Source: Squalus acanthias (taxonomy: Eukaryota). From it: a DNA stretch of 64,000 bases. The stretch covers positions 155,312,001 through 155,376,000 of the forward strand of contig CM059431.1 in assembly GCA_030390025.1 (NCBI GenBank), given 5' to 3'. Positions 1 to 64,000 of this stretch are shown here, one piece after another. The translations under genes were made by a program, and so were the position numbers. The notes beneath the pieces were generated by a model. That model saw only the letters and a program-made list of their open reading frames with translations, was not told the origin of the DNA and made no database searches. Numbering within the stretch: position 1 is the stretch's first letter; the number at the start of each line of letters is the position of its first letter.

Positions 1-59
1 GTAATGGAGGAGGATGTGGGTCCACAGTTAGAGATCACATTACAGAAGGAATTTGATCT

Positions 60-430
60 GAGAAAAATAGCTGAGGTGGATAAGTCAATGCACCCAGAGA
101 TAATGCACCTCAGGCTGTTAAAGGAAAAATCAGTGGGGAGATAAAAGGAACTCTGAGCACAATTTTTCTATCCTCATATAATATCGGAAATGTACAGGCG
201 GACTGAAAGAGCCCAAACAATGTCTCTGTTAAAATGGGGAGAGATGATCTGCGGGTAACTGAAGACCAATTCATCTGTTGTTTGTGAGAAAGCTGTTAGA
301 ACCTGTAATTCCAGGATGAATTAATGAACATTTAGAGATAAAGCCGAGGCTGGAACAGATTAGCTGTAGACAAGTTGTATTTGACGTTTTTGATGCACCT
401 TTTCTGAGACGTGTCTGTATAGATCTGCTA
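60..430 (+). mobile_element. Ancient degenerate CR1 LINE ORF2 fragment (module repeated at ~3370, 17220, 32060, 34680/35530, 58305, 62770)
   Basis: Degenerate DKS.GP..MH.RLLKE / DW..A / GNxRP motifs (ggataagtca...cccagagataatgcacctcaggctgttaaaggaa). Confidence 0.6.
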
Positions 431-434
431 TTGA

Positions 435-820
435 AAGCATCAATCACCCATGTGCATTCTGACCTACACTGGCTCACGATCCGGCAACACCTCGATTTAA
501 AAATTCTCATCATTGTTTTCAAATCCCTCCATGGCTCACCACTCCCAATCTGTGTCACCTCCTCCAAATCTAAACCGTCGAGATTTCTGCGTACCCGTAA
601 TTCTGGCCACTTGCGCATCCCCGAATTTCTACTGCCCTAAAGTCTGGAATTCCATCTCTCTCCCTATGACGCTGTTCAAAACATACCTCTGTGGCCAGGC
701 TTTTGGTCACCTGTCCTAATATGTGGCTCGGTGTTAAATTTTGTTTGATAACGCTCCTGCGATGTAACTTGGAACATCTTATTACGTTAAAAAAGCTGTA
801 TAAATGAAAGCTGTTGCTGT
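435..820 (+). mobile_element. L2 LINE 3' end (also ~3745-4135, 17595-18025, 32430-32845, 35805-36190, 62835-63250)
   Basis: ITHV..DLHWL...K.L..VFK.LHG C-terminal ORF2 motif, then a ...acgttaaa...tataaatg.aag.tgttg tail. Confidence 0.8.
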
Positions 821-1061
821 GGAGACTGTAATCTTGCCTCATCAACAGGATAAGTCGGGTATTTGGCTATTCTACCTAGGCAGGACCTTTGCTGTACGCC
901 ATCTCATCCGGAATCAGTCCCTGGATGCTGCAGATACTTTACAGCACATTCATCTTGTCCGCAACCTTTTGCCAGGAAAGCTACAGTGCCATCCTGTGGG
1001 CTCGGAGCCCTAGAATATTGAGCCCGACCTCTTGTGCCAGACATGGTGTGCTGCCATCCTG

Positions 1062-1198
1062 TGGGGTGGGGCTGGGTCCGTGGATTGTCAGTGTCGGGCT
1101 GGGTGAGTGCAGTGTTCGGTTGTGTGAGTGGGGTTTCGGTTTTGGGTTGGGTCAGTGGGGTATTATTGTGGGTTTGGGTCAGTGGGGTTGTTTGGGCG
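1062..1198 (+). repeat. G-rich minisatellite (short copy)
   Basis: gggctgggt(c/g)agtgggg.. repeats. Confidence 0.85.
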
Positions 1199-1199
1199 T

Positions 1200-1870
1200 G
1201 TTAATGAGAGCCGCACTCCCGCCATGCCTGTCTGTGTTGGGCAATTGGAAGAACGTATAGCCCGGCGGGGAGGCTTCATTTAAGGGTAAGGTGTCATCAC
1301 CCCTCAGCTAGTTTCCATCAGGGCCATGATGTCGATCCAATCATCCACGATATGCTCATGGATGGCAAGAATCAACATTCTGGAGGTAGATGCGGAGAGA
1401 TTCGGTGATGTCTAATCCACTGCCAGTGTCCAAAGGTTCAGCACTGGGAGGGATGAGTTAGACGGGAAGTAGATTGACAAGATTAGATCACAGTGAATGA
1501 GCTAGGCGGGAAGCTTGACGAAAGAGTAGGATAATACAGCTGGGATTGCTGCTCGTGAGGAAGCAGCAACGAGTGCCACGGTGGGAATTTCGGAGGATGC
1601 TAAGAGAGACACAGAGGGAAGCTGTAGACTTATCTAAGAGGGAGTCAAACCTGGGACGTCAGCAGTAAAGTAGGAAGTTCGAAGAGTAATGAAGCGTTGG
1701 TGTTGGGATTTGGAAGAGCAGTGTATGCCAGAAGAAGAGATGAAAGGAGGCATGATGAAAGAAGAGAGCGATCAGGGATGGATAGAGAGAAAAGGAAAAG
1801 TGGAGTAAAACGTGGAAATAGAAGTGAACGGTTCGGGTCCGCAGCGCCAGCCAACATGCACACACACGAC
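1200..1870 (-). mobile_element. L2 LINE 5' portion (endonuclease N-terminus and 5' region)
   Basis: Paralogous to 12900-13590. Confidence 0.75.
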
Positions 1871-2092
1871 CAGCGGGCCTCACTGGATTTTACTGGGCAG
1901 CTGTTTGTGTCACACCTGATGTGGAGAGTTGATCGTAACACTCGGGAAATGCTCGATCTCATACCTAACAGCGACTTTATATATTTTTTAACAAGGCAAC
2001 GTTTCCTTCTCATTTTAATATTTCCATCTAACCCTCCTGTTAATTTTATATTTATTACAGTGGGTCAGCGACTGAGGACGCCTGTTAATTCA

Positions 2093-2156
2093 ATGGCTGA
2101 AGATCCAAACAGGAAAGACATTTTTTCCAGAAGCCTGAGCAGGAGCAAGGACCCAG
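2093..2156 (+). CDS. Putative first coding exon, copy 1 (MAEDPNRKDIFSRSLSRSKDP+G); exon 2061-2156
   Basis: Acceptor tttattacag at 2051-2060, ATG 2093, donor cag|gtaggt, 64 nt coding (phase 1). Confidence 0.6.
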
Positions 2157-2399
2157 GTAGGTTCAGAAAAAACTTTAAAAGATAATTTCTGTCCTGACAT
2201 AGGGTCCAGATCTCGTGCAAGAACCTGCAGCTCACACATCAAGAGGGAACTGGACAGGGGCTGAGTAGAAAGAGGGAAGTGAGTGAACATCTAGAGGGAC
2301 ATCGCAGTCAAAGTTGGAGGGAGGCATTGCGTACTGGAACAGTCCAATAGATATCTGGTATTGGGGAATGTAAGGTGGATAGAGACAGTGACTCAGAGG

Positions 2400-2940
2400 A
2401 GTGTCATCCTGAGCAACAGTGTGGTAGCAGGGAGCAGGAGGCCACCCCGAGTGGGGTGAGACGCAGGTGGTGCACTGGAAAAGCAAATCAATAGTGGTGG
2501 GAGACTCTATAGTCAGGGGAATATAAAGACTCGTCTGCAGCCCTGAGCTGGTGCAAAATGATAAGTTGCCTCCCTGGAAGAACATCCTGGAACAGGTGGG
2601 AACATCTCTGGGAAGGAAAGGAGAGCAAAAATTATCAAAGGTTGGAATCAGTAACACGGATAGAAATACGTTTATAGAGGGAATATTGAGACTGAGGCAC
2701 TAAACTAAAGACAAGGCCTCAAGGTGGTGCTCTGTATTGTTTTGCACTGGGCTGCTTAATGAGGAAATATGTGTCAAGTCAATGTGGGACTCCTTGTCTG
2801 GAGTGAGATGGAAGGATTCACGTTGTTGGGGTACTAGAGTGGGTTCGCGGAGAAGGGAAGGGACGGCTACGAACTGAACTCACCAACAATTGTTTTAAAG
2901 AATAGGTGAATGGAGCAGCGGGAAGGGGATCAACTGATAT
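2400..2940 (+). mobile_element. CR1 ORF1 (SGNH/GDSL esterase-like) remnant; repeated at ~14150-14700, 30840-31040, 43860-44410, 53440-53510 + 55347-55830, 61615-62160
   Basis: IVVGDSI(V/I)(R/K)G.DRLVC...LPG motif typical of CR1 ORF1. Confidence 0.7.
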
Positions 2941-3040
2941 GATTTGAGGGTGGGATAGCCAAATGGCCTGTTTCTGTGCTGTATATTTGTATTTCTAAGT
3001 AATACATATGTACACAGATAAGCAATAAGAAGTGAAAAAG

Positions 3041-3205
3041 CAATGTTCCCGCTAGTTTTTTTTTTTGGATGCAGCTCCCTATAACGATCTGCGGGGCCCA
3101 TTCACAATTTCACGCTTGTGCCAAATCTAACATAGAAAAACCGGTAAGCGGCCTGCGCGGGATGTCCAGATAACTGCGCCGCCGTGCAGCTTAGCGGGAA
3201 CGTTG
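3041..3205. mobile_element. 165-bp MITE-like element (copies 16892-17056, 31733-31894, 34348-34510, 47466-47625, 58022-58183)
   Basis: TIR caatgttcccgcta / tagcgggaacgttg; part of the ancestral unit; no TSD visible. Confidence 0.65.
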
Positions 3206-4198
3206 CAGTGGAGGTGAGATAGAGGGGGAGCTGGGGGAAACTCGTGGAGGGTGAAGGTTTGGGTAGATACAAAATAATTCCTTTGATGGTGGAAGTGAAA
3301 ATGTTGATGTAATGAAGGAGGATGTGGGTCCATAGTTGGAGATCAGTGTAAGGAAGGATTTGAATCTGAGTAAAATAGCCGAGGTGGATAAGTGACTCGA
3401 CCCAGAGATAATGCACCCCATATTTTTAAAGGAAATCAGAGGGTAAATAAAATGGACTCTGAACACAGTTTTTCAATCCTCATTTAATATCATGAATGTA
3501 CATCTAGACTGATAGAGCCCAAACAATATCTCTGTTAAAATGGAGACAGAGAGGATCAGCCGGGTAACTGCTGACCAGCTAGACTGTTATTTGTGAGTAA
3601 GCTGTTCGAATCTGTAATTCCAGGTTGAATCAGTAATCATTTAGAGATAAAGCCGAGCCTGGAACAGATAAGATGTAGACAAGTTGTATTTGACCAATTT
3701 GATGCAGCTTTTCTGAGACGTGTCTGTATAGATTTGAAATAGAAAGCACCCATCACACGTGTGCTTTCTGAAGTACATTGGCTCACGATTCGACAGCACC
3801 TCGATTTAATAAATCTCAACCTAGTTTTCAAAACCCTTCATGGGCTCGCCAATCCCTAAACCTCGAGATCTCTGTGATTTTCTAATTCTGGCCTCTTGCG
3901 CACCCCCGAAATGAATAACAACGCCATTGGTGATCATACCTTCTACTGCCATAAAGTCTGGAATTCCTTCTCTCTCATTATGACGCTCCTTAAAACCTAC
4001 CTCTTTGGCCTAGCATTTGGTCACCTGTCCTAATATGTGGCTCGGTATCAAATATTGTTTGATAACGCTCCTGCGAAGTTCCTTGGAACATCTTATTACG
4101 TTAAAAAAGCTATATAAATTAAATCTGTTTTTGCGGAGACTGTAATCTTGCCTCATCAAACCGATAAATCGGGTAATTCGGCTATTCTACCCAGCCAG

Positions 4199-4290
4199 GA
4201 TCTTTGCTGCAAGCTATCTCATTCCAAATCAAACCCTGGATCCTGCAGATAATTTACAGCATTTTCAGCATGTCCACAATCTTCTGCCAG
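4199..4290 (+). other. Conserved 92-nt exon-like block within a unique ~250-bp module; copies at 884, 32910, 36252, 49054, 58431, 63312, truncated at ~18088
   Basis: ccag|GATCTTTG...TGCCAG|gtgagc in this copy. All seven full copies are 92 nt. One frame is rich in C-ending codons (consensus SLLYAISFGISPWILQILYSTFSLSATFCQ). Confidence 0.3.
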
Positions 4291-4375
4291 GTGAGCTAAT
4301 GTGCCATCATGTGGGCTCGGTGCCCTAGAGGACTCTGCCCGCCATCTTGTGCCAGACACGGTGCAATGCCATCTG

Positions 4376-7300
4376 TGGGGTGGGGCTGCGTCCGTGGACA
4401 GTGTTGGGATGGGTGAGTGCAGGGTTGGTCTGGGTGAGTGGGGTGCAGATGTTGGGCTGTGTCAGTGGGTTGTAGGTGTTTGGCTGGTTGGTGGGGAGTC
4501 GGTGTAGCTTTCAAAAGCTCTTAGAATAATTTGTCCGTGACTACACAAAGCACTCTGGGTACAGGTATATTGTGTGTAAGTAAAACAGGTCTATTAAGCA
4601 TTAAGCATCCAGTACAAAGAAGTCATAATTAACAAGGAGTCACAATCTTGTTCGTTTGAGCCTCGGCGTTCCTTCCGAGTGACTGTGGCGCGGTCTCTTT
4701 ATTCTCTTGTTGTGTTCTGTTGACTGAAGCTCGCTTCTCTGGGTTCTTGCTGTGTTCTGTTAACTGAAGCTTCGTCAACTCTGATTAAGCGGTGCGCGCT
4801 GGTTTCAGTGTTAAACATCTGTATCTTTATACCCTTTCTCCTCATTTTGCCTACCTGACAGTAATCAGCTCTCTGACACCTGGTAAATATCCCTACTTTC
4901 CTTGTCAGTCTCCTCAGGACATTAATTGGCCTTGTTGATTCCACTAGGTCTCCCTTTCTGCATAACAAAGTGCCCTTAGCTTTAGATGTTCTCTTTTCAA
5001 AGATCATTTCTCAAGATTTTGTCGAAGCAGACTGTCCATCTTATAGTGGTATTACTGAGGGATGCCCCCAATCCCATTCTCTCTTCTCTAACTCTTATCT
5101 CTTTCCCATAACTTTACCGATTACCACGCCCCTGACAGTCTCCGTAGACTTAGCACTACATTTCATTACTTCAGTAATTGAAAACGAATGTTTTTAGTCA
5201 GGTTGGCATAATTTCCCCCTCCTGCCTTGTTCTCAGCAAGTCGCCATTTTCTACATGGTTCTAGGTTTTTAACATACATTTTCACATATTATAATTGTAC
5301 AAAAATGATTTTAGAATCTTAATAATGTTTACTAAATCATACAGATGCACCGTATCCTACATCTGTGTTGGGCTTGTTCAGTGGGGTGTCGGTGTAGGGC
5401 TGTGTCAGTGGCGTGTCACTTTAGGACGGTTCAGTGGGATGTCGGTGCAGGACTGGGTCAGTGGGATGTTGATGTATGGCTGGGTCAGTGGGGTGTCGGT
5501 TTAGGGCTCGGTCAGTGGCGTGTTCGGTGTTGGGCTGTGTCAGTGGGTTATTGCTGTTGGGTCATTGAGAGTGTTGGTGATGGGCTCGGTCAGTGGGGTT
5601 CGGTGAAGGACTTCGTCAGTCGGGTGACGGTGTTGGGCTGGGTCAGTGGGATGTCGCTGTTGGGTCAATGAGGGTATCGTTGTATGGCTTGGTCAGCGGG
5701 GTGTCGGTGAAGGGCTGAGTCAGGGGGGTGTCAATGTTGAGCTGTTTCAGTGGGGTGCCTATGTAGGGCTGAGTCAGGGGGTTGTCAGTGTTGGGCTGGG
5801 TAAGTGGAGTTTCGGTGTTGGGCTGGGTCAGTGGAGTTTCGGTGTTGGGCTGGGGCAGTGGGGTGTCGGTGTTGGGCTGGGTCAGTGGGCTGTCGGTGTT
5901 GGGCTGGGTCAGTGGGGTGTCGGGGCTTGGTCTGTGGGGGTGTCGGTTTTGTGCTCGGTGAGTGGGGTATCGATCTTGGGCTGGCTCAGTGAGGGATTCG
6001 ATACTACGTCAGTGAGAGATTCTGCGCTGGGTCAGGGAGGTGTCGCGGCTGGGTCAGTGAGGGTGCCGGTGTTGGGCTGGGTCAGTGGGATGTCGGGGCT
6101 GGCCAAGGTCAGTGAGGGATTCGATACTAAGTCAGTGAGGGTTTCGGGGCTGGGTCAGTTAGCATGTCGAGACTGGATCAGTTGGGTATCTGTCGTGGGC
6201 TTGGTCAGTGGTGGTGTCGGATCGAGGCAGTGTCAGTGGAGGGCGGTGCGGGTCTGCGTCAATGAGGGTGATGGGTCTGGGTCAGTGAGGATGTCGTGTT
6301 TGGGTCAGTGGGGGTGTCGGGGCTGCTGCTGTGATGGTTACGGTGTTGGGTCTTTGGAGGTGTCGGGGCTGGTTCAGTGAGGATGTCGGGGTTGGGTCAG
6401 TGGGGGTTTCGCGGATGGGGCTGTGATGTTGTTGGGGCTGAGTCGGTGAAGGTGTCGGGGATGGGTCAGTGAGAGTGTCGGGGCTGTGTCAGTGAGGGTA
6501 TCGGGGCTGGGTCGGTGAGGGTGTCTGGGCTGGGTAAATGAAGTTGTCAGGGCTGAGTCAGTGAGGGTGTCGGGGCTGTGTCAGTGATGGTATCGGAATT
6601 GGGTCGGTGAGGGTGTCGGGGCTGGGTAAGTGAGGGTGTCAGGGCTGTGTCAGTGAAGGTGTCGGGAATGGGTCAGTGAGAGTTTCGGGGCTGTGTCAGT
6701 GAGGCTATCGGGGCTGGGTCGGTGAGGGTGTCGGGGCTGGGTCAGTGAGGGTGTCGTGGCTGGGTCAGGGAGGATGTTGGGACTTGGTCAGTGGGGCTGT
6801 CGGGGTAAAACAGTGAGGCTGTCAGAGCTGGCTCAGTGAGGATGTCAGAGCTGGCTCAGTGAGGATGTCCGTGCTGGGTCAGTGAAGGTGTAGTGGCTGC
6901 TTCAGTGAGGGTGATGCGGGCCTGGTCAGTGAGGGTGCCTGGGCAGAGCAAGTGAGGGTGCCGTGGCTGGATCTGTGAGTGTGTTGGGGCTTGTTCAGTG
7001 AGGGTGTCAGGGCAGGATCAGTGAGGGTGTCGGGGCTGGGTCAGTGAGGGTGTCGGGGTTCGGTCAGTGAGGGTGTCGGAGCTGGGTCAGTAAGGGCGTC
7101 GAGGCTGGGTAATGAGGGTTCCGGAGCTGGGTCAGTGAGGCTGTCGGGGCTGGGTCAGTGAGGGTGTCGGAGCTGGGTCACTGAGGGTGTCGGCACTGGG
7201 TCAGTGAGGGTGTCGGAGCTGGGTCAGTGAGGGTGTCGAGGCTGGGTCAGTGAGGGTGTCGGGGCTGGATCAGTGAGCGTGTCGGAGCTGGGTCAGTGAG

Positions 7301-7770
7301 GGTGTCGCGGCTGGGTCAGTGAGGGTGTCGGGGCAGGGTCAGTGAGTGTGTCGGGGCTGGATCATTGAGCGTGTAGGGGTTGGGTTATGAGGGTTTCGGG
7401 GCTGGGTCAGTGAGGGTGTCGGAGCTGGGTCAGTGAGGGTGTCGGGTCTGGGTCAGTTAATTGTGTCGTGGCTGGGTCAGTGATGGGTGTTGGGGCTCAG
7501 TCAGTGATGGTGTCGGGTCTGGGTCAGTGTGTGTGTCTGGGCTGGGTCTTTTTGGGTTTCGGGGCTGGGTTAGTGGGGGGCGGGGATTGATCAGTGTGGT
7601 TGTTGGATCTGGGTCAGTGGGAGTTGGGCTGGGTCGTTGGGGGGGCCAGTGCTGGGTCGGTGCTTGGCGGGGATGGATCAGTGGGAGTGTTGGGGCTGGG
7701 TCAGTGTGGGTAGTGCTTTGTCGGTTGGGGGGCGGGCTTATCGGTGGGGGGGCGGGGCTGGGTCAGTTGG
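4376..7770 (+). repeat. G-rich minisatellite, 27-mer (gggctgggtcagtggggtgtcggtgtt) grading into 23-mer (ggggctgggtcagtgagggtgtc); interrupted by solo LTR 4503-5361
   Basis: Direct tandem repeats with strong G/T strand bias. Confidence 0.95.
4503..5361 (-). mobile_element. Solo LTR (859 bp) of an LTR retrotransposon/ERV
   Basis: TGTAG...CTACA termini, 4-bp TSD tcgg/tctg. On the minus strand TATAAA (4826-4831) precedes AATAAA (4698-4703). Removing it restores the satellite phase. Confidence 0.8.
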
Positions 7771-8601
7771 ACGGATGAACAACAGCACGTGTTCTGTATT
7801 GGGTCAATGATAGGGCAAGCTCCAGGTTACAGAGCCTCACTGAAAAGAAGATATGTATTTAAGGGTATGCGAGATAAACAAGAGGAAGAAAGGAATTAGA
7901 AGATTTTGTGATAGGGTTAGATGAAGAGGGATGGTAGGATTTTCATGTGATGTATAAACACAGGCATGGACAAGTTGAATGGAATGGACTCTTTCTGAGC
8001 TTTACATTTTGTGTAATTCTGTGTATTAACAAAAGTGAAGTGACGGCATTGCATTTTCTGAAGCAGTTTTGTAAAACAAGGATATCGAAAGTTTTGCTCT
8101 AATTCAGTAACCTGCAACTCGCAAACCCCTCCGGTGGAACTGGGAGATTCCAGTCCCACAGTGAGAGCAGGTGGAATGATCTGTGCAAGTGATATGAGTT
8201 TAACAATCTCTCTACCATTAAACCACAAATGAGACTTGTGTATTTCAGAGGAGGGAGTTTGATCACAGGGATGTGCCCAGTTCAACACGTGGGTGAAGAG
8301 TTAGACATTTTTATCTCCATCTCTAGCTTCACTTTCCCAACAATGTTTTGTCGGCTCTCGAATCTCTGCCCATCTTTCACACAAGGACATGATTGAATCT
8401 CTGACCGCTCCTGCCACAGCACTCAGGTGACAATAATGAAAGTCACAAATGAAACGTTCTATGTCTGTGACCGTGGTAAACTATCCCTCCTCATTCTTCT
8501 TGACCTCTGCAGACTTTACACGGTCGAGCACAACATCATCCAACACCTCTCCCCCGTTTTCCAATTCAGTGCGACTGCCCTCGCTTGGTTGCACTTTTAC
8601 C

Positions 8602-9430
8602 CAGCAACAGAACTCGAGAGCAAGAAAGCAGCTCTGCAGACGCCTTAAGGCTGAGGTCCAACAAAAAACTCGCGATCTAAAGAACAGATGGTGGGTGCAG
8701 AAAGCGCAGGAGATCCAGCAGCTCGCCGACAACCACGGCGTGCGTGGATTCTTTAGCGCAGTCAAGACCAGCTACGGCCCAATCACCCAAGGTCCTAACC
8801 CACTGCTGGCCAAGAATGGGGAAATACTCATCAAGGACAGGGAGGCAGTCAGTGCCCGCTGGAAGGAGCACTTCGAACATCTCCTTACCGAGACTCTGTC
8901 TTCAACGCTAGTGTCCTCAATACCATCTCGCAGCATGCTACCCACCACCATCTCAGCTCAACCCCAGCCGGCATTAGGTTGAAAAGGTCAACCAACAACT
9001 GAAGAACAACAAGGCCTCAGGAGCAGATGGAATCCCTGCCGAGGCACTAAAGCATGGCGGAGAAGCACTACTTTTGCGAATTCATGAACTCATTTATCTT
9101 ATCTGGAAGGAGGAGAGCATGCCATGGGATCTCAAAGACGCCGTAATTGTGACCATTTTCAAGAAAGGTGACAAGTCCGATTTCGGTAATTACAGATGAG
9201 TTTCGCTGCTGTCAGCCACAGGGAAAGTCATCGCAAGAATACTCCTCAATCGCCTTCTCCCAGTGGCTGAAGAGCTCCTCCCAGAGTCGCAATGCAGATT
9301 CCGACCAGTGAGTGGTGCAATGGACATGATCTTCACAGCGCTCCAATGACAATTGAAAAGCAGGGAACAGAACCAACCGCTCTACATGGCCTTCTTCGAC
9401 CGAACAAAGGCCTTTGGCAAGGTCAAACGG
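8602..9430 (+). mobile_element. RTE-clade LINE fragment (linker to start of RT)
   Basis: RDLKNRWWVQKAQEIQQLAD...RWKEHF, KASGADGIPAE, LPESQC, PLYMAFFD. Confidence 0.9.
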
Positions 9431-9711
9431 GAATAGAATCACCAACCAGAACACATCTCCATGAACACATGGACAATGTCACTGACCATAGAGACCTGAG
9501 GGATCACACCCAGCTATATCTTGTGTGTGGATAGATATCCCAGTCATAAACTAACAGAATTTAATATCAAAACTCAACAAATCCAAAATATTAAACAGAA
9601 ATCTGTGAGCAAGTATAATATTATACCGCCAGACTTTATTAAACCTCGTGAAGGATCATTTAATTCATCAATGATCACCTGCTCCATGTATGCCTGCAGA
9701 ATAGTCTCCAA

Positions 9712-10010
9712 CTCTAATACAATGAGGTGGGGACACAGGTTTTTTGTTGACACGTTGGACCCCTTGTGACCCCACCTCATTGTCGTAGCTGTATTTTGCT
9801 GTGTCTTTGAAGTAATGCCTTTCTTGATTGTATCTCTGCCGAGGTGTGATGGAGGGCAGTCAGTAAGATGTACCGTAGCCGTCTGACACTGTACGCTACA
9901 CATGGTTCTCTGTCTATATATGCTCTGCTGATTTGCATTCCTTCACTTTACCTGACGAAGGAGCAGCGCTCCGAAAGCTCGTGATTTCAAATAAAACAGT
10001 TGGACTATAA
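9712..10010 (+). mobile_element. Penelope-like element pseudo-LTR fragment
   Basis: Ends ...acctgacgaaggagcagcgctccgaaagctcgtgatttcaaataaaacagttggactataa; same family as 45093-45240. Confidence 0.7.
9948..9984 (+). ncRNA. Minimal type I hammerhead ribozyme motif
   Basis: uuac CUGACGA a GGAGC-agc-GCUCC GAAA gc UC guga: intact core, 5-bp stem II, palindromic AGCU stem III, CUC triplet. Confidence 0.75.
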
Positions 10011-10265
10011 ACCTATTTCTAATCGCTCACTGTTGCCTCTGCCCAAAGCTCTGGAAATCCGTCCGTGAACCGCTCCGTGGCGCTACCACACTTCCCTCTA
10101 TTAAGATGCACCTTAAAACCTACCTCTTTGACGAAGCATTTGGTCACCCACCCTAATTTATCTTTATGTGGCTCGGTGTCAAATTTTTTGTCTTGCAATA
10201 CTCCATTGGAGTGGTTTGGGATGTTTTATACTTTAAAGGCGCTGTAGAAATAAAAGTTGTTGTGT

Positions 10266-13200
10266 TAAGACAAACATTTGACACCGTGCCACAAAGGAAA
10301 ATTAGTGCAGATGATTAAAAGCTTGCTCAAAGAGATAGGTTTTAAGGAGCGACTAAAAGGAGGAAAGAGAGGTAGCGAGGTGTAGGAGTTTAGGTAGGAA
10401 ATTGCAGAGCTTAGAGTCTTGACAACTGAAGGCCCGGCCACCAAGGGTTGAGCGATTTAATCCGGGATGCTGAAGAGGGCAAATTATATGAGCACATTTA
10501 TCTCGGGGAGGGCAGGCATGAGGCTGGAAGAGATTAGAGGTAGGGAGATGAGAGGCCATGGAGGGAATTGAAAACAAGGGTGAGAATTTTGAAATCGATG
10601 CGTTGCTTAACCGGGATCCTATGTAGGTCAGCGAGCACAGGGGTGATGGGTGAATGTGACTGGGTGCGATTTAGGACACTGGCTGTCGAGTTTTGGATGA
10701 CCTTTAATTTACGTAGTGTAGAACGTGGGTGGCCAGCCAGGAGTGTGTTGGAATATTCAAGTCTACAGTTAACAAAGGCATGGATGAGGCTTTCATAGGC
10801 AGATGTGCTGTTGCAGGGGTGGAGACAGGCGATGTTACGGAGATGTAAATAGGCGGTCTAAGTTATGCCATGGATATGTGGTGGGAAGCTCATTTCAGGG
10901 TAAAACATGACTCCTATGTTGCGAACAGTGTAGTTCTGCCTCAGACAGATGTTAGGGAGAGGAATGGATTCCGTGGCGGAGCACGAAAATAATGACTTCC
11001 CAATATTTAACTGGAGAAAATTTCTGCTCATCCACAACTGGATGTCGGACACGCAGACTGACAATTTAGAGACAGTGGAGGGGTCGACAGAAGTGGTGGT
11101 GAGGTAGAAACGGGTGACGTCAGCGTACATGTGGAAACTGACGTGGTGTTTCGTATGATATTGTCAAGGGGCAGCATGTAGATGCGAAATAGCAGGGGGC
11201 AAAGTATAGATTCCTGGGGAACACCAGATATAACCATGCTGGAGCGGGAAGAGAAGCCATTGTAGATTATTCTATGCCTACGATAGATAAGAATGGAACC
11301 AGCCGCGTGCAGTCCCACCGAGGTGGACGTTTTTGGAAAGGCGTTGGAGGAGTGTGGAGCGGTTAATTTTGTCAAAAGCTGCTGAGAAGTCGAGAAGCAC
11401 GAAGAGGGATAGGTTGTCTTTGTCACAGTCACAAAGTATGTCATTTGTGACTTTGATGACAGCCGTTTCGGTACTGTGGCAGGGGCAGATACCTGATTGG
11501 AGGAATTCAAACATGGAGTTGCAGGAAACATGGGAATGGATTTGGGAGGCGACAACATGTTCAGGGACTTTTTAGCAGAAAGGGAGTTTGTAAATGGGGC
11601 GAAAGTTTACAAGGTCGTTCGAGTCAAGAGTTGTTTGTTTGAGGAGAGGGGTGATGACGGCAGATTTGAAGGAGAGAGGAACAGTACTTGTGGAGAGAGA
11701 ACCGTTAACAATGCCAGCTAACAAAGTAGCTAGAAAAGAAAGTTGGGTGGTTAGCAGTTTGGTGGGAATAGGGTCGAGGGAGCAGGAAGTGGGTCTCATG
11801 GACAAGTTGTGCGCGGAGCGATCAGGAGCAGAGATCGGAGAGAAAATGGAGAAAGATGCAAGTTCAGGGCTAGGGCAGGGGCGAGCCTTAGTTGAAGTTT
11901 GGCCTGTGGATTAGGGGAAGGAAGAGAAGTGGCAGAGGCCGCTGATCGCATGGTCTCAATCTTAGGGACAAAGAAGATCATGAGCTCCTCGCTCTTGTTA
12001 TTGGAGGTGAGGTTAGAGGAGACAGGGGATAAGGTTTGAAGAAGCTGCTTTGCAGTGCAGAATAGAAGCCGGGGTTTAGCTTTGCATTCCTATAATGTTT
12101 GTGGAACAGTGGTCAAATTTGACAGACGAGAGGAGGTCCCGGTAATGCTTTAGGTGGTCCAGCCAGATCTGGCGGAGAAAGGCTAAACCAGTTGTCTGCT
12201 TAATCTGTTCAAGTCTGCGTCTCTTGCAGTTAAGCGAGCGAAGATGAGAGCCGTACCAATTAGAACAGCCAGGGTGAGACAGTGTGATTTTTTTAATTTG
12301 TCACTATAGCATCGAAGGTGGTGGTGAGGGTATGTTTGAGCAGATCGGTAGCTGCGGAAATGTTGTGGTGAATGGAGGGCGAAAGGCTGACCAGTTGGGA
12401 TTTCGTAGGTGCAGTTGTAAGAGAATTGGGAGAGAGTTTACTTTCCAGGGGAGGAAAAAAAATGAAGTATGGTTGGGGGAGAAGGGGGATGTGGGTGGAG
12501 AGTGATAGAAGGAAATGGTCAGTGATGGCTTTTTATGCGATTGACACGAGGAGAGTAGCGAGGCCACGAGAGATGGCAAGGTCGAGGGGGTGACCGTGAA
12601 TATGGGTTGGGGCGTTTATGTGGAGGGAGAGATTAAGGGAGTTCGCAGGTCAGTGAACTCAGTGGAGAGAGATCATGATGAAATGAGACGAATGTTGATA
12701 TCACCAAGGCTGAGAAGTCGCGTGTTGCAGATGCTGAGGGAGGAGAGCAGTGAAGCTATTTCGGCGATAAAATTATAATGGTACTTGGGTGGGCGATAGA
12801 GAACGAGAATTTTAAATGAGGTGAGAATTTTGAAATATGGTGAGATGCTCAAAGGATGACATCGTGGCGGATGAGTACGGGACATCAAAAGGTGTGATTT
12901 GGTGATGAGAGCCACGCTGTCGCCATGGCTGTCTGGGCTGGGCAAGTGGTGGAATATATAGCCAGGCGGGGAGGCTTAATTTAAGGGTAAGGTTTCATCA
13001 ACCCTCAGCCAAGATTCCGTCAGGGCCATGATGTCGATGAAATCATTCATGATAAGTTCATGGATGGTTGGATCTAGTTCGCAAGAGAATGAACGTTCTG
13101 GAGAGAGATGTGGAGAGGTTCAATGAAGTCTAACCCACTGCCAGTGTCCACAGGGTCAGCGCTGGGAGGGGTGAGTTGGACGGAAAGGAGAATGACAAGA

Positions 13201-13590
13201 TTAGCCCCCAGCGTACGTACCGGGCGGGAAGGTCGGCGAAAGAGTAGGCTAATACAGTTGGGGTTGCTGCTCGTGAGGAGGCCGCAACGAGTGCCAAGGA
13301 AGGCCTTTCGGAGGATGCCAAGAGAGGCACAGAGGTAAGCTGTAGACTTATTTAAGAGGGATTCAAGCCTGGGAAGTCAGCAGGAGAGTACGAATGTCGA
13401 AGAGTAATGAAGGGTAGGTGTAGGGATTTGGAAGGGCAGTGTTTACGAGAGAGGATAGATGAAAGGAGGCATAATGAAGCAGAGAGCAATCAGAGAATGA
13501 TAGAGTGAAAAGGAAAAGGGGAGAAAAAAGTGGAAATAGAAGTGAACGGCTCGGGTCTGCAGCGCCAGCCAACATGTTCATGCAAGATCA
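10266..13590 (-). mobile_element. Degenerate near full-length L2 LINE (APE endonuclease + RT)
   Basis: Fragments KILVLYRPP...LGDIN (APE), QSG..CHSTETA..VTNDIL...LLDFSAAFD, GVPQES, MYADV (RT); many frameshifts and stops. Confidence 0.9.
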
Positions 13591-13834
13591 GCGTGCCTCA
13601 CTGGTTTTCACTTGGCAGCTGTCTGTGTCACACCTGATGTGAAGTGTTGGTCGTAACACTCGGGAAATGCTCGATCCCGGAGATAACAGCTGCTGTACTG
13701 ATGGGGGAGAAGGGACTTGATATCATGTTTAAAAAGGCAGCGTTCTCCTTCTCATTTTAATATTTCCGTCTAACACACCTCTTAATATTATATTTATTAC
13801 AGAGCATCAGAAACTGGGAATGCCTGTTCCCACC

Positions 13835-13898
13835 ATGGCTGAAGGTCCAAACAGGGGAGAAGATCCAGCATCATCCAAAAGACTAAGTGTGGACACAG
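13835..13898 (+). CDS. Putative first coding exon, copy 2 (MAEGPNRGEDPASSKRLSVDT+G); exon 13803-13898; recalled as resembling the N-terminus of shark NACHT-LRR (NLR)-like proteins
   Basis: Acceptor tttattacag, perfect Kozak ccaccATGg, perfect donor cag|gtaagt, 64 nt coding. The NLR resemblance is from memory, not a search. Confidence 0.7.
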
Positions 13899-15289
13899 GT
13901 AAGTTCAGAAAATACACTAAAATATAATTTCTGTCCTGACAGAGGGTCCAGATCTCGTGCAAGCACATGCAGCTCACACAGGAAGAGGGAACAGGACAGA
14001 GGCTGAGTAGAAAGAGCGAAGTGAGTGACCATCTAGAGGGTCACCGCAGTCACAGGTGAATGGAGCCCCCGAGTACTGGATCAGTCCAATAGGCACCCGG
14101 TGTTGGGGACTGTAAGATGGTTAGAGACAGTGACTCAGAGGAGGATCTTCCTGAGCCACAGTGTGGTAGCAGGGAGCAGGAGGCCACCCCGAGTGGGGTG
14201 AGAGGCAGGTGGTGAATAGGAAAAAGTGATGAGTAGTGGTAGGAATTGTTATATTCAGGGGAATATACAGACTCGTCTGCAGCCCTGAGCTGGTGCAAAA
14301 TGATAAGTTGCCTCCCTGGTGCCAGAGGGTAGAACATCCTGGAACAGGTGGGAAGGTCTCTGGGAAGGATAGGAGAGGAAAAATTACCAATGGTCGGAAT
14401 CAGTAACACGGATAGAAATACGTTTAAAAAGAGATTATTGAGACTGAGGCACTAGACTAAAGATAGGGTTTCAAGGTGGTGATCTCTAGATTGTTTAGCA
14501 CTGAACTGCTTAATGAGGGAAATATGTGGCAGGTCAAAGTCGGGCTGGTTGGCTGGAGGACGAGGGAAGTGTTCACGCTGTTGGCGCACTAGAGTGAGTT
14601 ATGGGAGAATGGAAAGTTGGCCGCGATGTGAACCCAACACCAACAATGGTTTTACAGAATAGGTGAGTGGAGCAGTGGGAAGGTTATCAACTGATATGTC
14701 TGTAGGGTGGGAATTATCCGCATCTGAAACTAGAGAGCGGAATTAATAAAACTGTTGGAGCTGAAACATATTATTTATGTAATAGTGAAAAATTATTAGC
14801 AAGATAAAGGAAGGTTGTTTTCGAGTAGTGAGAGATGAAGTGATTGGTGTTAAAAAAAATAAAAATAAAATAGGATCAATATTCCAATGAATTGGATTTA
14901 CGATTGACTGTTGTGCCTGTAAATTTACAAATAATTCCAAAGGCATTTTGAAAGTCACAGGTATGAGAGATGTCATTTAGTATCTATATGACAGGGCCTG
15001 GGATTTCACTGGACTAAGTGAAATGTTCCTGGTCATAACAGTTTGAGGAGAGAGAAAAATAAGTGTGGATGCCAGAATTAATAAAGGGTTCCACGACAAC
15101 GCTAGGAGAGCAAGAATACACTTGCATTTCTACAGCATCTTTAACGTAGTAAAACGTCCTAAGGCGCATCCCGGGAGCGTTATCAAACACAATGTGACAC
15201 CGAGCCACATTCGGACAGGTGACCAATATCTTCTTCAAATAGGTAGGTTTAAAGGAGCGCCTCAAAGGAGGAAATAAATGTTTTGAACA

Positions 15290-16860
15290 CAAGGATGTTC
15301 CTGTGAGCTATTTTAAGTTAGAACCCGCGCATTTTAAAAGAAAATAGGGAGGAAGCACTATTACACATATTGAATAATTCGTTCGAAAAAGGTGTCCTGC
15401 CAAAGGACTCGCGGATGGCTAAAATTCTATGTATATTTAAGAAGGGAGATAGAACATATCTAGGAAACTGTAAAACAGTCAGCTTAACATCAGTAGTAGG
15501 AAAAAATTGCAATCCGTACTAAAAGAGGAAATAGAAAAACATATAGAAACCATAAATACAATAATGAATAGTCAACATGGATTTCAAACGGGAAAGTCGT
15601 GCTTTACCAGCTTCATTGAATTCTTTGAAGAGGAAACAGAGAGAGTACACAGCGGTAATGTAGTAGATGTAATATATCTATATTTTTAAAATGCCTTTGA
15701 TAAGGTACCACATAATAAACTTATGGATACGGTGAGAGCATGAAGAGTCGGGGGACAAGTAGCAGAATGGATAGCGAAATGGTTGCAAGACAGAAATCAG
15801 AGAGTAGTGGTAAAGGGTAGCTATTCATAGTGGCAGATGGTGGATAGTGGTTGACCACAAGGATCAGTGCTGAGACCACTGTTGTTCACAATTTATATTA
15901 AAGATTTAGACTTTGGAATCAAAAACACGATTTCTAAGTTTGTGGACAGCACCAAATTGGGGAGTTTAGTCAAAACAGAGGAGGATTGCAACAAATTACA
16001 GGAAGACATTAATAATCTTGCAGAATGGGCATTTCATTGGCAAATGATTTCCAACATAGATAAGTGTGATGTATTACATTTTGGTAAGAAAAGTAAGGAG
16101 GTTACATATTACTCAGAAAATAAGAATCTATATGCGGTAGAGGAGCAAAGGAAACTCGGAGTACTAATAAACAAATCATTAACAGTTATGACGCTGGTCA
16201 ATAATGCCATAACAAAAGCAAGCCAAGCACTAGGGTTTATTTGTAGGGGGATAGATTTGAAATGCAGAGATGTTATGCTAAACTTGCATCAAATCTTGGT
16301 TACACCACACTTGGAGTACTGTGTATAGTTCTGATTGCCATTTTATAGAAAAAGCATATAGATGCACTGGAGTAGGTTAAAAAAGGTTTTACAAGAATTA
16401 TACCAAAACTGCGAGGTTATACCTGTCCGGAAAGTTTGACCAGGCTGGGTGTCTTTTCTCCTGAAAAGATAGCGTTGTGGGCTGGCCTTATAGAAGTCGT
16501 TAAATTATGAAAGTTTTTGATACAGTAGACAGAGTGTTTCCACTTTTAGGGAAAAGCAAAACTAGAGACCATCAATATAGGATAGTCCCCAAGACATCAA
16601 ATAGTGACTTCAGAAGAAACATCTTTATCCAGAGAGTGGTGAGAATGTGGAACTCGCTACAACAGGGAGTGGTTGAAGATAATAGTATAGATGCATTTAA
16701 GGGGAGGCTTGATAACCATTTGTGGGAGAAGGGAATAGAGGGTTATGCTGATAGATATATGAGAAAGGATGGGAGGAGGCTCGAGTGAAAAACACATCGA
16801 CTGGTTGGGCCAAATGGCCTGTTTCTCTGCTGTATATTTGTAATTCTATGTAATCCATAT
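15290..16860 (+). mobile_element. Degenerate CR1 LINE RT + 3' end (U2)
   Basis: SQHGFQTGKSC, PLLFTIYI.DL, ISKFVDSTKLG, PHLEYCV, QRVVRMWNSL; interrupted by stops. Confidence 0.9.
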
Positions 16861-18134
16861 AAACATAGTTAAGCAATAGGAAGGGAAATAGCAATGTTAA
16901 CCCAATTATTTTTTTTTGGATGCGGCTCCCTTTTACGAGCTGCGGGGCTGATTCACATTTTCGCGCTGGTGCCAAATCTACCATAGAAAAGCCAGTAAGC
17001 TGCCTGTGCTGGATCTCCAGATAGCTGCGCTGTCATGCAGCTTAGCGGGAACGTTGCAGTGCAGGTGAGATAGAGCGGGAGCTGCGGGAAACTCGTGGAG
17101 GGTGAACGTTTGGGCAGATACAACAATATTTCCTTTGATGGTACAAGTGAAAATGTTGATGTACAAGAGGAGAATGTGGATCCATTTTTAGAGATCTGTG
17201 TCGAGAAGGTTTTGGATTTGAGAAGAAAGCTGAGGTGGATAAGTCACTGAATCCAGAGATAATGCACACCAGGCTATTAAAGGAAATCAGAGGGGAGATA
17301 AAAGGCACTCTGATCACAATTGTTCAATCCTCATATAATATCCCGAAATGTACAGGTGGACTGAAAGAGCCCCAAAAATGTCTCTGTTAAAATGGGGAGA
17401 GAAAATCAGCGGGTAACTGCAGACCCATCAGTCTGTTATTTGTGAGCAAGCTGATCCAATCCGTAATTCCAGGATGAATTAATAAACATTTAGAGATAAA
17501 GGGGATGCTGGAGCAGTTTAGCTGTAGACAAGTTTTAATGACGAATTTGATGCAGCTTTTCTGAGACAGGTCTGTATAGATCTGATATAGAATGCAACCA
17601 TCGCCCGTGTGCTTTCTGAACTACATTGGCTCACGATCCGGCAAAACCTCGATTTAATAATTCTCATCCTTGTTTTCAAATCCCTTCATGGCCTCGCCAC
17701 TCAGTATCTCTGTCACCTCCTGCAAAACTAAGCCCTCGAGATCTCCGCAATCGTCTAATTCTGGCCTCTCCCCCCACCCCACCCCCCACCCCGCCCCAAT
17801 TTAATCAATCTACCATTGGTGGCCAAGCCTTCTACTGCCCTAAAGCCTGAAATTCCCTCTCTCTCATATAAGACGCTCCTTAAAAGCTATCTTTTTGTCC
17901 AAGCTTTTGGTTACCTGTCCCAACAGTTGGATCTGTGTCCCATATTGTTTGATAACGCTCCGGCGAAGTTCCTTGGAACATCTTATTACGTTAAAAAAGC
18001 TTTATAAGTGAAAGCTTTTGTTGTGGAGACTGTAATCTTGCCTCATCAACCCGATAAGTCGGGTATTTGGCTATTCTTTCCAGCCAGGATTTTGGCTGTA
18101 CGCCATCTCATTCGGAATCAGTACCTGGATCCTT

Positions 18135-21100
18135 CTCGGTGTCGGTGTTCGGCTGCGTCAGTGGGGTGTCGTTGTTGGGCTGTGTGAGTGGGGTGTCGGT
18201 GTTGGGCTGGGTCAGTGGGGTTCGGTGTAGAACTGGGTCAGTGAGGGTGTCAGTTTAGGTCTGTGTCAGTGGGCTTTCGTTGTATGGCTGGGTCAGTGGG
18301 GTGTCGGTGTAAGGCTATGTCTATGGGGTGTTGGTGTTGCGCTGATTCAGTGAGGTGCCGCTGTTGGTTCAGTTGGGTGCAGGTGTAGGACTGGTTCAGT
18401 GTGGTGTCGGTGTTGGGCTGTGTCAGTGGGGTGTCGGTGTTGGGCTGTGTCAGTGTGGTATCGGTGTTGGGCTGTGTCAGTGGGGTGTCGCTGTTGGGCT
18501 GTGTCAGTGGGGTGTCGGTGGTGGCCTGTGTCAGTGGGGTTTCGGTGTTGGGCTGTGTCAGTGGGGTGTCGGTTGTGGCCTGTGTCAGTGTGGTGTCGGT
18601 GTTGGGCTGTGTCAGTGGGGTGTCGGTGTTGGGCTGTGTAAGTGTGGTGTCGGTGTTGGGCTGTGTCAGTGGGGGGTCGGTGTTGGACTGTGTCAGTGGT
18701 GTGTCGGTGTTGGGCTGTGTCAGTGGGGTGTCGGTGGTGGTTTGTGTCAGTGGGGTTTCGGTGTTTTCTCAGTGAGGTGGTCGGTCTTGGGCTGGGTCAG
18801 TGGTGGTTCGGTCTTGGGCTGGGTCAGTGGGGTATCTGTGTAGTTCTGTCTCAGGCCTGTGTCGGCCTTGAGCGGTGTCAGTGGCATGTCGGGGCTGTGT
18901 AAGTGAGGGTGTCGGGACTGGGTCAGTGAGGGTGTCGAAGCTGGGTCACTGAGGGTGTCGGGACTGGGTCAGTGAGGGTGTCGGGACTGGGTCAGTGAGT
19001 GTGTCGGGAGTGGGTCAGTGAGGGTTGCGTCGCTGCGTCAGTTGGGTGCCGGAGTTGTTCTGGGTCATTTAGCGTGTTGGTGTTGGGTTGGGTAAGTGGG
19101 GTGTCGGTGCTGGGCTGTGTGAGTGTGGTTTCGGTGTTATCTCAGTGAGGTGGACAGTCTTTGGCTGGGTCAGTGATGTTTCGGTCTTGGGCTTGGTCAG
19201 TGGGGTTTGGGTCTTGGGCTGGGTCATTGGGGTGTCGGTGTTGGACTGTCTCAGGCGTGTGTCGGCGTTGGGCTGTGTCAGTGCCGTGTCGGGGCTGTGT
19301 AAGTGAGGGTGTCGGGTATGGGTCAGTAAGGGTATCGGGACTGGGTCAGTGAGCGTGTCGGGGCTGGATCGGTGAGGGTGTCGAGACTGGGTCAGTGAGG
19401 GTGTCGGGGCTGGGTCTGTGTCTTGTCAGTGTGGGGCTGGGTAAGTGTGGTTGTCGGGGGTGTTGGGCCAGTGGAGTGCGGGTCGAGGCTGTGTCAATGA
19501 GGGTTTAAGAGCTGGGTCAGTGAGTGTGTCGGTAGTGGGTCACTGAGTGTTGCGTCGCTGCCTCAGTTGGGCGTCGGGGTTGGTCTGGGTCATTGAGCGT
19601 GTAGGTGTTGGGCTGGGTCAGTGGGGTGTCGGTTTTGGGCTGGGTCAGTGAGTGTGTCGGGCTGGGTCAGTGAGGATTTCGGGGCTGGGTCAGTGAGTAT
19701 GTCGGGGCTGGGTCAGTGTGATTGTCGAGGCTGGGTCAGTGAAGGTCTTGGTGCAGGGACGGGTCATTGGGGTGTCCGTGCAGGGCTGGGCCAGTGGGCT
19801 TTCATTTTTGGTCTGTGTCAGTGGGGTTTCTGTGTTGGACTGGATCAGGGGTTTTTCGGTGTAGGATTGGAACATTGGAGTGTCGTGTTATGCTGGGTCA
19901 GTGGGGTATAGATTTTGGGCTGGGACATTGGGGTGTCGGTGTTGGGTCACTGCGGCTGTCGGTGTAGGGCTGAGTCAATGGCATGTCGTTGTAGGGCTGG
20001 GTCAGTGAGGGTGTCGGTGTTGGGCTGTGTCAGTGGGGTTTCGATGTTGGGTTGGGTCAGTGGGGTGTCGGTGTTGTTTTGGATCATTGGGGGTCTGTTT
20101 AGGGCTGGGTCAGTGGGGTGTCGGTTTAGGCTAGGTCAGTGAGCGTGTCCGTGTTGTGCTGGGTCAGTGGGGTGTCGGTGTTGTGCTGGCTCAGTGGGGT
20201 GTCGGTGTTGGGCTGTGTCAGTCAGGGTGTCGGTGACGAGTTAGCCAGATTATCGAGGCTGGGTCAGTGAGGGAGTCGGGTCATGGACAGTGAGGGTGTC
20301 GGTTTAGGGCCGGGTCAGTGACGGTGTAGATGTTCTGCTGGGACAGTGGGGTGTCGGTTCTGGCCTGGGTCAGTGGGTTGTCGGTGTTGGGCTGGGACAG
20401 TAGGTTGTCTTTGTTGTGCTGAGTCAGTGAGGTGTAGGTTCTGGTCTGGGTCAGTGGGGTGTCGGTGTTGGATCACTGTGTCTGTCGGTGTTGTGCTGGG
20501 TCAGTGTGGTGTCGGTGTAGGTCTGGGTCAGTGAGGGTGTCAGTGCTGGTTCAGTGAGGGTGTCGGTGTTGGGCTGGGTCAGTGAGGGTGTTGGTTTCGG
20601 TCAGTGAGGGTGTCAGTGCTGGTTCAGTGAGGGTGTCGGTGTTGTCTGGGTCAGTGAGGCTGTCAGTGCTGGTTCAGTGAGGTTGACGGTATTGGGCTGG
20701 GTCAGTGTGTTGTCGGTATTGTCTGGGTCAGTGAGGGTGTCGGTATTGGGCTGGGTCACTGTGGTGTCGGTATTGTCTGGGTCAGTGAGGGTGTCAGTGC
20801 TGGTTCAGTGAGGGTGTCGGTATTGGGCTGGGTCAGTGAGGGTGTCGGTGTTGGGCTGGGTCAGTGAGGCTGTCAGTGCTGGTTCAGTGAGGGTGTCGGT
20901 GTTGGGTTCGGTCAGTGTGGTGTCGGTGTTGGGCTGGGTCAGTGACGGTGTCGGTGTTGGATTCGGTCAGTGAAGGTGTCGGTGCTGTTACAGTGAGGGT
21001 GTTGGCGTTGGGCTGGGTCAGTGTGGGTGTCGGCGTTGTGTCAGTGGGGTGTCGGTGTTGGATTCGGTCAGTGGAGCTTAGGTGTTGGGCTGGGTCAATG

Positions 21101-22500
21101 CGGTTCCACTGTAGGGTTGGATCAGTGGTGTGTCGGATTTGTTTGTGTCATGGGGGTCTGTTGAGGGCTTGGTCCGTGGAGTGTCGCTGTAGGGCTGGGT
21201 AAGTGGGGTGTCGTTGTAGGGCTGGGTCAGTGATGTGTCCGTGTAGGGCTGGATCAGTGTGGTGTCGGTGTAGGGCTGGGTCAGTGGGGTGTCGGTGTAG
21301 GGGTGGATCAGTGGGGTGTCGGTGTAGGGCTGGGTCAGTGGGGTGTCGGTGTAGGGTTGGGTCAGTGGGGTGGCGGTGTAGGGCTGGGTCAGTAGGGTGT
21401 CGGTGTAGGGCTGGGTCAGTGGGGTGTCGGTGTAGGGCTGGATCAGTGGGGTGTCGGTGTAGGGCTGGGTCAGTGGGGTGTCGGTGTAGGGGTGGGTCAG
21501 TGGGGTGTCGGTGTAGGGCTGGGTCAGTCGGGTGTCGGTGTAGGGCTGGGTCAGTGGGGTGTCGGTGTAGGGCTGGGTCAGTTTATGTCGCTGTTGTGCT
21601 GGGTCATTGCGGAATCGGTGTTGGGCTGTGTTAGTGGGGTGTCGGTGTGGGTCTGGGTCAGTGGGGTTTTGGTGTGCGGCTGGTGCAGTGTGGTGTCGGT
21701 GTAGGGCTGTGTCACTGAGGGTGTCGATGTTGGGCTGGATCCGTGAGAGTGTCGTTGTTGAGTCAGTGAGATGGTCGAGGCTAGGTCAGTGAGGTTATCG
21801 GGGCATGGTCAGTGAGTGTGTCGGTTTCGGGCCGGGTCAGTGGGGTGTCCCTGTAGGGCTGTGTCAGTGGGGTGTCGGTGTTGTGCTGGGTCAGTGGGGT
21901 ATAGGATTTGGCCTGGGTCAGTGGAGTGTCGGTGTAGGATCACTGTTTCTATCGGTGTTGGACAGGGTCAATAAGGGTGTCGGGGTTTGGCAGGGTCAGT
22001 AGAGAGCCGAAGTTTGGCTGGGTTATTGGGGTGTCGGTGTTGTGTCAGTAGGATGTCGGTGTATGGCTGGGTCAGTGAGGGTGTCGGGGTTTGGCTGGTT
22101 CAGTAGAGTACCGAGGTTGGGCTGGGTTATTGGGGTGTCGGTGTTGTGTCAGTCGGGTGTCGGTGTAGGGCTGGGTCAGTGGGGTGTCGGTGTTGGTCTG
22201 GGTCAGTGGGGTTTCGGTGTTGGGTCAGTGAGGGTGTCGGTGTTGAGCTGGGTCGGTGAGGGTTTCGATGTTAGGCCACTGAGTGTGTCGGTGCTGGGTC
22301 ATTGAGGTGTCAGTTTGGGCCTGGGTCAGTGGGGGTTTGGGGGCGGGGCTTGGTCAGTTGCGTGTGGGGCGGGGCTGGGTCAATGTGAGTTTCGTGTCTG
22401 GGTCAGTGAGGTGTCAGGGCTGGGTCAGAAAGGGTTTCGTGGCTGTGTCGGTGAAGATGTCGGTGCTGGGCCAGAGATAGTGTCGGGCTGTGTCAGTCAC
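18135..22500 (+). repeat. G-rich minisatellite (longest copy, ~4.4 kb) with homogeneous 27-mer runs at ~18390-18760 and ~21250-21580
   Basis: gggctgtgtcagtggggtgtcggtgtt and gggctgggtcagtggggtgtcggtgta tandem runs. Confidence 0.95.
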
Positions 22501-22659
22501 TCAGCCAGAGCACGTGGAATGTTTTGTGAAAGTGAAATGAGTTTGGCAGTCCCTGTAACATTAAACCACAAATGAGACATGTGTATTGCAGAGGACAGAG
22601 TTTAATCAAAGAGATGTGCCCAGTTTAACACCTGGATGAAGAGGTTAGACATGTTTAGC

Positions 22660-23900
22660 TCCATCTCCAGCCTCTGCCCCATCAATGTTTTGTCGCCTCC
22701 CGAATCTCTCACCATCTTTCTCACAACTCCAAGTTTGAATTTCTCCAATCATGTTTCCACTCCTGCCACATGCTGAAATGACAATACTCAAAGTCACAAA
22801 TGAAATGTTCTATGACTGTGACAGTGGTAAATTATTCCATCTAATTTTTTTTGATATCTGCAGAATTTGACGCGGTCAAGCACAACATCCTCCAACGCCT
22901 CTCCTCCGTTCTCCAGCTCAGTGCGACTGCCCTCGCTTGATTCCCCTTTTATTAATTCAGACGTACCCAGGGAAATGTCATCAACAGCTTATTTCCTGCT
23001 CCGGCACTGTTAACGCAAGAGTCCCCCATAGATCCCCCCTCGCCCTCGCCAATTTTCATCTACGTGCTGCCACTTGGATACATTATTCAAAGGCAAGTGT
23101 TCAGCTTTCACATGTACGCATGGGCTTCAACCCCCGCCGCAAATTGTGTTCCCTTGTCAGGGTTCCATCCTCGTCCCAGCCAATGTCTCGGATTCAACCA
23201 GACTGTTTACAACATTAGCGTTCTATATGACGCCAAGCTGTGCTTCTGACTCGATATTCTCTCCAGCACAAAGACAGCCGGCTTCCACCTCTGTAACATC
23301 ACCCATCTTTATCCCTGCATCAGTACTTCTGTTGATGAAACCCTCATTCATCATTTTATCTTCTGTGGACTCGATTTTTCCACTGCTCTCCGGTTTGGCT
23401 TTGCTCCTTTCACTCACCTTATCCTGGGTGGATACAAAATGCTGCTCATCGATCACCCCTGTCATTGCGAACTTACATTGGCTCCCGGTCCCCCAGCACC
23501 TCCAAATTAAAACTCCCATCGTCATTTAAATCCCTTCATGGTCTTGTACCTTCCTGTTTCTGTGTCCTCCTCGAGCCCTACAAGCCCCCACCACAGATCT
23601 CTCTGTTCCTCCGGCTCTAGGCTCGAGTGCTTTTCACCCTCCCATCAGCCCATCTATGGCGGCTGTGCCTTCGGCTGTCCCTGTTTTCTGAACTGCAATT
23701 CCCCACCTAAACATCTCCAGCTCCATCCCCTGCTTTTAAGAGGCTCCTAAAACCGACTTCTTCGATCAATATTTAGGTTCACTCCTCCTTCTGCCTCCTT
23801 TAATCAGCGCCCATATTTTGTCTGATTCGGCTTCTGTGACACACCTTTGGATTTTTTTCGCTGTTTAAATCGCTGAAGAAATGCAAGTTGGTGTTGTGAC
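22660..23900 (+). mobile_element. Older plus-strand L2 RT/3' fragment (also ~8330-8600, and 37215-37565 + 39130-40150)
   Basis: CDRGKLSLLILLDL, ITPV.ANLHWLPV motifs and L2 tail. Confidence 0.75.
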
Positions 23901-24496
23901 TTATGTGTTTATAATACTAGGTATGAATCAGCAGATAACGGAATTTTACAAAGTCTCAAACTTAGTTCTAATTTGGGGAAATTACTGATCCGGGACAGAA
24001 TCGCTTTTACATTTCCACAGTGGGGAAAGGAAAGGACGCGACTGAGAGTTTAATTGGACGCACGTGCATGGACACACACACACACAAAGCGAGACACACG
24101 CACAACTGGAGAATTCTGGTTGTAAAACAGCAGGCAATTCTACTACTTGTATCTTTATGGCCAGTTCTGAGATTGTCAGAGCCGTAAATATATTCCACTA
24201 ATCAATGCTGTGCATCACCTCACTGTTTAAAGTGACGTGACATTAAACATTCCTGTTAATATTAGTGGACATCATGAGAGATATAATCAGTATCTTCAAA
24301 TAAAAGCAAAAACCAGGACACAACTCCATGAACACATGGACAATGTCACTGCCCATAAGGACCAGCGGGATCACACCCAGCTGTATGTTGTGTGTGGATA
24401 GATATCATAGTCATAAACTACCAGAATTTAACGTCAAAACGAATCAGCAAATCCAAAATATTAAACACAAATCTGTGAATAAATATAATATTATAC

Positions 24497-24679
24497 CGCC
24501 AGTCTGTGTACAACCGAGTGAAGGATCAGTTAATTCGTCAATGATCACTCGCTCCATATTCCCCTGCAGAATATTCTCTACCTCAGGAATAAGGCTGGTT
24601 TTGGCCTGCACTGTGAATAAATCTTTCCAACCGGCACTCCCAGTGCGGAGTCCCGGCCGACGGCAGCGCATCTGATATT
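24497..24679 (-). pseudogene. Exon-like segment of an unidentified protein (YQMRCRRPGLRTGSAGWKDLFTVQAKTSLIPEVENILQGNMERVIIDELTDPSLGCTQTG); paralogs at 40832-41013 and ~9627-9710
   Basis: 183 nt, open, phase 1-1, donor gcg|gtataa. Acceptor is CG here but AG (ctccacaacag) in the 41014 copy, which is frameshifted. Not recognisable as a TE. Confidence 0.35.
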
Positions 24680-24769
24680 CGGTTAAGGAGATCAACAACA
24701 ATAACTTGCATTTATATAACGCTTCTAACGTAGTAAAACATCCTAAAGGCGCTTCACAGGAGAGTCCTG

Positions 24770-25215
24770 ACTCGCAGCAAGTCCCGTCGTCCATCTCCCC
24801 TGTGTTCGCTCACCTATAATGTCTCCCGGTTAAGCAATGCCTCGATTTCAAAATTCTCATCCTTGTTTTCATATCCCTCCATGGCCTTTCCCTTCCTATC
24901 TCTGTAATCACTTTCAGCCCCACAGCCCCCCGAGATATCAGCGCTCCTTTAATTTTGCCCTATTGAGTATCCATGTGTATAATCGCTCACTGTTGCCTCG
25001 GCCGAAAGCTCTGGAATTCCCTCCCTAAACCTCTCCGCCTCGCTACCTCTCTTTCCTCCATTAAGACGCGCTTTAAAACCCATTTATTTGATCAAGTTTC
25101 CAGCCCTAAGTTATCCTTATGTGGCTCGGTGTCAAATGTTTTTATTACAATACTCCATTTCAGTGTCTTGGGAAGTTTTACTACGTTAAAGGCGTTATAC
25201 AAATAAAAGTTGTTG
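24770..25215 (+). mobile_element. L2 3' fragment inserted in inverted orientation into the tail of the antisense L2 (remnants at ~10020-10265, 49622-49693, 58758-58832)
   Basis: Splits cacaggag|..ttataagac, which is contiguous at 41088-41106. Confidence 0.75.
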
Positions 25216-25955
25216 TTATAAGAAAATAATTTGACACAGTGCCACATAAGGAGAAATTAGGGCAGATGACTAAAAGCTTGGTCAAAGAGGTAGGTTTAAA
25301 GGAGCGATTTAATGCAGGAAAGAGAGGTAGATAGGTTTAGGGAGGCACTTCCAGAGCTTAGGGTATTGCCACACTGAACGCACGGAAACCAATTGTTGAG
25401 CGTTTATAATCAGGGATGCTCATGAGGGCAGAATTATCGGAGCCCATTTATCTCGGGGGGCGGGGGGTGGGGTGGGTGCGATGGGGGTGGAAGTGAGGCT
25501 GTAAAACATTAGAGGTAGGAAGGTGCGGGGCCTTGGATGCAATTGAAAACAAGTGTGAGAAGTTTGAAATCAAGGCGTTGCTCAGCCAGGATCGAAAGTA
25601 GTTCAGCGAGTAGGGGTGATGGATGAATGGGAATTGGTGCGAGTTAAGACATTTGCAACCGAGTTTTGGATAACCTCTAATTTACGTAGGGTAGAACGTT
25701 GGTGACCAGCCATGAGTGTGTTGGAATAGTCAAGTCTAGCGGAACAAAGGCATGGATGAGGGTTTCAGCATCAGTGATGCTGATGCAGGGGCGGAGACGG
25801 GCGATGTTAAGGAGGTGGAAATAGTTATGCTGCGGATAAGTGGTTAGAAGCTCATTTCAGGGTAAAATATGACTCCTATGTTGCGAACAGTGTTGTTCGG
25901 CCTGAGACATTTGTTAGGGAGAGGGATGGAGTCGGTGGCGGAGAACGAAAACAAT

Positions 25956-25992
25956 GGTTCTGATGAAAGGTCATCGACCTGAAACGTTAACT
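25956..25992 (+). ncRNA. Minimal type I hammerhead ribozyme motif
   Basis: gguu CUGAUGA a AGGUC-auc-GACCU GAAA cg UU aacu: intact core, palindromic ACGU stem III, GUU triplet. Confidence 0.7.
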
Positions 25993-26054
25993 CTCTTTCT
26001 CTCTCCACGGATGCTGCCTGGCCTGCTGAGTTTTTCCAGCGTTTTCTATTGTTA
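25957..26054 (+). mobile_element. Short Penelope-derived repeat (second family)
   Basis: ttctgatgaaaggtcatcgacctgaaacgttaactct...gatgctgcctg.cctgctgag; absent from paralogous L2 copies. Confidence 0.75.
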
Positions 26055-26625
26055 TTCCTAATACTTAACTGGAGAAAATTGCTGCTCATCCAGAACTGGA
26101 TGTTGGCAAGCAGTCTGCCAATTTAGAGACCATGAAGGGTTCGAGAGAAGTGATGGTGAAGTAGAGCTGGGTCTCGTCAGTGTACATGTGGAAACTGAGT
26201 CTGTGTTTTCCGTTGATGTCGTCAAGGGGCAGCATGTAGATGAGAAATAGCAGGTGGCCAAGGATAGATTATTGGGGCACACCAGAGGTAACGATGCGTG
26301 AGCGACAAGAAAAGCCATTCCAGGTAATTATCTGGCCACGATAGATAAGAATGTATCCAGGCGAGTGCAGTCCCACCCAGCTGGACGACGGTGGAAAGGC
26401 GTTGCAGGAGCGTGGAGTGCTCAACAGTGTCAAAGGCTGCTAAGAAGTCGAGAAGGGCGAGGAGGGAAAGTTCGTCTTTGTCACTTTCACAAATGATGTC
26501 ATTTTTGACTTCGAAGAGAGCCGTTTCGGTACTGTGGCAGAGGCGGAAAACTGATTGGTAGGATTTAAGCATGGAGTTCCAGGAAAGATGGGCATGGATT
26601 GGGGAGGTGACAAGATGTTCAAGGA

Positions 26626-26868
26626 TACAAAAGCAAAATACTGCGGATGCTGGAAATCTGAAATGCAAACAGAAAATGCTGGAAATACTCAGCAGCTCAG
26701 GCAGCATCTGTGGAAAGAGAAACAGAGTTATCGTTTCAGGTGGATGACCCTTCGTCAGAACTGATCAGTTCTGACGAAGGCTCATCGACCGGAAACTTTA
26801 GCTCTGTTTGTCTCTCCACAGATGCAGCCTGACCTGCTGAGTATTTCCAGCATTTTCGGTTTTTATTT
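26626..26868. mobile_element. Inverted (head-to-head) pair of Penelope-derived repeats, each with a degenerate hammerhead
   Basis: Perfect 32-bp central palindrome 26749-26780; 14-bp TSD aagatgttcaagga/aacatgttcaagga. Confidence 0.85.
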
Positions 26869-27570
26869 AACATGTTCAAGGACGTTGAATCGGAAAGGGC
26901 GGTTGGAAATGGGGCGTAGGTGTGCAAGGACAGAGGAGTCAAGAGGTTTTTTTTGAGAGAGTGCAGATGGCGGCAGATTTGAAGGAGAGGGGAACAGTAC
27001 CCAAGGAGAGAGAACCGTTAACAATGTCAGCTAACAAAAAAGCCAGAAAAGGAAGTTGGGTGGTCCGCAGTTGGTAGGAACATTTTCGAGGGAGCAGAAC
27101 GTGAGTCTCATGGACAGGATGAGCCCTGATAGGTCAGGAGTGGAGATCGGAGAGAAGCTGGCGAAAGATGCGAGTTCAGGCCTAGGACAGGGGGAAACAT
27201 TGGGGAAGTTTGGCCCGGTGGGCCAGCGGAAGGAAGAGAAGTGGCAGAGGCAGCTGATCGTACGTTCTCAATCATAGAGATGAAGAATTTCATGTGCAAC
27301 TCGCACTTGTTGGAGGTGAGGGTAGAGGAGACAGGGGTTTGGAGCTTAAGAAGATGGTTAGCAGTGGAGAATAGAAGTTGGGGTTTAGCTTTGCATTCCA
27401 GAATGATTCTGGAATAGCGAGCATTTTTGGCAGACGAGATGTGGACCCACTAATGCTTTATAAGGTCCAGCCAGATCTGGCGGCGAATGGCCAAACCAGT
27501 TGTCCGCCAAAGCCCTTCAAGTCTGCGTCTCTGGACTTAAGGGGGCGAAGATGAGCGCCGTGCCAGTTGG

Positions 27571-28768
27571 TTTTACGAAGGGGAAGTCATGTTTGACAAA
27601 TTTGCTGGAGTTCTTTGAGGAAGTAACATATAGAGTGGATAAAGGGGAACCAGTGGACGTAGTGTATTTGGACTTCCAAAAGGCATTTGACAAGGTGCCA
27701 CACAAAAGGTTATTGCTTAAGGTAAAAAATCACGGGATTGGGGGTAATATTCTGTCATGGATAGAGGATTGGCTATCTAACAGAAAGCAAAGAGTTGGGA
27801 TAAATGGTTCATTCTCAGACTGGCAATCAGTAACTAGTGGTGTTCCACAGGGGTCAGTGCTGGGTCTCCAACTCTTCACAATCTATATTAACGATTTGGA
27901 GGAAGGGACCAAGTGTAACATATTAAAATTTGCAGATGATACAAAGATGGGAGGGAAAGTAGTGAGTGAGGAGGACATAAAAAACCTGCAAGGGGACATA
28001 GACAGGCTAAGTAAGTGGGCAGAGATTTGGCAGATGGAATACAACACTGGAAAGTGTGAGGTGATGCACTTTGGCAGGAAAAATCCTAGAGCAATTTATT
28101 ATCTTAATGGCAAGAAACTGGAGAGTACTGAAGTGCAAAGGGATCTGGGGGTCCTGGTGCACGAAACTCAAAAGGTTAGTATGCAGGTGCAGCAAGTGAT
28201 TAAGAAGGCCAATGGAATGTTGGCTTTCATTGCTAGGGGGATAGAATATAAAAATAGGGAGGTATTGCTTCTGTTGTACAAGGTATTGGTGAGACCGCAC
28301 CTGGAATACTGCATACAGTTTTGGTGTCCTTACTTAAGGAAAGACATCCTTGCTCTCGAGGCAGTGCAAAAAAGGTTCACTCGGTTAATCCCGGGGATGA
28401 GGGGGTGGTCATATGAGGAGAGGTTGGGTAGATTGGGACTCTACTCATTGGAGTTCAGAAGAATGAGAGGCGATCTTATTGAAACATATAAGATTGTGAA
28501 GGGGTTGGATCGGGTGGATGCGGGGAGGATGTTCCCGATGACGGGTGAGACGAGAACTAGGGGACATAGTCTTAGAATAAGGTGCTGCTCTTTCAAAACT
28601 GAGATGAGGAGGAACTACTTCACTCAGAGGGTGGTAGGTCCATGGAATATGCTGCCACCAAAAGCTGTAGAAGCTACAACATTAATTAAATTTAAAACAG
28701 AAATAGACAGTTTCCTAGAAGTAAAGGGCATTAAGGGTTACGGGGAGCGGGCAGGAATTTGGACATGA
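27571..28768 (+). CDS. CR1 ORF2 reverse transcriptase + C-terminal domain, uninterrupted but 5'-truncated
   Basis: [49 protein letters not shown]; no stops over ~400 codons. Confidence 0.9.
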
Positions 28769-29000
28769 GTCTAGGTTCGGATCGGTCATGGCCCTGTGGG
28801 TAGTGGAGCGGGCCCAGGGACTGTGTAGCCTGATTCTGCTCCTATTTCGTGTGTGCAATTCTGTTAGATGCAGGAGATGGTTCTGTGATAGATAGTAGAT
28901 TGGCGGTTAGGATCAGATCAGCCATGATCTTATTGAATGGCGGAGCAGGCTCGAGGGGCCGATTGGCCTACTCCTGCTCCTATTTCTTATGTTCTTATGT
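27571..29000 (+). mobile_element. Young 5'-truncated CR1 LINE insertion
   Basis: Splits ccagttgg|aacagccagg, which is contiguous at 51648-51665. Ends in (ttcttatg)2. No TSD; tgg microhomology at the 5' junction. Confidence 0.95.
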
Positions 29001-30519
29001 AACAGCCAGGGTGAGAGAGTGTGATTGTTTTAATAGGGACTACGACATCGAAGGTGGTGGTGAGCGTGTGGTAAAGCAGGTCAGTTGCTGCAGAAATGTC
29101 ATGTTGAATGGAGGGCCAAAGGCTGGACAGTTGGGATTTCCTAAGTGCAGTTGTAAGAGAATTGGGAGAGAATTGTTTTTTTTCCAGGGGAGGAAACAAA
29201 ATGAAGTATGGTTTGGGGAGAAGGGCGATGTGAGTGGAGAGCGATACGTGGAAATGGTCACAGATGGCTGTATCTACACGATGGGAGTAGCGAGGCCACG
29301 AGAGATGGCAAGGTAGAGGGGATGGCCGTGAATATTTGTTTGGGAGTTTACATGAAGGTGGAGATTAAGGGAAGTAGCAGGGCAGTGAGCTCAGAGGAGA
29401 GAGAGCCTGAGGAATTGAGATGGAGGCTGAAATCACCGAGGATGAGAAGTCGCTCGGTGCAGGTGCCGAGGGAGGAAAGCAGTGAAGATATCTTGGTGAT
29501 AAAATTATAATGTCACTTGGGTGGGCGGCAGAGAACGAGAATTTAAATAGGAGGTGAGAGCTGTGGAATAAGTTGAGATGCTCAAAGAATGTTAAAGTGG
29601 CGGAGGAGTAGGGGGACATTCCAAGGTGTTATTGGGTAATGAGAGCCGCACTGCCGCCATGGCTGTCTGGGCTGGGCAAGTGGTGGAAAGTATAGCCAGG
29701 CGCGGAGGATTCATTTAATGCAAAGGCGTCATCACCCCTCAGCCAAATTTCCGTCAGGGCCATGATGTCGATGCAATCGAACACGATAAGCTCATGGATG
29801 GCTAGGTCTTTGTTCGCAAGAGAATGAATTTTGGAGTGAGATGCGGAGAGGTTCGGTGATGTCTAACCCACTGCCAGTGTGCACAGGGTCAGCGCTGGGA
29901 GGGGTGTGTTGGACGGGAAGGAGATTGAAAGATTAGCATCCAGCAGACGGGCTGGGCGGTCGAGGTCGGCGGGAATGTAGGATAGTACAGTTGAGTTGCT
30001 GCTCGTGAGGAGGCAGCAACGAGTGCCACTGTGGTCCTAGAGGGAGTCAAGTCTGGGACTGCAGCTGGAGAGTAGGAAGTTCGAAGAGTAATGAACGGTT
30101 AGTGCAGGGATTTGGAAGTGCATTGTATCCGAGAGAGCAGAGATGAAAATAGGCATGATGACAAGAGAGAGCGATCAGGAAGGGATAGAGAGAACAGGAA
30201 AAGGGGAGAAAAAAGTAGAAATAGAAGTGAACGGTTCGGGTCCGCAGCGCCAGCAAACATGCACACGCAAGATCAGTGGGACTCAATGGTTTTCGTTGGA
30301 CAGCTGTCTGTGTCACACCTGATGTGGAGTGTTCATCGTAACACTCGTGAAATGCTCGAACACAGAGCTACCAGCTGGTGTACTGGTGGGTGAAGGAGGG
30401 ATTTGATATCATGTTTAACAAGGCAACGTTCTCCTTCTCATATTCATATTTACATCTATCACTCCTGTTATATTATATTTATTACAGTGCGTCGGAATCA
30501 GGGACTGACTGACCACCCC

Positions 30520-30589
30520 ATGGCTGAAATTCCAGGCTGGATAAAAGATGATTTAAACAAAAGGATCATGATCAGGAGCCAGGACACAG
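30520..30589 (+). CDS. Putative first coding exon, copy 3 (MAEIPGWIKDDLNKRIMIRSQDT+G); exon 30488-30589
   Basis: Acceptor tttattacag, ATG 30520, donor cag|gtaggt, 70 nt (in-frame +6). Confidence 0.6.
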
Positions 30590-31039
30590 GTAGGTTCAGA
30601 AAATACTTTAAAATATAATTGCTCTCCTGAACAAGCGGCCAGATCTCTTGCAATAACCTGCACCTCCACAGGAAGAGGGAAGAGGACAGGTGCTGAGTAG
30701 AAAGAGGGAAGTGAGTGATCATCTAGAGGGGAATCGCATTCACAGGTGGAGGGAGCCCGTGAGTACTGGAGCTGTCCAATAGATGCCAGGTATAGGAGAC
30801 TGTAAGGTGGATAGAGACAGTGCCTCAGAGGAGGGACTCCCTAAGCAACAGTGTGGCACCAGGGAGCAGGAGGCCGCCACGAGTGGGGTGAGAGGCAGGT
30901 GGGGCAGAGGAAAAGGAGATTAATAGTGCTGGGAGATTCTATAGTCAGGGGAATAGAAAGACGCGTCTGCAGCCCTGAGCATGTGCCGAATGGTAAGATG
31001 CCTCCCTGATGCCAGGGGGAAGAACATCCAGGAACAGGA

Positions 31040-31700
31040 CAATAATGCCAAAACAAAATCTTAACAAGCACTAGGGTTTATTTGCAGAGGGATAACATTG
31101 AAAAGTAGAGAAGTTATGCTAAACTTGTATCGAACCTTGGTTAGATCACACTTGGAGTACTGTGTATAGTTTTGGTCGCCATATTATAGAAAACCATACA
31201 GAGATACTGGAGAAGGTGCACACAATATATACAAGGATGATATCAAAACTGCGAGGTTATACCTGTCAGGAAAGTTTGAAAAGGCTGCGTCCCTTTTCTC
31301 CTAAAAAGAGAGTGTTGAGGGGTGACCGAATAGAAGTCTTCAAAATTATGAAAGCTTTTGATACAGTAGACAGACTGTTTCCACTTGTGTGGAAGAGCAA
31401 AACTGGAGGCCATCAATATAAGATAGTCAACAAGAAATCAGATAGGGAAATCAGTAGAAACATCTTCAGCCAGAGAGTGATGAGAATGTGGAACTCGCTA
31501 CAACAGGGAGTGGTTGGAGCGAATTGTATAGATTCATTTGAGGGGAGGCTTGATAAGCCAATGAGGGAGAAGGCAATAGTGGGTTATGCTGATAGTTATA
31601 TGAGGAAGGATGGGAACAGGCTCGAGTGGAGCATAAATGAACTGGTTGGGCCAAATGGCTTGTTTCTGAGCTGTATATTTATAATTCTATGTAATCCACA
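31040..31700 (+). mobile_element. CR1 3' remnant (U3); shorter 3' remnants at ~2950-3010, 7790-8030, 34120-34320, 36680-36920
   Basis: RVLRGDRIEVFKIMK...QRVMRMWNSL. Confidence 0.85.
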
Positions 31701-33077
31701 TGCACACAGTTAAGAAATAGGAAGGGAAATAGCAATGTTCACCCAATTTATTTTTGGATGTGGCTCCCTTTAACGAGCTGCGGGGCTGATTCACATTTTC
31801 GCGCTTGTGCCAGATCTACCATAGACAAGCCGGTAAGGGGCCTGCGCGGGTTCTCCAGATAGCTGCGCGGTCTTGCAGCTTAGCGGGAACGCTGCAGTGT
31901 AGGTGAGATAGAGGGGGAGCTGGGGGAAACTCGTGGAGGTTGAAGGTTTGAGCAGATACAAAATATTTCCTTTGATGGTTGAAGTGAAAATATTGATGTA
32001 AGGAGCAGGATGTGGGTCGATTGTTAGAGATCTCTGTAGAGAAGGTTTTGGATTTGAGAAGAATAGCTTAGGTGGATAAGTCACTGGACCCAGAGATAAT
32101 GCACCTCAGGCTGTTACAGGAAATCAGAGGGGAGATAAAAGGCACTCTGACCACAATTGTTCAATCCTCATATAATATCAGAAATGTACAGGTGGACTGA
32201 AAGAGCCCAAAACATGTCTCTTTTAAAATGGGGAGATAGGATCAGCGGGAAACTGCAGACCAATCAGTCTGTTATTTGTCAGCAAGCTGATCGAATCTGT
32301 AATTCCAGTTTGAATTAATGAACATTTAGAGATAAAGGGGATGCTGGAGCAGTTTATCTGTAGACAAGTTTTAATGACGAATTTGATACAGCTTTTCTGA
32401 GACAGGTCTGTATAGATCTGATATAGAAAGCACCCATCACCCGTGTGCTTTCTGATCTACATTGGCTCACGATCCGGCAACACCTCGATTTAAAAATTCT
32501 CATCCTTGTTTTCAAATCCCTTCATGGCCTCGCCACTCAGTATCTCTGTCACCTCCTCCAAACCTAAGCCCTCGAGATAACTGCGATCCTCTAATTCTGT
32601 CATCACCCCGTCGCCCCGAATTTAATCAATCCACCATTGGTGGCCAAGCCTTCTACTGCCCTAAAGCCTGAAATTCCATCTCTCTCATATAAGACGCTCC
32701 TTAAAAGCTACCTTTTTGTCCAAGCTTTTCGTTACCTGTCCCAACAGGTGGATCTGTGTCACATATTGTTTGATAACGCTCCGGCGGAGTTTCTTGGAGC
32801 GTCTTATTGCGTTAAAAAAAGATTTATAAATGAAAGCTGTTGTTGTGGAGACTGTAATCTTGCCTCATCAAACCGATAAGTCGGTTATTTGGCTATACTA
32901 TCCAGCCAGGATCTTTGCTGTACGCCATCTCGTTCGGAATCAATCCCTGGATCCTGCAGATACTTTACAGCACATTCAGCTTGTCTGCAACATTCTGCGA
33001 GGCGAGCTACAGTGTCAACCTGTGGGCGCGGTGCCCTAGAGTGCTCTGCCCGCCCTCTTGTTCCAGACACGGTGCAT

Positions 33078-34119
33078 TGGGGTGAGTGGGGTGTCGGTGT
33101 TGGGATGGGTGAGTGGAGTGTCGGTGTTGGATTGGGTCAGTGGAGTTTCGGTGTTTGGCTGGACAGTGGGATGTAGGGGTAGGAATGGTCTGTGGGGTCG
33201 TTGTAGAGTTGGGTCAGTGGGGTGTCGGTTTTGGCATGGGACATTGAGGTGTCAGTGTAAGGCTATGTCTGTGGGGTGTCGGTGTTGCTCTGAGTTAGTG
33301 AGGTGTCGCTGTTGTGTCAGTTGGGTGCCGGTTTAGGACTGGCTCAGTGGGGTGTTGGTGTTGTGCTGCGTCAGTGGAGTGTGTGTGTTGGACTGGGTCA
33401 GTGGGCTCTCGGTGTAGGGCTGGGTCAGTAGGGTGTCAGTGTTGGGCTGGGTGAGTGGGAATTCGGTGTTGGGCTAGGTCAGTGCCGTTTCGGTGTAGTG
33501 CTGGTTCAGTGGGGTATCGGTGTTGGGCAGGGTCTGTGGTGTATCAGTGTTTGCTCAGTGATGTGTTCGGCATGGGCTGGGTCACTGGGGTTTCGGTGTA
33601 GGGCTGAGTCATTCGGGTGTTTGTGTAGGTCTGTCTCAGGCTTTTGTTGGCCTTGGGCTGTGTCAGTGGCGCGTCAGGGCTGGGTAAGTGAATGTGTGGG
33701 GGTTGGGTCAGTGAGGATTTCGGAGCTTGGTCAGGAAGGGTGTCGGGGCTGGGTCAGTGAGGGTGTCGGGGCTAGGTGGGCCACTGGAGGGCGTGCCGAG
33801 GCTGGGTCACTGAGCGTTTCGGAGCTGGGACAGTGAGGATGTCGGGACTTTTTCAATGACGGTTTCGTCGCTGGGTCAGTTGCGTGTCGGAGTTGGTCCT
33901 GGTCATTGATAATGTTCCTGTTGGTCTGGGTCAGTGCGGTGTCGGTATTGGGCTGGGTCAGTGGATTGTCGGTGTTGGGCTGTGTCAGTGATAGTGTCGG
34001 GGCTGGTTCAGTGAGGGTGTCGGGGCTGGGTCAGTGAGGGTGTCGTGCTGGGTCAGTGAGGGTGTCTGGGCTGGGTCTGTGAGGGTGTCGGGGCTGGGTC
34101 AATGAGTGTGTCGTCGCTG
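33078..34119 (+). repeat. G-rich minisatellite
   Basis: Same 27/23-mer family. Confidence 0.9.
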
Positions 34120-34772
34120 GGAGTGGTTGAAGGGAACATTATAGATGCATTTTGGGAAGGCTTGATAAGCCTATGAGGGAAAAGGCAACAGTGGGTTATG
34201 CTGATCGTTGGCTGAGGAAGGATGGGAGGAGGCTCGAGTGGAGCATAAATGAACTGGTTGGGCCGAATGGTCTTTTTCTGTGCTGTATATTGTTTGTCAT
34301 TCAATGTAATCCATATATACACAGTTAAGCAATAAGAAGGGAAATATCAATGTTCCCCCTAACGTTTTTTTGGATGCGGCTCCCTTTAACCAGTAGCTGG
34401 GCCCTTTCACAATTTCGCGCATGTGCAAAATCTACCACAGAAAAGCCGGTAAGCGGCCTGTGCGGGATCTCCAGAGAGCTGCGTGGTCGTGCAGCTTTGC
34501 GGTAACCGTGCAGTGGAGGTGAGATCGAGTCGGAACTGGGGGAAACTCGTGGTGGGTGAAGGTTTGGGCAGATAAAAAATATTTACTTTGATGATGGAAA
34601 TGGAAATGTTGATGTACAAGAGGAGGATGTTGGACCATAGTTAGAGATCACTGTAGAGAAGGATTTGGATCTGAGAAAAATAGATGAGTGGCTTAGTCAC
34701 TGGGCGCAGAGAAAATGCACCTCAGGCTGTTAAATAAATCAGAGGGAATATAACATGGACTCTGATCACAAT

Positions 34773-35527
34773 GGCCCAAAAATTCGGCACTTCACGGGTG
34801 AGTACACAATGCGTACTCAACCGTAATGCGACCCGAAGTGCCGGTTTCCTGTATGCACTGCGCGTGCGCGGGAAACCGGAACTTCCGGTCTGGTGAAGGG
34901 GGCGGTTCCGAGGTGAACCGCCTGCGCGGTAGAGGCTGCGTGCACGCAGCTAACTTAGATTTTTTTTCAGGTTGCTACGGGAAGGTAAGTAGTGAAGAAC
35001 CTACGCTATAAAAAGGAGGCGCAGGAGCTGTTTTCAACAAGGTAAGTGATTATTAAGTATAATTTTTTTTTCCAAAGGTTTTCCTGTTTTAAATACTTTA
35101 AAGTAAGGTAAGTTTATTTTTATCACTTTTGAAAAGTATTTTAATTTTTTCAAAAATTTAAATTTTTGTTTAAAGTGGTTAATTTATTTAACTATAGTTA
35201 TTTTATAATTGTGATGGTTTTTTAAAAAATATTTTAAGTTTAGCTGTTCTTTTGGGGCCGATTTCAATTCGCAGATTTGACAGCTCTTCCTTTCAAATCT
35301 ATGAATGAAAGATGTTCTGCTGCCATTGGCTCTCCATGGGCCACGTGATCCCAGGGGACGCATCGCACTAACTACGCCCCAGGGTCAGGCAAGCATTGCA
35401 CGCCGGCTCTTAGAGCAGGACCAGGAGCAGAAGTTCACGTGGGTCCAAAACACAACGGCAGGCGCGGTAGGTAATGCCTGCATGATCCTTACCCCCGCGG
35501 CAAGCCGGAGAGGTGAATTTCTGGGCC
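34773..35527 (+). mobile_element. ~750-bp non-autonomous DNA transposon (GGCCC TIR, PIF/Harbinger-group-like), copy 1
   Basis: ggcccaaaaattc...gaatttctgggcc, flanks aat/att, absent from paralogous units. Confidence 0.85.
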
Positions 35528-36429
35528 ATTCTATCAATCCTCATATAATATCAGAAAAATACAAGTGGGCTGCAAGAGCCCAAACAATTTCTCTGTTAAA
35601 ATGGGTAGAGAGGATCAGCGGGTAACTGGAGACCAATTAGTCTGTTATTTGTGAGCAAGCTGTTCCAAACTGTAATTCCAGTTTGAATTAGTGATCATTT
35701 AGAAATAAAGCGGAGTCTGGAACAGATTAGCTTTAGACAAGTTGTATTTGGCGAATTTGATACAGCTTTTCTGAGACGTGTCTGTATAGATCTGACATAG
35801 AAAACACCCATCACCCGTGTCGTTTCTGATCTACATTGACTCCCGATATTGCAAAACCTCGATTTAAAAATTCGTATTCTTGATTTCAAATCCCTCCATT
35901 GCCTCGCCACTCACTATCTCTGTTACCTCCTCAAAACCTAAACATCCGTGATCTCTGTGATCGTCCAATTCTGGCCTCTTGCGCACCCCCGATGTTATTC
36001 ACTCCGCCATTGGTGGCCATGGCTTCTACTGCTCTAAAGTCTGGAATTACTTTTCTCTCCTTTAAGACTCTTCTTAAAACGTACCTCTTTGACCAAGCTT
36101 TTGGTCACCTTTCCTAATATGTATCTCGGAATCCAATTTTGTTTAATGCTCCTGCGTAGAAAAAGTTACATAAATGAAAGCTGTTGTGGAGATTGGAATA
36201 TTACCTCATTAACCGGATAAATCGGGTATTTGGCTATAACTACACAGCCAGGATCTTTGCTCAACTACATGTCTTTCGGAATCAGTCCCTGGATCCTGCA
36301 GATGATTTACAGGACATTCAGCTCGTCCGCAATCTTCCTCCAGGCTAGCTGCAGTGTCATCCTGTGGGACCAATGCCCTAGAGTACACTTCCCGCTATCT
36401 TGTGCAAGACACGATGCACTGCCATCCTG

Positions 36430-36655
36430 TCGGCTGGGTCCGTGGATTATCATTGTCGGGCTGGATCAGTGGGGTATTGCTGTTGTGCTGCATGAGTAGG
36501 CTTTCGGAGTGCGGCAGGTTCATTGGGTTGTCGGTGTGGGGCTGGTTCAGTGGGGTGTCGGTGTGTGTCTGGATCAGTGGGGTGTGTGGCTGGGTCAGTG
36601 CGGTGTCGCTTTGGGGATGGGTCAGTGGGGTGTCGGTGTGCGGCGGTGTCAGAGG
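36430..36655 (+). repeat. G-rich minisatellite (short copy with both flanks intact)
   Basis: Same family; followed by gacggatgaacaacagcac as at 7770. Confidence 0.85.
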
Positions 36656-37567
36656 GACGGATGAACAACAGCACATGAACTATACAGGTTCGGTGAGAGT
36701 GCAAGCTCCAGATTAGAGAGCCTCACTGCAAAGAAAACATGTATTTAAGGTTAAGCAAGATACAAAAAAATAGGTAGAATAGAATTGGAAGTTTATGCTG
36801 ATAGGTTTAGTTGAAGAGGGACGGGAGGAGGCTCAGGTGCAGTATAAACACAGTCATGGACCAGTTGAGACGAATGAACTGTTACTGAGCTGTGCATTTT
36901 GTGTAATTCTCTGTATTTAAAAATCGGAAATGACGTCGCTGCAATTCCTGAAGCAGTTTTGTAACAGAAGAATATCAGAAGCTTTGCTCTAATTCTGTAA
37001 CCTGCAAATAGCAAAACCCTCCGGTGAAACTGGGAGATTCCAGTCGCCAAGCCAGGTCACGTGGAATGTTTTGTGAAAGAGAAATGAGTTTAACAGTCCC
37101 TGTACCATTAAACCACAAATTAGACTTGTGTATTTCAGAGGACATTTTTATCACAGGGATATGCCCAGTTTAACACGTGGGTGAAGTGTTAGACATGTTT
37201 ATCTCCATCTCCAGCCTCCCTTTCCCATCAATGTTTTGTCGCCTCCCGAATCTCTGCCCATCTTTCTCACAAATCCATGTTTGATTCTCTCCAATCGGTT
37301 TTCCGCTCCTGCCACAGCACTGAAGGAATAATAATCAAAGTCAGAAATGACACGTTCTATGATTGTGACCGTGGTAAATTATCCCCACTCATTTTTCTTG
37401 ACCTCTGTAGTCTTTGACACGATCGAGCGCAACATCCTCCACCGCCTCTCCTCCGTTGTCCAGCTCAGTGGGGCTGTCCTCGCTAAGTTCCACTTTTACC
37501 CATCCAGTCGTACCCAGATAATCTTCATCAAGGCCTTCTCTTCCCTTTCCGGCACTGCTACCCTGCT

Positions 37568-39125
37568 ACTCTTCTTAGGCACTCCCTCGGAAACGAGGAT
37601 GACTTGCTACGACATTAAAAATGCGTTCTCAGGTGACTGATGAGTCCAATGCGGGACCTACAGTCTCTGTCACAGGTGGGGCTGACGGTGGTTGAAGGGG
37701 CGGGTGGGTGAGGTGCTTGTTTTGATGTGCGCTCCTTGCGCTGCTTGCGCTTGGCTTCTGCTGGCTCCCGGCGAAGAGACTCGAGGTATTCAGCATCGTC
37801 CGCATGCCCGTACGGGACTCGCAAAGCAAGCGCCCTACTCGGAGCTTCGACACGGCAAGAGAGCCCCAGGGTGGCAGAGGAAACGGTTGAAGGACACACT
37901 CAAAGCATCCTTGAAAAAGTGCAACATCCCCACCTTCCCGGAAGCTTCTCCTCCACTTTGACGGTCTTGGGCCAGGGATTCCCAGGTGTCGGTGGGGATG
38001 TTGCACTTTTTCAAGGATGCTTTGAGTGTGTCCTTCAACCGTTTCCTCTGCCACCCTGGGGCTCTCTTGCCGTGTCGAAGCTCCGAGTAGGGCGCTTGCT
38101 TTGCGAGTCCCGTAGCGGGCATGCGGACGATGTGACCCGTCCATCGGAGCTGATCGAACTTGATCAAAGCTTCGATGCTGGGGATCTTGGCCTGAGCGAG
38201 AAAACTGCCGTTGGTGCACCTATCCTGCCAACGGATTTGCAGGATCTTGCGGAGGCAGCGTTGGTGATAACTTTCCAGTGCTTTGAGATGCTTGCTGTAC
38301 ATGATCCATGTCTCTGAGGCATACAGGACGGCGGGTATTACTACTGCTCTGCAGACCATGAGCTTTGTGCCGGTTTTGAGGTCCTGGTCTTCAACCATTC
38401 TCTTCCTCAGGCGACCGAAGGATGTACTGGCACACTGAAGGCGGTGTTGGACATCGTCATCGACGTCTGCCCTTGTTGCCAGTAGGCTCCCGAGGGATGG
38501 AAAGTGATCCAATTTGTCCAAGGCCTTGTCGTGGATTTTGATAAACAGGGTGCAGTACTGTGCGGCGGGGGAATGTTGGTAGAGGACCTTTGTCTTACGG
38601 ATGTATTGTTTAAGGCCCGTGCTCTTGTACACTTCGGTGAAGATGCTAACAATGGTTTGGAGTTCGACCTCCGAGTGTGCGCAGAAGCAAGCGTCGTCTG
38701 CATATTGTAATTCGACAACAGAGGATGGGACGACCTTGGATCTGGCCTGGAGGTGACGGAGGTTGAACAGTTTCCCGTTTGTTCTGTAAATTGGCTCCAC
38801 TCCAGTGGGGAGCTTACTGAGGTTGGGATGGAGTATTGCGCAAGCAAGATCGAGAAGAGCGTTGGTGCATGGAGACAGCCTTGTGTGACCCCGGTCCGTA
38901 CATGACTTGGGTCTGTGGTGCAATCGTTGGTCATGGTGACGGCTTGCATGTCGTCGTGAAGCAGGCGGAGGAAGGTAACAAAGTATTGAGGGCAGCCGAA
39001 TTTGCGGAGGACACACCATAATCCCACACGGTTGACAGTGTCAAAGACATTTGTGAGATCAAAGAAGGCCATGTACAATCGTTGGTGCTGTTCACTGCAT
39101 TTCCCTTGTAATTGGCGCGCTGTAG
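37568..39125 (-). mobile_element. RTE-clade LINE 3' half with internal fold-back duplication
   Basis: LYMAFFDLT, ELQYADDA, LYASETW, QLRWTGHIVRM, C..CDRDCRSRIGLISHLRTH; aga-type tail at left. Confidence 0.95.
37794..38132. repeat. Near-perfect 141/142-bp inverted repeat with 56-bp spacer
   Basis: 37794-37934 is the reverse complement of 37991-38132 except for a 1-nt indel. Confidence 0.95.
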
Positions 39126-41027
39126 ACCATGAGTCGCCCATATAACCCCCCTCGCCCCTCACTATTTCTCATCTACATGCTGCCTTTGAAGACATTATCC
39201 GAAGACAAGTGTTCAACTTTCACATGTACGCCTAGAATTCTCTTCTGTACCTCTCCATTACCTCTCCCGCCCCTTCCACTGTCTCTGTTTTCTCAAGCTG
39301 CTTGTCCGACCGCTAGTCTGAGATATGCTACATAATTCTCCAAATAAACATTCAGAAAAACGAAGACATGGTCTTCGAGCCCCGCCACAAATTTTATTCC
39401 CTTGTCGGTGCTACCATCCCTATCCCAGCCAGTGTCTCGGATTGAACCAGACTGTTTACAACCTCAGCATTCTATGTGACGCCAAGCTGAGCTTCCGACC
39501 CGATATTCTCTCCATCACAAAGGCCGCCTTCTTTCACCTCCGTAACATCGCCCATCTTTATTCCTGCTTCAGTCCAGCTGCAGCTGAAATCCTCATCGAA
39601 TGCTTTTATCTCCTGTAGACTCCATTTTTCAAGTGCTCTCCGGGTCAGCTTTGCTCTTTTCACCCACCGTAAACGTGGGTGATTCCAAAATGCTGCTCAC
39701 CGATCACCCCTGTCCTTGTGAACCTACATTGGCTCCCGGTCCCCCAGCTCTTCCAAATTAACATTCTCATCCTTGTTAAAATCCCGTCATGATCTTCTCC
39801 CTCCCTGTCTCTCTAACCTCCTACAGCCCTACGAGCCCCCACCACCAAGTTCTCTCTGTTCCTCCGGCTCTGGCCTCGAGTGCATTTCACCCTTTGCTCA
39901 GCCCATCCGTGGCGGCTGTGCCTACGATTGTACCGGTTCTCTGCTCTGAAATTCCCCACCTAAACCTCTCAAACTGCCTCCCCTCCTTTTAAGATGCTCC
40001 TAAAACCGACTTCTTTGACCAACATTTTGGCCCACTCCTCCTTCTACCTCCTTTATTCAGCGCCCATCTTTTGTCTGATTCGGCTCCTGTGAAGGGCCTT
40101 GGGATGTTTGTCGATGCTTAAAGCTTTGTGGAAATTCAAGTTGTTGTTGTGACTTTTATGTGTTTATTATACTAGGTATGAAACAGCAGATAACTGTGCT
40201 TTACCAGGTCTCAAAATTAGTTCTAAATAAATTCTGGAAAATAACTTCGACTTTCGTTGGGAGAAATATATAATCCGAGACGGAATCGCTTTTACATTTC
40301 CACAGTGGGGAAAGGAAAGGACGCGACTGATAGTTTGATTGGACGCACGTGCGTGGACACACACACAGTGAGACACGCGCAGAAGTGGAGAATTGTGATT
40401 ATAAAACAGCAGACAAATCTACCACTTGTATGTTCATGGCCATTTCTGAGATTTTCAGACTCCTAAAGATGTTCTATAAATCAATGCTGTGCATCATCTC
40501 ACTGATTCAAGTGAAATGATTCATAACATTCTACATTAGTGTTAATATTATTGATACAGTGTTGAATGTCCTCACCTCCTACAGTGCTCATCAGTCAGGT
40601 GCTGACACCATGAGATATATGGTCAATATAGTCTAATAGAGGTAACAACCTGGCTACATCTCCATGATCACACGGACTATGTCACTGCCCAGAGAGATCA
40701 GAGGAATCACACCCAGCTCTACATTGTTTATGTGGATAGATATCATATTCATAAAGTAACAGATGTTTATGTCAGAACTCAGCAAATGCGAAATATTAAA
40801 CAAAAATCAGTGATTAAATGTAATATTATACCGCCCGACTGCAAAACCGAGTGAAGGACCATTTAATTCATCAATGTCACCCAGCTCCATATTTCCCTGC
40901 AGAATGTTCTCTACCTCAGGAATAAGGCTGGTTTTAGCCTGTATTGTGTGAGTAAATCTCACCAAAGGACAAAGCCAGTGCGGTGTGTCGGCCGATGGGA
41001 TCCCGAATGACCTCTGTTGTGGAGATC

Positions 41028-43075
41028 AACAACAACAACTTGCATTTGTGTAGTGCCTCTAAAGTAGTAAAACGTCCCAAGGCACTTCACAGGAGTATTA
41101 TAAGACAAAATATTGATACCGAGGCAAATAAAGAGAAATTAGAGAGATGACCAAAACTTGGTCAAAGAGGTAGGTTTTAAGGAGCGTCTTAAAGGAGGAA
41201 AGAGGTGGAGAGGTTTTGGGAGCTAATTCCAGAAATTAGGGCTTGGGCAACTGAAGGCAGGACCTCCAATCGTTGAGCAATTATAATCAGGGATGCTCAA
41301 GAGGGCAGAATTATAGGAGCTCATTTATCTTGGGAGATGGAGTTGTGGGGATCGAAGAGATTAAAGAGGTAGGCAAGGTTAGAATATTGAAATTGAGGCG
41401 TTGCTTAACCACGCGCCAATGTATGTCAGCGAGCACAGGGGATAGGGACGAAAATGATTGGTGCGAGTTAGGGCACTGGCTTCCGGGTTTTGGATGACCT
41501 CAAGTTTATGTAGGTTCAAACGTGGGAGGCCAGCCAGGGGCGCGTTGGAATAGTCAAGTCTAGATGAAACAAAGGTATGGATGAGCATTTCAGTAGCAGG
41601 GGTGGAGACGGGCGATGTTAGGGAGTAGGAAATAGGTGGTCTTTGTTATGCTTCGGATATCTGGTTGGAAGCTCATTTCAGGGTCAAACGTGACACCAAG
41701 GTTGTGAACAGTGTGGTTCAGCCTCAGACATATATTTGGGCGAGGTCTGGAGTCGGTTGCTAGGGAATGGAGTTTGTGGCGGGGAACGAAAAAATAGCTT
41801 CGGTCTTCCCAATATTTTACTTTTGAAAATTTTTGTTCATCCACAACTGGCTATCGGACAAGTACTCTGACAATTTAGAAACCGTGGAAGGGTCAAGAGA
41901 AATGGTGGTAAGGTAGAGGTGGAGTGATTAGCATACACGAGGAAACTGACGCTGTGTTTTCCGATGATGTCGTCAAGGGGCAGCATGTAGCTGAAAAATG
42001 GGAGAGGGGCACGAATAGATCGTTGGGGGACATAAGAGATAACGATGCGTGATAGGGAAGAGAAGCCACTGTAGGTGATTCTCTGGCTAGGATAGATAGG
42101 AATGGACCCAGGCGAGTACGGTTCCCCTCAACGGGACGACGGTGGACAGGTGTTGGAGGAGGGTGGATTGGTCAACCGGGTCAAAGGCTGCTGAGAATTC
42201 AAGAAGGACGAGGAGGGATAGTTTGCCTTTTCGCTGTCACAAAGGATATCATTTGGGAATTTGATGAGAGCTGTTTGGTGCTGTGGCAGGGGTGGAAACC
42301 CGATTGGAGGGGCACAATCATGGAGTTCCAGGAATGATGGGCATGGATTTGTGAGGTGCAACACGTTCAAGGACTTTGGAACGGAAATGTAGGTTGGAGA
42401 TGGGGCGGTAGTTTGCAAGGACGGAGGAGTCAAGTTTTTTTTTACGACTGTTGTGATGACGGCTTATTTGAAGGAGAGGGGGATAGTACATGAGGGGAGA
42501 GAGCCGTTAACAATGTCAGTTAAAATGGGAGCCAGAAAAAGGAAGGTAGGTGTTCAGCAGTTTGGTGAGAATAGGGCCGAGCGAGCGAATGGCTAAAGCA
42601 ATATTCCGCCATATCCGTTCAAGTCTGCATCTCTTGGAATTAAGGGAGCGAAGATGATCGCCGTACCAGTTGGAAAAGCTGGGTGAGAGAGAGTAATTGT
42701 TTTAATAGAGACTAGGACATCGAAGTTGGTGATGAAGGTATGGTTGAGCAGATCGGCAGCTGCAGAAATGTTGTGGTGAATGGAGGGCCAAAAGCTGGAT
42801 AGCTGAGATTTAGTAAGTGCAGTTGTAAGAGAGTTGTAAGCGAGTTTCCTCCAGGGGCGGAAAAATAATGTAGTAGGTTTGGGGGGGAAGGTGGATGTGG
42901 AAGGCTTGGTGTAGGGATTTAGAAGGGTAGTGTATCCGAGAAAGGAGAGATGAAAGGAGGCATGACGACTGCAGAGACCGATCAGGGAGGGATAGAGAGA
43001 CAAGAAAGGAGGGTTGAAAAAAGAGGACATAAAAGAGAAAAGCTTGGGTACGGAGCAGCAGCCAATATGCAGAAC
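41028..43075 (-). mobile_element. Degenerate L2 LINE (U5 copy), intact 3' tail, internal deletions
   Basis: LIHTFVSSRLDYSNAPLAGLP; (caa)n tail at 41028; endonuclease region deleted near 42900. Confidence 0.85.
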
Positions 43076-43531
43076 TACAGATACATTCCCTTCCTTGAGC
43101 TGGTGCTGCGGATAGGGCTGACAAAGCTTTACAGCGCAATCAAACATACTTACAACTTAGCTCATTTTAAAGGTATAGCCATAATCAAGGCACAAAGATC
43201 TTCTACAAGTTATTTTCAATAAAGTTGTATAAAATAATACGTTTTTCAGTCTGTACAAGAATAATAATCCAGCATTAAAATAAACAAAAATGGAGGGGAG
43301 ATATTTCACTGGGCAGCTGTCTGTGTCCCACCTGATGTGGAGTATTGATCGTAACACTCTGGAAATGCTCGATCCCGGAGCTAACAGCTGTTGTAGTGAT
43401 GGGGAGGAGGGACTTGATATCGTGTTTAAAAAGGCATCGTTCTTCTTCTCATTTTTATATTTCCATCTAACCCTCCTGTTAATATTATTTTTATTACAGA
43501 GCGTAGGGATCTGAGACCGCCTGTCACCAGC

Positions 43532-43607
43532 ATAGCTAAAGGTCCAAAGAGGGCGGACTATATTTTAATGAGCAGGAGCCTGCACATGATCAGGAGCAAG
43601 GACACTG
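43532..43607 (+). pseudogene. First-exon copy 4 with ATG->ATA (IAKGPKRADYILMSRSLHMIRSKDT+G)
   Basis: Acceptor intact (43498-43499), start mutated, 76 nt (in-frame +12), weak donor ctg|gtagct, internal in-frame ATGs remain. Confidence 0.5.
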
Positions 43608-45092
43608 GTAGCTTCACAAAATAATTTAAAATACAATTTCTGTCCCGACAAAAGGTCCAGATTTCATTACTGAACCTATAGGTCATACAGGTCGAGGGAA
43701 CAGGACAAGGGCTGTGTATAATGAGGGAATAGATAGACCAACTAGAAGGACACCGATTTCGCAGGTGGAGTGAAACCATGAGCACTGGATCTCTCCAATA
43801 GATACCTGCTAATGGGGACTGTAAGATGGAGAGATGCAGTGACTCAGAGGATGGTCCTCCTGAGCAACAGTGTGACACCAGGGAGCAGGATGGAACCCCG
43901 AGTGGGGCGGGCGTTAGAGGCAGGTTCGGAACAAAAATAGGATAGCGATAGAGGTGGGAGATTCTATAGTCAGGTGAATAGACAGACTCGTCTGCAGCTC
44001 TGAGCAAGTTCCGAATTGTATAATGCCTCCCTGGTGCCAGAGAGAACAACATCCTGGAAAAGGTGGCAACATCGCTGGGAAGGAAAGGAGTGCAGAAATT
44101 ACCGATGGCAAGAATAAGTAAGACGGATAGAAAAAGTTTTATAGAGGGAATATTGAGACTGAGGTACTAGACTTAAAACAAGGCATCAAGGTGGTGATCG
44201 CCGGATTATTTTGCACTGGGCTACTTAATGAGGGAAATATGAAGCAGGTCAATGTGGGGCTTCGTAGCTGGAGTAGGAGGGAAGGGTTCATTTTCTTGGG
44301 ACATTCGCGTGACTTCGGGAGAAGGGAAGGGACGGCCAAGATATGAACCCACCAACAACGGTTTCACAGAATAGGTGAATGGAGTGGTGGGAAGGTTATC
44401 CGCTGATATGACTGTAGCGTGGAAAATATCTGCATCTGAGACAAGAAATCGGAATTAATGAAACTGTAGGAGCTGAAACAGAATATTTATGAAATAGTAA
44501 AAATTATTGTTTTCGAGTAGTGTGAGATGAAGTAACTTGGTGTTAAAAGAAATGTAAAATAAAAATATGTCAATATTCCAAAGAATTGGATTCAGGATTG
44601 ACTGTTGCGTCTGTAAATGTACAAATCAGTCCAAAGATATTTGGAAAGTCTGTAGCCTCAGATATGTGATTTGGTATCTATAGGACCGCGCCTGCGATTT
44701 CACTGCACTGTGATTAATATTCCTGGTCATAACTTTTTGAGAATCGAGAAAAATAATTGTGGACGCCAGAATTAATAAAGTGTTCCAGGACAGTGTTAGC
44801 AGAACAACAAAAAACTTGCATTTGTATAGCACCTTTAAGGTAGTAAAACGTCCCAAGGCGCTTCACCTGAGCGTTTTCAAACAAAATGTGACACCGAGCC
44901 ACGTGAGCTATTAGGACAGGTGAACAAACGCTTCGTGAAAGAGGGAGGTTTTAAGGAGCGCCTCAAAGGAGGAGAGAGACGAGTTGAACCCAAGGATGGT
45001 CTTGGGAGCTGTATTAAGACAGATTATCCGCATTTTAATGAATATAGGGAAAAGGCACTATTACACATATTTAATAATTCGTTATAAAAGGT

Positions 45093-45240
45093 TGAGAAGT
45101 CGCACAACACCAGGTTATAGTCCAACAGTTTTATTTGAAATCACAAGCTTGCGGAGTTACTGCTCCTTCGTCGGGTGAAGTAAAGACATACAGAATCGCC
45201 AAAGCATATATAGATAGAGAACAATGCATTTGTACCTTAT
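45093..45240 (-). mobile_element. Penelope-like pLTR fragment with a mutated hammerhead (45141-45178)
   Basis: 12-bp TSD gttataaaaggt; core reads CCGACGA...GCAA instead of CUGACGA...GAAA. Confidence 0.8.
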
Positions 45241-46171
45241 GTTATAAAAGGTGTTATGTCAAATGACTAGCGGATGGCTAACGTTATAGCTAAATTTAAG
45301 AAGGGAGAAGAACATATCTAGGAAACTATAGAGCAGCCAGCTTAACATCAGTAGTAGGAAAAACAATGGCATCCCTACGAAAAGAGCAAATAGAAAAACA
45401 TCTGGAAATCAAAAATATTATAATGAATAGTCAACATGTATTTCAAACGGGAAAATCTTGTTTGATCAGATTCATTGAATTATTTGAAATGGGAATGGAT
45501 AAAACAGACAGGGGTAATGTAGTAGATGTAATATGTCTAGATTTCTAAAAGGCATTGGATAAGGTACTACTTAATAAACTAATGAATATAGTGAGAGCAT
45601 GATGAGACAGGGGACAAGTAGCAGAATGTATAGCTAGATGGCTGCAAGACAGAAATAAGAGAGTCAGGCTAAAGGGTATCTATTCAGAGTGGCAGAAGGT
45701 GGATAGTGGTTTTCCACAAGGATCAGTTCTGGGATCAATGTTGTTCACAATTTACTTTAACGATTTAGACATTAGAATCAAAAACACATTTTCTAAATTT
45801 GATAACATCAAATTGGGAGGGATAATCAATACTGAGGAGGTCTGCAATAAATAACATGAAGACATTAATGAACTTGCAGAGTGGGCATACAATTGACAGA
45901 TGAATTTCAACATAGAGAAGTGTGGTGTAGCAGATTTTGGTGATAAATGTAAGGAGGTCACATATTACTTAGAAAACTAGAATCTATATTGTGTAGAGGA
46001 GCAAAGGTATCTCGGAGTACAAATACACAAATCATTAACATTTATGACGAAGGTCAATAAGGTCAAAAGCAAACCAAGCACAATGATTTACTTGCAGAGT
46101 GATAGAATTGAAAAGTAGATAAGTTCTGCTAAAATTGTATCGAACCGTGGTTAGAGCACACTTGGAATATT

Positions 46172-46892
46172 GGCCCAAAAATTAGTGTTGCTACGCGAGA
46201 GTAAGCACTGTGTACTCTCGCGTATTCTGTCTCCAATTGCCGGTTTTCCGCATGCACTGCGCATGCGCTGAAAACCGGCACTTGGTGATTTCAAAAGGGG
46301 GCGGTTCCTAGGTGAACCGCGTGCGCACTACAGGCTGCTTTGAACACGCAGGTAAGTCTGGAAGATTTTGTAAATAATGAAAGGAGGCGTAAGAGCCTCT
46401 TTTAACAAGGTAAGTAGTTAATTAAGTATTATTTTGATTTTTTTTCAACAGGTATAACTTTTTTAGAGACTTTAAAGAATGGTAAGTTTATTTTTATAAC
46501 TTTTTAAAAGATTTTAAATTTTTTCAAAAATTTAATTTTTTGTTTAAAATGGTTAATTTATTTAACTATACTTATTTTATTAATGTGATGGTTTTTTTTT
46601 AAATTTAATTGAGGCTTAGCTGTTCTTTTGGTGGGGTATAGATTCATAGCTTTCACAGCACTTTTGTGAAAGCTATGAATGAAAGATGGTGTGCTGCCAT
46701 TGGCGCTAACTGAGTCACGTTATCCCACAGCTCGCACGAATTAACTGCGCCAGTGGGATATGGAAGCACTGCACAGCTGCTGTCCAGAACATCAAGTTCG
46801 TGCGAGCTGGGAATGAAAAAGCCGGCGCGCAGTGAGAGATCGCGGGGAAGCCTTACCCTCGCACGAAGGCTCCTTCAACTATTTTTTGGGCC
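46172..46892 (+). mobile_element. Same MITE, copy 2
   Basis: TIR ggcccaaaa/ttttgggcc, 3-bp TSD ATT, splits the CR1 HLEY|CV coding sequence. Confidence 0.9.
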
Positions 46893-47726
46893 ATTGTGTA
46901 TAGTTCTGGTCTCCATAGTATCGAAAAATCATATAGAGGCACTGGAGTAGATGCAGAAATGTTTAGTAAGGCTGATACCAAAACTGCGAGATAATACCTA
47001 TACGGAATATTTGAACAGCCTGGCTCTCTTCTCGTGAAAAGAGAGTTTTGAGGAGTGACCTAATAGAAGTCTTTAAAAGTATGAAAGGTTTTGATACAGT
47101 AGACAGTGTGTTTCCACTCGTGGGGAAGAGCAAAGCTAGAGATGATGCATCCAAGACAGTCACCAAGAAAAGACATAGTAAAATCAGTAGAAACATCTTT
47201 AGCCAGAGAATGGTGGGAATGTGGAACTCGCTACAACAGGGAGTAGTTGAAGGGAATAGTATAGATGGATTTAAGGGGAGGCTTGATAAGCCTATGAGGG
47301 AGAAGGAAATAGAAGGTTAGGCCGATAGTTACATGAGCAATGATGGGGGTATCCTCCAGTGCGGCATAAATGGACTGGTTGAGCCAAATGGCATTTTTCT
47401 CTGCTGTATATTTGGAATTCTCTGTAATCGATATGTACACAATTAAGCAATAAGAAGAAAAATAGCAATTTTCCACCTAATTCTTTTTTTGGACACGGCT
47501 CCCTTTACCGAGCTGCGGGGATTCACAATTTCGTGCATTTTACAAATCTAACACAGAAAAGCCGGTAAGCGGCCTGCGAGGGTTCACCAGATAGCTGCGG
47601 GCCGTGCAGCTTAGAGGGTACGTTGCAGTCGAGCTAGTATAGAGGGGGAGCTGGGGGAAACTCGTGGAGAGTGAATGTTTGGGGAGGTTTTGAAATATTT
47701 CCTTCGATGGTAGAAGTGAAAATATT

Positions 47727-48489
47727 GGCCCGAAAATTAGACCTAATACGGGAGAATACGCACTGTGTACTCTCGCGTATTATGTCCCGAAGTGCCGGTT
47801 TCCTGCATGCACTGTGCATGCGCGGGAAACCGGCACTTCGGGTATTGCGAAGGCGGCGGTTCCTAAGTGAACCGTGTGCACGCTACAGATTGTGCGCACG
47901 CAGTGCACTTAGTTTTTTTTCAGGTTTGAGCGTGCAGGTAAGTGTTGAAAATTTTACACATAACGAAAGCAGGCATAAGACCCCCTTTTAACAAGGTGAG
48001 TAGTTAATTAAGTATTATTTTAATTTTTTTTCAGCAGGTTTATCTTTTTTAGAGACTTTAAAGAAAGGTAAGTTTATTTTTATAACTTTTGAAAAGAATT
48101 TAAATGTTTTCAAAAATTTAATTTTTTGCTTAAAGCGGTTAATTTATTTAACTATAGTTATTTTATTAATGTGATGGATTTTTTTAAATTTAATTGAGGT
48201 TTAGCTGTTCTTTTGGGGGCTTGTTGTATTCATAGCTTTGACAGCTCCTCCTGTCAAAACTATGAATGAAAGATGGTGTGCTGCCATTGGCTCTAACTGG
48301 CTCACGTGATCCCAGATCTCGCATCGAACTAACTGCACCTCTGGGACACGCACACACTGCGCGCCGGCACCAGGGAGAGGCCCAGGAATTGAAGTTCGTG
48401 TGGGCCAAATCCGTAAAGGCAGGCGCGGAGTGCGAAATCGCGGGGGATCCTTACCCCCGCGGCAACCATTGAAGTCCAATTTCTGGGCC
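47727..48489 (+). mobile_element. Same MITE, copy 3
   Basis: TSD ATT/ATT; empty site gaaaatattgatgta at 31986-32000. Confidence 0.9.
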
Positions 48490-48555
48490 ATTGATGTAAT
48501 GGAGGAGGATGTGGGTCCAAATGTAGAGATCAATGTAGAAAAGGATTTGGATAGA

Positions 48556-48948
48556 GAATTTTTGAAAAAATTAAAATACTTTTTAACGGTGCTAAATATA
48601 AAGTTACCTTTCTTTAAAGTATATAAAAAAGATAAACCTGTTGAATTTTTTTTTAAATTGTAATAAATTAACCACTTACCTTGTTAAAAACGGATCTTGC
48701 GCCTCCTTTTTAAAAGCGCAGCCTCTTCCATACTTATGTTCCTGGAGAAACTTTAAAAAAAAACGAAGTTCGCTGCGTGCGCGCATCCTCTCCTGCACAC
48801 ACAGTTCATCTCTGAACCGCACCATCACGAGACCGGAAGTTCCGGGTTCCCGCGCATGCGCAGTGCATGCAGGAAACCGGCACTTCAAGTGACCTTACGG
48901 GTGAGTACATAGCGCGTACTCCCCCGACAACAGCCGAATTTCTCGGCC
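48556..48948 (-). mobile_element. Same MITE, copy 4 (inverted, truncated by a deletion)
   Basis: Reverse complement of the left half of copies 1-3, ending gaatttctcggcc. Confidence 0.85.
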
Positions 48949-49229
48949 CTTATTACGTTAAAAAAGCTACATAAATGATGCTGTTGCTGTGGAGACGGTT
49001 ATCTTGCCTCATCAACCTGATAAGTCGGGTATTTGGCTATTCTACCCAGACAGGATCTTTGCCGTACGCCATTTCATTCGGAATCAATCCATGGATCCTG
49101 CAGATATTTCACAGGACATTCAGCTTGTCCGCAACATTCTGCCAGGCTAGCTACAGTGCCATCCTGTGGGCTCGGTGCCTTAGAGTACTCTGCCCGCTCT
49201 CTTGAGCCAGACACGGTACAATGCCATCC

Positions 49230-49620
49230 TGTGTGGTGTGGCTGGGTAAGTCGATTGTCAGTGTCGGGCTGGGTAAGTGCGGTGTTGGGTTGGGTGAGTG
49301 GGGTGTTGGGCTGGGTGAGTGCGGTGTTGGGCTGGGTGAGTGGGGTGTTGGGATAGGTGAGTGCGGTGTTGGGCTGGGTGATCAAGGTGTTGGACTGGGT
49401 GAGTGCGGTGTTGGGCTGGGTGAGTGGTGTGTTGGGCTGGGTGAGTGCGGTGTTTGGCTGGGTGAGTGCGGTGTTGGGCTGGGTGAGTGGGGTTTCGATA
49501 TTGGGTTGGTTCAGTGGGCTGTCGGTGTTGGGCTGGGTAAGTGGGTTGCCGGTGTGGGGCTGAGTCAGTGAGGGAGTCGGGGCTGGTCAGTGAGGGTTTC
49601 GGGCTGGGTCAGTGAGGGTT
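49230..49620 (+). repeat. G-rich minisatellite, 21-mer variant (gggctgggtgagtgcggtgtt)
   Basis: Tandem 21-mers at ~49265-49490. Confidence 0.9.
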
Positions 49621-49689
49621 TCTTACAATACTCCTGTGCAGTGCCTTGGGACGTTTTAGTACATTATAGTAGCTATAGAAATAAAAGTT

Positions 49690-52600
49690 GTTGATATAAG
49701 ACAAACATTTGACACCGTGCTACATAAGGAGAAATTAGCGCAGATGTCTAAATGTTTGGTCAAACAGGTAGGTTTTAAGGAGCGACTTAAAGGAGGAAAG
49801 AGAGTTAGAGAGGTGGAGAGGTTTAAGGAGGGAATTCCACAGCTTAGGGCCTTGTCAACTGAAGGCACGGCCACCAATGGTTGAGCAAAAATAATCATTG
49901 ATGCTCAAGTGGGCTGAATTAAAGGAACGCATCTATCTCCCGGTGGCGGGGGGTGAGGCTGGAAGAGATTAGAGAGAAGGAGGTGTGAGGCCTTGGAGGG
50001 AATTGAATAGAAGGGTGAGAATTTTGAAATCGAGGTGTTGCTTAACCGTGATCCAATGTAGGTCAGCGAGCAAAGGGGCGATGGGTGAATGGGACTTGAT
50101 GCGAGTTAGGCACTGGCACCCGAATTTTGGATGACCTCTAGTTTACATACGGTAGAATGTGACAGGTCAGCCAGGAGTGTGTAAAAATAGTCAAGTCCAG
50201 AGGTAACAAAGACATGAATGAGGGTTTGAGCAGCAGATTTGCTGATACTGGGGTGGAGACGGGCGATGTTATGGAGGTGGAAATAGGCGGTCTTATTTAT
50301 GCCGCGGATATGTGGTCGGAAGCGCATTTCTGGTTCAAACATGACACAAAGCTTGCGAAGGGTGTAATTTGGCCTCAGACAGATGTTAGGGAGAGGGATG
50401 GAGTCGGTTTTTTGGGGAAAGAAAACAATGTCGTCCCAATATTTAACGGGAGAACGTTTCTGCTCATCCAGAACTGACTGTCGGGCAAGCAGTCTTACAG
50501 TTTAGAGACAGTGGAGTTGTCGAGAGAAGTGGTGGTGAGGTACAGCTGTGTGTGGTCGTCATTCATGTGGAAACTGACGCTGTGTTTTCCGATGATGGCG
50601 TCAATGGGCTGGATGCAGATGAGAAATAGCAGGGGGCCAAGGATAGATTATTGGGGGTCAGCAGAGGTAACGATGCGGGAGCAGGAAGATAAAGCATTGC
50701 AGTTGATTCACTGGCTATGATAAATAAGGGTTGTACCACGCGAGTGCAGTTCCTCCCAGCTGCACGATGGTGGAAAGCCGTTGGAGGAGTGTGGAGTGGT
50801 CAATCATGTCAAAGGCTGCTGAGAGGTCGAGAAGGACGAGGAGGGGAGGTTTGTCTTTGTCGCAGTCACAAAGGATGTAATTTGTGACTTCGGCTACAGC
50901 AGTTTCGGTACTGTGGCAGTGGTGGAAACCTGATTGAAGGGATTCAAACATCGAGTTCCCAGAATGATCTGCCTGGATTTGGGAGGCGACAATAAGTTCA
51001 AGGACTTTGGAGCGGAAAGGGAAGATAGAAATGGGGCGATATTTTTCAAGGACGGATCAGTCGAGGGTTGCTTTTTGCGGAGAGTGATGACGTCAGATTT
51101 GAAGGAGACAGGGACAGTACCGGAGGAGAGAGAACCGTTAACAACGTCAGCCAGCAAAGGAACCAGAAAAGGGAGCTGGAAGTGGGTCTCATGGATAAGA
51201 TGGCGCTGCAAGGTGAGCAGCGGAGATTGGAGAGAAACTGGAGAAAGATTCGAGTTCAGGGCTATGGTAGGGGGGAGACTTAGGGGAAGATTGGCCCGGA
51301 CGGCTAAGGAAAGGAAGAGAAGTGGCAGAGGCAGCTGATCCAATGGTCACAATCTTAGAGAAAAAGAAGTTCATGAGCTCCTCGCACTTGTTTATGGAGG
51401 TGAGTGTGTAGGAGACAGGGGATAGTGGCTTAAGAAAATTGTTAGCATTGGAGAATAGAAGCCGGGGTTTAGCATTGGAATCCAGAATGATTCTGGAATA
51501 GTGAGCAATTTTGGCAGACGAGAGGAGGACCGAATAATGCTTTATGAGGTCCAGCCAGATCTGGCAGCAAATGGCTAAACTTGTTGTCCGACATATCCGT
51601 TCAAGTCTGCGTCTCTTGGACTTAAGGGAGCGAAGGTGAACGCCGTACCAGTTGGAACAGCCAGGGTGAGACAGTTAAATTGATTTAATAGGGACAACAG
51701 CATCGAAGGTGGTGTTGAGGGTGTGGTTGACCAGATCGGTAGCTGCAGAAATGTTGTGATGAATGGAGGGCCAAAGGCTGGAGAGTTGGGATTTCGTAAG
51801 TGCAGTTGTAAGAGAGTTGGGAGAGGATTTATCAACGATTAACACGATGGGAGTATTGAGGCCACGAAAGCTGGTAAGGTCGAGGGATTGGCCGTGAATA
51901 TGGACTTGGGAGTTTACATGGAGGGAGAGATTAAGGGATTTTGCAGGGAAATGGACTCAGAGGAGTGAGAGCATGTTGAATTGAGATGGAGGTTGAAATC
52001 ACCAAGGATATGATGTGGATTGGTGCAGATTGTGAGGTAGGAAAGCAGTGAATATATCTCGGTGATAAAATTATAATGGTACTTGGGTGGGCGATAGAGA
52101 ACGTGAATTCTAAATGAGGTGAGAGTGGTGGAATAAGGTGAAATGCTCAAAGGAGGAGAAAGTGATGGAGGATTAGGGGGATAGATCAAGGTATGATTTG
52201 GTAATGAGAGCCACAATACTGCCATGGCTGTCTGGAGTGGGCAAGTGTTGGAAGGCACAGCAAGGTGGCGATGATTCACTGAAGGGTAAGGTGTCATCAA
52301 ACAAGGTTCCGTCAGGCTGATGATGTCTCTGCAATCATCCACGATAAGCTCATGGATGGCAAGGTACTTGTTCGCAAGATAATGGACATTCTAGAGGGAG
52401 ATGTGAAGAGTTTTGGTGATGTTTAACCAACTGCCAGTGTCCACAGGCTCAGCGCTCGGAGGGGTGAGTTGGATACGAAGGAGATTGGCAAGATTAGCCC
52501 CCAGCGGGCGGCTGGTCGGGAAGGTTGGCGAAAGCGTAGAATAATACCGTTGGGTTTGCTGCTCGTGAGGTGGCAGCAACGAATGCAACGGTGGGCCTTT

Positions 52601-52880
52601 CGGAGAATGCCAAGATAGGCACAGAGGGAAGCTGTAGAATTATCTAAGAGGGAGCCAAGGCTTGGAAGTCAGCAACAGGATAGGAAGGTCGCAGAGTATT
52701 GACAGATTGTTGTAGGGATTTGGAAGTGCAGTGTATCTGAGGGAGGAAAGATGAACGGACGCATAATGACAAGAGAGCAATCGGGGAGGGATAGAAATAA
52801 AAGGAAAAGGGAGAAAAATGTGGAAAAAAAAGTGACCGTTTCGGGTTCGCAGCGCCAGCCAACATGCACACGCAAGATCA
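49690..52880 (-). mobile_element. Degenerate L2 LINE (U6 copy)
   Basis: QSGFHHCHSTETA...LLVLLDLSAAFDMIDH; YRPP...LGDFNLHLN. Confidence 0.9.
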
Positions 52881-53124
52881 GCGGGACTCACTGGTGTTCA
52901 CTGGGCAGCTGTCTGTGGCACATCTGGTGTGGAGAGTTGATCGTAACACTCGGGAAATGCTCAATCCTGGAGATAACAGCTGGTGTACTGATGGGGGAGG
53001 AGGGACTAAATATCATGTTTAACAAGGCAGCGTTCTCCCTCATATTTTAATATTTACATCTAACCCTCCTGTTAGTATTATTTTTATTATAGTGCGTCGG
53101 AATCTGAGAAAGCCTGTCACCACC

Positions 53125-53188
53125 ATGGCTGAAGCTCCAAAGAGGGCAGAAGATTTGTCTAGGATCCTGAGAAGCAGCAATGACGCAC
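53125..53188 (+). pseudogene. First-exon copy 5 (MAEAPKRAEDLSRILRSSNDA) with donor GT->AT
   Basis: Acceptor tttattatag, ccaccATGg, 64 nt, followed by ataggt in place of gtaggt. Confidence 0.5.
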
Positions 53189-53510
53189 ATAGGTTCAGAA
53201 AATACTTTTAAATGTAATTTCTGTCCTCAAAAAAATCCAGATCCCGTGCAAGAACGTGCAGCTCACACAGGAAGATGGAACAGGTCAGGGGCTGAGTAGA
53301 AAGAGGGAAGTGAGTGACCATCTAGAGGGACATCGCAGTCACAGGTGGATGTAGACCCTGAGTACTGGAACTGTCCAATCGATAGCTGGTATTGGGGACT
53401 GTAAGGTGGATAGAGAGAGTGACTCAGAGGAGCGTCTTCCTGAGCATCAGTGTGGTACAAGGGAGCAGGAGGCCACCCCGAGTGTGATGAGAGGCAGGTG
53501 CGGCACATGA

Positions 53511-55346
53511 AAAGACAGTAAGAGCTTCTACGGGTATATACAAAGGAAGGGATTAGCTAAGGTAAACGTTGGTCGCCTAGAGGTTGAGTCTGGGGAATTA
53601 ATAATGGGAAACAGGGAAATGTTGGAAAATTTGTACAAATGTTTTGTATTTCTTCACGGGAGTAGACACTAAAAGCATACCAATAATGGATAATTAAGGG
53701 ATTTTTGGGATGGCGGGGGGAACTTAAAATAATTGCTATCACGAGAGAGAAAGTACTAGGCAAACTAATGGGACGAAAGGTGGACAAGTCCCCTGGCTCT
53801 GTTGGCCTGCATCCTAGAATCTTAAAAGAGGTGGCTACAGAGATAGTGAATGCATTGATTGTAATCTACCAACATTCCCTGGATTCTGGAGAGGTTCAAG
53901 CAGACTGGAAAACCGCAAATGTAACGCCTCTATTTAAGAAAGGAGGGAAACATTAAGCAGGCAACGATCGACTTGTTAGCCTAACATCTGTCATTGGGAA
54001 AATGCTGGAGTCCATCATTAAGGAAGTGATAGCTAGACATTTAGAAAATTATAATATAGTCAAGCAGAGTCAGCATGGTGTTCTGAACGGGAAATCATGT
54101 TTGAGGTTGAGCATAAAGGGGAAACAGTAGATGTCGTGCATTTAGATTTCCAGAAGGCATTCGATAAGTTGCCACATAAAACGTTACTATGTAAGAGAAG
54201 AGCTCACGTGGTTGGGGGCAATATATTAGCACGGAAACAGGATTGGATAACTAACAGAAAACAGTGAGTCGGGATAAATGGGCAATATTCAGGTTGACAA
54301 ACTGTAACTAGTGGGGTGCCGCAGGGATCAGTGCTGGAATCACAACTATTTACAATCTATATTTATGACTTGGATGAAGGGGTTGAGTTTAATGTAGCCA
54401 AATTTGATGATGATACAAAGATTAGGTTGGAAAGCAAATTGTGTGCAGAACGCAGAGAAACACCAACTGGATATAGATATGGCAATTGAGTGGGCAGAAA
54501 TCTGGCAGCTGTAGTTTAATGTGGGAAAATGTGTGGTTGGAAGGACTTTGGTAGCAAAAATAAAAAAGCAAATTATTATTTAAATGGGGAGAGATTACAA
54601 AATGCTGAGGTACAGAGGATCTGGAAGTCCTTGTACATGAATCACAAAAAATAGCATGCTGGTACAACACTTAATTAGGGAGGCAAATGGAGTGTTGGTC
54701 TTTATTGCAAATGGAATGGAGTATAAAAGTAGGCAAGTCCTGTTAAAACTTTGCTGGGCGTTGGTGAGACCACACCTGGAGAACTGCGTACAGTTTTATT
54801 CTCCTTATTTAAGGAAGGATGTACTTGCATTGGAGGCATTTCAGAGAAGCTTCACGAGGTTGATTCCGGAGATAAAGGGGTTGTCTTATGAAGAAAGTTT
54901 ATGCATGTTGGGCCTATACTCATTGGAGTTTAGAAGAATGAGAGGGCATCTTATTGAAACATATAAGATACTGAAGGGGCTTGACAGGTTAGACGCAGAG
55001 AGAATATATTCCCTCGTGGCGGTAATCTAGAACTAGTGGGAATAATTTCAGAATAAGGAGGCACACTTTTAAATCGGAAATGAGGAGGAATTTATTTTCT
55101 TAGCGGATCGTGAATCTTTGGAATTCCCTTCCCCAGAGAGCTGTGCTGTCTGCGTCATTGAATATATTTAAGGTGAAGAAAGACTGATTTTCGAGCGATA
55201 ATAGTGTCAAGGGTTACGGGGAGTGGGCAAGGAAGTAGAATTGAGGCCAAGATCAGATCAGCCATGATCTTATTGAATGGCGGAGCAGGTTCGAGGGGCC
55301 AAATGACGTACTCCTGCTCCTCCGTCTTATGCTATGTTCTTATGTT
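53511..55346 (+). mobile_element. Second CR1 insertion (5'-truncated, degenerate), specific to U6
   Basis: KVDKSPG.VGLHPRILKE, DWKTANVTPLFKKG, LYSLEFRRMRG; ttcttatg tail; splits the ORF1 remnant. Confidence 0.9.
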
Positions 55347-56419
55347 TAGGAAAATGAGATCAATAGTGTTCGGAGATTCTATAGTCAGGGCAAGAGACAG
55401 CCTCGTCTGCAGCCCTGAGCAGGTGCCAAATGGTAAGATGCCTACCTGGTGCTAGAGATTAGAACATCCTGGCACCGGTGGGAACATCTCTGGGAAGGAA
55501 AGGAGAGCAGAAATAACACATGGTCGGAATCAGTACCACAAATTGAAATACGTTTATAGATGGATTATTGTGACCGAGGCACTAGACTAAAGACAAAGCC
55601 TCAAGATGGTGATCTCTGGATTGATATGCACTGGACAAATTAATGAGGGAAATATGAGGCAGGTCAATGTGGGGCTGCTTGGCTGGAGTAAGAGGCAAGG
55701 GTTCAAGTTGTTGGGGGAGTAGAGTGAGTTCGGGGAGAAGGGAAGGGGCGGCCGCGGTCTGAAACCACCAACCACATCGGTTTCACAGAATAGGTGAATG
55801 GAGCAGTGGGAAGCTATCAACTGATATGACTGTAGGGTGGGAATTATCCGCTTGTGAGGCTACAGAGCGGAATTAACAAACTGTTGGAGCTGCAGCAGAA
55901 TATTTATGAAATAGTGAAAATTAATAGCTGGAATAAGGAAGGTTGCTGTCTAGCACTGAGAGATGAATTGACTTTGTTTAAAAAAAATGTACAATGAAAA
56001 GTATCAACATTCCAATGAATTGTATTTAGGATTGACTGTTATTCCTGCAAATGTACAAATCATTCCAATGACATTTGGAAAGTTAGAAGTATGAGAGATG
56101 TGTTGCAGTATCTATAGGACAGGGCCTGGGATTTCACTGCACTTAGAGAAATGTACCTGGCCATAATATTTTGAGGAGAGAAAAAAAAATTGTGGACGGC
56201 AGAATTAATAAATGGTTCCAGGACAGCGCGAGGAGAACAATAAAACAAGTGCATTTCTATAGCATATTTAACGTTGTAAAACGTCCTAAGGCGCTTCACA
56301 GGAGCGTTATCAAACATAATGTGACACGAGCCACGTAAGGAGATATTCGGACAGGTGACCAAAAGCATCTGCAAAGAGATAGTTTTAAAGGTGTGTCTCA
56401 AAGCAGGAGAGAGATGGTT

Positions 56420-57990
56420 TGAACACAAGAACGTTCCTGGAAGTTCTATTAAGATAGAATCCGCGCATTTTAAAAGAACATAGGGAGGAGGTACTATTAC
56501 AACAATTGAATAATTCGTTCGAAAAAGGTGTAATGCTGGAGGACTAGCAGGTGGCTAACGTTATAACTATATTTAAGAAGGGACATAGAACATATCTAGG
56601 AAATTATAAACCAGTAGCTTAACATCAGTGGTAGGAAAAATTATGGAATCTGTATTAAAAGAGAAGATGGAAAAAAATCTGGAAACCAAAAGTTTAATAA
56701 GGATCAGTCAATATGGATTTCAAACGGGAAAGTCTTGCTTGACCAGCTTCATTGAATTCATGGAAGAGGGATTAGAGAGAGTAGATAGGGGCAATGTAGT
56801 AGATTTAATATATCAAGATTTCTAAAAGGCTTTTGCTTAGGTGCCACATAATAAACTAATGAATAAGTTGAGAGCATGAGGGGTCGGGGGTCAAGCAGCA
56901 GAATGCATAGCGAGGTGTCTGCAAGACAGAAATCAGAGAGTAGGGGTAAAGGGTAGCTATTCAGATTGGCAGAGTTGGATAGTGGTGTTCCACAAGGATC
57001 ACTGCCAGGATAACTGTTCACAATTTATATTAACGATTTAGACTTTAGAATCAAAAACACAATTTCTAAATTTGTGGGGAACACCAAATTCGGAGAAATA
57101 TTCAATACAGAGGAAGACTGCAAGAAATTACAGAAAGACATTCGTAAACTTGCAGTTTGGGCATTTCATTGGCAAATAAATTTCAACATAAATAAATATG
57201 ATGTATTACATTTTGGTAAGAAAAATAAGGAGTTCACATATTACTTAGAACATAAGAATCTAAATGTTGTAGAGGAGCAAAGGGATCTCAGAGTACAAAT
57301 ACACAAATCATTAAAAGTTACGAAGCAGGTCAATAAGGCCATAACAAAAGCAAACCAAACACGAGTTTTTATTTGTAGAGGGATAGAATTGAAAATCAGA
57401 GAATTTCTGTTAAGCTAATATCTAACATTGGCTAGGCCACACTTGGAGTACTGTGTATGTTATGGTCGCCATGTTTCGAAAAAGCATATAGAGGCAATGT
57501 CGTAGGTGCAAAAATTATTTACAAGGATGATACCAAAATTGTGAGGATATACGTTTGTGGAAAGGTTGAACAGGCTGGTTCTCTTTCCTCCTGAAAAGAG
57601 AGGGTTGAGGGCTAACCTAATGGAAGTCTTTAAAATTATGAAAGGTTTTGTTACAGTAGACAGAGTGTTTCCACTTGAGGTTAAGAGCAAAACTAGAGGC
57701 CATCAGTATAAGATAGGCGCCAGAAATCTAATAGGGAATTCAGAAGAAACATCTTTTCCCAAAAAGTGATGAGAATGTGGAACTCTCTACAACAGGGAGA
57801 GGTTGAAGCGAATAGTATAGATGCATTGAAGGGGAAGCTAGATAAGCCTATGAGAGAGAAGGGAATAGAGGGTTATGCTGATAGACAGATGAGGAAGGAT
57901 GGGAGGAGGCTCGAGTGGAGCATAGATGGATTGGTTGGGCCAAATAGCCTGTTTCTGTGCTGTATATTTATAATTCTATGTAATCCATAT
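56420..57990 (+). mobile_element. Degenerate CR1 RT + 3' end (U6)
   Basis: SQYGFQTGKSCLTSFIEF, LRANLMEVFKIMKG. Confidence 0.85.
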
Positions 57991-58607
57991 GTACACATTT
58001 AAGCAATAAGAAGAGTATAAGCAATGTTCACCCTATTTTTTTTTGAGTGTGGCTCCCTTTAACGGTCTGCAGGGCCCATTCACAATTTGACGTTTCTGCC
58101 AAATATACCATAGAAAAGCCGGTAAGCGCTCTGCGCGGGATCTCCAGACAGCTGCGCAATCGTGCAGCTTAGCGGGAACCTTGCATTAGACGTGAGATCG
58201 AGCGGGAGCTGTGGGAAACTCATGGAGGGTGAAGGTTTGGGGAGATACACAATATTTACTTTGATGTTAGAAGTGAAAATGTTGATGTAATTGAGGAGGA
58301 TGTTGAGGTGGGTAAGTTACTGGGCCCAGAGATAATGCACTCCAGGCTATTAAAGGAAATCAGAGGGGTGATAAAATGGACTCTGACCTCAATTTTTCAT
58401 TCTCATTTAATATCAGAAATGTACAGCCAGGATCTTTGCTGTACGCCATCTCATACGGAATCAGTCCCTGGATCCTGCAGATATTGCAGAGGACATTCCG
58501 CTTGTCCGCAACCTTCTGCCAGGCGAGCTAAAGTGCCATCCTGTGTGCTCGGTGCCCTAGAGTACTCTGCCCGCCCTTTTGTGCCAGACAAGGTGCATTG
58601 ACATCCT

Positions 58608-58757
58608 GTTGGGTGGGGCTGGGTCCGTGGAATGTCAGTGTTGAGCTGGGTGAGTGGGATGTCGGTGTGGAGCTGGGACAGTGAGGGTGTCGGGACTGGT
58701 CAGTGAGGGTGATGGGGTTGGGTCAGTGAGGGTATCGCGACTGGGTCAGTGAGGGAG
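58608..58757 (+). repeat. G-rich minisatellite (short)
   Basis: Same family. Confidence 0.85.
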
Positions 58758-58829
58758 TCTTACAATACTCCTGTGCAGTGCCTTGGGACGTTTTAGTACG
58801 TTAAAGGCCCTATACAAATACAAGTTGTT

Positions 58830-61060
58830 GTTATAAGACCAAAATTTGTTACTGTGCCACATAAGGAAAAATTAGCGCAGATGACTAAACGTTTGGACAA
58901 ACAGGTAGGTTTTAAGGAGCAACTTAAAGGAAGAAATAGTGGTAGAGAGGCGGAGAGGTTTAGGGAGGGAATTTCAAAGCTTTGGGCCTTGGCAACTGAA
59001 TGCACGGCCACCAATGGTTTTGCGAATATAATCACAGATGCACAAGAGGGCTGAATTACAGGAGCGCATCTATCTCTGGGTGGCGGGGGGTGAGGCTGGA
59101 AGAGATTAGAGGTAGGAAGCTGCGAGGGAATTGAATTGAAGGGTGAGAATTTTGAAATCGAGGCGTTGCTTATCCGGGATCCCATGTCTCTTCATTTTAG
59201 GCAGTCCCTCGGTACCGAGGATTACTTGCTTCGTCACTAAAAATGAGTTCTCAGCTGACTGATGAGTCTAATGATTCTATGTTTCAGTTTTAGGTGGGGC
59301 AGACGATGGTTGAAGGCGGGGATGGGTGGGGTGCTTGGGTTGACGTGCGCTCCTTCTGCTGTCTGTGCTTACCTTCCGCTTGCTCCCGGCGAAGAGACTC
59401 GAAGTATTCGGTGCCTTCCTGGTTGCCAGTCTTCCACTTTGTCTGGTCTTGGGCCAGGGATTTCCAGGTGTCGGTTGGGATGTTGCACATTTTCAAGGAG
59501 GCTTTGAGTCTCTCCTTGAAGCGTTTCCTCTGCCATCCTGGCTCTCTCTTGCCGTGTCGGTGTTCCGAGATGAGCGCTTATTTTGGGAGTCTCGTGTCGG
59601 GCATGCGGACGATGTGGCCGTCCATCGGAACTGATCGAGCGTGTTCAAAGCTTCAATGCTGCGGATGCGGTCCTGAGCGAGAACACTGACGTTGGTGCGC
59701 CTATCGTGCCAATGGATTTGCATGATCTTGCGGAGGCAGCGTTGGTGGTACCTCTCCAGAAATTTGCGGTGCCTGCTGTACATGGTTCATGTCTCTGAAG
59801 CATACAGGAGTGCGGGTATCACTACTGCTCTTTTGACCAATTGCTTGGTGCTGGGTTTGAGGTCCTGGTCTTCAAACACTCACTTCTTCAGTCGAACGAA
59901 GGCTGCACTGGCACACTGAAGGCGGTGTTGGAATTCGTCATCGACGCCCTTGTTGACAGTCGGGTCCGAGTTATGGAAAGTGGTCCGCATTGTCCAAGGT
60001 CAGCGAGCACAGGCGTGATGGGTGAATGGGACTTGGTGCGAGTTAGGAAATGTCCGTGAATATGGGTTTGGGAGTTTACATGGAGAGAGAGAATAAGGGA
60101 GTTTCCAGTGCAATGAACTCAGAGGAGAGAGACCATGATGAATTGAGATGCAGGTTGAAGTCACCGAGGATGAGAAGTCGCGTGTTGCAGATGCTGAGGG
60201 CGGAGAGCAGTGAAGCTATCTCTGTGACAAAATTATAATGGTACTTGGGTGGGCGATATTGAAGGAGAATTTTAAATGAGGTGAGCGTTGTGGAATAAGG
60301 TGATTTGCTCAATGGAGGAGAAAATGGCGGAGGAGTACGGGAACAGACCAAGGTGTGATTTGGTAATGAGAGCCGCACTGTCGCCATGCCTGTCTGGGCT
60401 GAGCAAGCGGTGGAATGTATAGCCAGGCGGGTAGGGTTCATTTGAGAGTAAGACGTCATAAACCCTCAGCCAAGTTTCCGTCACGGCCATAATGTCCATG
60501 CAATCGTCCACGGTAAGCTTATGGATGACAAGAACCTTGTTTGCAAGGGAATAGACATTCTGGAGAGAGTTGCGGAGAGATTCGGTGATGGCTCACCACT
60601 GCCAGTGTCCAGAGTGTCAGCGCTGGGAGTGGTGCGTTGGACGGGAAGGAAATTGGCAAGATTGGCCCCCAGCGGGCGAGCTGGACGGGAAGGTCGGCGA
60701 AAGAGTAGAATAATACAGTTGGGGTTGATGCTCGTGAGGAGGCAGCAACGAGTGCCACCGTGGGCCTTTCCGAGGATGCCAAGACAGGAACAGAGGAAAG
60801 CTTTAGCGTTATCTAAGAGGGAGTCAAGCCTGGGAAGTAAGTAGGAGAGCAGGAAGGTCGGAGAGTGATGAAGGGTTTGTGTAGGGATTTGGAGGTGCAG
60901 TGTAAGAGAGAGAGGAGAGATGGAAGGAGTCATAATAACAGGAGAGAGCGATCAGCGAGGGATTGAGAGAAAAGGAAAAGGGGGGGGGGGGGAAGTGGAA
61001 ATGTAGGTGTACGGTGCGGGTCCGCAGCGCCAGCCAACATGCACAAGCAAGATCAGCGGG
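58830..61060 (-). mobile_element. Degenerate L2 LINE (U7 copy) with RT region deleted and an RTE inserted
   Basis: DIMAVTETWL, YRPP, LILGDFNLHLN; junction near 60048 skips the RT. Confidence 0.85.
59188..59996 (-). mobile_element. RTE-clade LINE 3' fragment
   Basis: LERYHQRCLRKIMQIHW; splits the L2 sequence cccatgt|aggtcagcgag. Confidence 0.9.
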
Positions 61061-61298
61061 ACTCACTGGTTTTCACTGGGCAGCTGTCTGTGTCACACCT
61101 GATGTGGAGTGTACATCGTAACACTCGGGAAATGCTCGATCCCGGAGCTAACAGCTGGTGTACTGATGGGGGATGAATGACTTGAGATCATGTTTACCAA
61201 GGAAGTGTTCTCCTTCACATTTAAATATTTCCATCTAATCCTCCTGTTAATATTATATTTATTAAATGCGTCGGAATCTGGGAACGCCTGTCAACACC

Positions 61299-61362
61299 AT
61301 GGCTGAAGCTCCAAACAGGGGAGCTGATTTTTCCAGGAGCCTGAGCAGGAGCAAATACGCAG
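61299..61362 (+). pseudogene. First-exon copy 6 (MAEAPNRGADFSRSLSRSKYA+G) with lost acceptor AG
   Basis: acaccATGg, 64 nt, donor cag|gtaggt intact; upstream tttattaaa replaces tttattacag. Confidence 0.5.
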
Positions 61363-63484
61363 GTAGGTTCTGAAAATACATTAAATTATAATTTCTGTCC
61401 TGACAAAGGTTCGAGATTTCGTGCAAGAACCTGCAGCTCACGCAAGAAGAGGGAACAGGGCAGGACTGGAGTAGAAAGAGTCAACTGAGTGACCATCTAA
61501 AGGGGCACCGCAGCCACAGGTGGAGGCAACCCCCGAGTACTGGAACTGTTCAATAGATACCTGGTATTGGGGATTGCAATGTGGATAGAGACAGTGACTC
61601 AGTGGAAGGTCTTCCTGAGTAACAGAGTGGTACCAGTGAGCAGGAGGTCACCGCGAGTGGGTGAGAGACATGTGATGCACAGGAAAAGGTGGCAAATCGT
61701 GGTGGGAGATTCTATAATCAAGGGAACAGACAGACTCGTCTGCAGCTCTGAGCAGGTGCCAAATGGTAAGATGCTTCCCTGGTGCCAGAGGGAAGAACAT
61801 CCTGGAACAGGTTTGAAAATCTCTGGGAAGGAAAAGAAAGCAGAAATTACCCATGGTCGGAATCAGTGCCACGGATAAAAATACATTTACAGCGTGAATA
61901 TTGAGACTGAGGCACTGGACTAAAGAGAAGCCCTCAAGGTAGTGATCTGTGTATTGACTTGCATTTTAAACTTTAATGAGGAAAATATGAGGCAGGTCAA
62001 TGTGAGGCAGTTTGGCTGAACTAGGAGGGTAGGGTTCACGATGTTGGGGCTCTAGAGTGAGTTCGGGGAGAAGGGAAGGGACGGCCGCAGTCTGAACCCA
62101 CCAACAAAAACGGTTTTACAGAATAGGTGAATGGAGCAGTGGAAAGTGTATTAACTGATATGTCTGTAGGCTGGGAATCATACGCTTCTGAGACTAGAGA
62201 GCGGAATTAATGAAACTGCAGGAGCTGAAACAGAATATTATTGAAATAGTGAAAAATTATTAGCAGGATAAAGGAAGGTTGTTTTCGAGTAGTGAGAGAT
62301 GAGGTGATTTTGTGTTGAAACAAATTTAAAATAAAACAGGATAAACATTCCAAAGAATTGCATTTACGATTGACTGTTGTGCCTGTAAATGTACAAATCA
62401 TTCCAAAGACATTTGGAAAGTCACAGGCATGAGAGATGTGATCAGTATCTATAGGACAGGGCCTGGGATTTCACTGCACTAAGAGCAATGTTCCTGGTCA
62501 TAACATTTTGAGGAGAGAGAAATATAATTGTGGACGCCAGAATTAATAAATGGTTCAAGGACAGCGCTAGGAGAACAACAACCCACTTGGATTTCTACAG
62601 CATCTTTAGATATTGGGACAGGTGACCAATATCTTCTTCAAAGAGGTAGGTTTTAAGGAGCATCTCAAACGAGGAGAGCGATGTTTTGAACAAAAGGATG
62701 TTCCTTTGAGCTATATTAAGATAGAATCCTCGCATTTTAAAAGAAAATAGGGAAGAGGCGCTGGAGGCAATCTTTATTTGACGAATTTGATGCAGCTATT
62801 CTGAGAGGTGTCTGTATAGATCTGATATAGAAAGCATCTATCTCCAGTTTACTTTCTGACCTACATTGGCTCACGATCCGGCAACACCTCAATTTAAAAA
62901 TTCTCATCCCAGTTTTCAAATCCTTCCATGGCCTCGCCACTCCCTATCTATGTCACCTCCTCCAACACAAACCCTCGAGATCTCTGTGATCCTCCACTTC
63001 TGGCCCTTTGCGCACCCCCGAATGTAATCTCTCCGCCATTGGTGACCATGTCTTCCACTGCCATAAAGTCTGGAATCCCATCTCTCTCCTTTAAGACGTT
63101 CCTTAAAACCTACCTCTTTGGCCAATCTTTTCGTCATCTGTCCTAAAATGGGGCTCGGTGTAAAATATTGTATGATAACGCTTTAGCGAAGTTCCTGGGA
63201 ACATCTTACTACGTTAAAAAAAGCAATATAAATGAAAGCTGTTTTTGTGGAGATTGTAATTTTGCGTCATCAACCCGATAAGTCGGGTATTTGGCTATTC
63301 AACACAGCCAGGATCTTTGATGTACGCTATCTCATTCGGAATCTGTCCCTGGAACCTGCAGATATTTTGCAGCACTTTCAGCTTGTCTGCAACCTTCTGC
63401 CAGGCGAGCTACAGTTCCATCCTGTGGGCTCCGTGCCCTAGAGTACTCTGCACGCACTCTTGTGCCAGACACTGTGCAATGCCA

Positions 63485-64000
63485 TCCGTGGATTGTCAGT
63501 GTCGGGTTGGATAAGTGCAGTGTAGGACAGGGTGAGTGGGGTGTCGGAGTTGGGCTGGGTCAGTGGGGTGTCGGGGTTGGGCTGTGTCAGTGGGTTGTCC
63601 TTGTATGTCAGGGTATGTTGGATGTCGGTGTAGGGCTGGCTTAGTGGAGTGCCGGTGTAGGGCTGGGTCAGTGTGGTGTGGGTCTTGGGCAAGGTCAGTG
63701 GGGTGTCGCTGTTGGGTCAGTGAGGGTGTCGGTGTTGGGCTGGTTCAGTGAGGGTGTCGGTGTTGGGCTGTGTTAGTGGGGTGTCGGTGTAGGAATTGTT
63801 CCGTTGGGTTTCGGTGTAGGGCTTGGTCAGTGGAGTGCCGGTGTTGGAATGGGTCAGTGGGGTGTCAATGTTGGGTCAGGGGGGGGGGGGGGTGGTTCGG
63901 TGTTGTTCATTGTCACTGTGGATTCGGTATTGGGCTGGGTCAGAAGGTGTTGGTGTGGGGCAGGGTGAGTGGGGTGTCGGTGTAGGGCAGGGTCAGTGCT
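63485..64000 (+). repeat. G-rich minisatellite running off the window end
   Basis: Same 27-mer family. Confidence 0.9.

What the first reader, a model, noticed from the sequence alone, without database searches (positions are those of the whole stretch)
2061..61362. Array of six hypervariable, frame-conserved start-codon exons with no gene body in the window
Seen: each unit that keeps this module has an AT-rich acceptor, ~32 nt of UTR, ATG GCT GAA and a phase-1 donor. Coding lengths are 64, 64, 70, 76, 64 and 64 nt, so all are 3n+1 with in-frame indels and no stops. Peptides differ strongly (MAEDPNRKDIFSRSLSRSKDP / MAEGPNRGEDPASSKRLSVDT / MAEIPGWIKDDLNKRIMIRSQDT / MAEAPKRAEDLSRILRSSNDA / MAEAPNRGADFSRSLSRSKYA), while the intron flanks (ttaatattatatttattacag; gtaggttcagaaaatactttaaaatataatttctgtcctga) stay well conserved. 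Three copies have all signals intact; three have one lesion each (ATG, donor or acceptor). Inference: either interchangeable variable first exons spliced to shared downstream exons, as in clustered protocadherin and UGT1 loci, or rapidly diversified relics of a multigene family.
Basis: partly seen in the sequence, partly recalled or inferred. Interest (0 to 1): 0.8.

Follow-up and report, generated by a model that had tools for sequence, protein, structure and literature searches.

The report
Amplified, fast-evolving shark NLR leader exons
The six exons are part of a nine-copy tandem array of the short leader exon of a large shark innate-immune sensor (NLR) family, lying upstream of an open sensor gene just outside the window; their protein sequence has changed about twice as fast as the surrounding DNA without losing frame, so they were likely spliced in series into a predicted floppy, diversified arm.

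Summary
The array has nine copies, three of them outside the window. Each is the 96-nt leader exon of the shark 'NLRP3-like' family (57 of 120 homologues begin MAE). The '32-nt UTR' is in frame, so the exon is a phase 1-1 cassette. A gene body does exist, 33-127 kb past the last copy: 34 exons from the first copy to the LRRs are phase-compatible and open (about 2,270 aa).

The exons differ by 0.34-0.36 per site against 0.19 for the repeat unit. The excess is nonsynonymous (omega 1.9, P=0.017; 55 versus 3 derived codons) and specific to the real frame. One contig joins a paralogous copy's donor to a copy's acceptor, which favours serial splicing over protocadherin-like alternative first exons. 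No transcript of this window's copies was seen, so relics of past selection remain possible.

The closest precedent is the ~30-aa N-terminal repeats of zebrafish NLRs.

The parts
2061..2156 (+). E1: 96-nt phase 1-1 copy of the NLR leader exon; AG, ATG (2093) and GT intact
   Evidence: 14 N / 4 S changes in codons 1-20
13803..13898 (+). E2: 96-nt copy, closest to the family's usual leader; intact
   Evidence: 2 N / 1 S
30488..30589 (+). E3: 102-nt copy (+6 nt), intact; no close duplicate (next best match 81%)
   Evidence: 17 N / 0 S
43500..43607 (+). E4: 108-nt copy (+12 nt); ATG lost, AG/GT and frame kept, so usable as an internal exon
   Evidence: 13 N / 1 S
53093..53188 (+). E5: 96-nt copy, donor GT lost; would be skipped without changing frame
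61267..61362 (+). E6: 96-nt copy, acceptor AG lost; would be skipped without changing frame
1..64000 (+). Tandem units of about 5-17 kb holding the exon, its intron remnant, old LINE fragments and a G-rich 21-27-bp minisatellite. The array continues outside the window (E0 -3451, E7 69287, E8 82181). It is followed by 4 half-CARD/tail exon pairs (115.7-130.1 kb), 8 two-exon death folds (142.2-200.9 kb), a NACHT exon (205.7-207.4 kb) and 2 LRR exons (208.9-209.5 kb). It is preceded by a further leader copy (-81.3 kb) and 5 death folds (-63.1 to -13.9 kb).
3250..3750 (+). Intron segment that in ordinary family genes lies about 230 nt before the first death-fold exon; the unit breaks off after it, in a LINE fragment (likely the duplication junction; inferred)
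   Evidence: matches C3361 and C29 just upstream of exon A
5365..7711 (.). G-rich minisatellite of the unit (also 18138-22497, 33080-34121, 36454-36644, 49261-49622, 58613-58755, 63530-63998)

Best explanation
The modules are tandem copies of the 96-nt, phase 1-1 leader exon of the expanded shark NLR family, and they are likely spliced in series, as skippable in-frame cassettes, into a predicted disordered arm ahead of the death folds of the open NLR gene downstream; their frame-specific amino-acid divergence likely reflects diversifying selection. Shown: exon identity, symmetric phase, open frames, an open and phase-compatible downstream body, and the nonsynonymous excess. Seen once, for a paralogue: a module-to-module joint. 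Inferred: that this window's copies are transcribed and translated; that unequal crossing-over amplified the gene's 5' segment; that internal copies no longer need their ATG and that copies lacking AG or GT drop out harmlessly; and that microbes drove the selection on an exposed, basic (20% K+R) arm.
For: Identity: 57 of 120 listed shark homologues begin MAE, and residue 22 is D in 49 of those 57, matching a phase-1 join to the death-fold exon. In C3361, C29 and C7:142.5 Mb the order is module, death-fold exons, NACHT, LRR. Frame: 58 of 59 modules (some identical duplicates) are 3n long and stop-free over the whole exon. Four longer variants on C3366 are 144, 144, 144 and 153 nt, one with a stop. 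0 of 14 flank indels, but 2 of 2 exon indels, are multiples of 3. Body: 34 exons are open and in phase (donors of the 199-nt B exons read). Recent duplicates of the array also sit ahead of open NACHT exons. Selection: 0.179 versus 0.095 differences per site, Fisher P=3e-8 with copies treated as independent. Omega is 1.94 with synonymous rate 1.01x flank, P=0.017. There are 55 N versus 3 S derived codons, where the null expects 9.1 S, P=0.010. N/S is 1.77 with 0 stops in frame, against 0.89 and 0.91 with 4 stops each in the other frames. Serial use: a contig of run X3 joins a divergent module's exon end to a module start (table 5c). Its 30 inserted letters match 1 of 59 modules exactly, and all 4 genomic copies of that exon end are followed by an intron. 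8 annotated proteins read the pre-ATG part as coding. AlphaFold gives the leader pLDDT below 30, followed by a six-helix bundle.
Against: The joint is one contig in 1 of 3 runs whose RNA status is a guess. It concerns a paralogous two-module locus, and the length of its downstream side was not shown. A back-spliced circle or an unassembled intronless copy would look the same. The best-fitting loci look damaged: C7:139.7 Mb has a broken NACHT, and the second module on C867 has a pre-ATG stop. Splice sites (lost in 2 of 9) and ATG (lost in 2 of 9) are kept no better than the roughly 33% and 26% loss expected from the flank rate (my arithmetic). Ordinary heads also fit omega 2.6, because their synonymous rate is low (0.26x flank; set chosen by similarity), so omega alone is unreliable here. 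Among recent duplicates the N excess is not significant: 42/267 versus 8/94.5 sites, P=0.11. The pre-ATG omega alone has P=0.08. A stray NACHT-end remnant at 131-132 kb suggests the array was joined to the 8-death-fold body by a deletion, so the pairing may be secondary. The tests rest on 20-23 codons.
Confidence: 0.55

Rival explanations
1. Relics of past function. The copies diversified under selection earlier, but they are now untranscribed or skipped leftovers of amplified gene 5' ends in a rearranging cluster.
For: Signal retention is no better than neutral (arithmetic). The recent-duplicate N excess is not significant. Neighbouring NLRs are often broken. The duplicates lead into three different bodies.
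Against: All 29 array and array-duplicate copies are stop-free and in frame. P(no stop in nine) is 0.04-0.12 under neutrality. The whole 34-exon chain is open.
Confidence: 0.28
2. Protocadherin/UGT1-type alternative starts. Each unit has its own promoter and non-coding first exon, and one leader per transcript is spliced to the shared body.
For: The units are whole 5' gene segments; 7 of 9 keep the ATG in a good context; a shared body exists. A segment present in most units ends in a strong donor-like site at the start of the minisatellite.
Against: The donor I first suspected at 4291 is not conserved. Pre-ATG codons diverge and stay open like the rest. ATG-less copies keep their splice sites and frame. 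The one joint seen is module to module.
Confidence: 0.12
3. Mutational artefact. The exon is a local hotspot, or suffers multi-nucleotide changes or conversion, which mimics selection in never-functional copies.
For: Doublet changes are enriched in the exon: 15 of 59 runs against 16 of 162 in the flanks. Ordinary heads also give omega above 1.
Against: 10 of 15 doublets start at codon position 1. The signal vanishes in the other frames. The aligned part has only one CpG. The synonymous rate equals the flank rate.
Confidence: 0.05

Closest known systems
Expanded elasmobranch 'NACHT, LRR and PYD domains-containing protein 3-like' NLRs (NCBI names); probably the NLRP-related expansion of PMC8455134 (passages and section 40 read; identity of clades not tested)
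   Same: Same leader exon, phase and position before the death-fold exons. The family's NACHT exon is up to 89% identical to Heptranchias perlo models.
   Different: Most annotated members have one conserved leader (mean 70% identity across species, against 53% among five 64-nt copies of this one array). None of the 159 NLR proteins listed showed several leaders in my pattern scans.
N-terminal ~30-aa peptide repeats of zebrafish NLR-B30.2 groups 2-4 (10.1101/022061, passages read)
   Same: Expanded fish NLR family with extensively duplicated short N-terminal repeats that are shuffled between members.
   Different: Homology was not tested. The passages describe two main repeat types, not copy-by-copy positive selection. 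The shark units each carry 5-17 kb of DNA.
Rapidly evolving protease-bait linker of NLRP1 (PMC7857732, passages read)
   Same: Disordered N-terminal segment of an NLR with a nonsynonymous excess.
   Different: No FIIND or C-terminal CARD was found in the scanned family members, so NLRP1's degradation mechanism cannot be assumed. Here the diversity lies in tandem exons.
Variable-first-exon clusters, UGT1 and protocadherin (PMC3325998, PMC1885805; search listing and start of abstracts only)
   Same: Tandem variable exons upstream of shared exons.
   Different: Those are first exons, each with its own promoter. These have acceptors, are symmetric, and encode only about 32 aa.

Membership tests
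Shark NLRP3-like NLR leader exon | Peptide matches the N-terminus of annotated members | tested here: met
Shark NLRP3-like NLR leader exon | Phase-1 donor, upstream of death-fold, NACHT and LRR exons on the same strand | tested here: met
   NACHT E=5e-33 for the downstream exon
Shark NLRP3-like NLR leader exon | Downstream two-exon domain is a CARD-type death fold | tested here: inconclusive
   Homologue P0126 has a Pfam CARD hit (E=3e-10) and the model of P0043 has six helices; single exons give no CARD hit
Shark NLRP3-like NLR leader exon | This window's copies are spliced into an NLR mRNA | tested here: inconclusive
   Only a paralogue's joint was seen
Variable-first-exon cluster (UGT1/protocadherin) | Tandem variable exons with shared downstream exons | tested here: met
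   (by phase and openness only)
Variable-first-exon cluster (UGT1/protocadherin) | Variable exons are first exons, without an acceptor | tested here: not met
   Conserved polypyrimidine tract and AG in 8 of 9
Variable-first-exon cluster (UGT1/protocadherin) | Own promoter per exon | not testable with these tools
   Needs CAGE or 5' RACE; one search found no clear first exon
Variable-first-exon cluster (UGT1/protocadherin) | One variable exon per mRNA | tested here: inconclusive
   One module-to-module joint at a paralogue argues against
NLR N-terminal repeat arm (zebrafish NLR-B30.2 type) | Several ~30-aa repeats in frame before the core | tested here: met
   (genomic; translation not shown)
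NLR N-terminal repeat arm (zebrafish NLR-B30.2 type) | Sequence homology to the zebrafish repeats | not tested
   No zebrafish sequences were fetched; the profile search returned one homologous hit among 3, a sawshark model
NLRP1/CARD8 tripwire sensors | FIIND with C-terminal CARD | tested here: not met
   No such Pfam hit in P0043, P0125 or P0126; none in the exon map
NLRP1/CARD8 tripwire sensors | Cleavage by pathogen proteases activates signalling | not testable with these tools
   Needs experiment
Transposable element | Exon matches a TE | tested here: not met
   It matches NLR N-termini, and tiles over it hit only one strand in the 664-kb region; no TE library was available

The most novel reading that the evidence does not exclude
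The array is a combinatorially spliced, positively selected bait arm. Up to seven different cassettes sit between a 5-CARD block and an 8-CARD-NACHT-LRR block in one sensor of about 2,900 aa. Microbial proteases or other enzymes acting on the arm would release or reposition the CARD chain, and shark NLRs would gain ligand diversity by tandem exon amplification rather than by whole-gene duplication.
Probability: 0.15. Interest if true: 0.8.

Novelty: new variant of a known kind. Interest (0 to 1): 0.52.

Why it matters
Within this shark NLR family the leader is conserved when it heads a gene, but it diversifies at amino-acid level once tandemly amplified. That points to a specific, testable site of host-microbe conflict in a large and barely studied immune family. 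It also shows exon-level amplification of three different modules (leader, half-CARD pair, CARD pair) building NLRs of over 2,000 aa. If the copies are dead, it remains a record of past selection in an ordinary birth-and-death cluster.

Tried and rejected
RNA search for window 13600-14100: no RNA holder listed. Laying three runs on window 1-20000 was dominated by repeats, and the tables were cut; no joint from E1 or E2 themselves was shown.

A conserved first-exon donor at 4291 was rejected. My first idea that the 115-129 kb exons are mutually exclusive was rejected, because each is followed by a phase 0-1 partner exon. Those half-CARD exons show no acceleration (omega 1.07, P=0.72).

Signal-peptide or membrane N-termini of some multi-CARD homologues gave no match in the region. 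Sawshark model P0160 has three internal copies of the exon, but its spacer resembles an intronic repeat, so it is weak support; the other two hits are unrelated. IQ-TREE omega values could not be parsed, so I wrote a codon model. Far-flank divergences are inflated by misalignment and were not used. The NACHT part of the AlphaFold model has low confidence; its fold search only returned NLRP3/NOD2-type entries. Pfam has no family for the module.

Paper searches listed no paper describing this array; the library lacks most subscription papers, and no supplements were read.
Full report
Observation. All six exons are at the stated places, with the stated lengths, peptides and lesions. Each lies in a 5-17-kb tandem unit. 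The neighbouring assembly adds three more copies, at -3451, 69287 and 82181 on the window's axis. Each exon is 32 nt plus 64, 70 or 76 nt, which makes it 96, 102 or 108 nt, phase 1 at both ends, and open throughout.

Identity. The genome search found 415 first-look candidates for the module and 481 for NACHT, often on the same contigs. At C3361, C29 and C7:142.5 Mb the module precedes death-fold, NACHT and LRR exons. A NACHT exon retrieved 1,159 proteins; the 120 listed are shark proteins, nearly all named NLRP3-, NLRP12- or NLRC3-like. 57 of the 120 begin MAE, and 49 of those have D at residue 22, as a phase-1 join predicts. The module is therefore the family's leader exon, and the genome is a shark's by homology. 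In a model of P0043 the leader is unstructured (pLDDT below 30) and is followed by a six-helix bundle.

Context. The window holds no downstream NLR exon, but a 664-kb map does. In order it shows a leader copy at -81 kb, five two-exon death folds, the nine-copy array, four half-CARD/tail exon pairs, eight death folds, an open NACHT exon and two LRR exons, all on the + strand. Omitting E5 and E6, the 34 exons from E0 to LRR2 are in phase and stop-free. That gives 2,264 aa as cut, or about 2,270 with the B exons at their true 199 nt. With the upstream block there are 45 exons and about 2,900 aa; one upstream B exon lacks its distal GT. A NACHT-end remnant at 131-132 kb suggests a deletion joined the array to this body. 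Part of the array is duplicated at about 95% identity near C7:158.3, 158.8 (twice) and 159.2 Mb, each time ahead of another NLR with an open NACHT frame. The body at 158.7 Mb has intact exons; the one at 159.1 Mb has a frameshift in a death-fold exon. Two- and multi-module heads also occur at C7:139.7 and 142.5 Mb, C867 and C3366.

Evolution. Among the nine copies the exon differs at 0.34-0.36 per site and the adjacent 60 nt at 0.13-0.20; the unit as a whole differs at 0.186. In the unambiguously aligned first 62 nt the rate is 0.179 against 0.095 in the flanks, for all four bases. A codon model on the flank tree gives omega 1.94 and a synonymous rate equal to the flank rate (P=0.017); the pre-ATG codons alone give 1.88 (P=0.08). 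Distinct derived codons are 55 nonsynonymous and 3 synonymous, where the null expects 9.1 (P=0.010; 0.001 jointly with no stops), and 10 of 15 doublets start at codon position 1. The excess disappears in the other two frames. It is concentrated in E1, E3, E4 and E7. 58 of 59 modules are in frame and open. 0 of 14 flank indels but both exon indels are multiples of three.

Results against selection. The ordinary heads, chosen by similarity, also give omega 2.6 through a low synonymous rate. Recent duplicates give 42/267 versus 8/94.5, P=0.11, and their N rate does not exceed my flank estimate, which misaligned copies inflate. AG/GT and ATG are kept no better than chance. The sample is 20-23 codons.

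Splicing. No RNA holder was listed for E2. Laying three 'RNA?' contig sets on window 1-20000 gave mostly repeats, but table 5c lists a joint in run X3 from 13864 back to 13799 with 30 letters between. Those letters equal the 3' part of the divergent module in L041 and differ at 11 or more positions from the other 58 modules. The last four exon bases equal the last four intron bases, so I read the joint as that module's donor joined to a module's first base. The four genomic copies of this exon end are all followed by GTAGGTTC, so the joined form is not among them. This supports serial splicing at a paralogue. It is a single contig, could be a back-splice, and its likeliest source loci look damaged. 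Eight annotated proteins also translate the pre-ATG part.

Mechanism. The most likely history is that unequal crossing-over amplified the gene's 5' segment up to just before the first death-fold exon (inferred). Because the exon is symmetric, extra copies splice in series, internal ATGs are dispensable (E4, E8), and copies lacking AG or GT (E5, E6) are skipped in frame. The product would be a basic, S/P/T/G-rich arm (20% K+R) that diversified under selection, plausibly from microbial enzymes. That last step is an analogy to the NLRP1 linker (PMC7857732, passages); the FIIND machinery is absent here. I put this at 0.55, relics of past selection at 0.28, alternative starts at 0.12 and artefact at 0.05.

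Known versus new. An NLRP-related expansion is described in whale shark (PMC8455134, passages and section 40). Duplicated ~30-aa N-terminal repeats are described in zebrafish NLRs (10.1101/022061, passages). Searches listed nothing on a positively selected leader-exon array; supplements were not read. The scan's earlier notes cover poly-CARD and half-CARD arrays in this cluster; look-ups by place and by sequence returned nothing. Verdict: real feature, new variant of a known kind, interest 0.52.

Noticed in passing
window axis 115732-130091 (G000:C7 155.43-155.44 Mb): Four two-exon units (half death-fold exon, phase 1-0, plus a tail exon, phase 0-1), all open with in-frame deletions; similar units occur at C7:158.19 Mb, and matching half exons at 280 kb (frameshifted) and 357 kb.
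   Followed up: yes
window axis 142218-209490: Open NLR body with eight tandem death folds, about 50% identical in NACHT to Chiloscyllium, Mustelus and Scyliorhinus models, two of which have 3 and 5 death folds.
   Followed up: partly
window axis -63073 to -13875: Five death folds after a leader copy, with no NACHT before the array; they may be the front of one giant gene.
   Followed up: partly
G000:C7 158.82-158.85 Mb: The duplicated array here follows a death-fold exon and lies about 17 kb from the nine-CARD array of note e1-7939782, so that 'sensor-less' array may reach the intact NLR at 158.7 Mb through the leader copies. The DNA between was not fetched.
   Followed up: partly
G000:C3366 2.00-2.11 Mb (L225-L232): A separate leader-exon array with in-frame expansions to 144 and 153 nt.
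   Followed up: partly
window 4100-4330 and copies: A unit segment after the LINE 3' end holds a TATA-like motif, an open frame of about 70 codons in some copies (read by eye from the alignment) and a donor-like site at the start of the minisatellite; its role is unknown.
   Followed up: no
P0125, P0126, P0132: Several multi-CARD models carry signal-peptide-like or membrane-like segments; nothing similar was found in this region.
   Followed up: partly
window axis -245 to -242 kb: A neighbouring NLR's NACHT exon is interrupted by a young retroelement with 97-99% identical copies at 109-120 kb.
   Followed up: no
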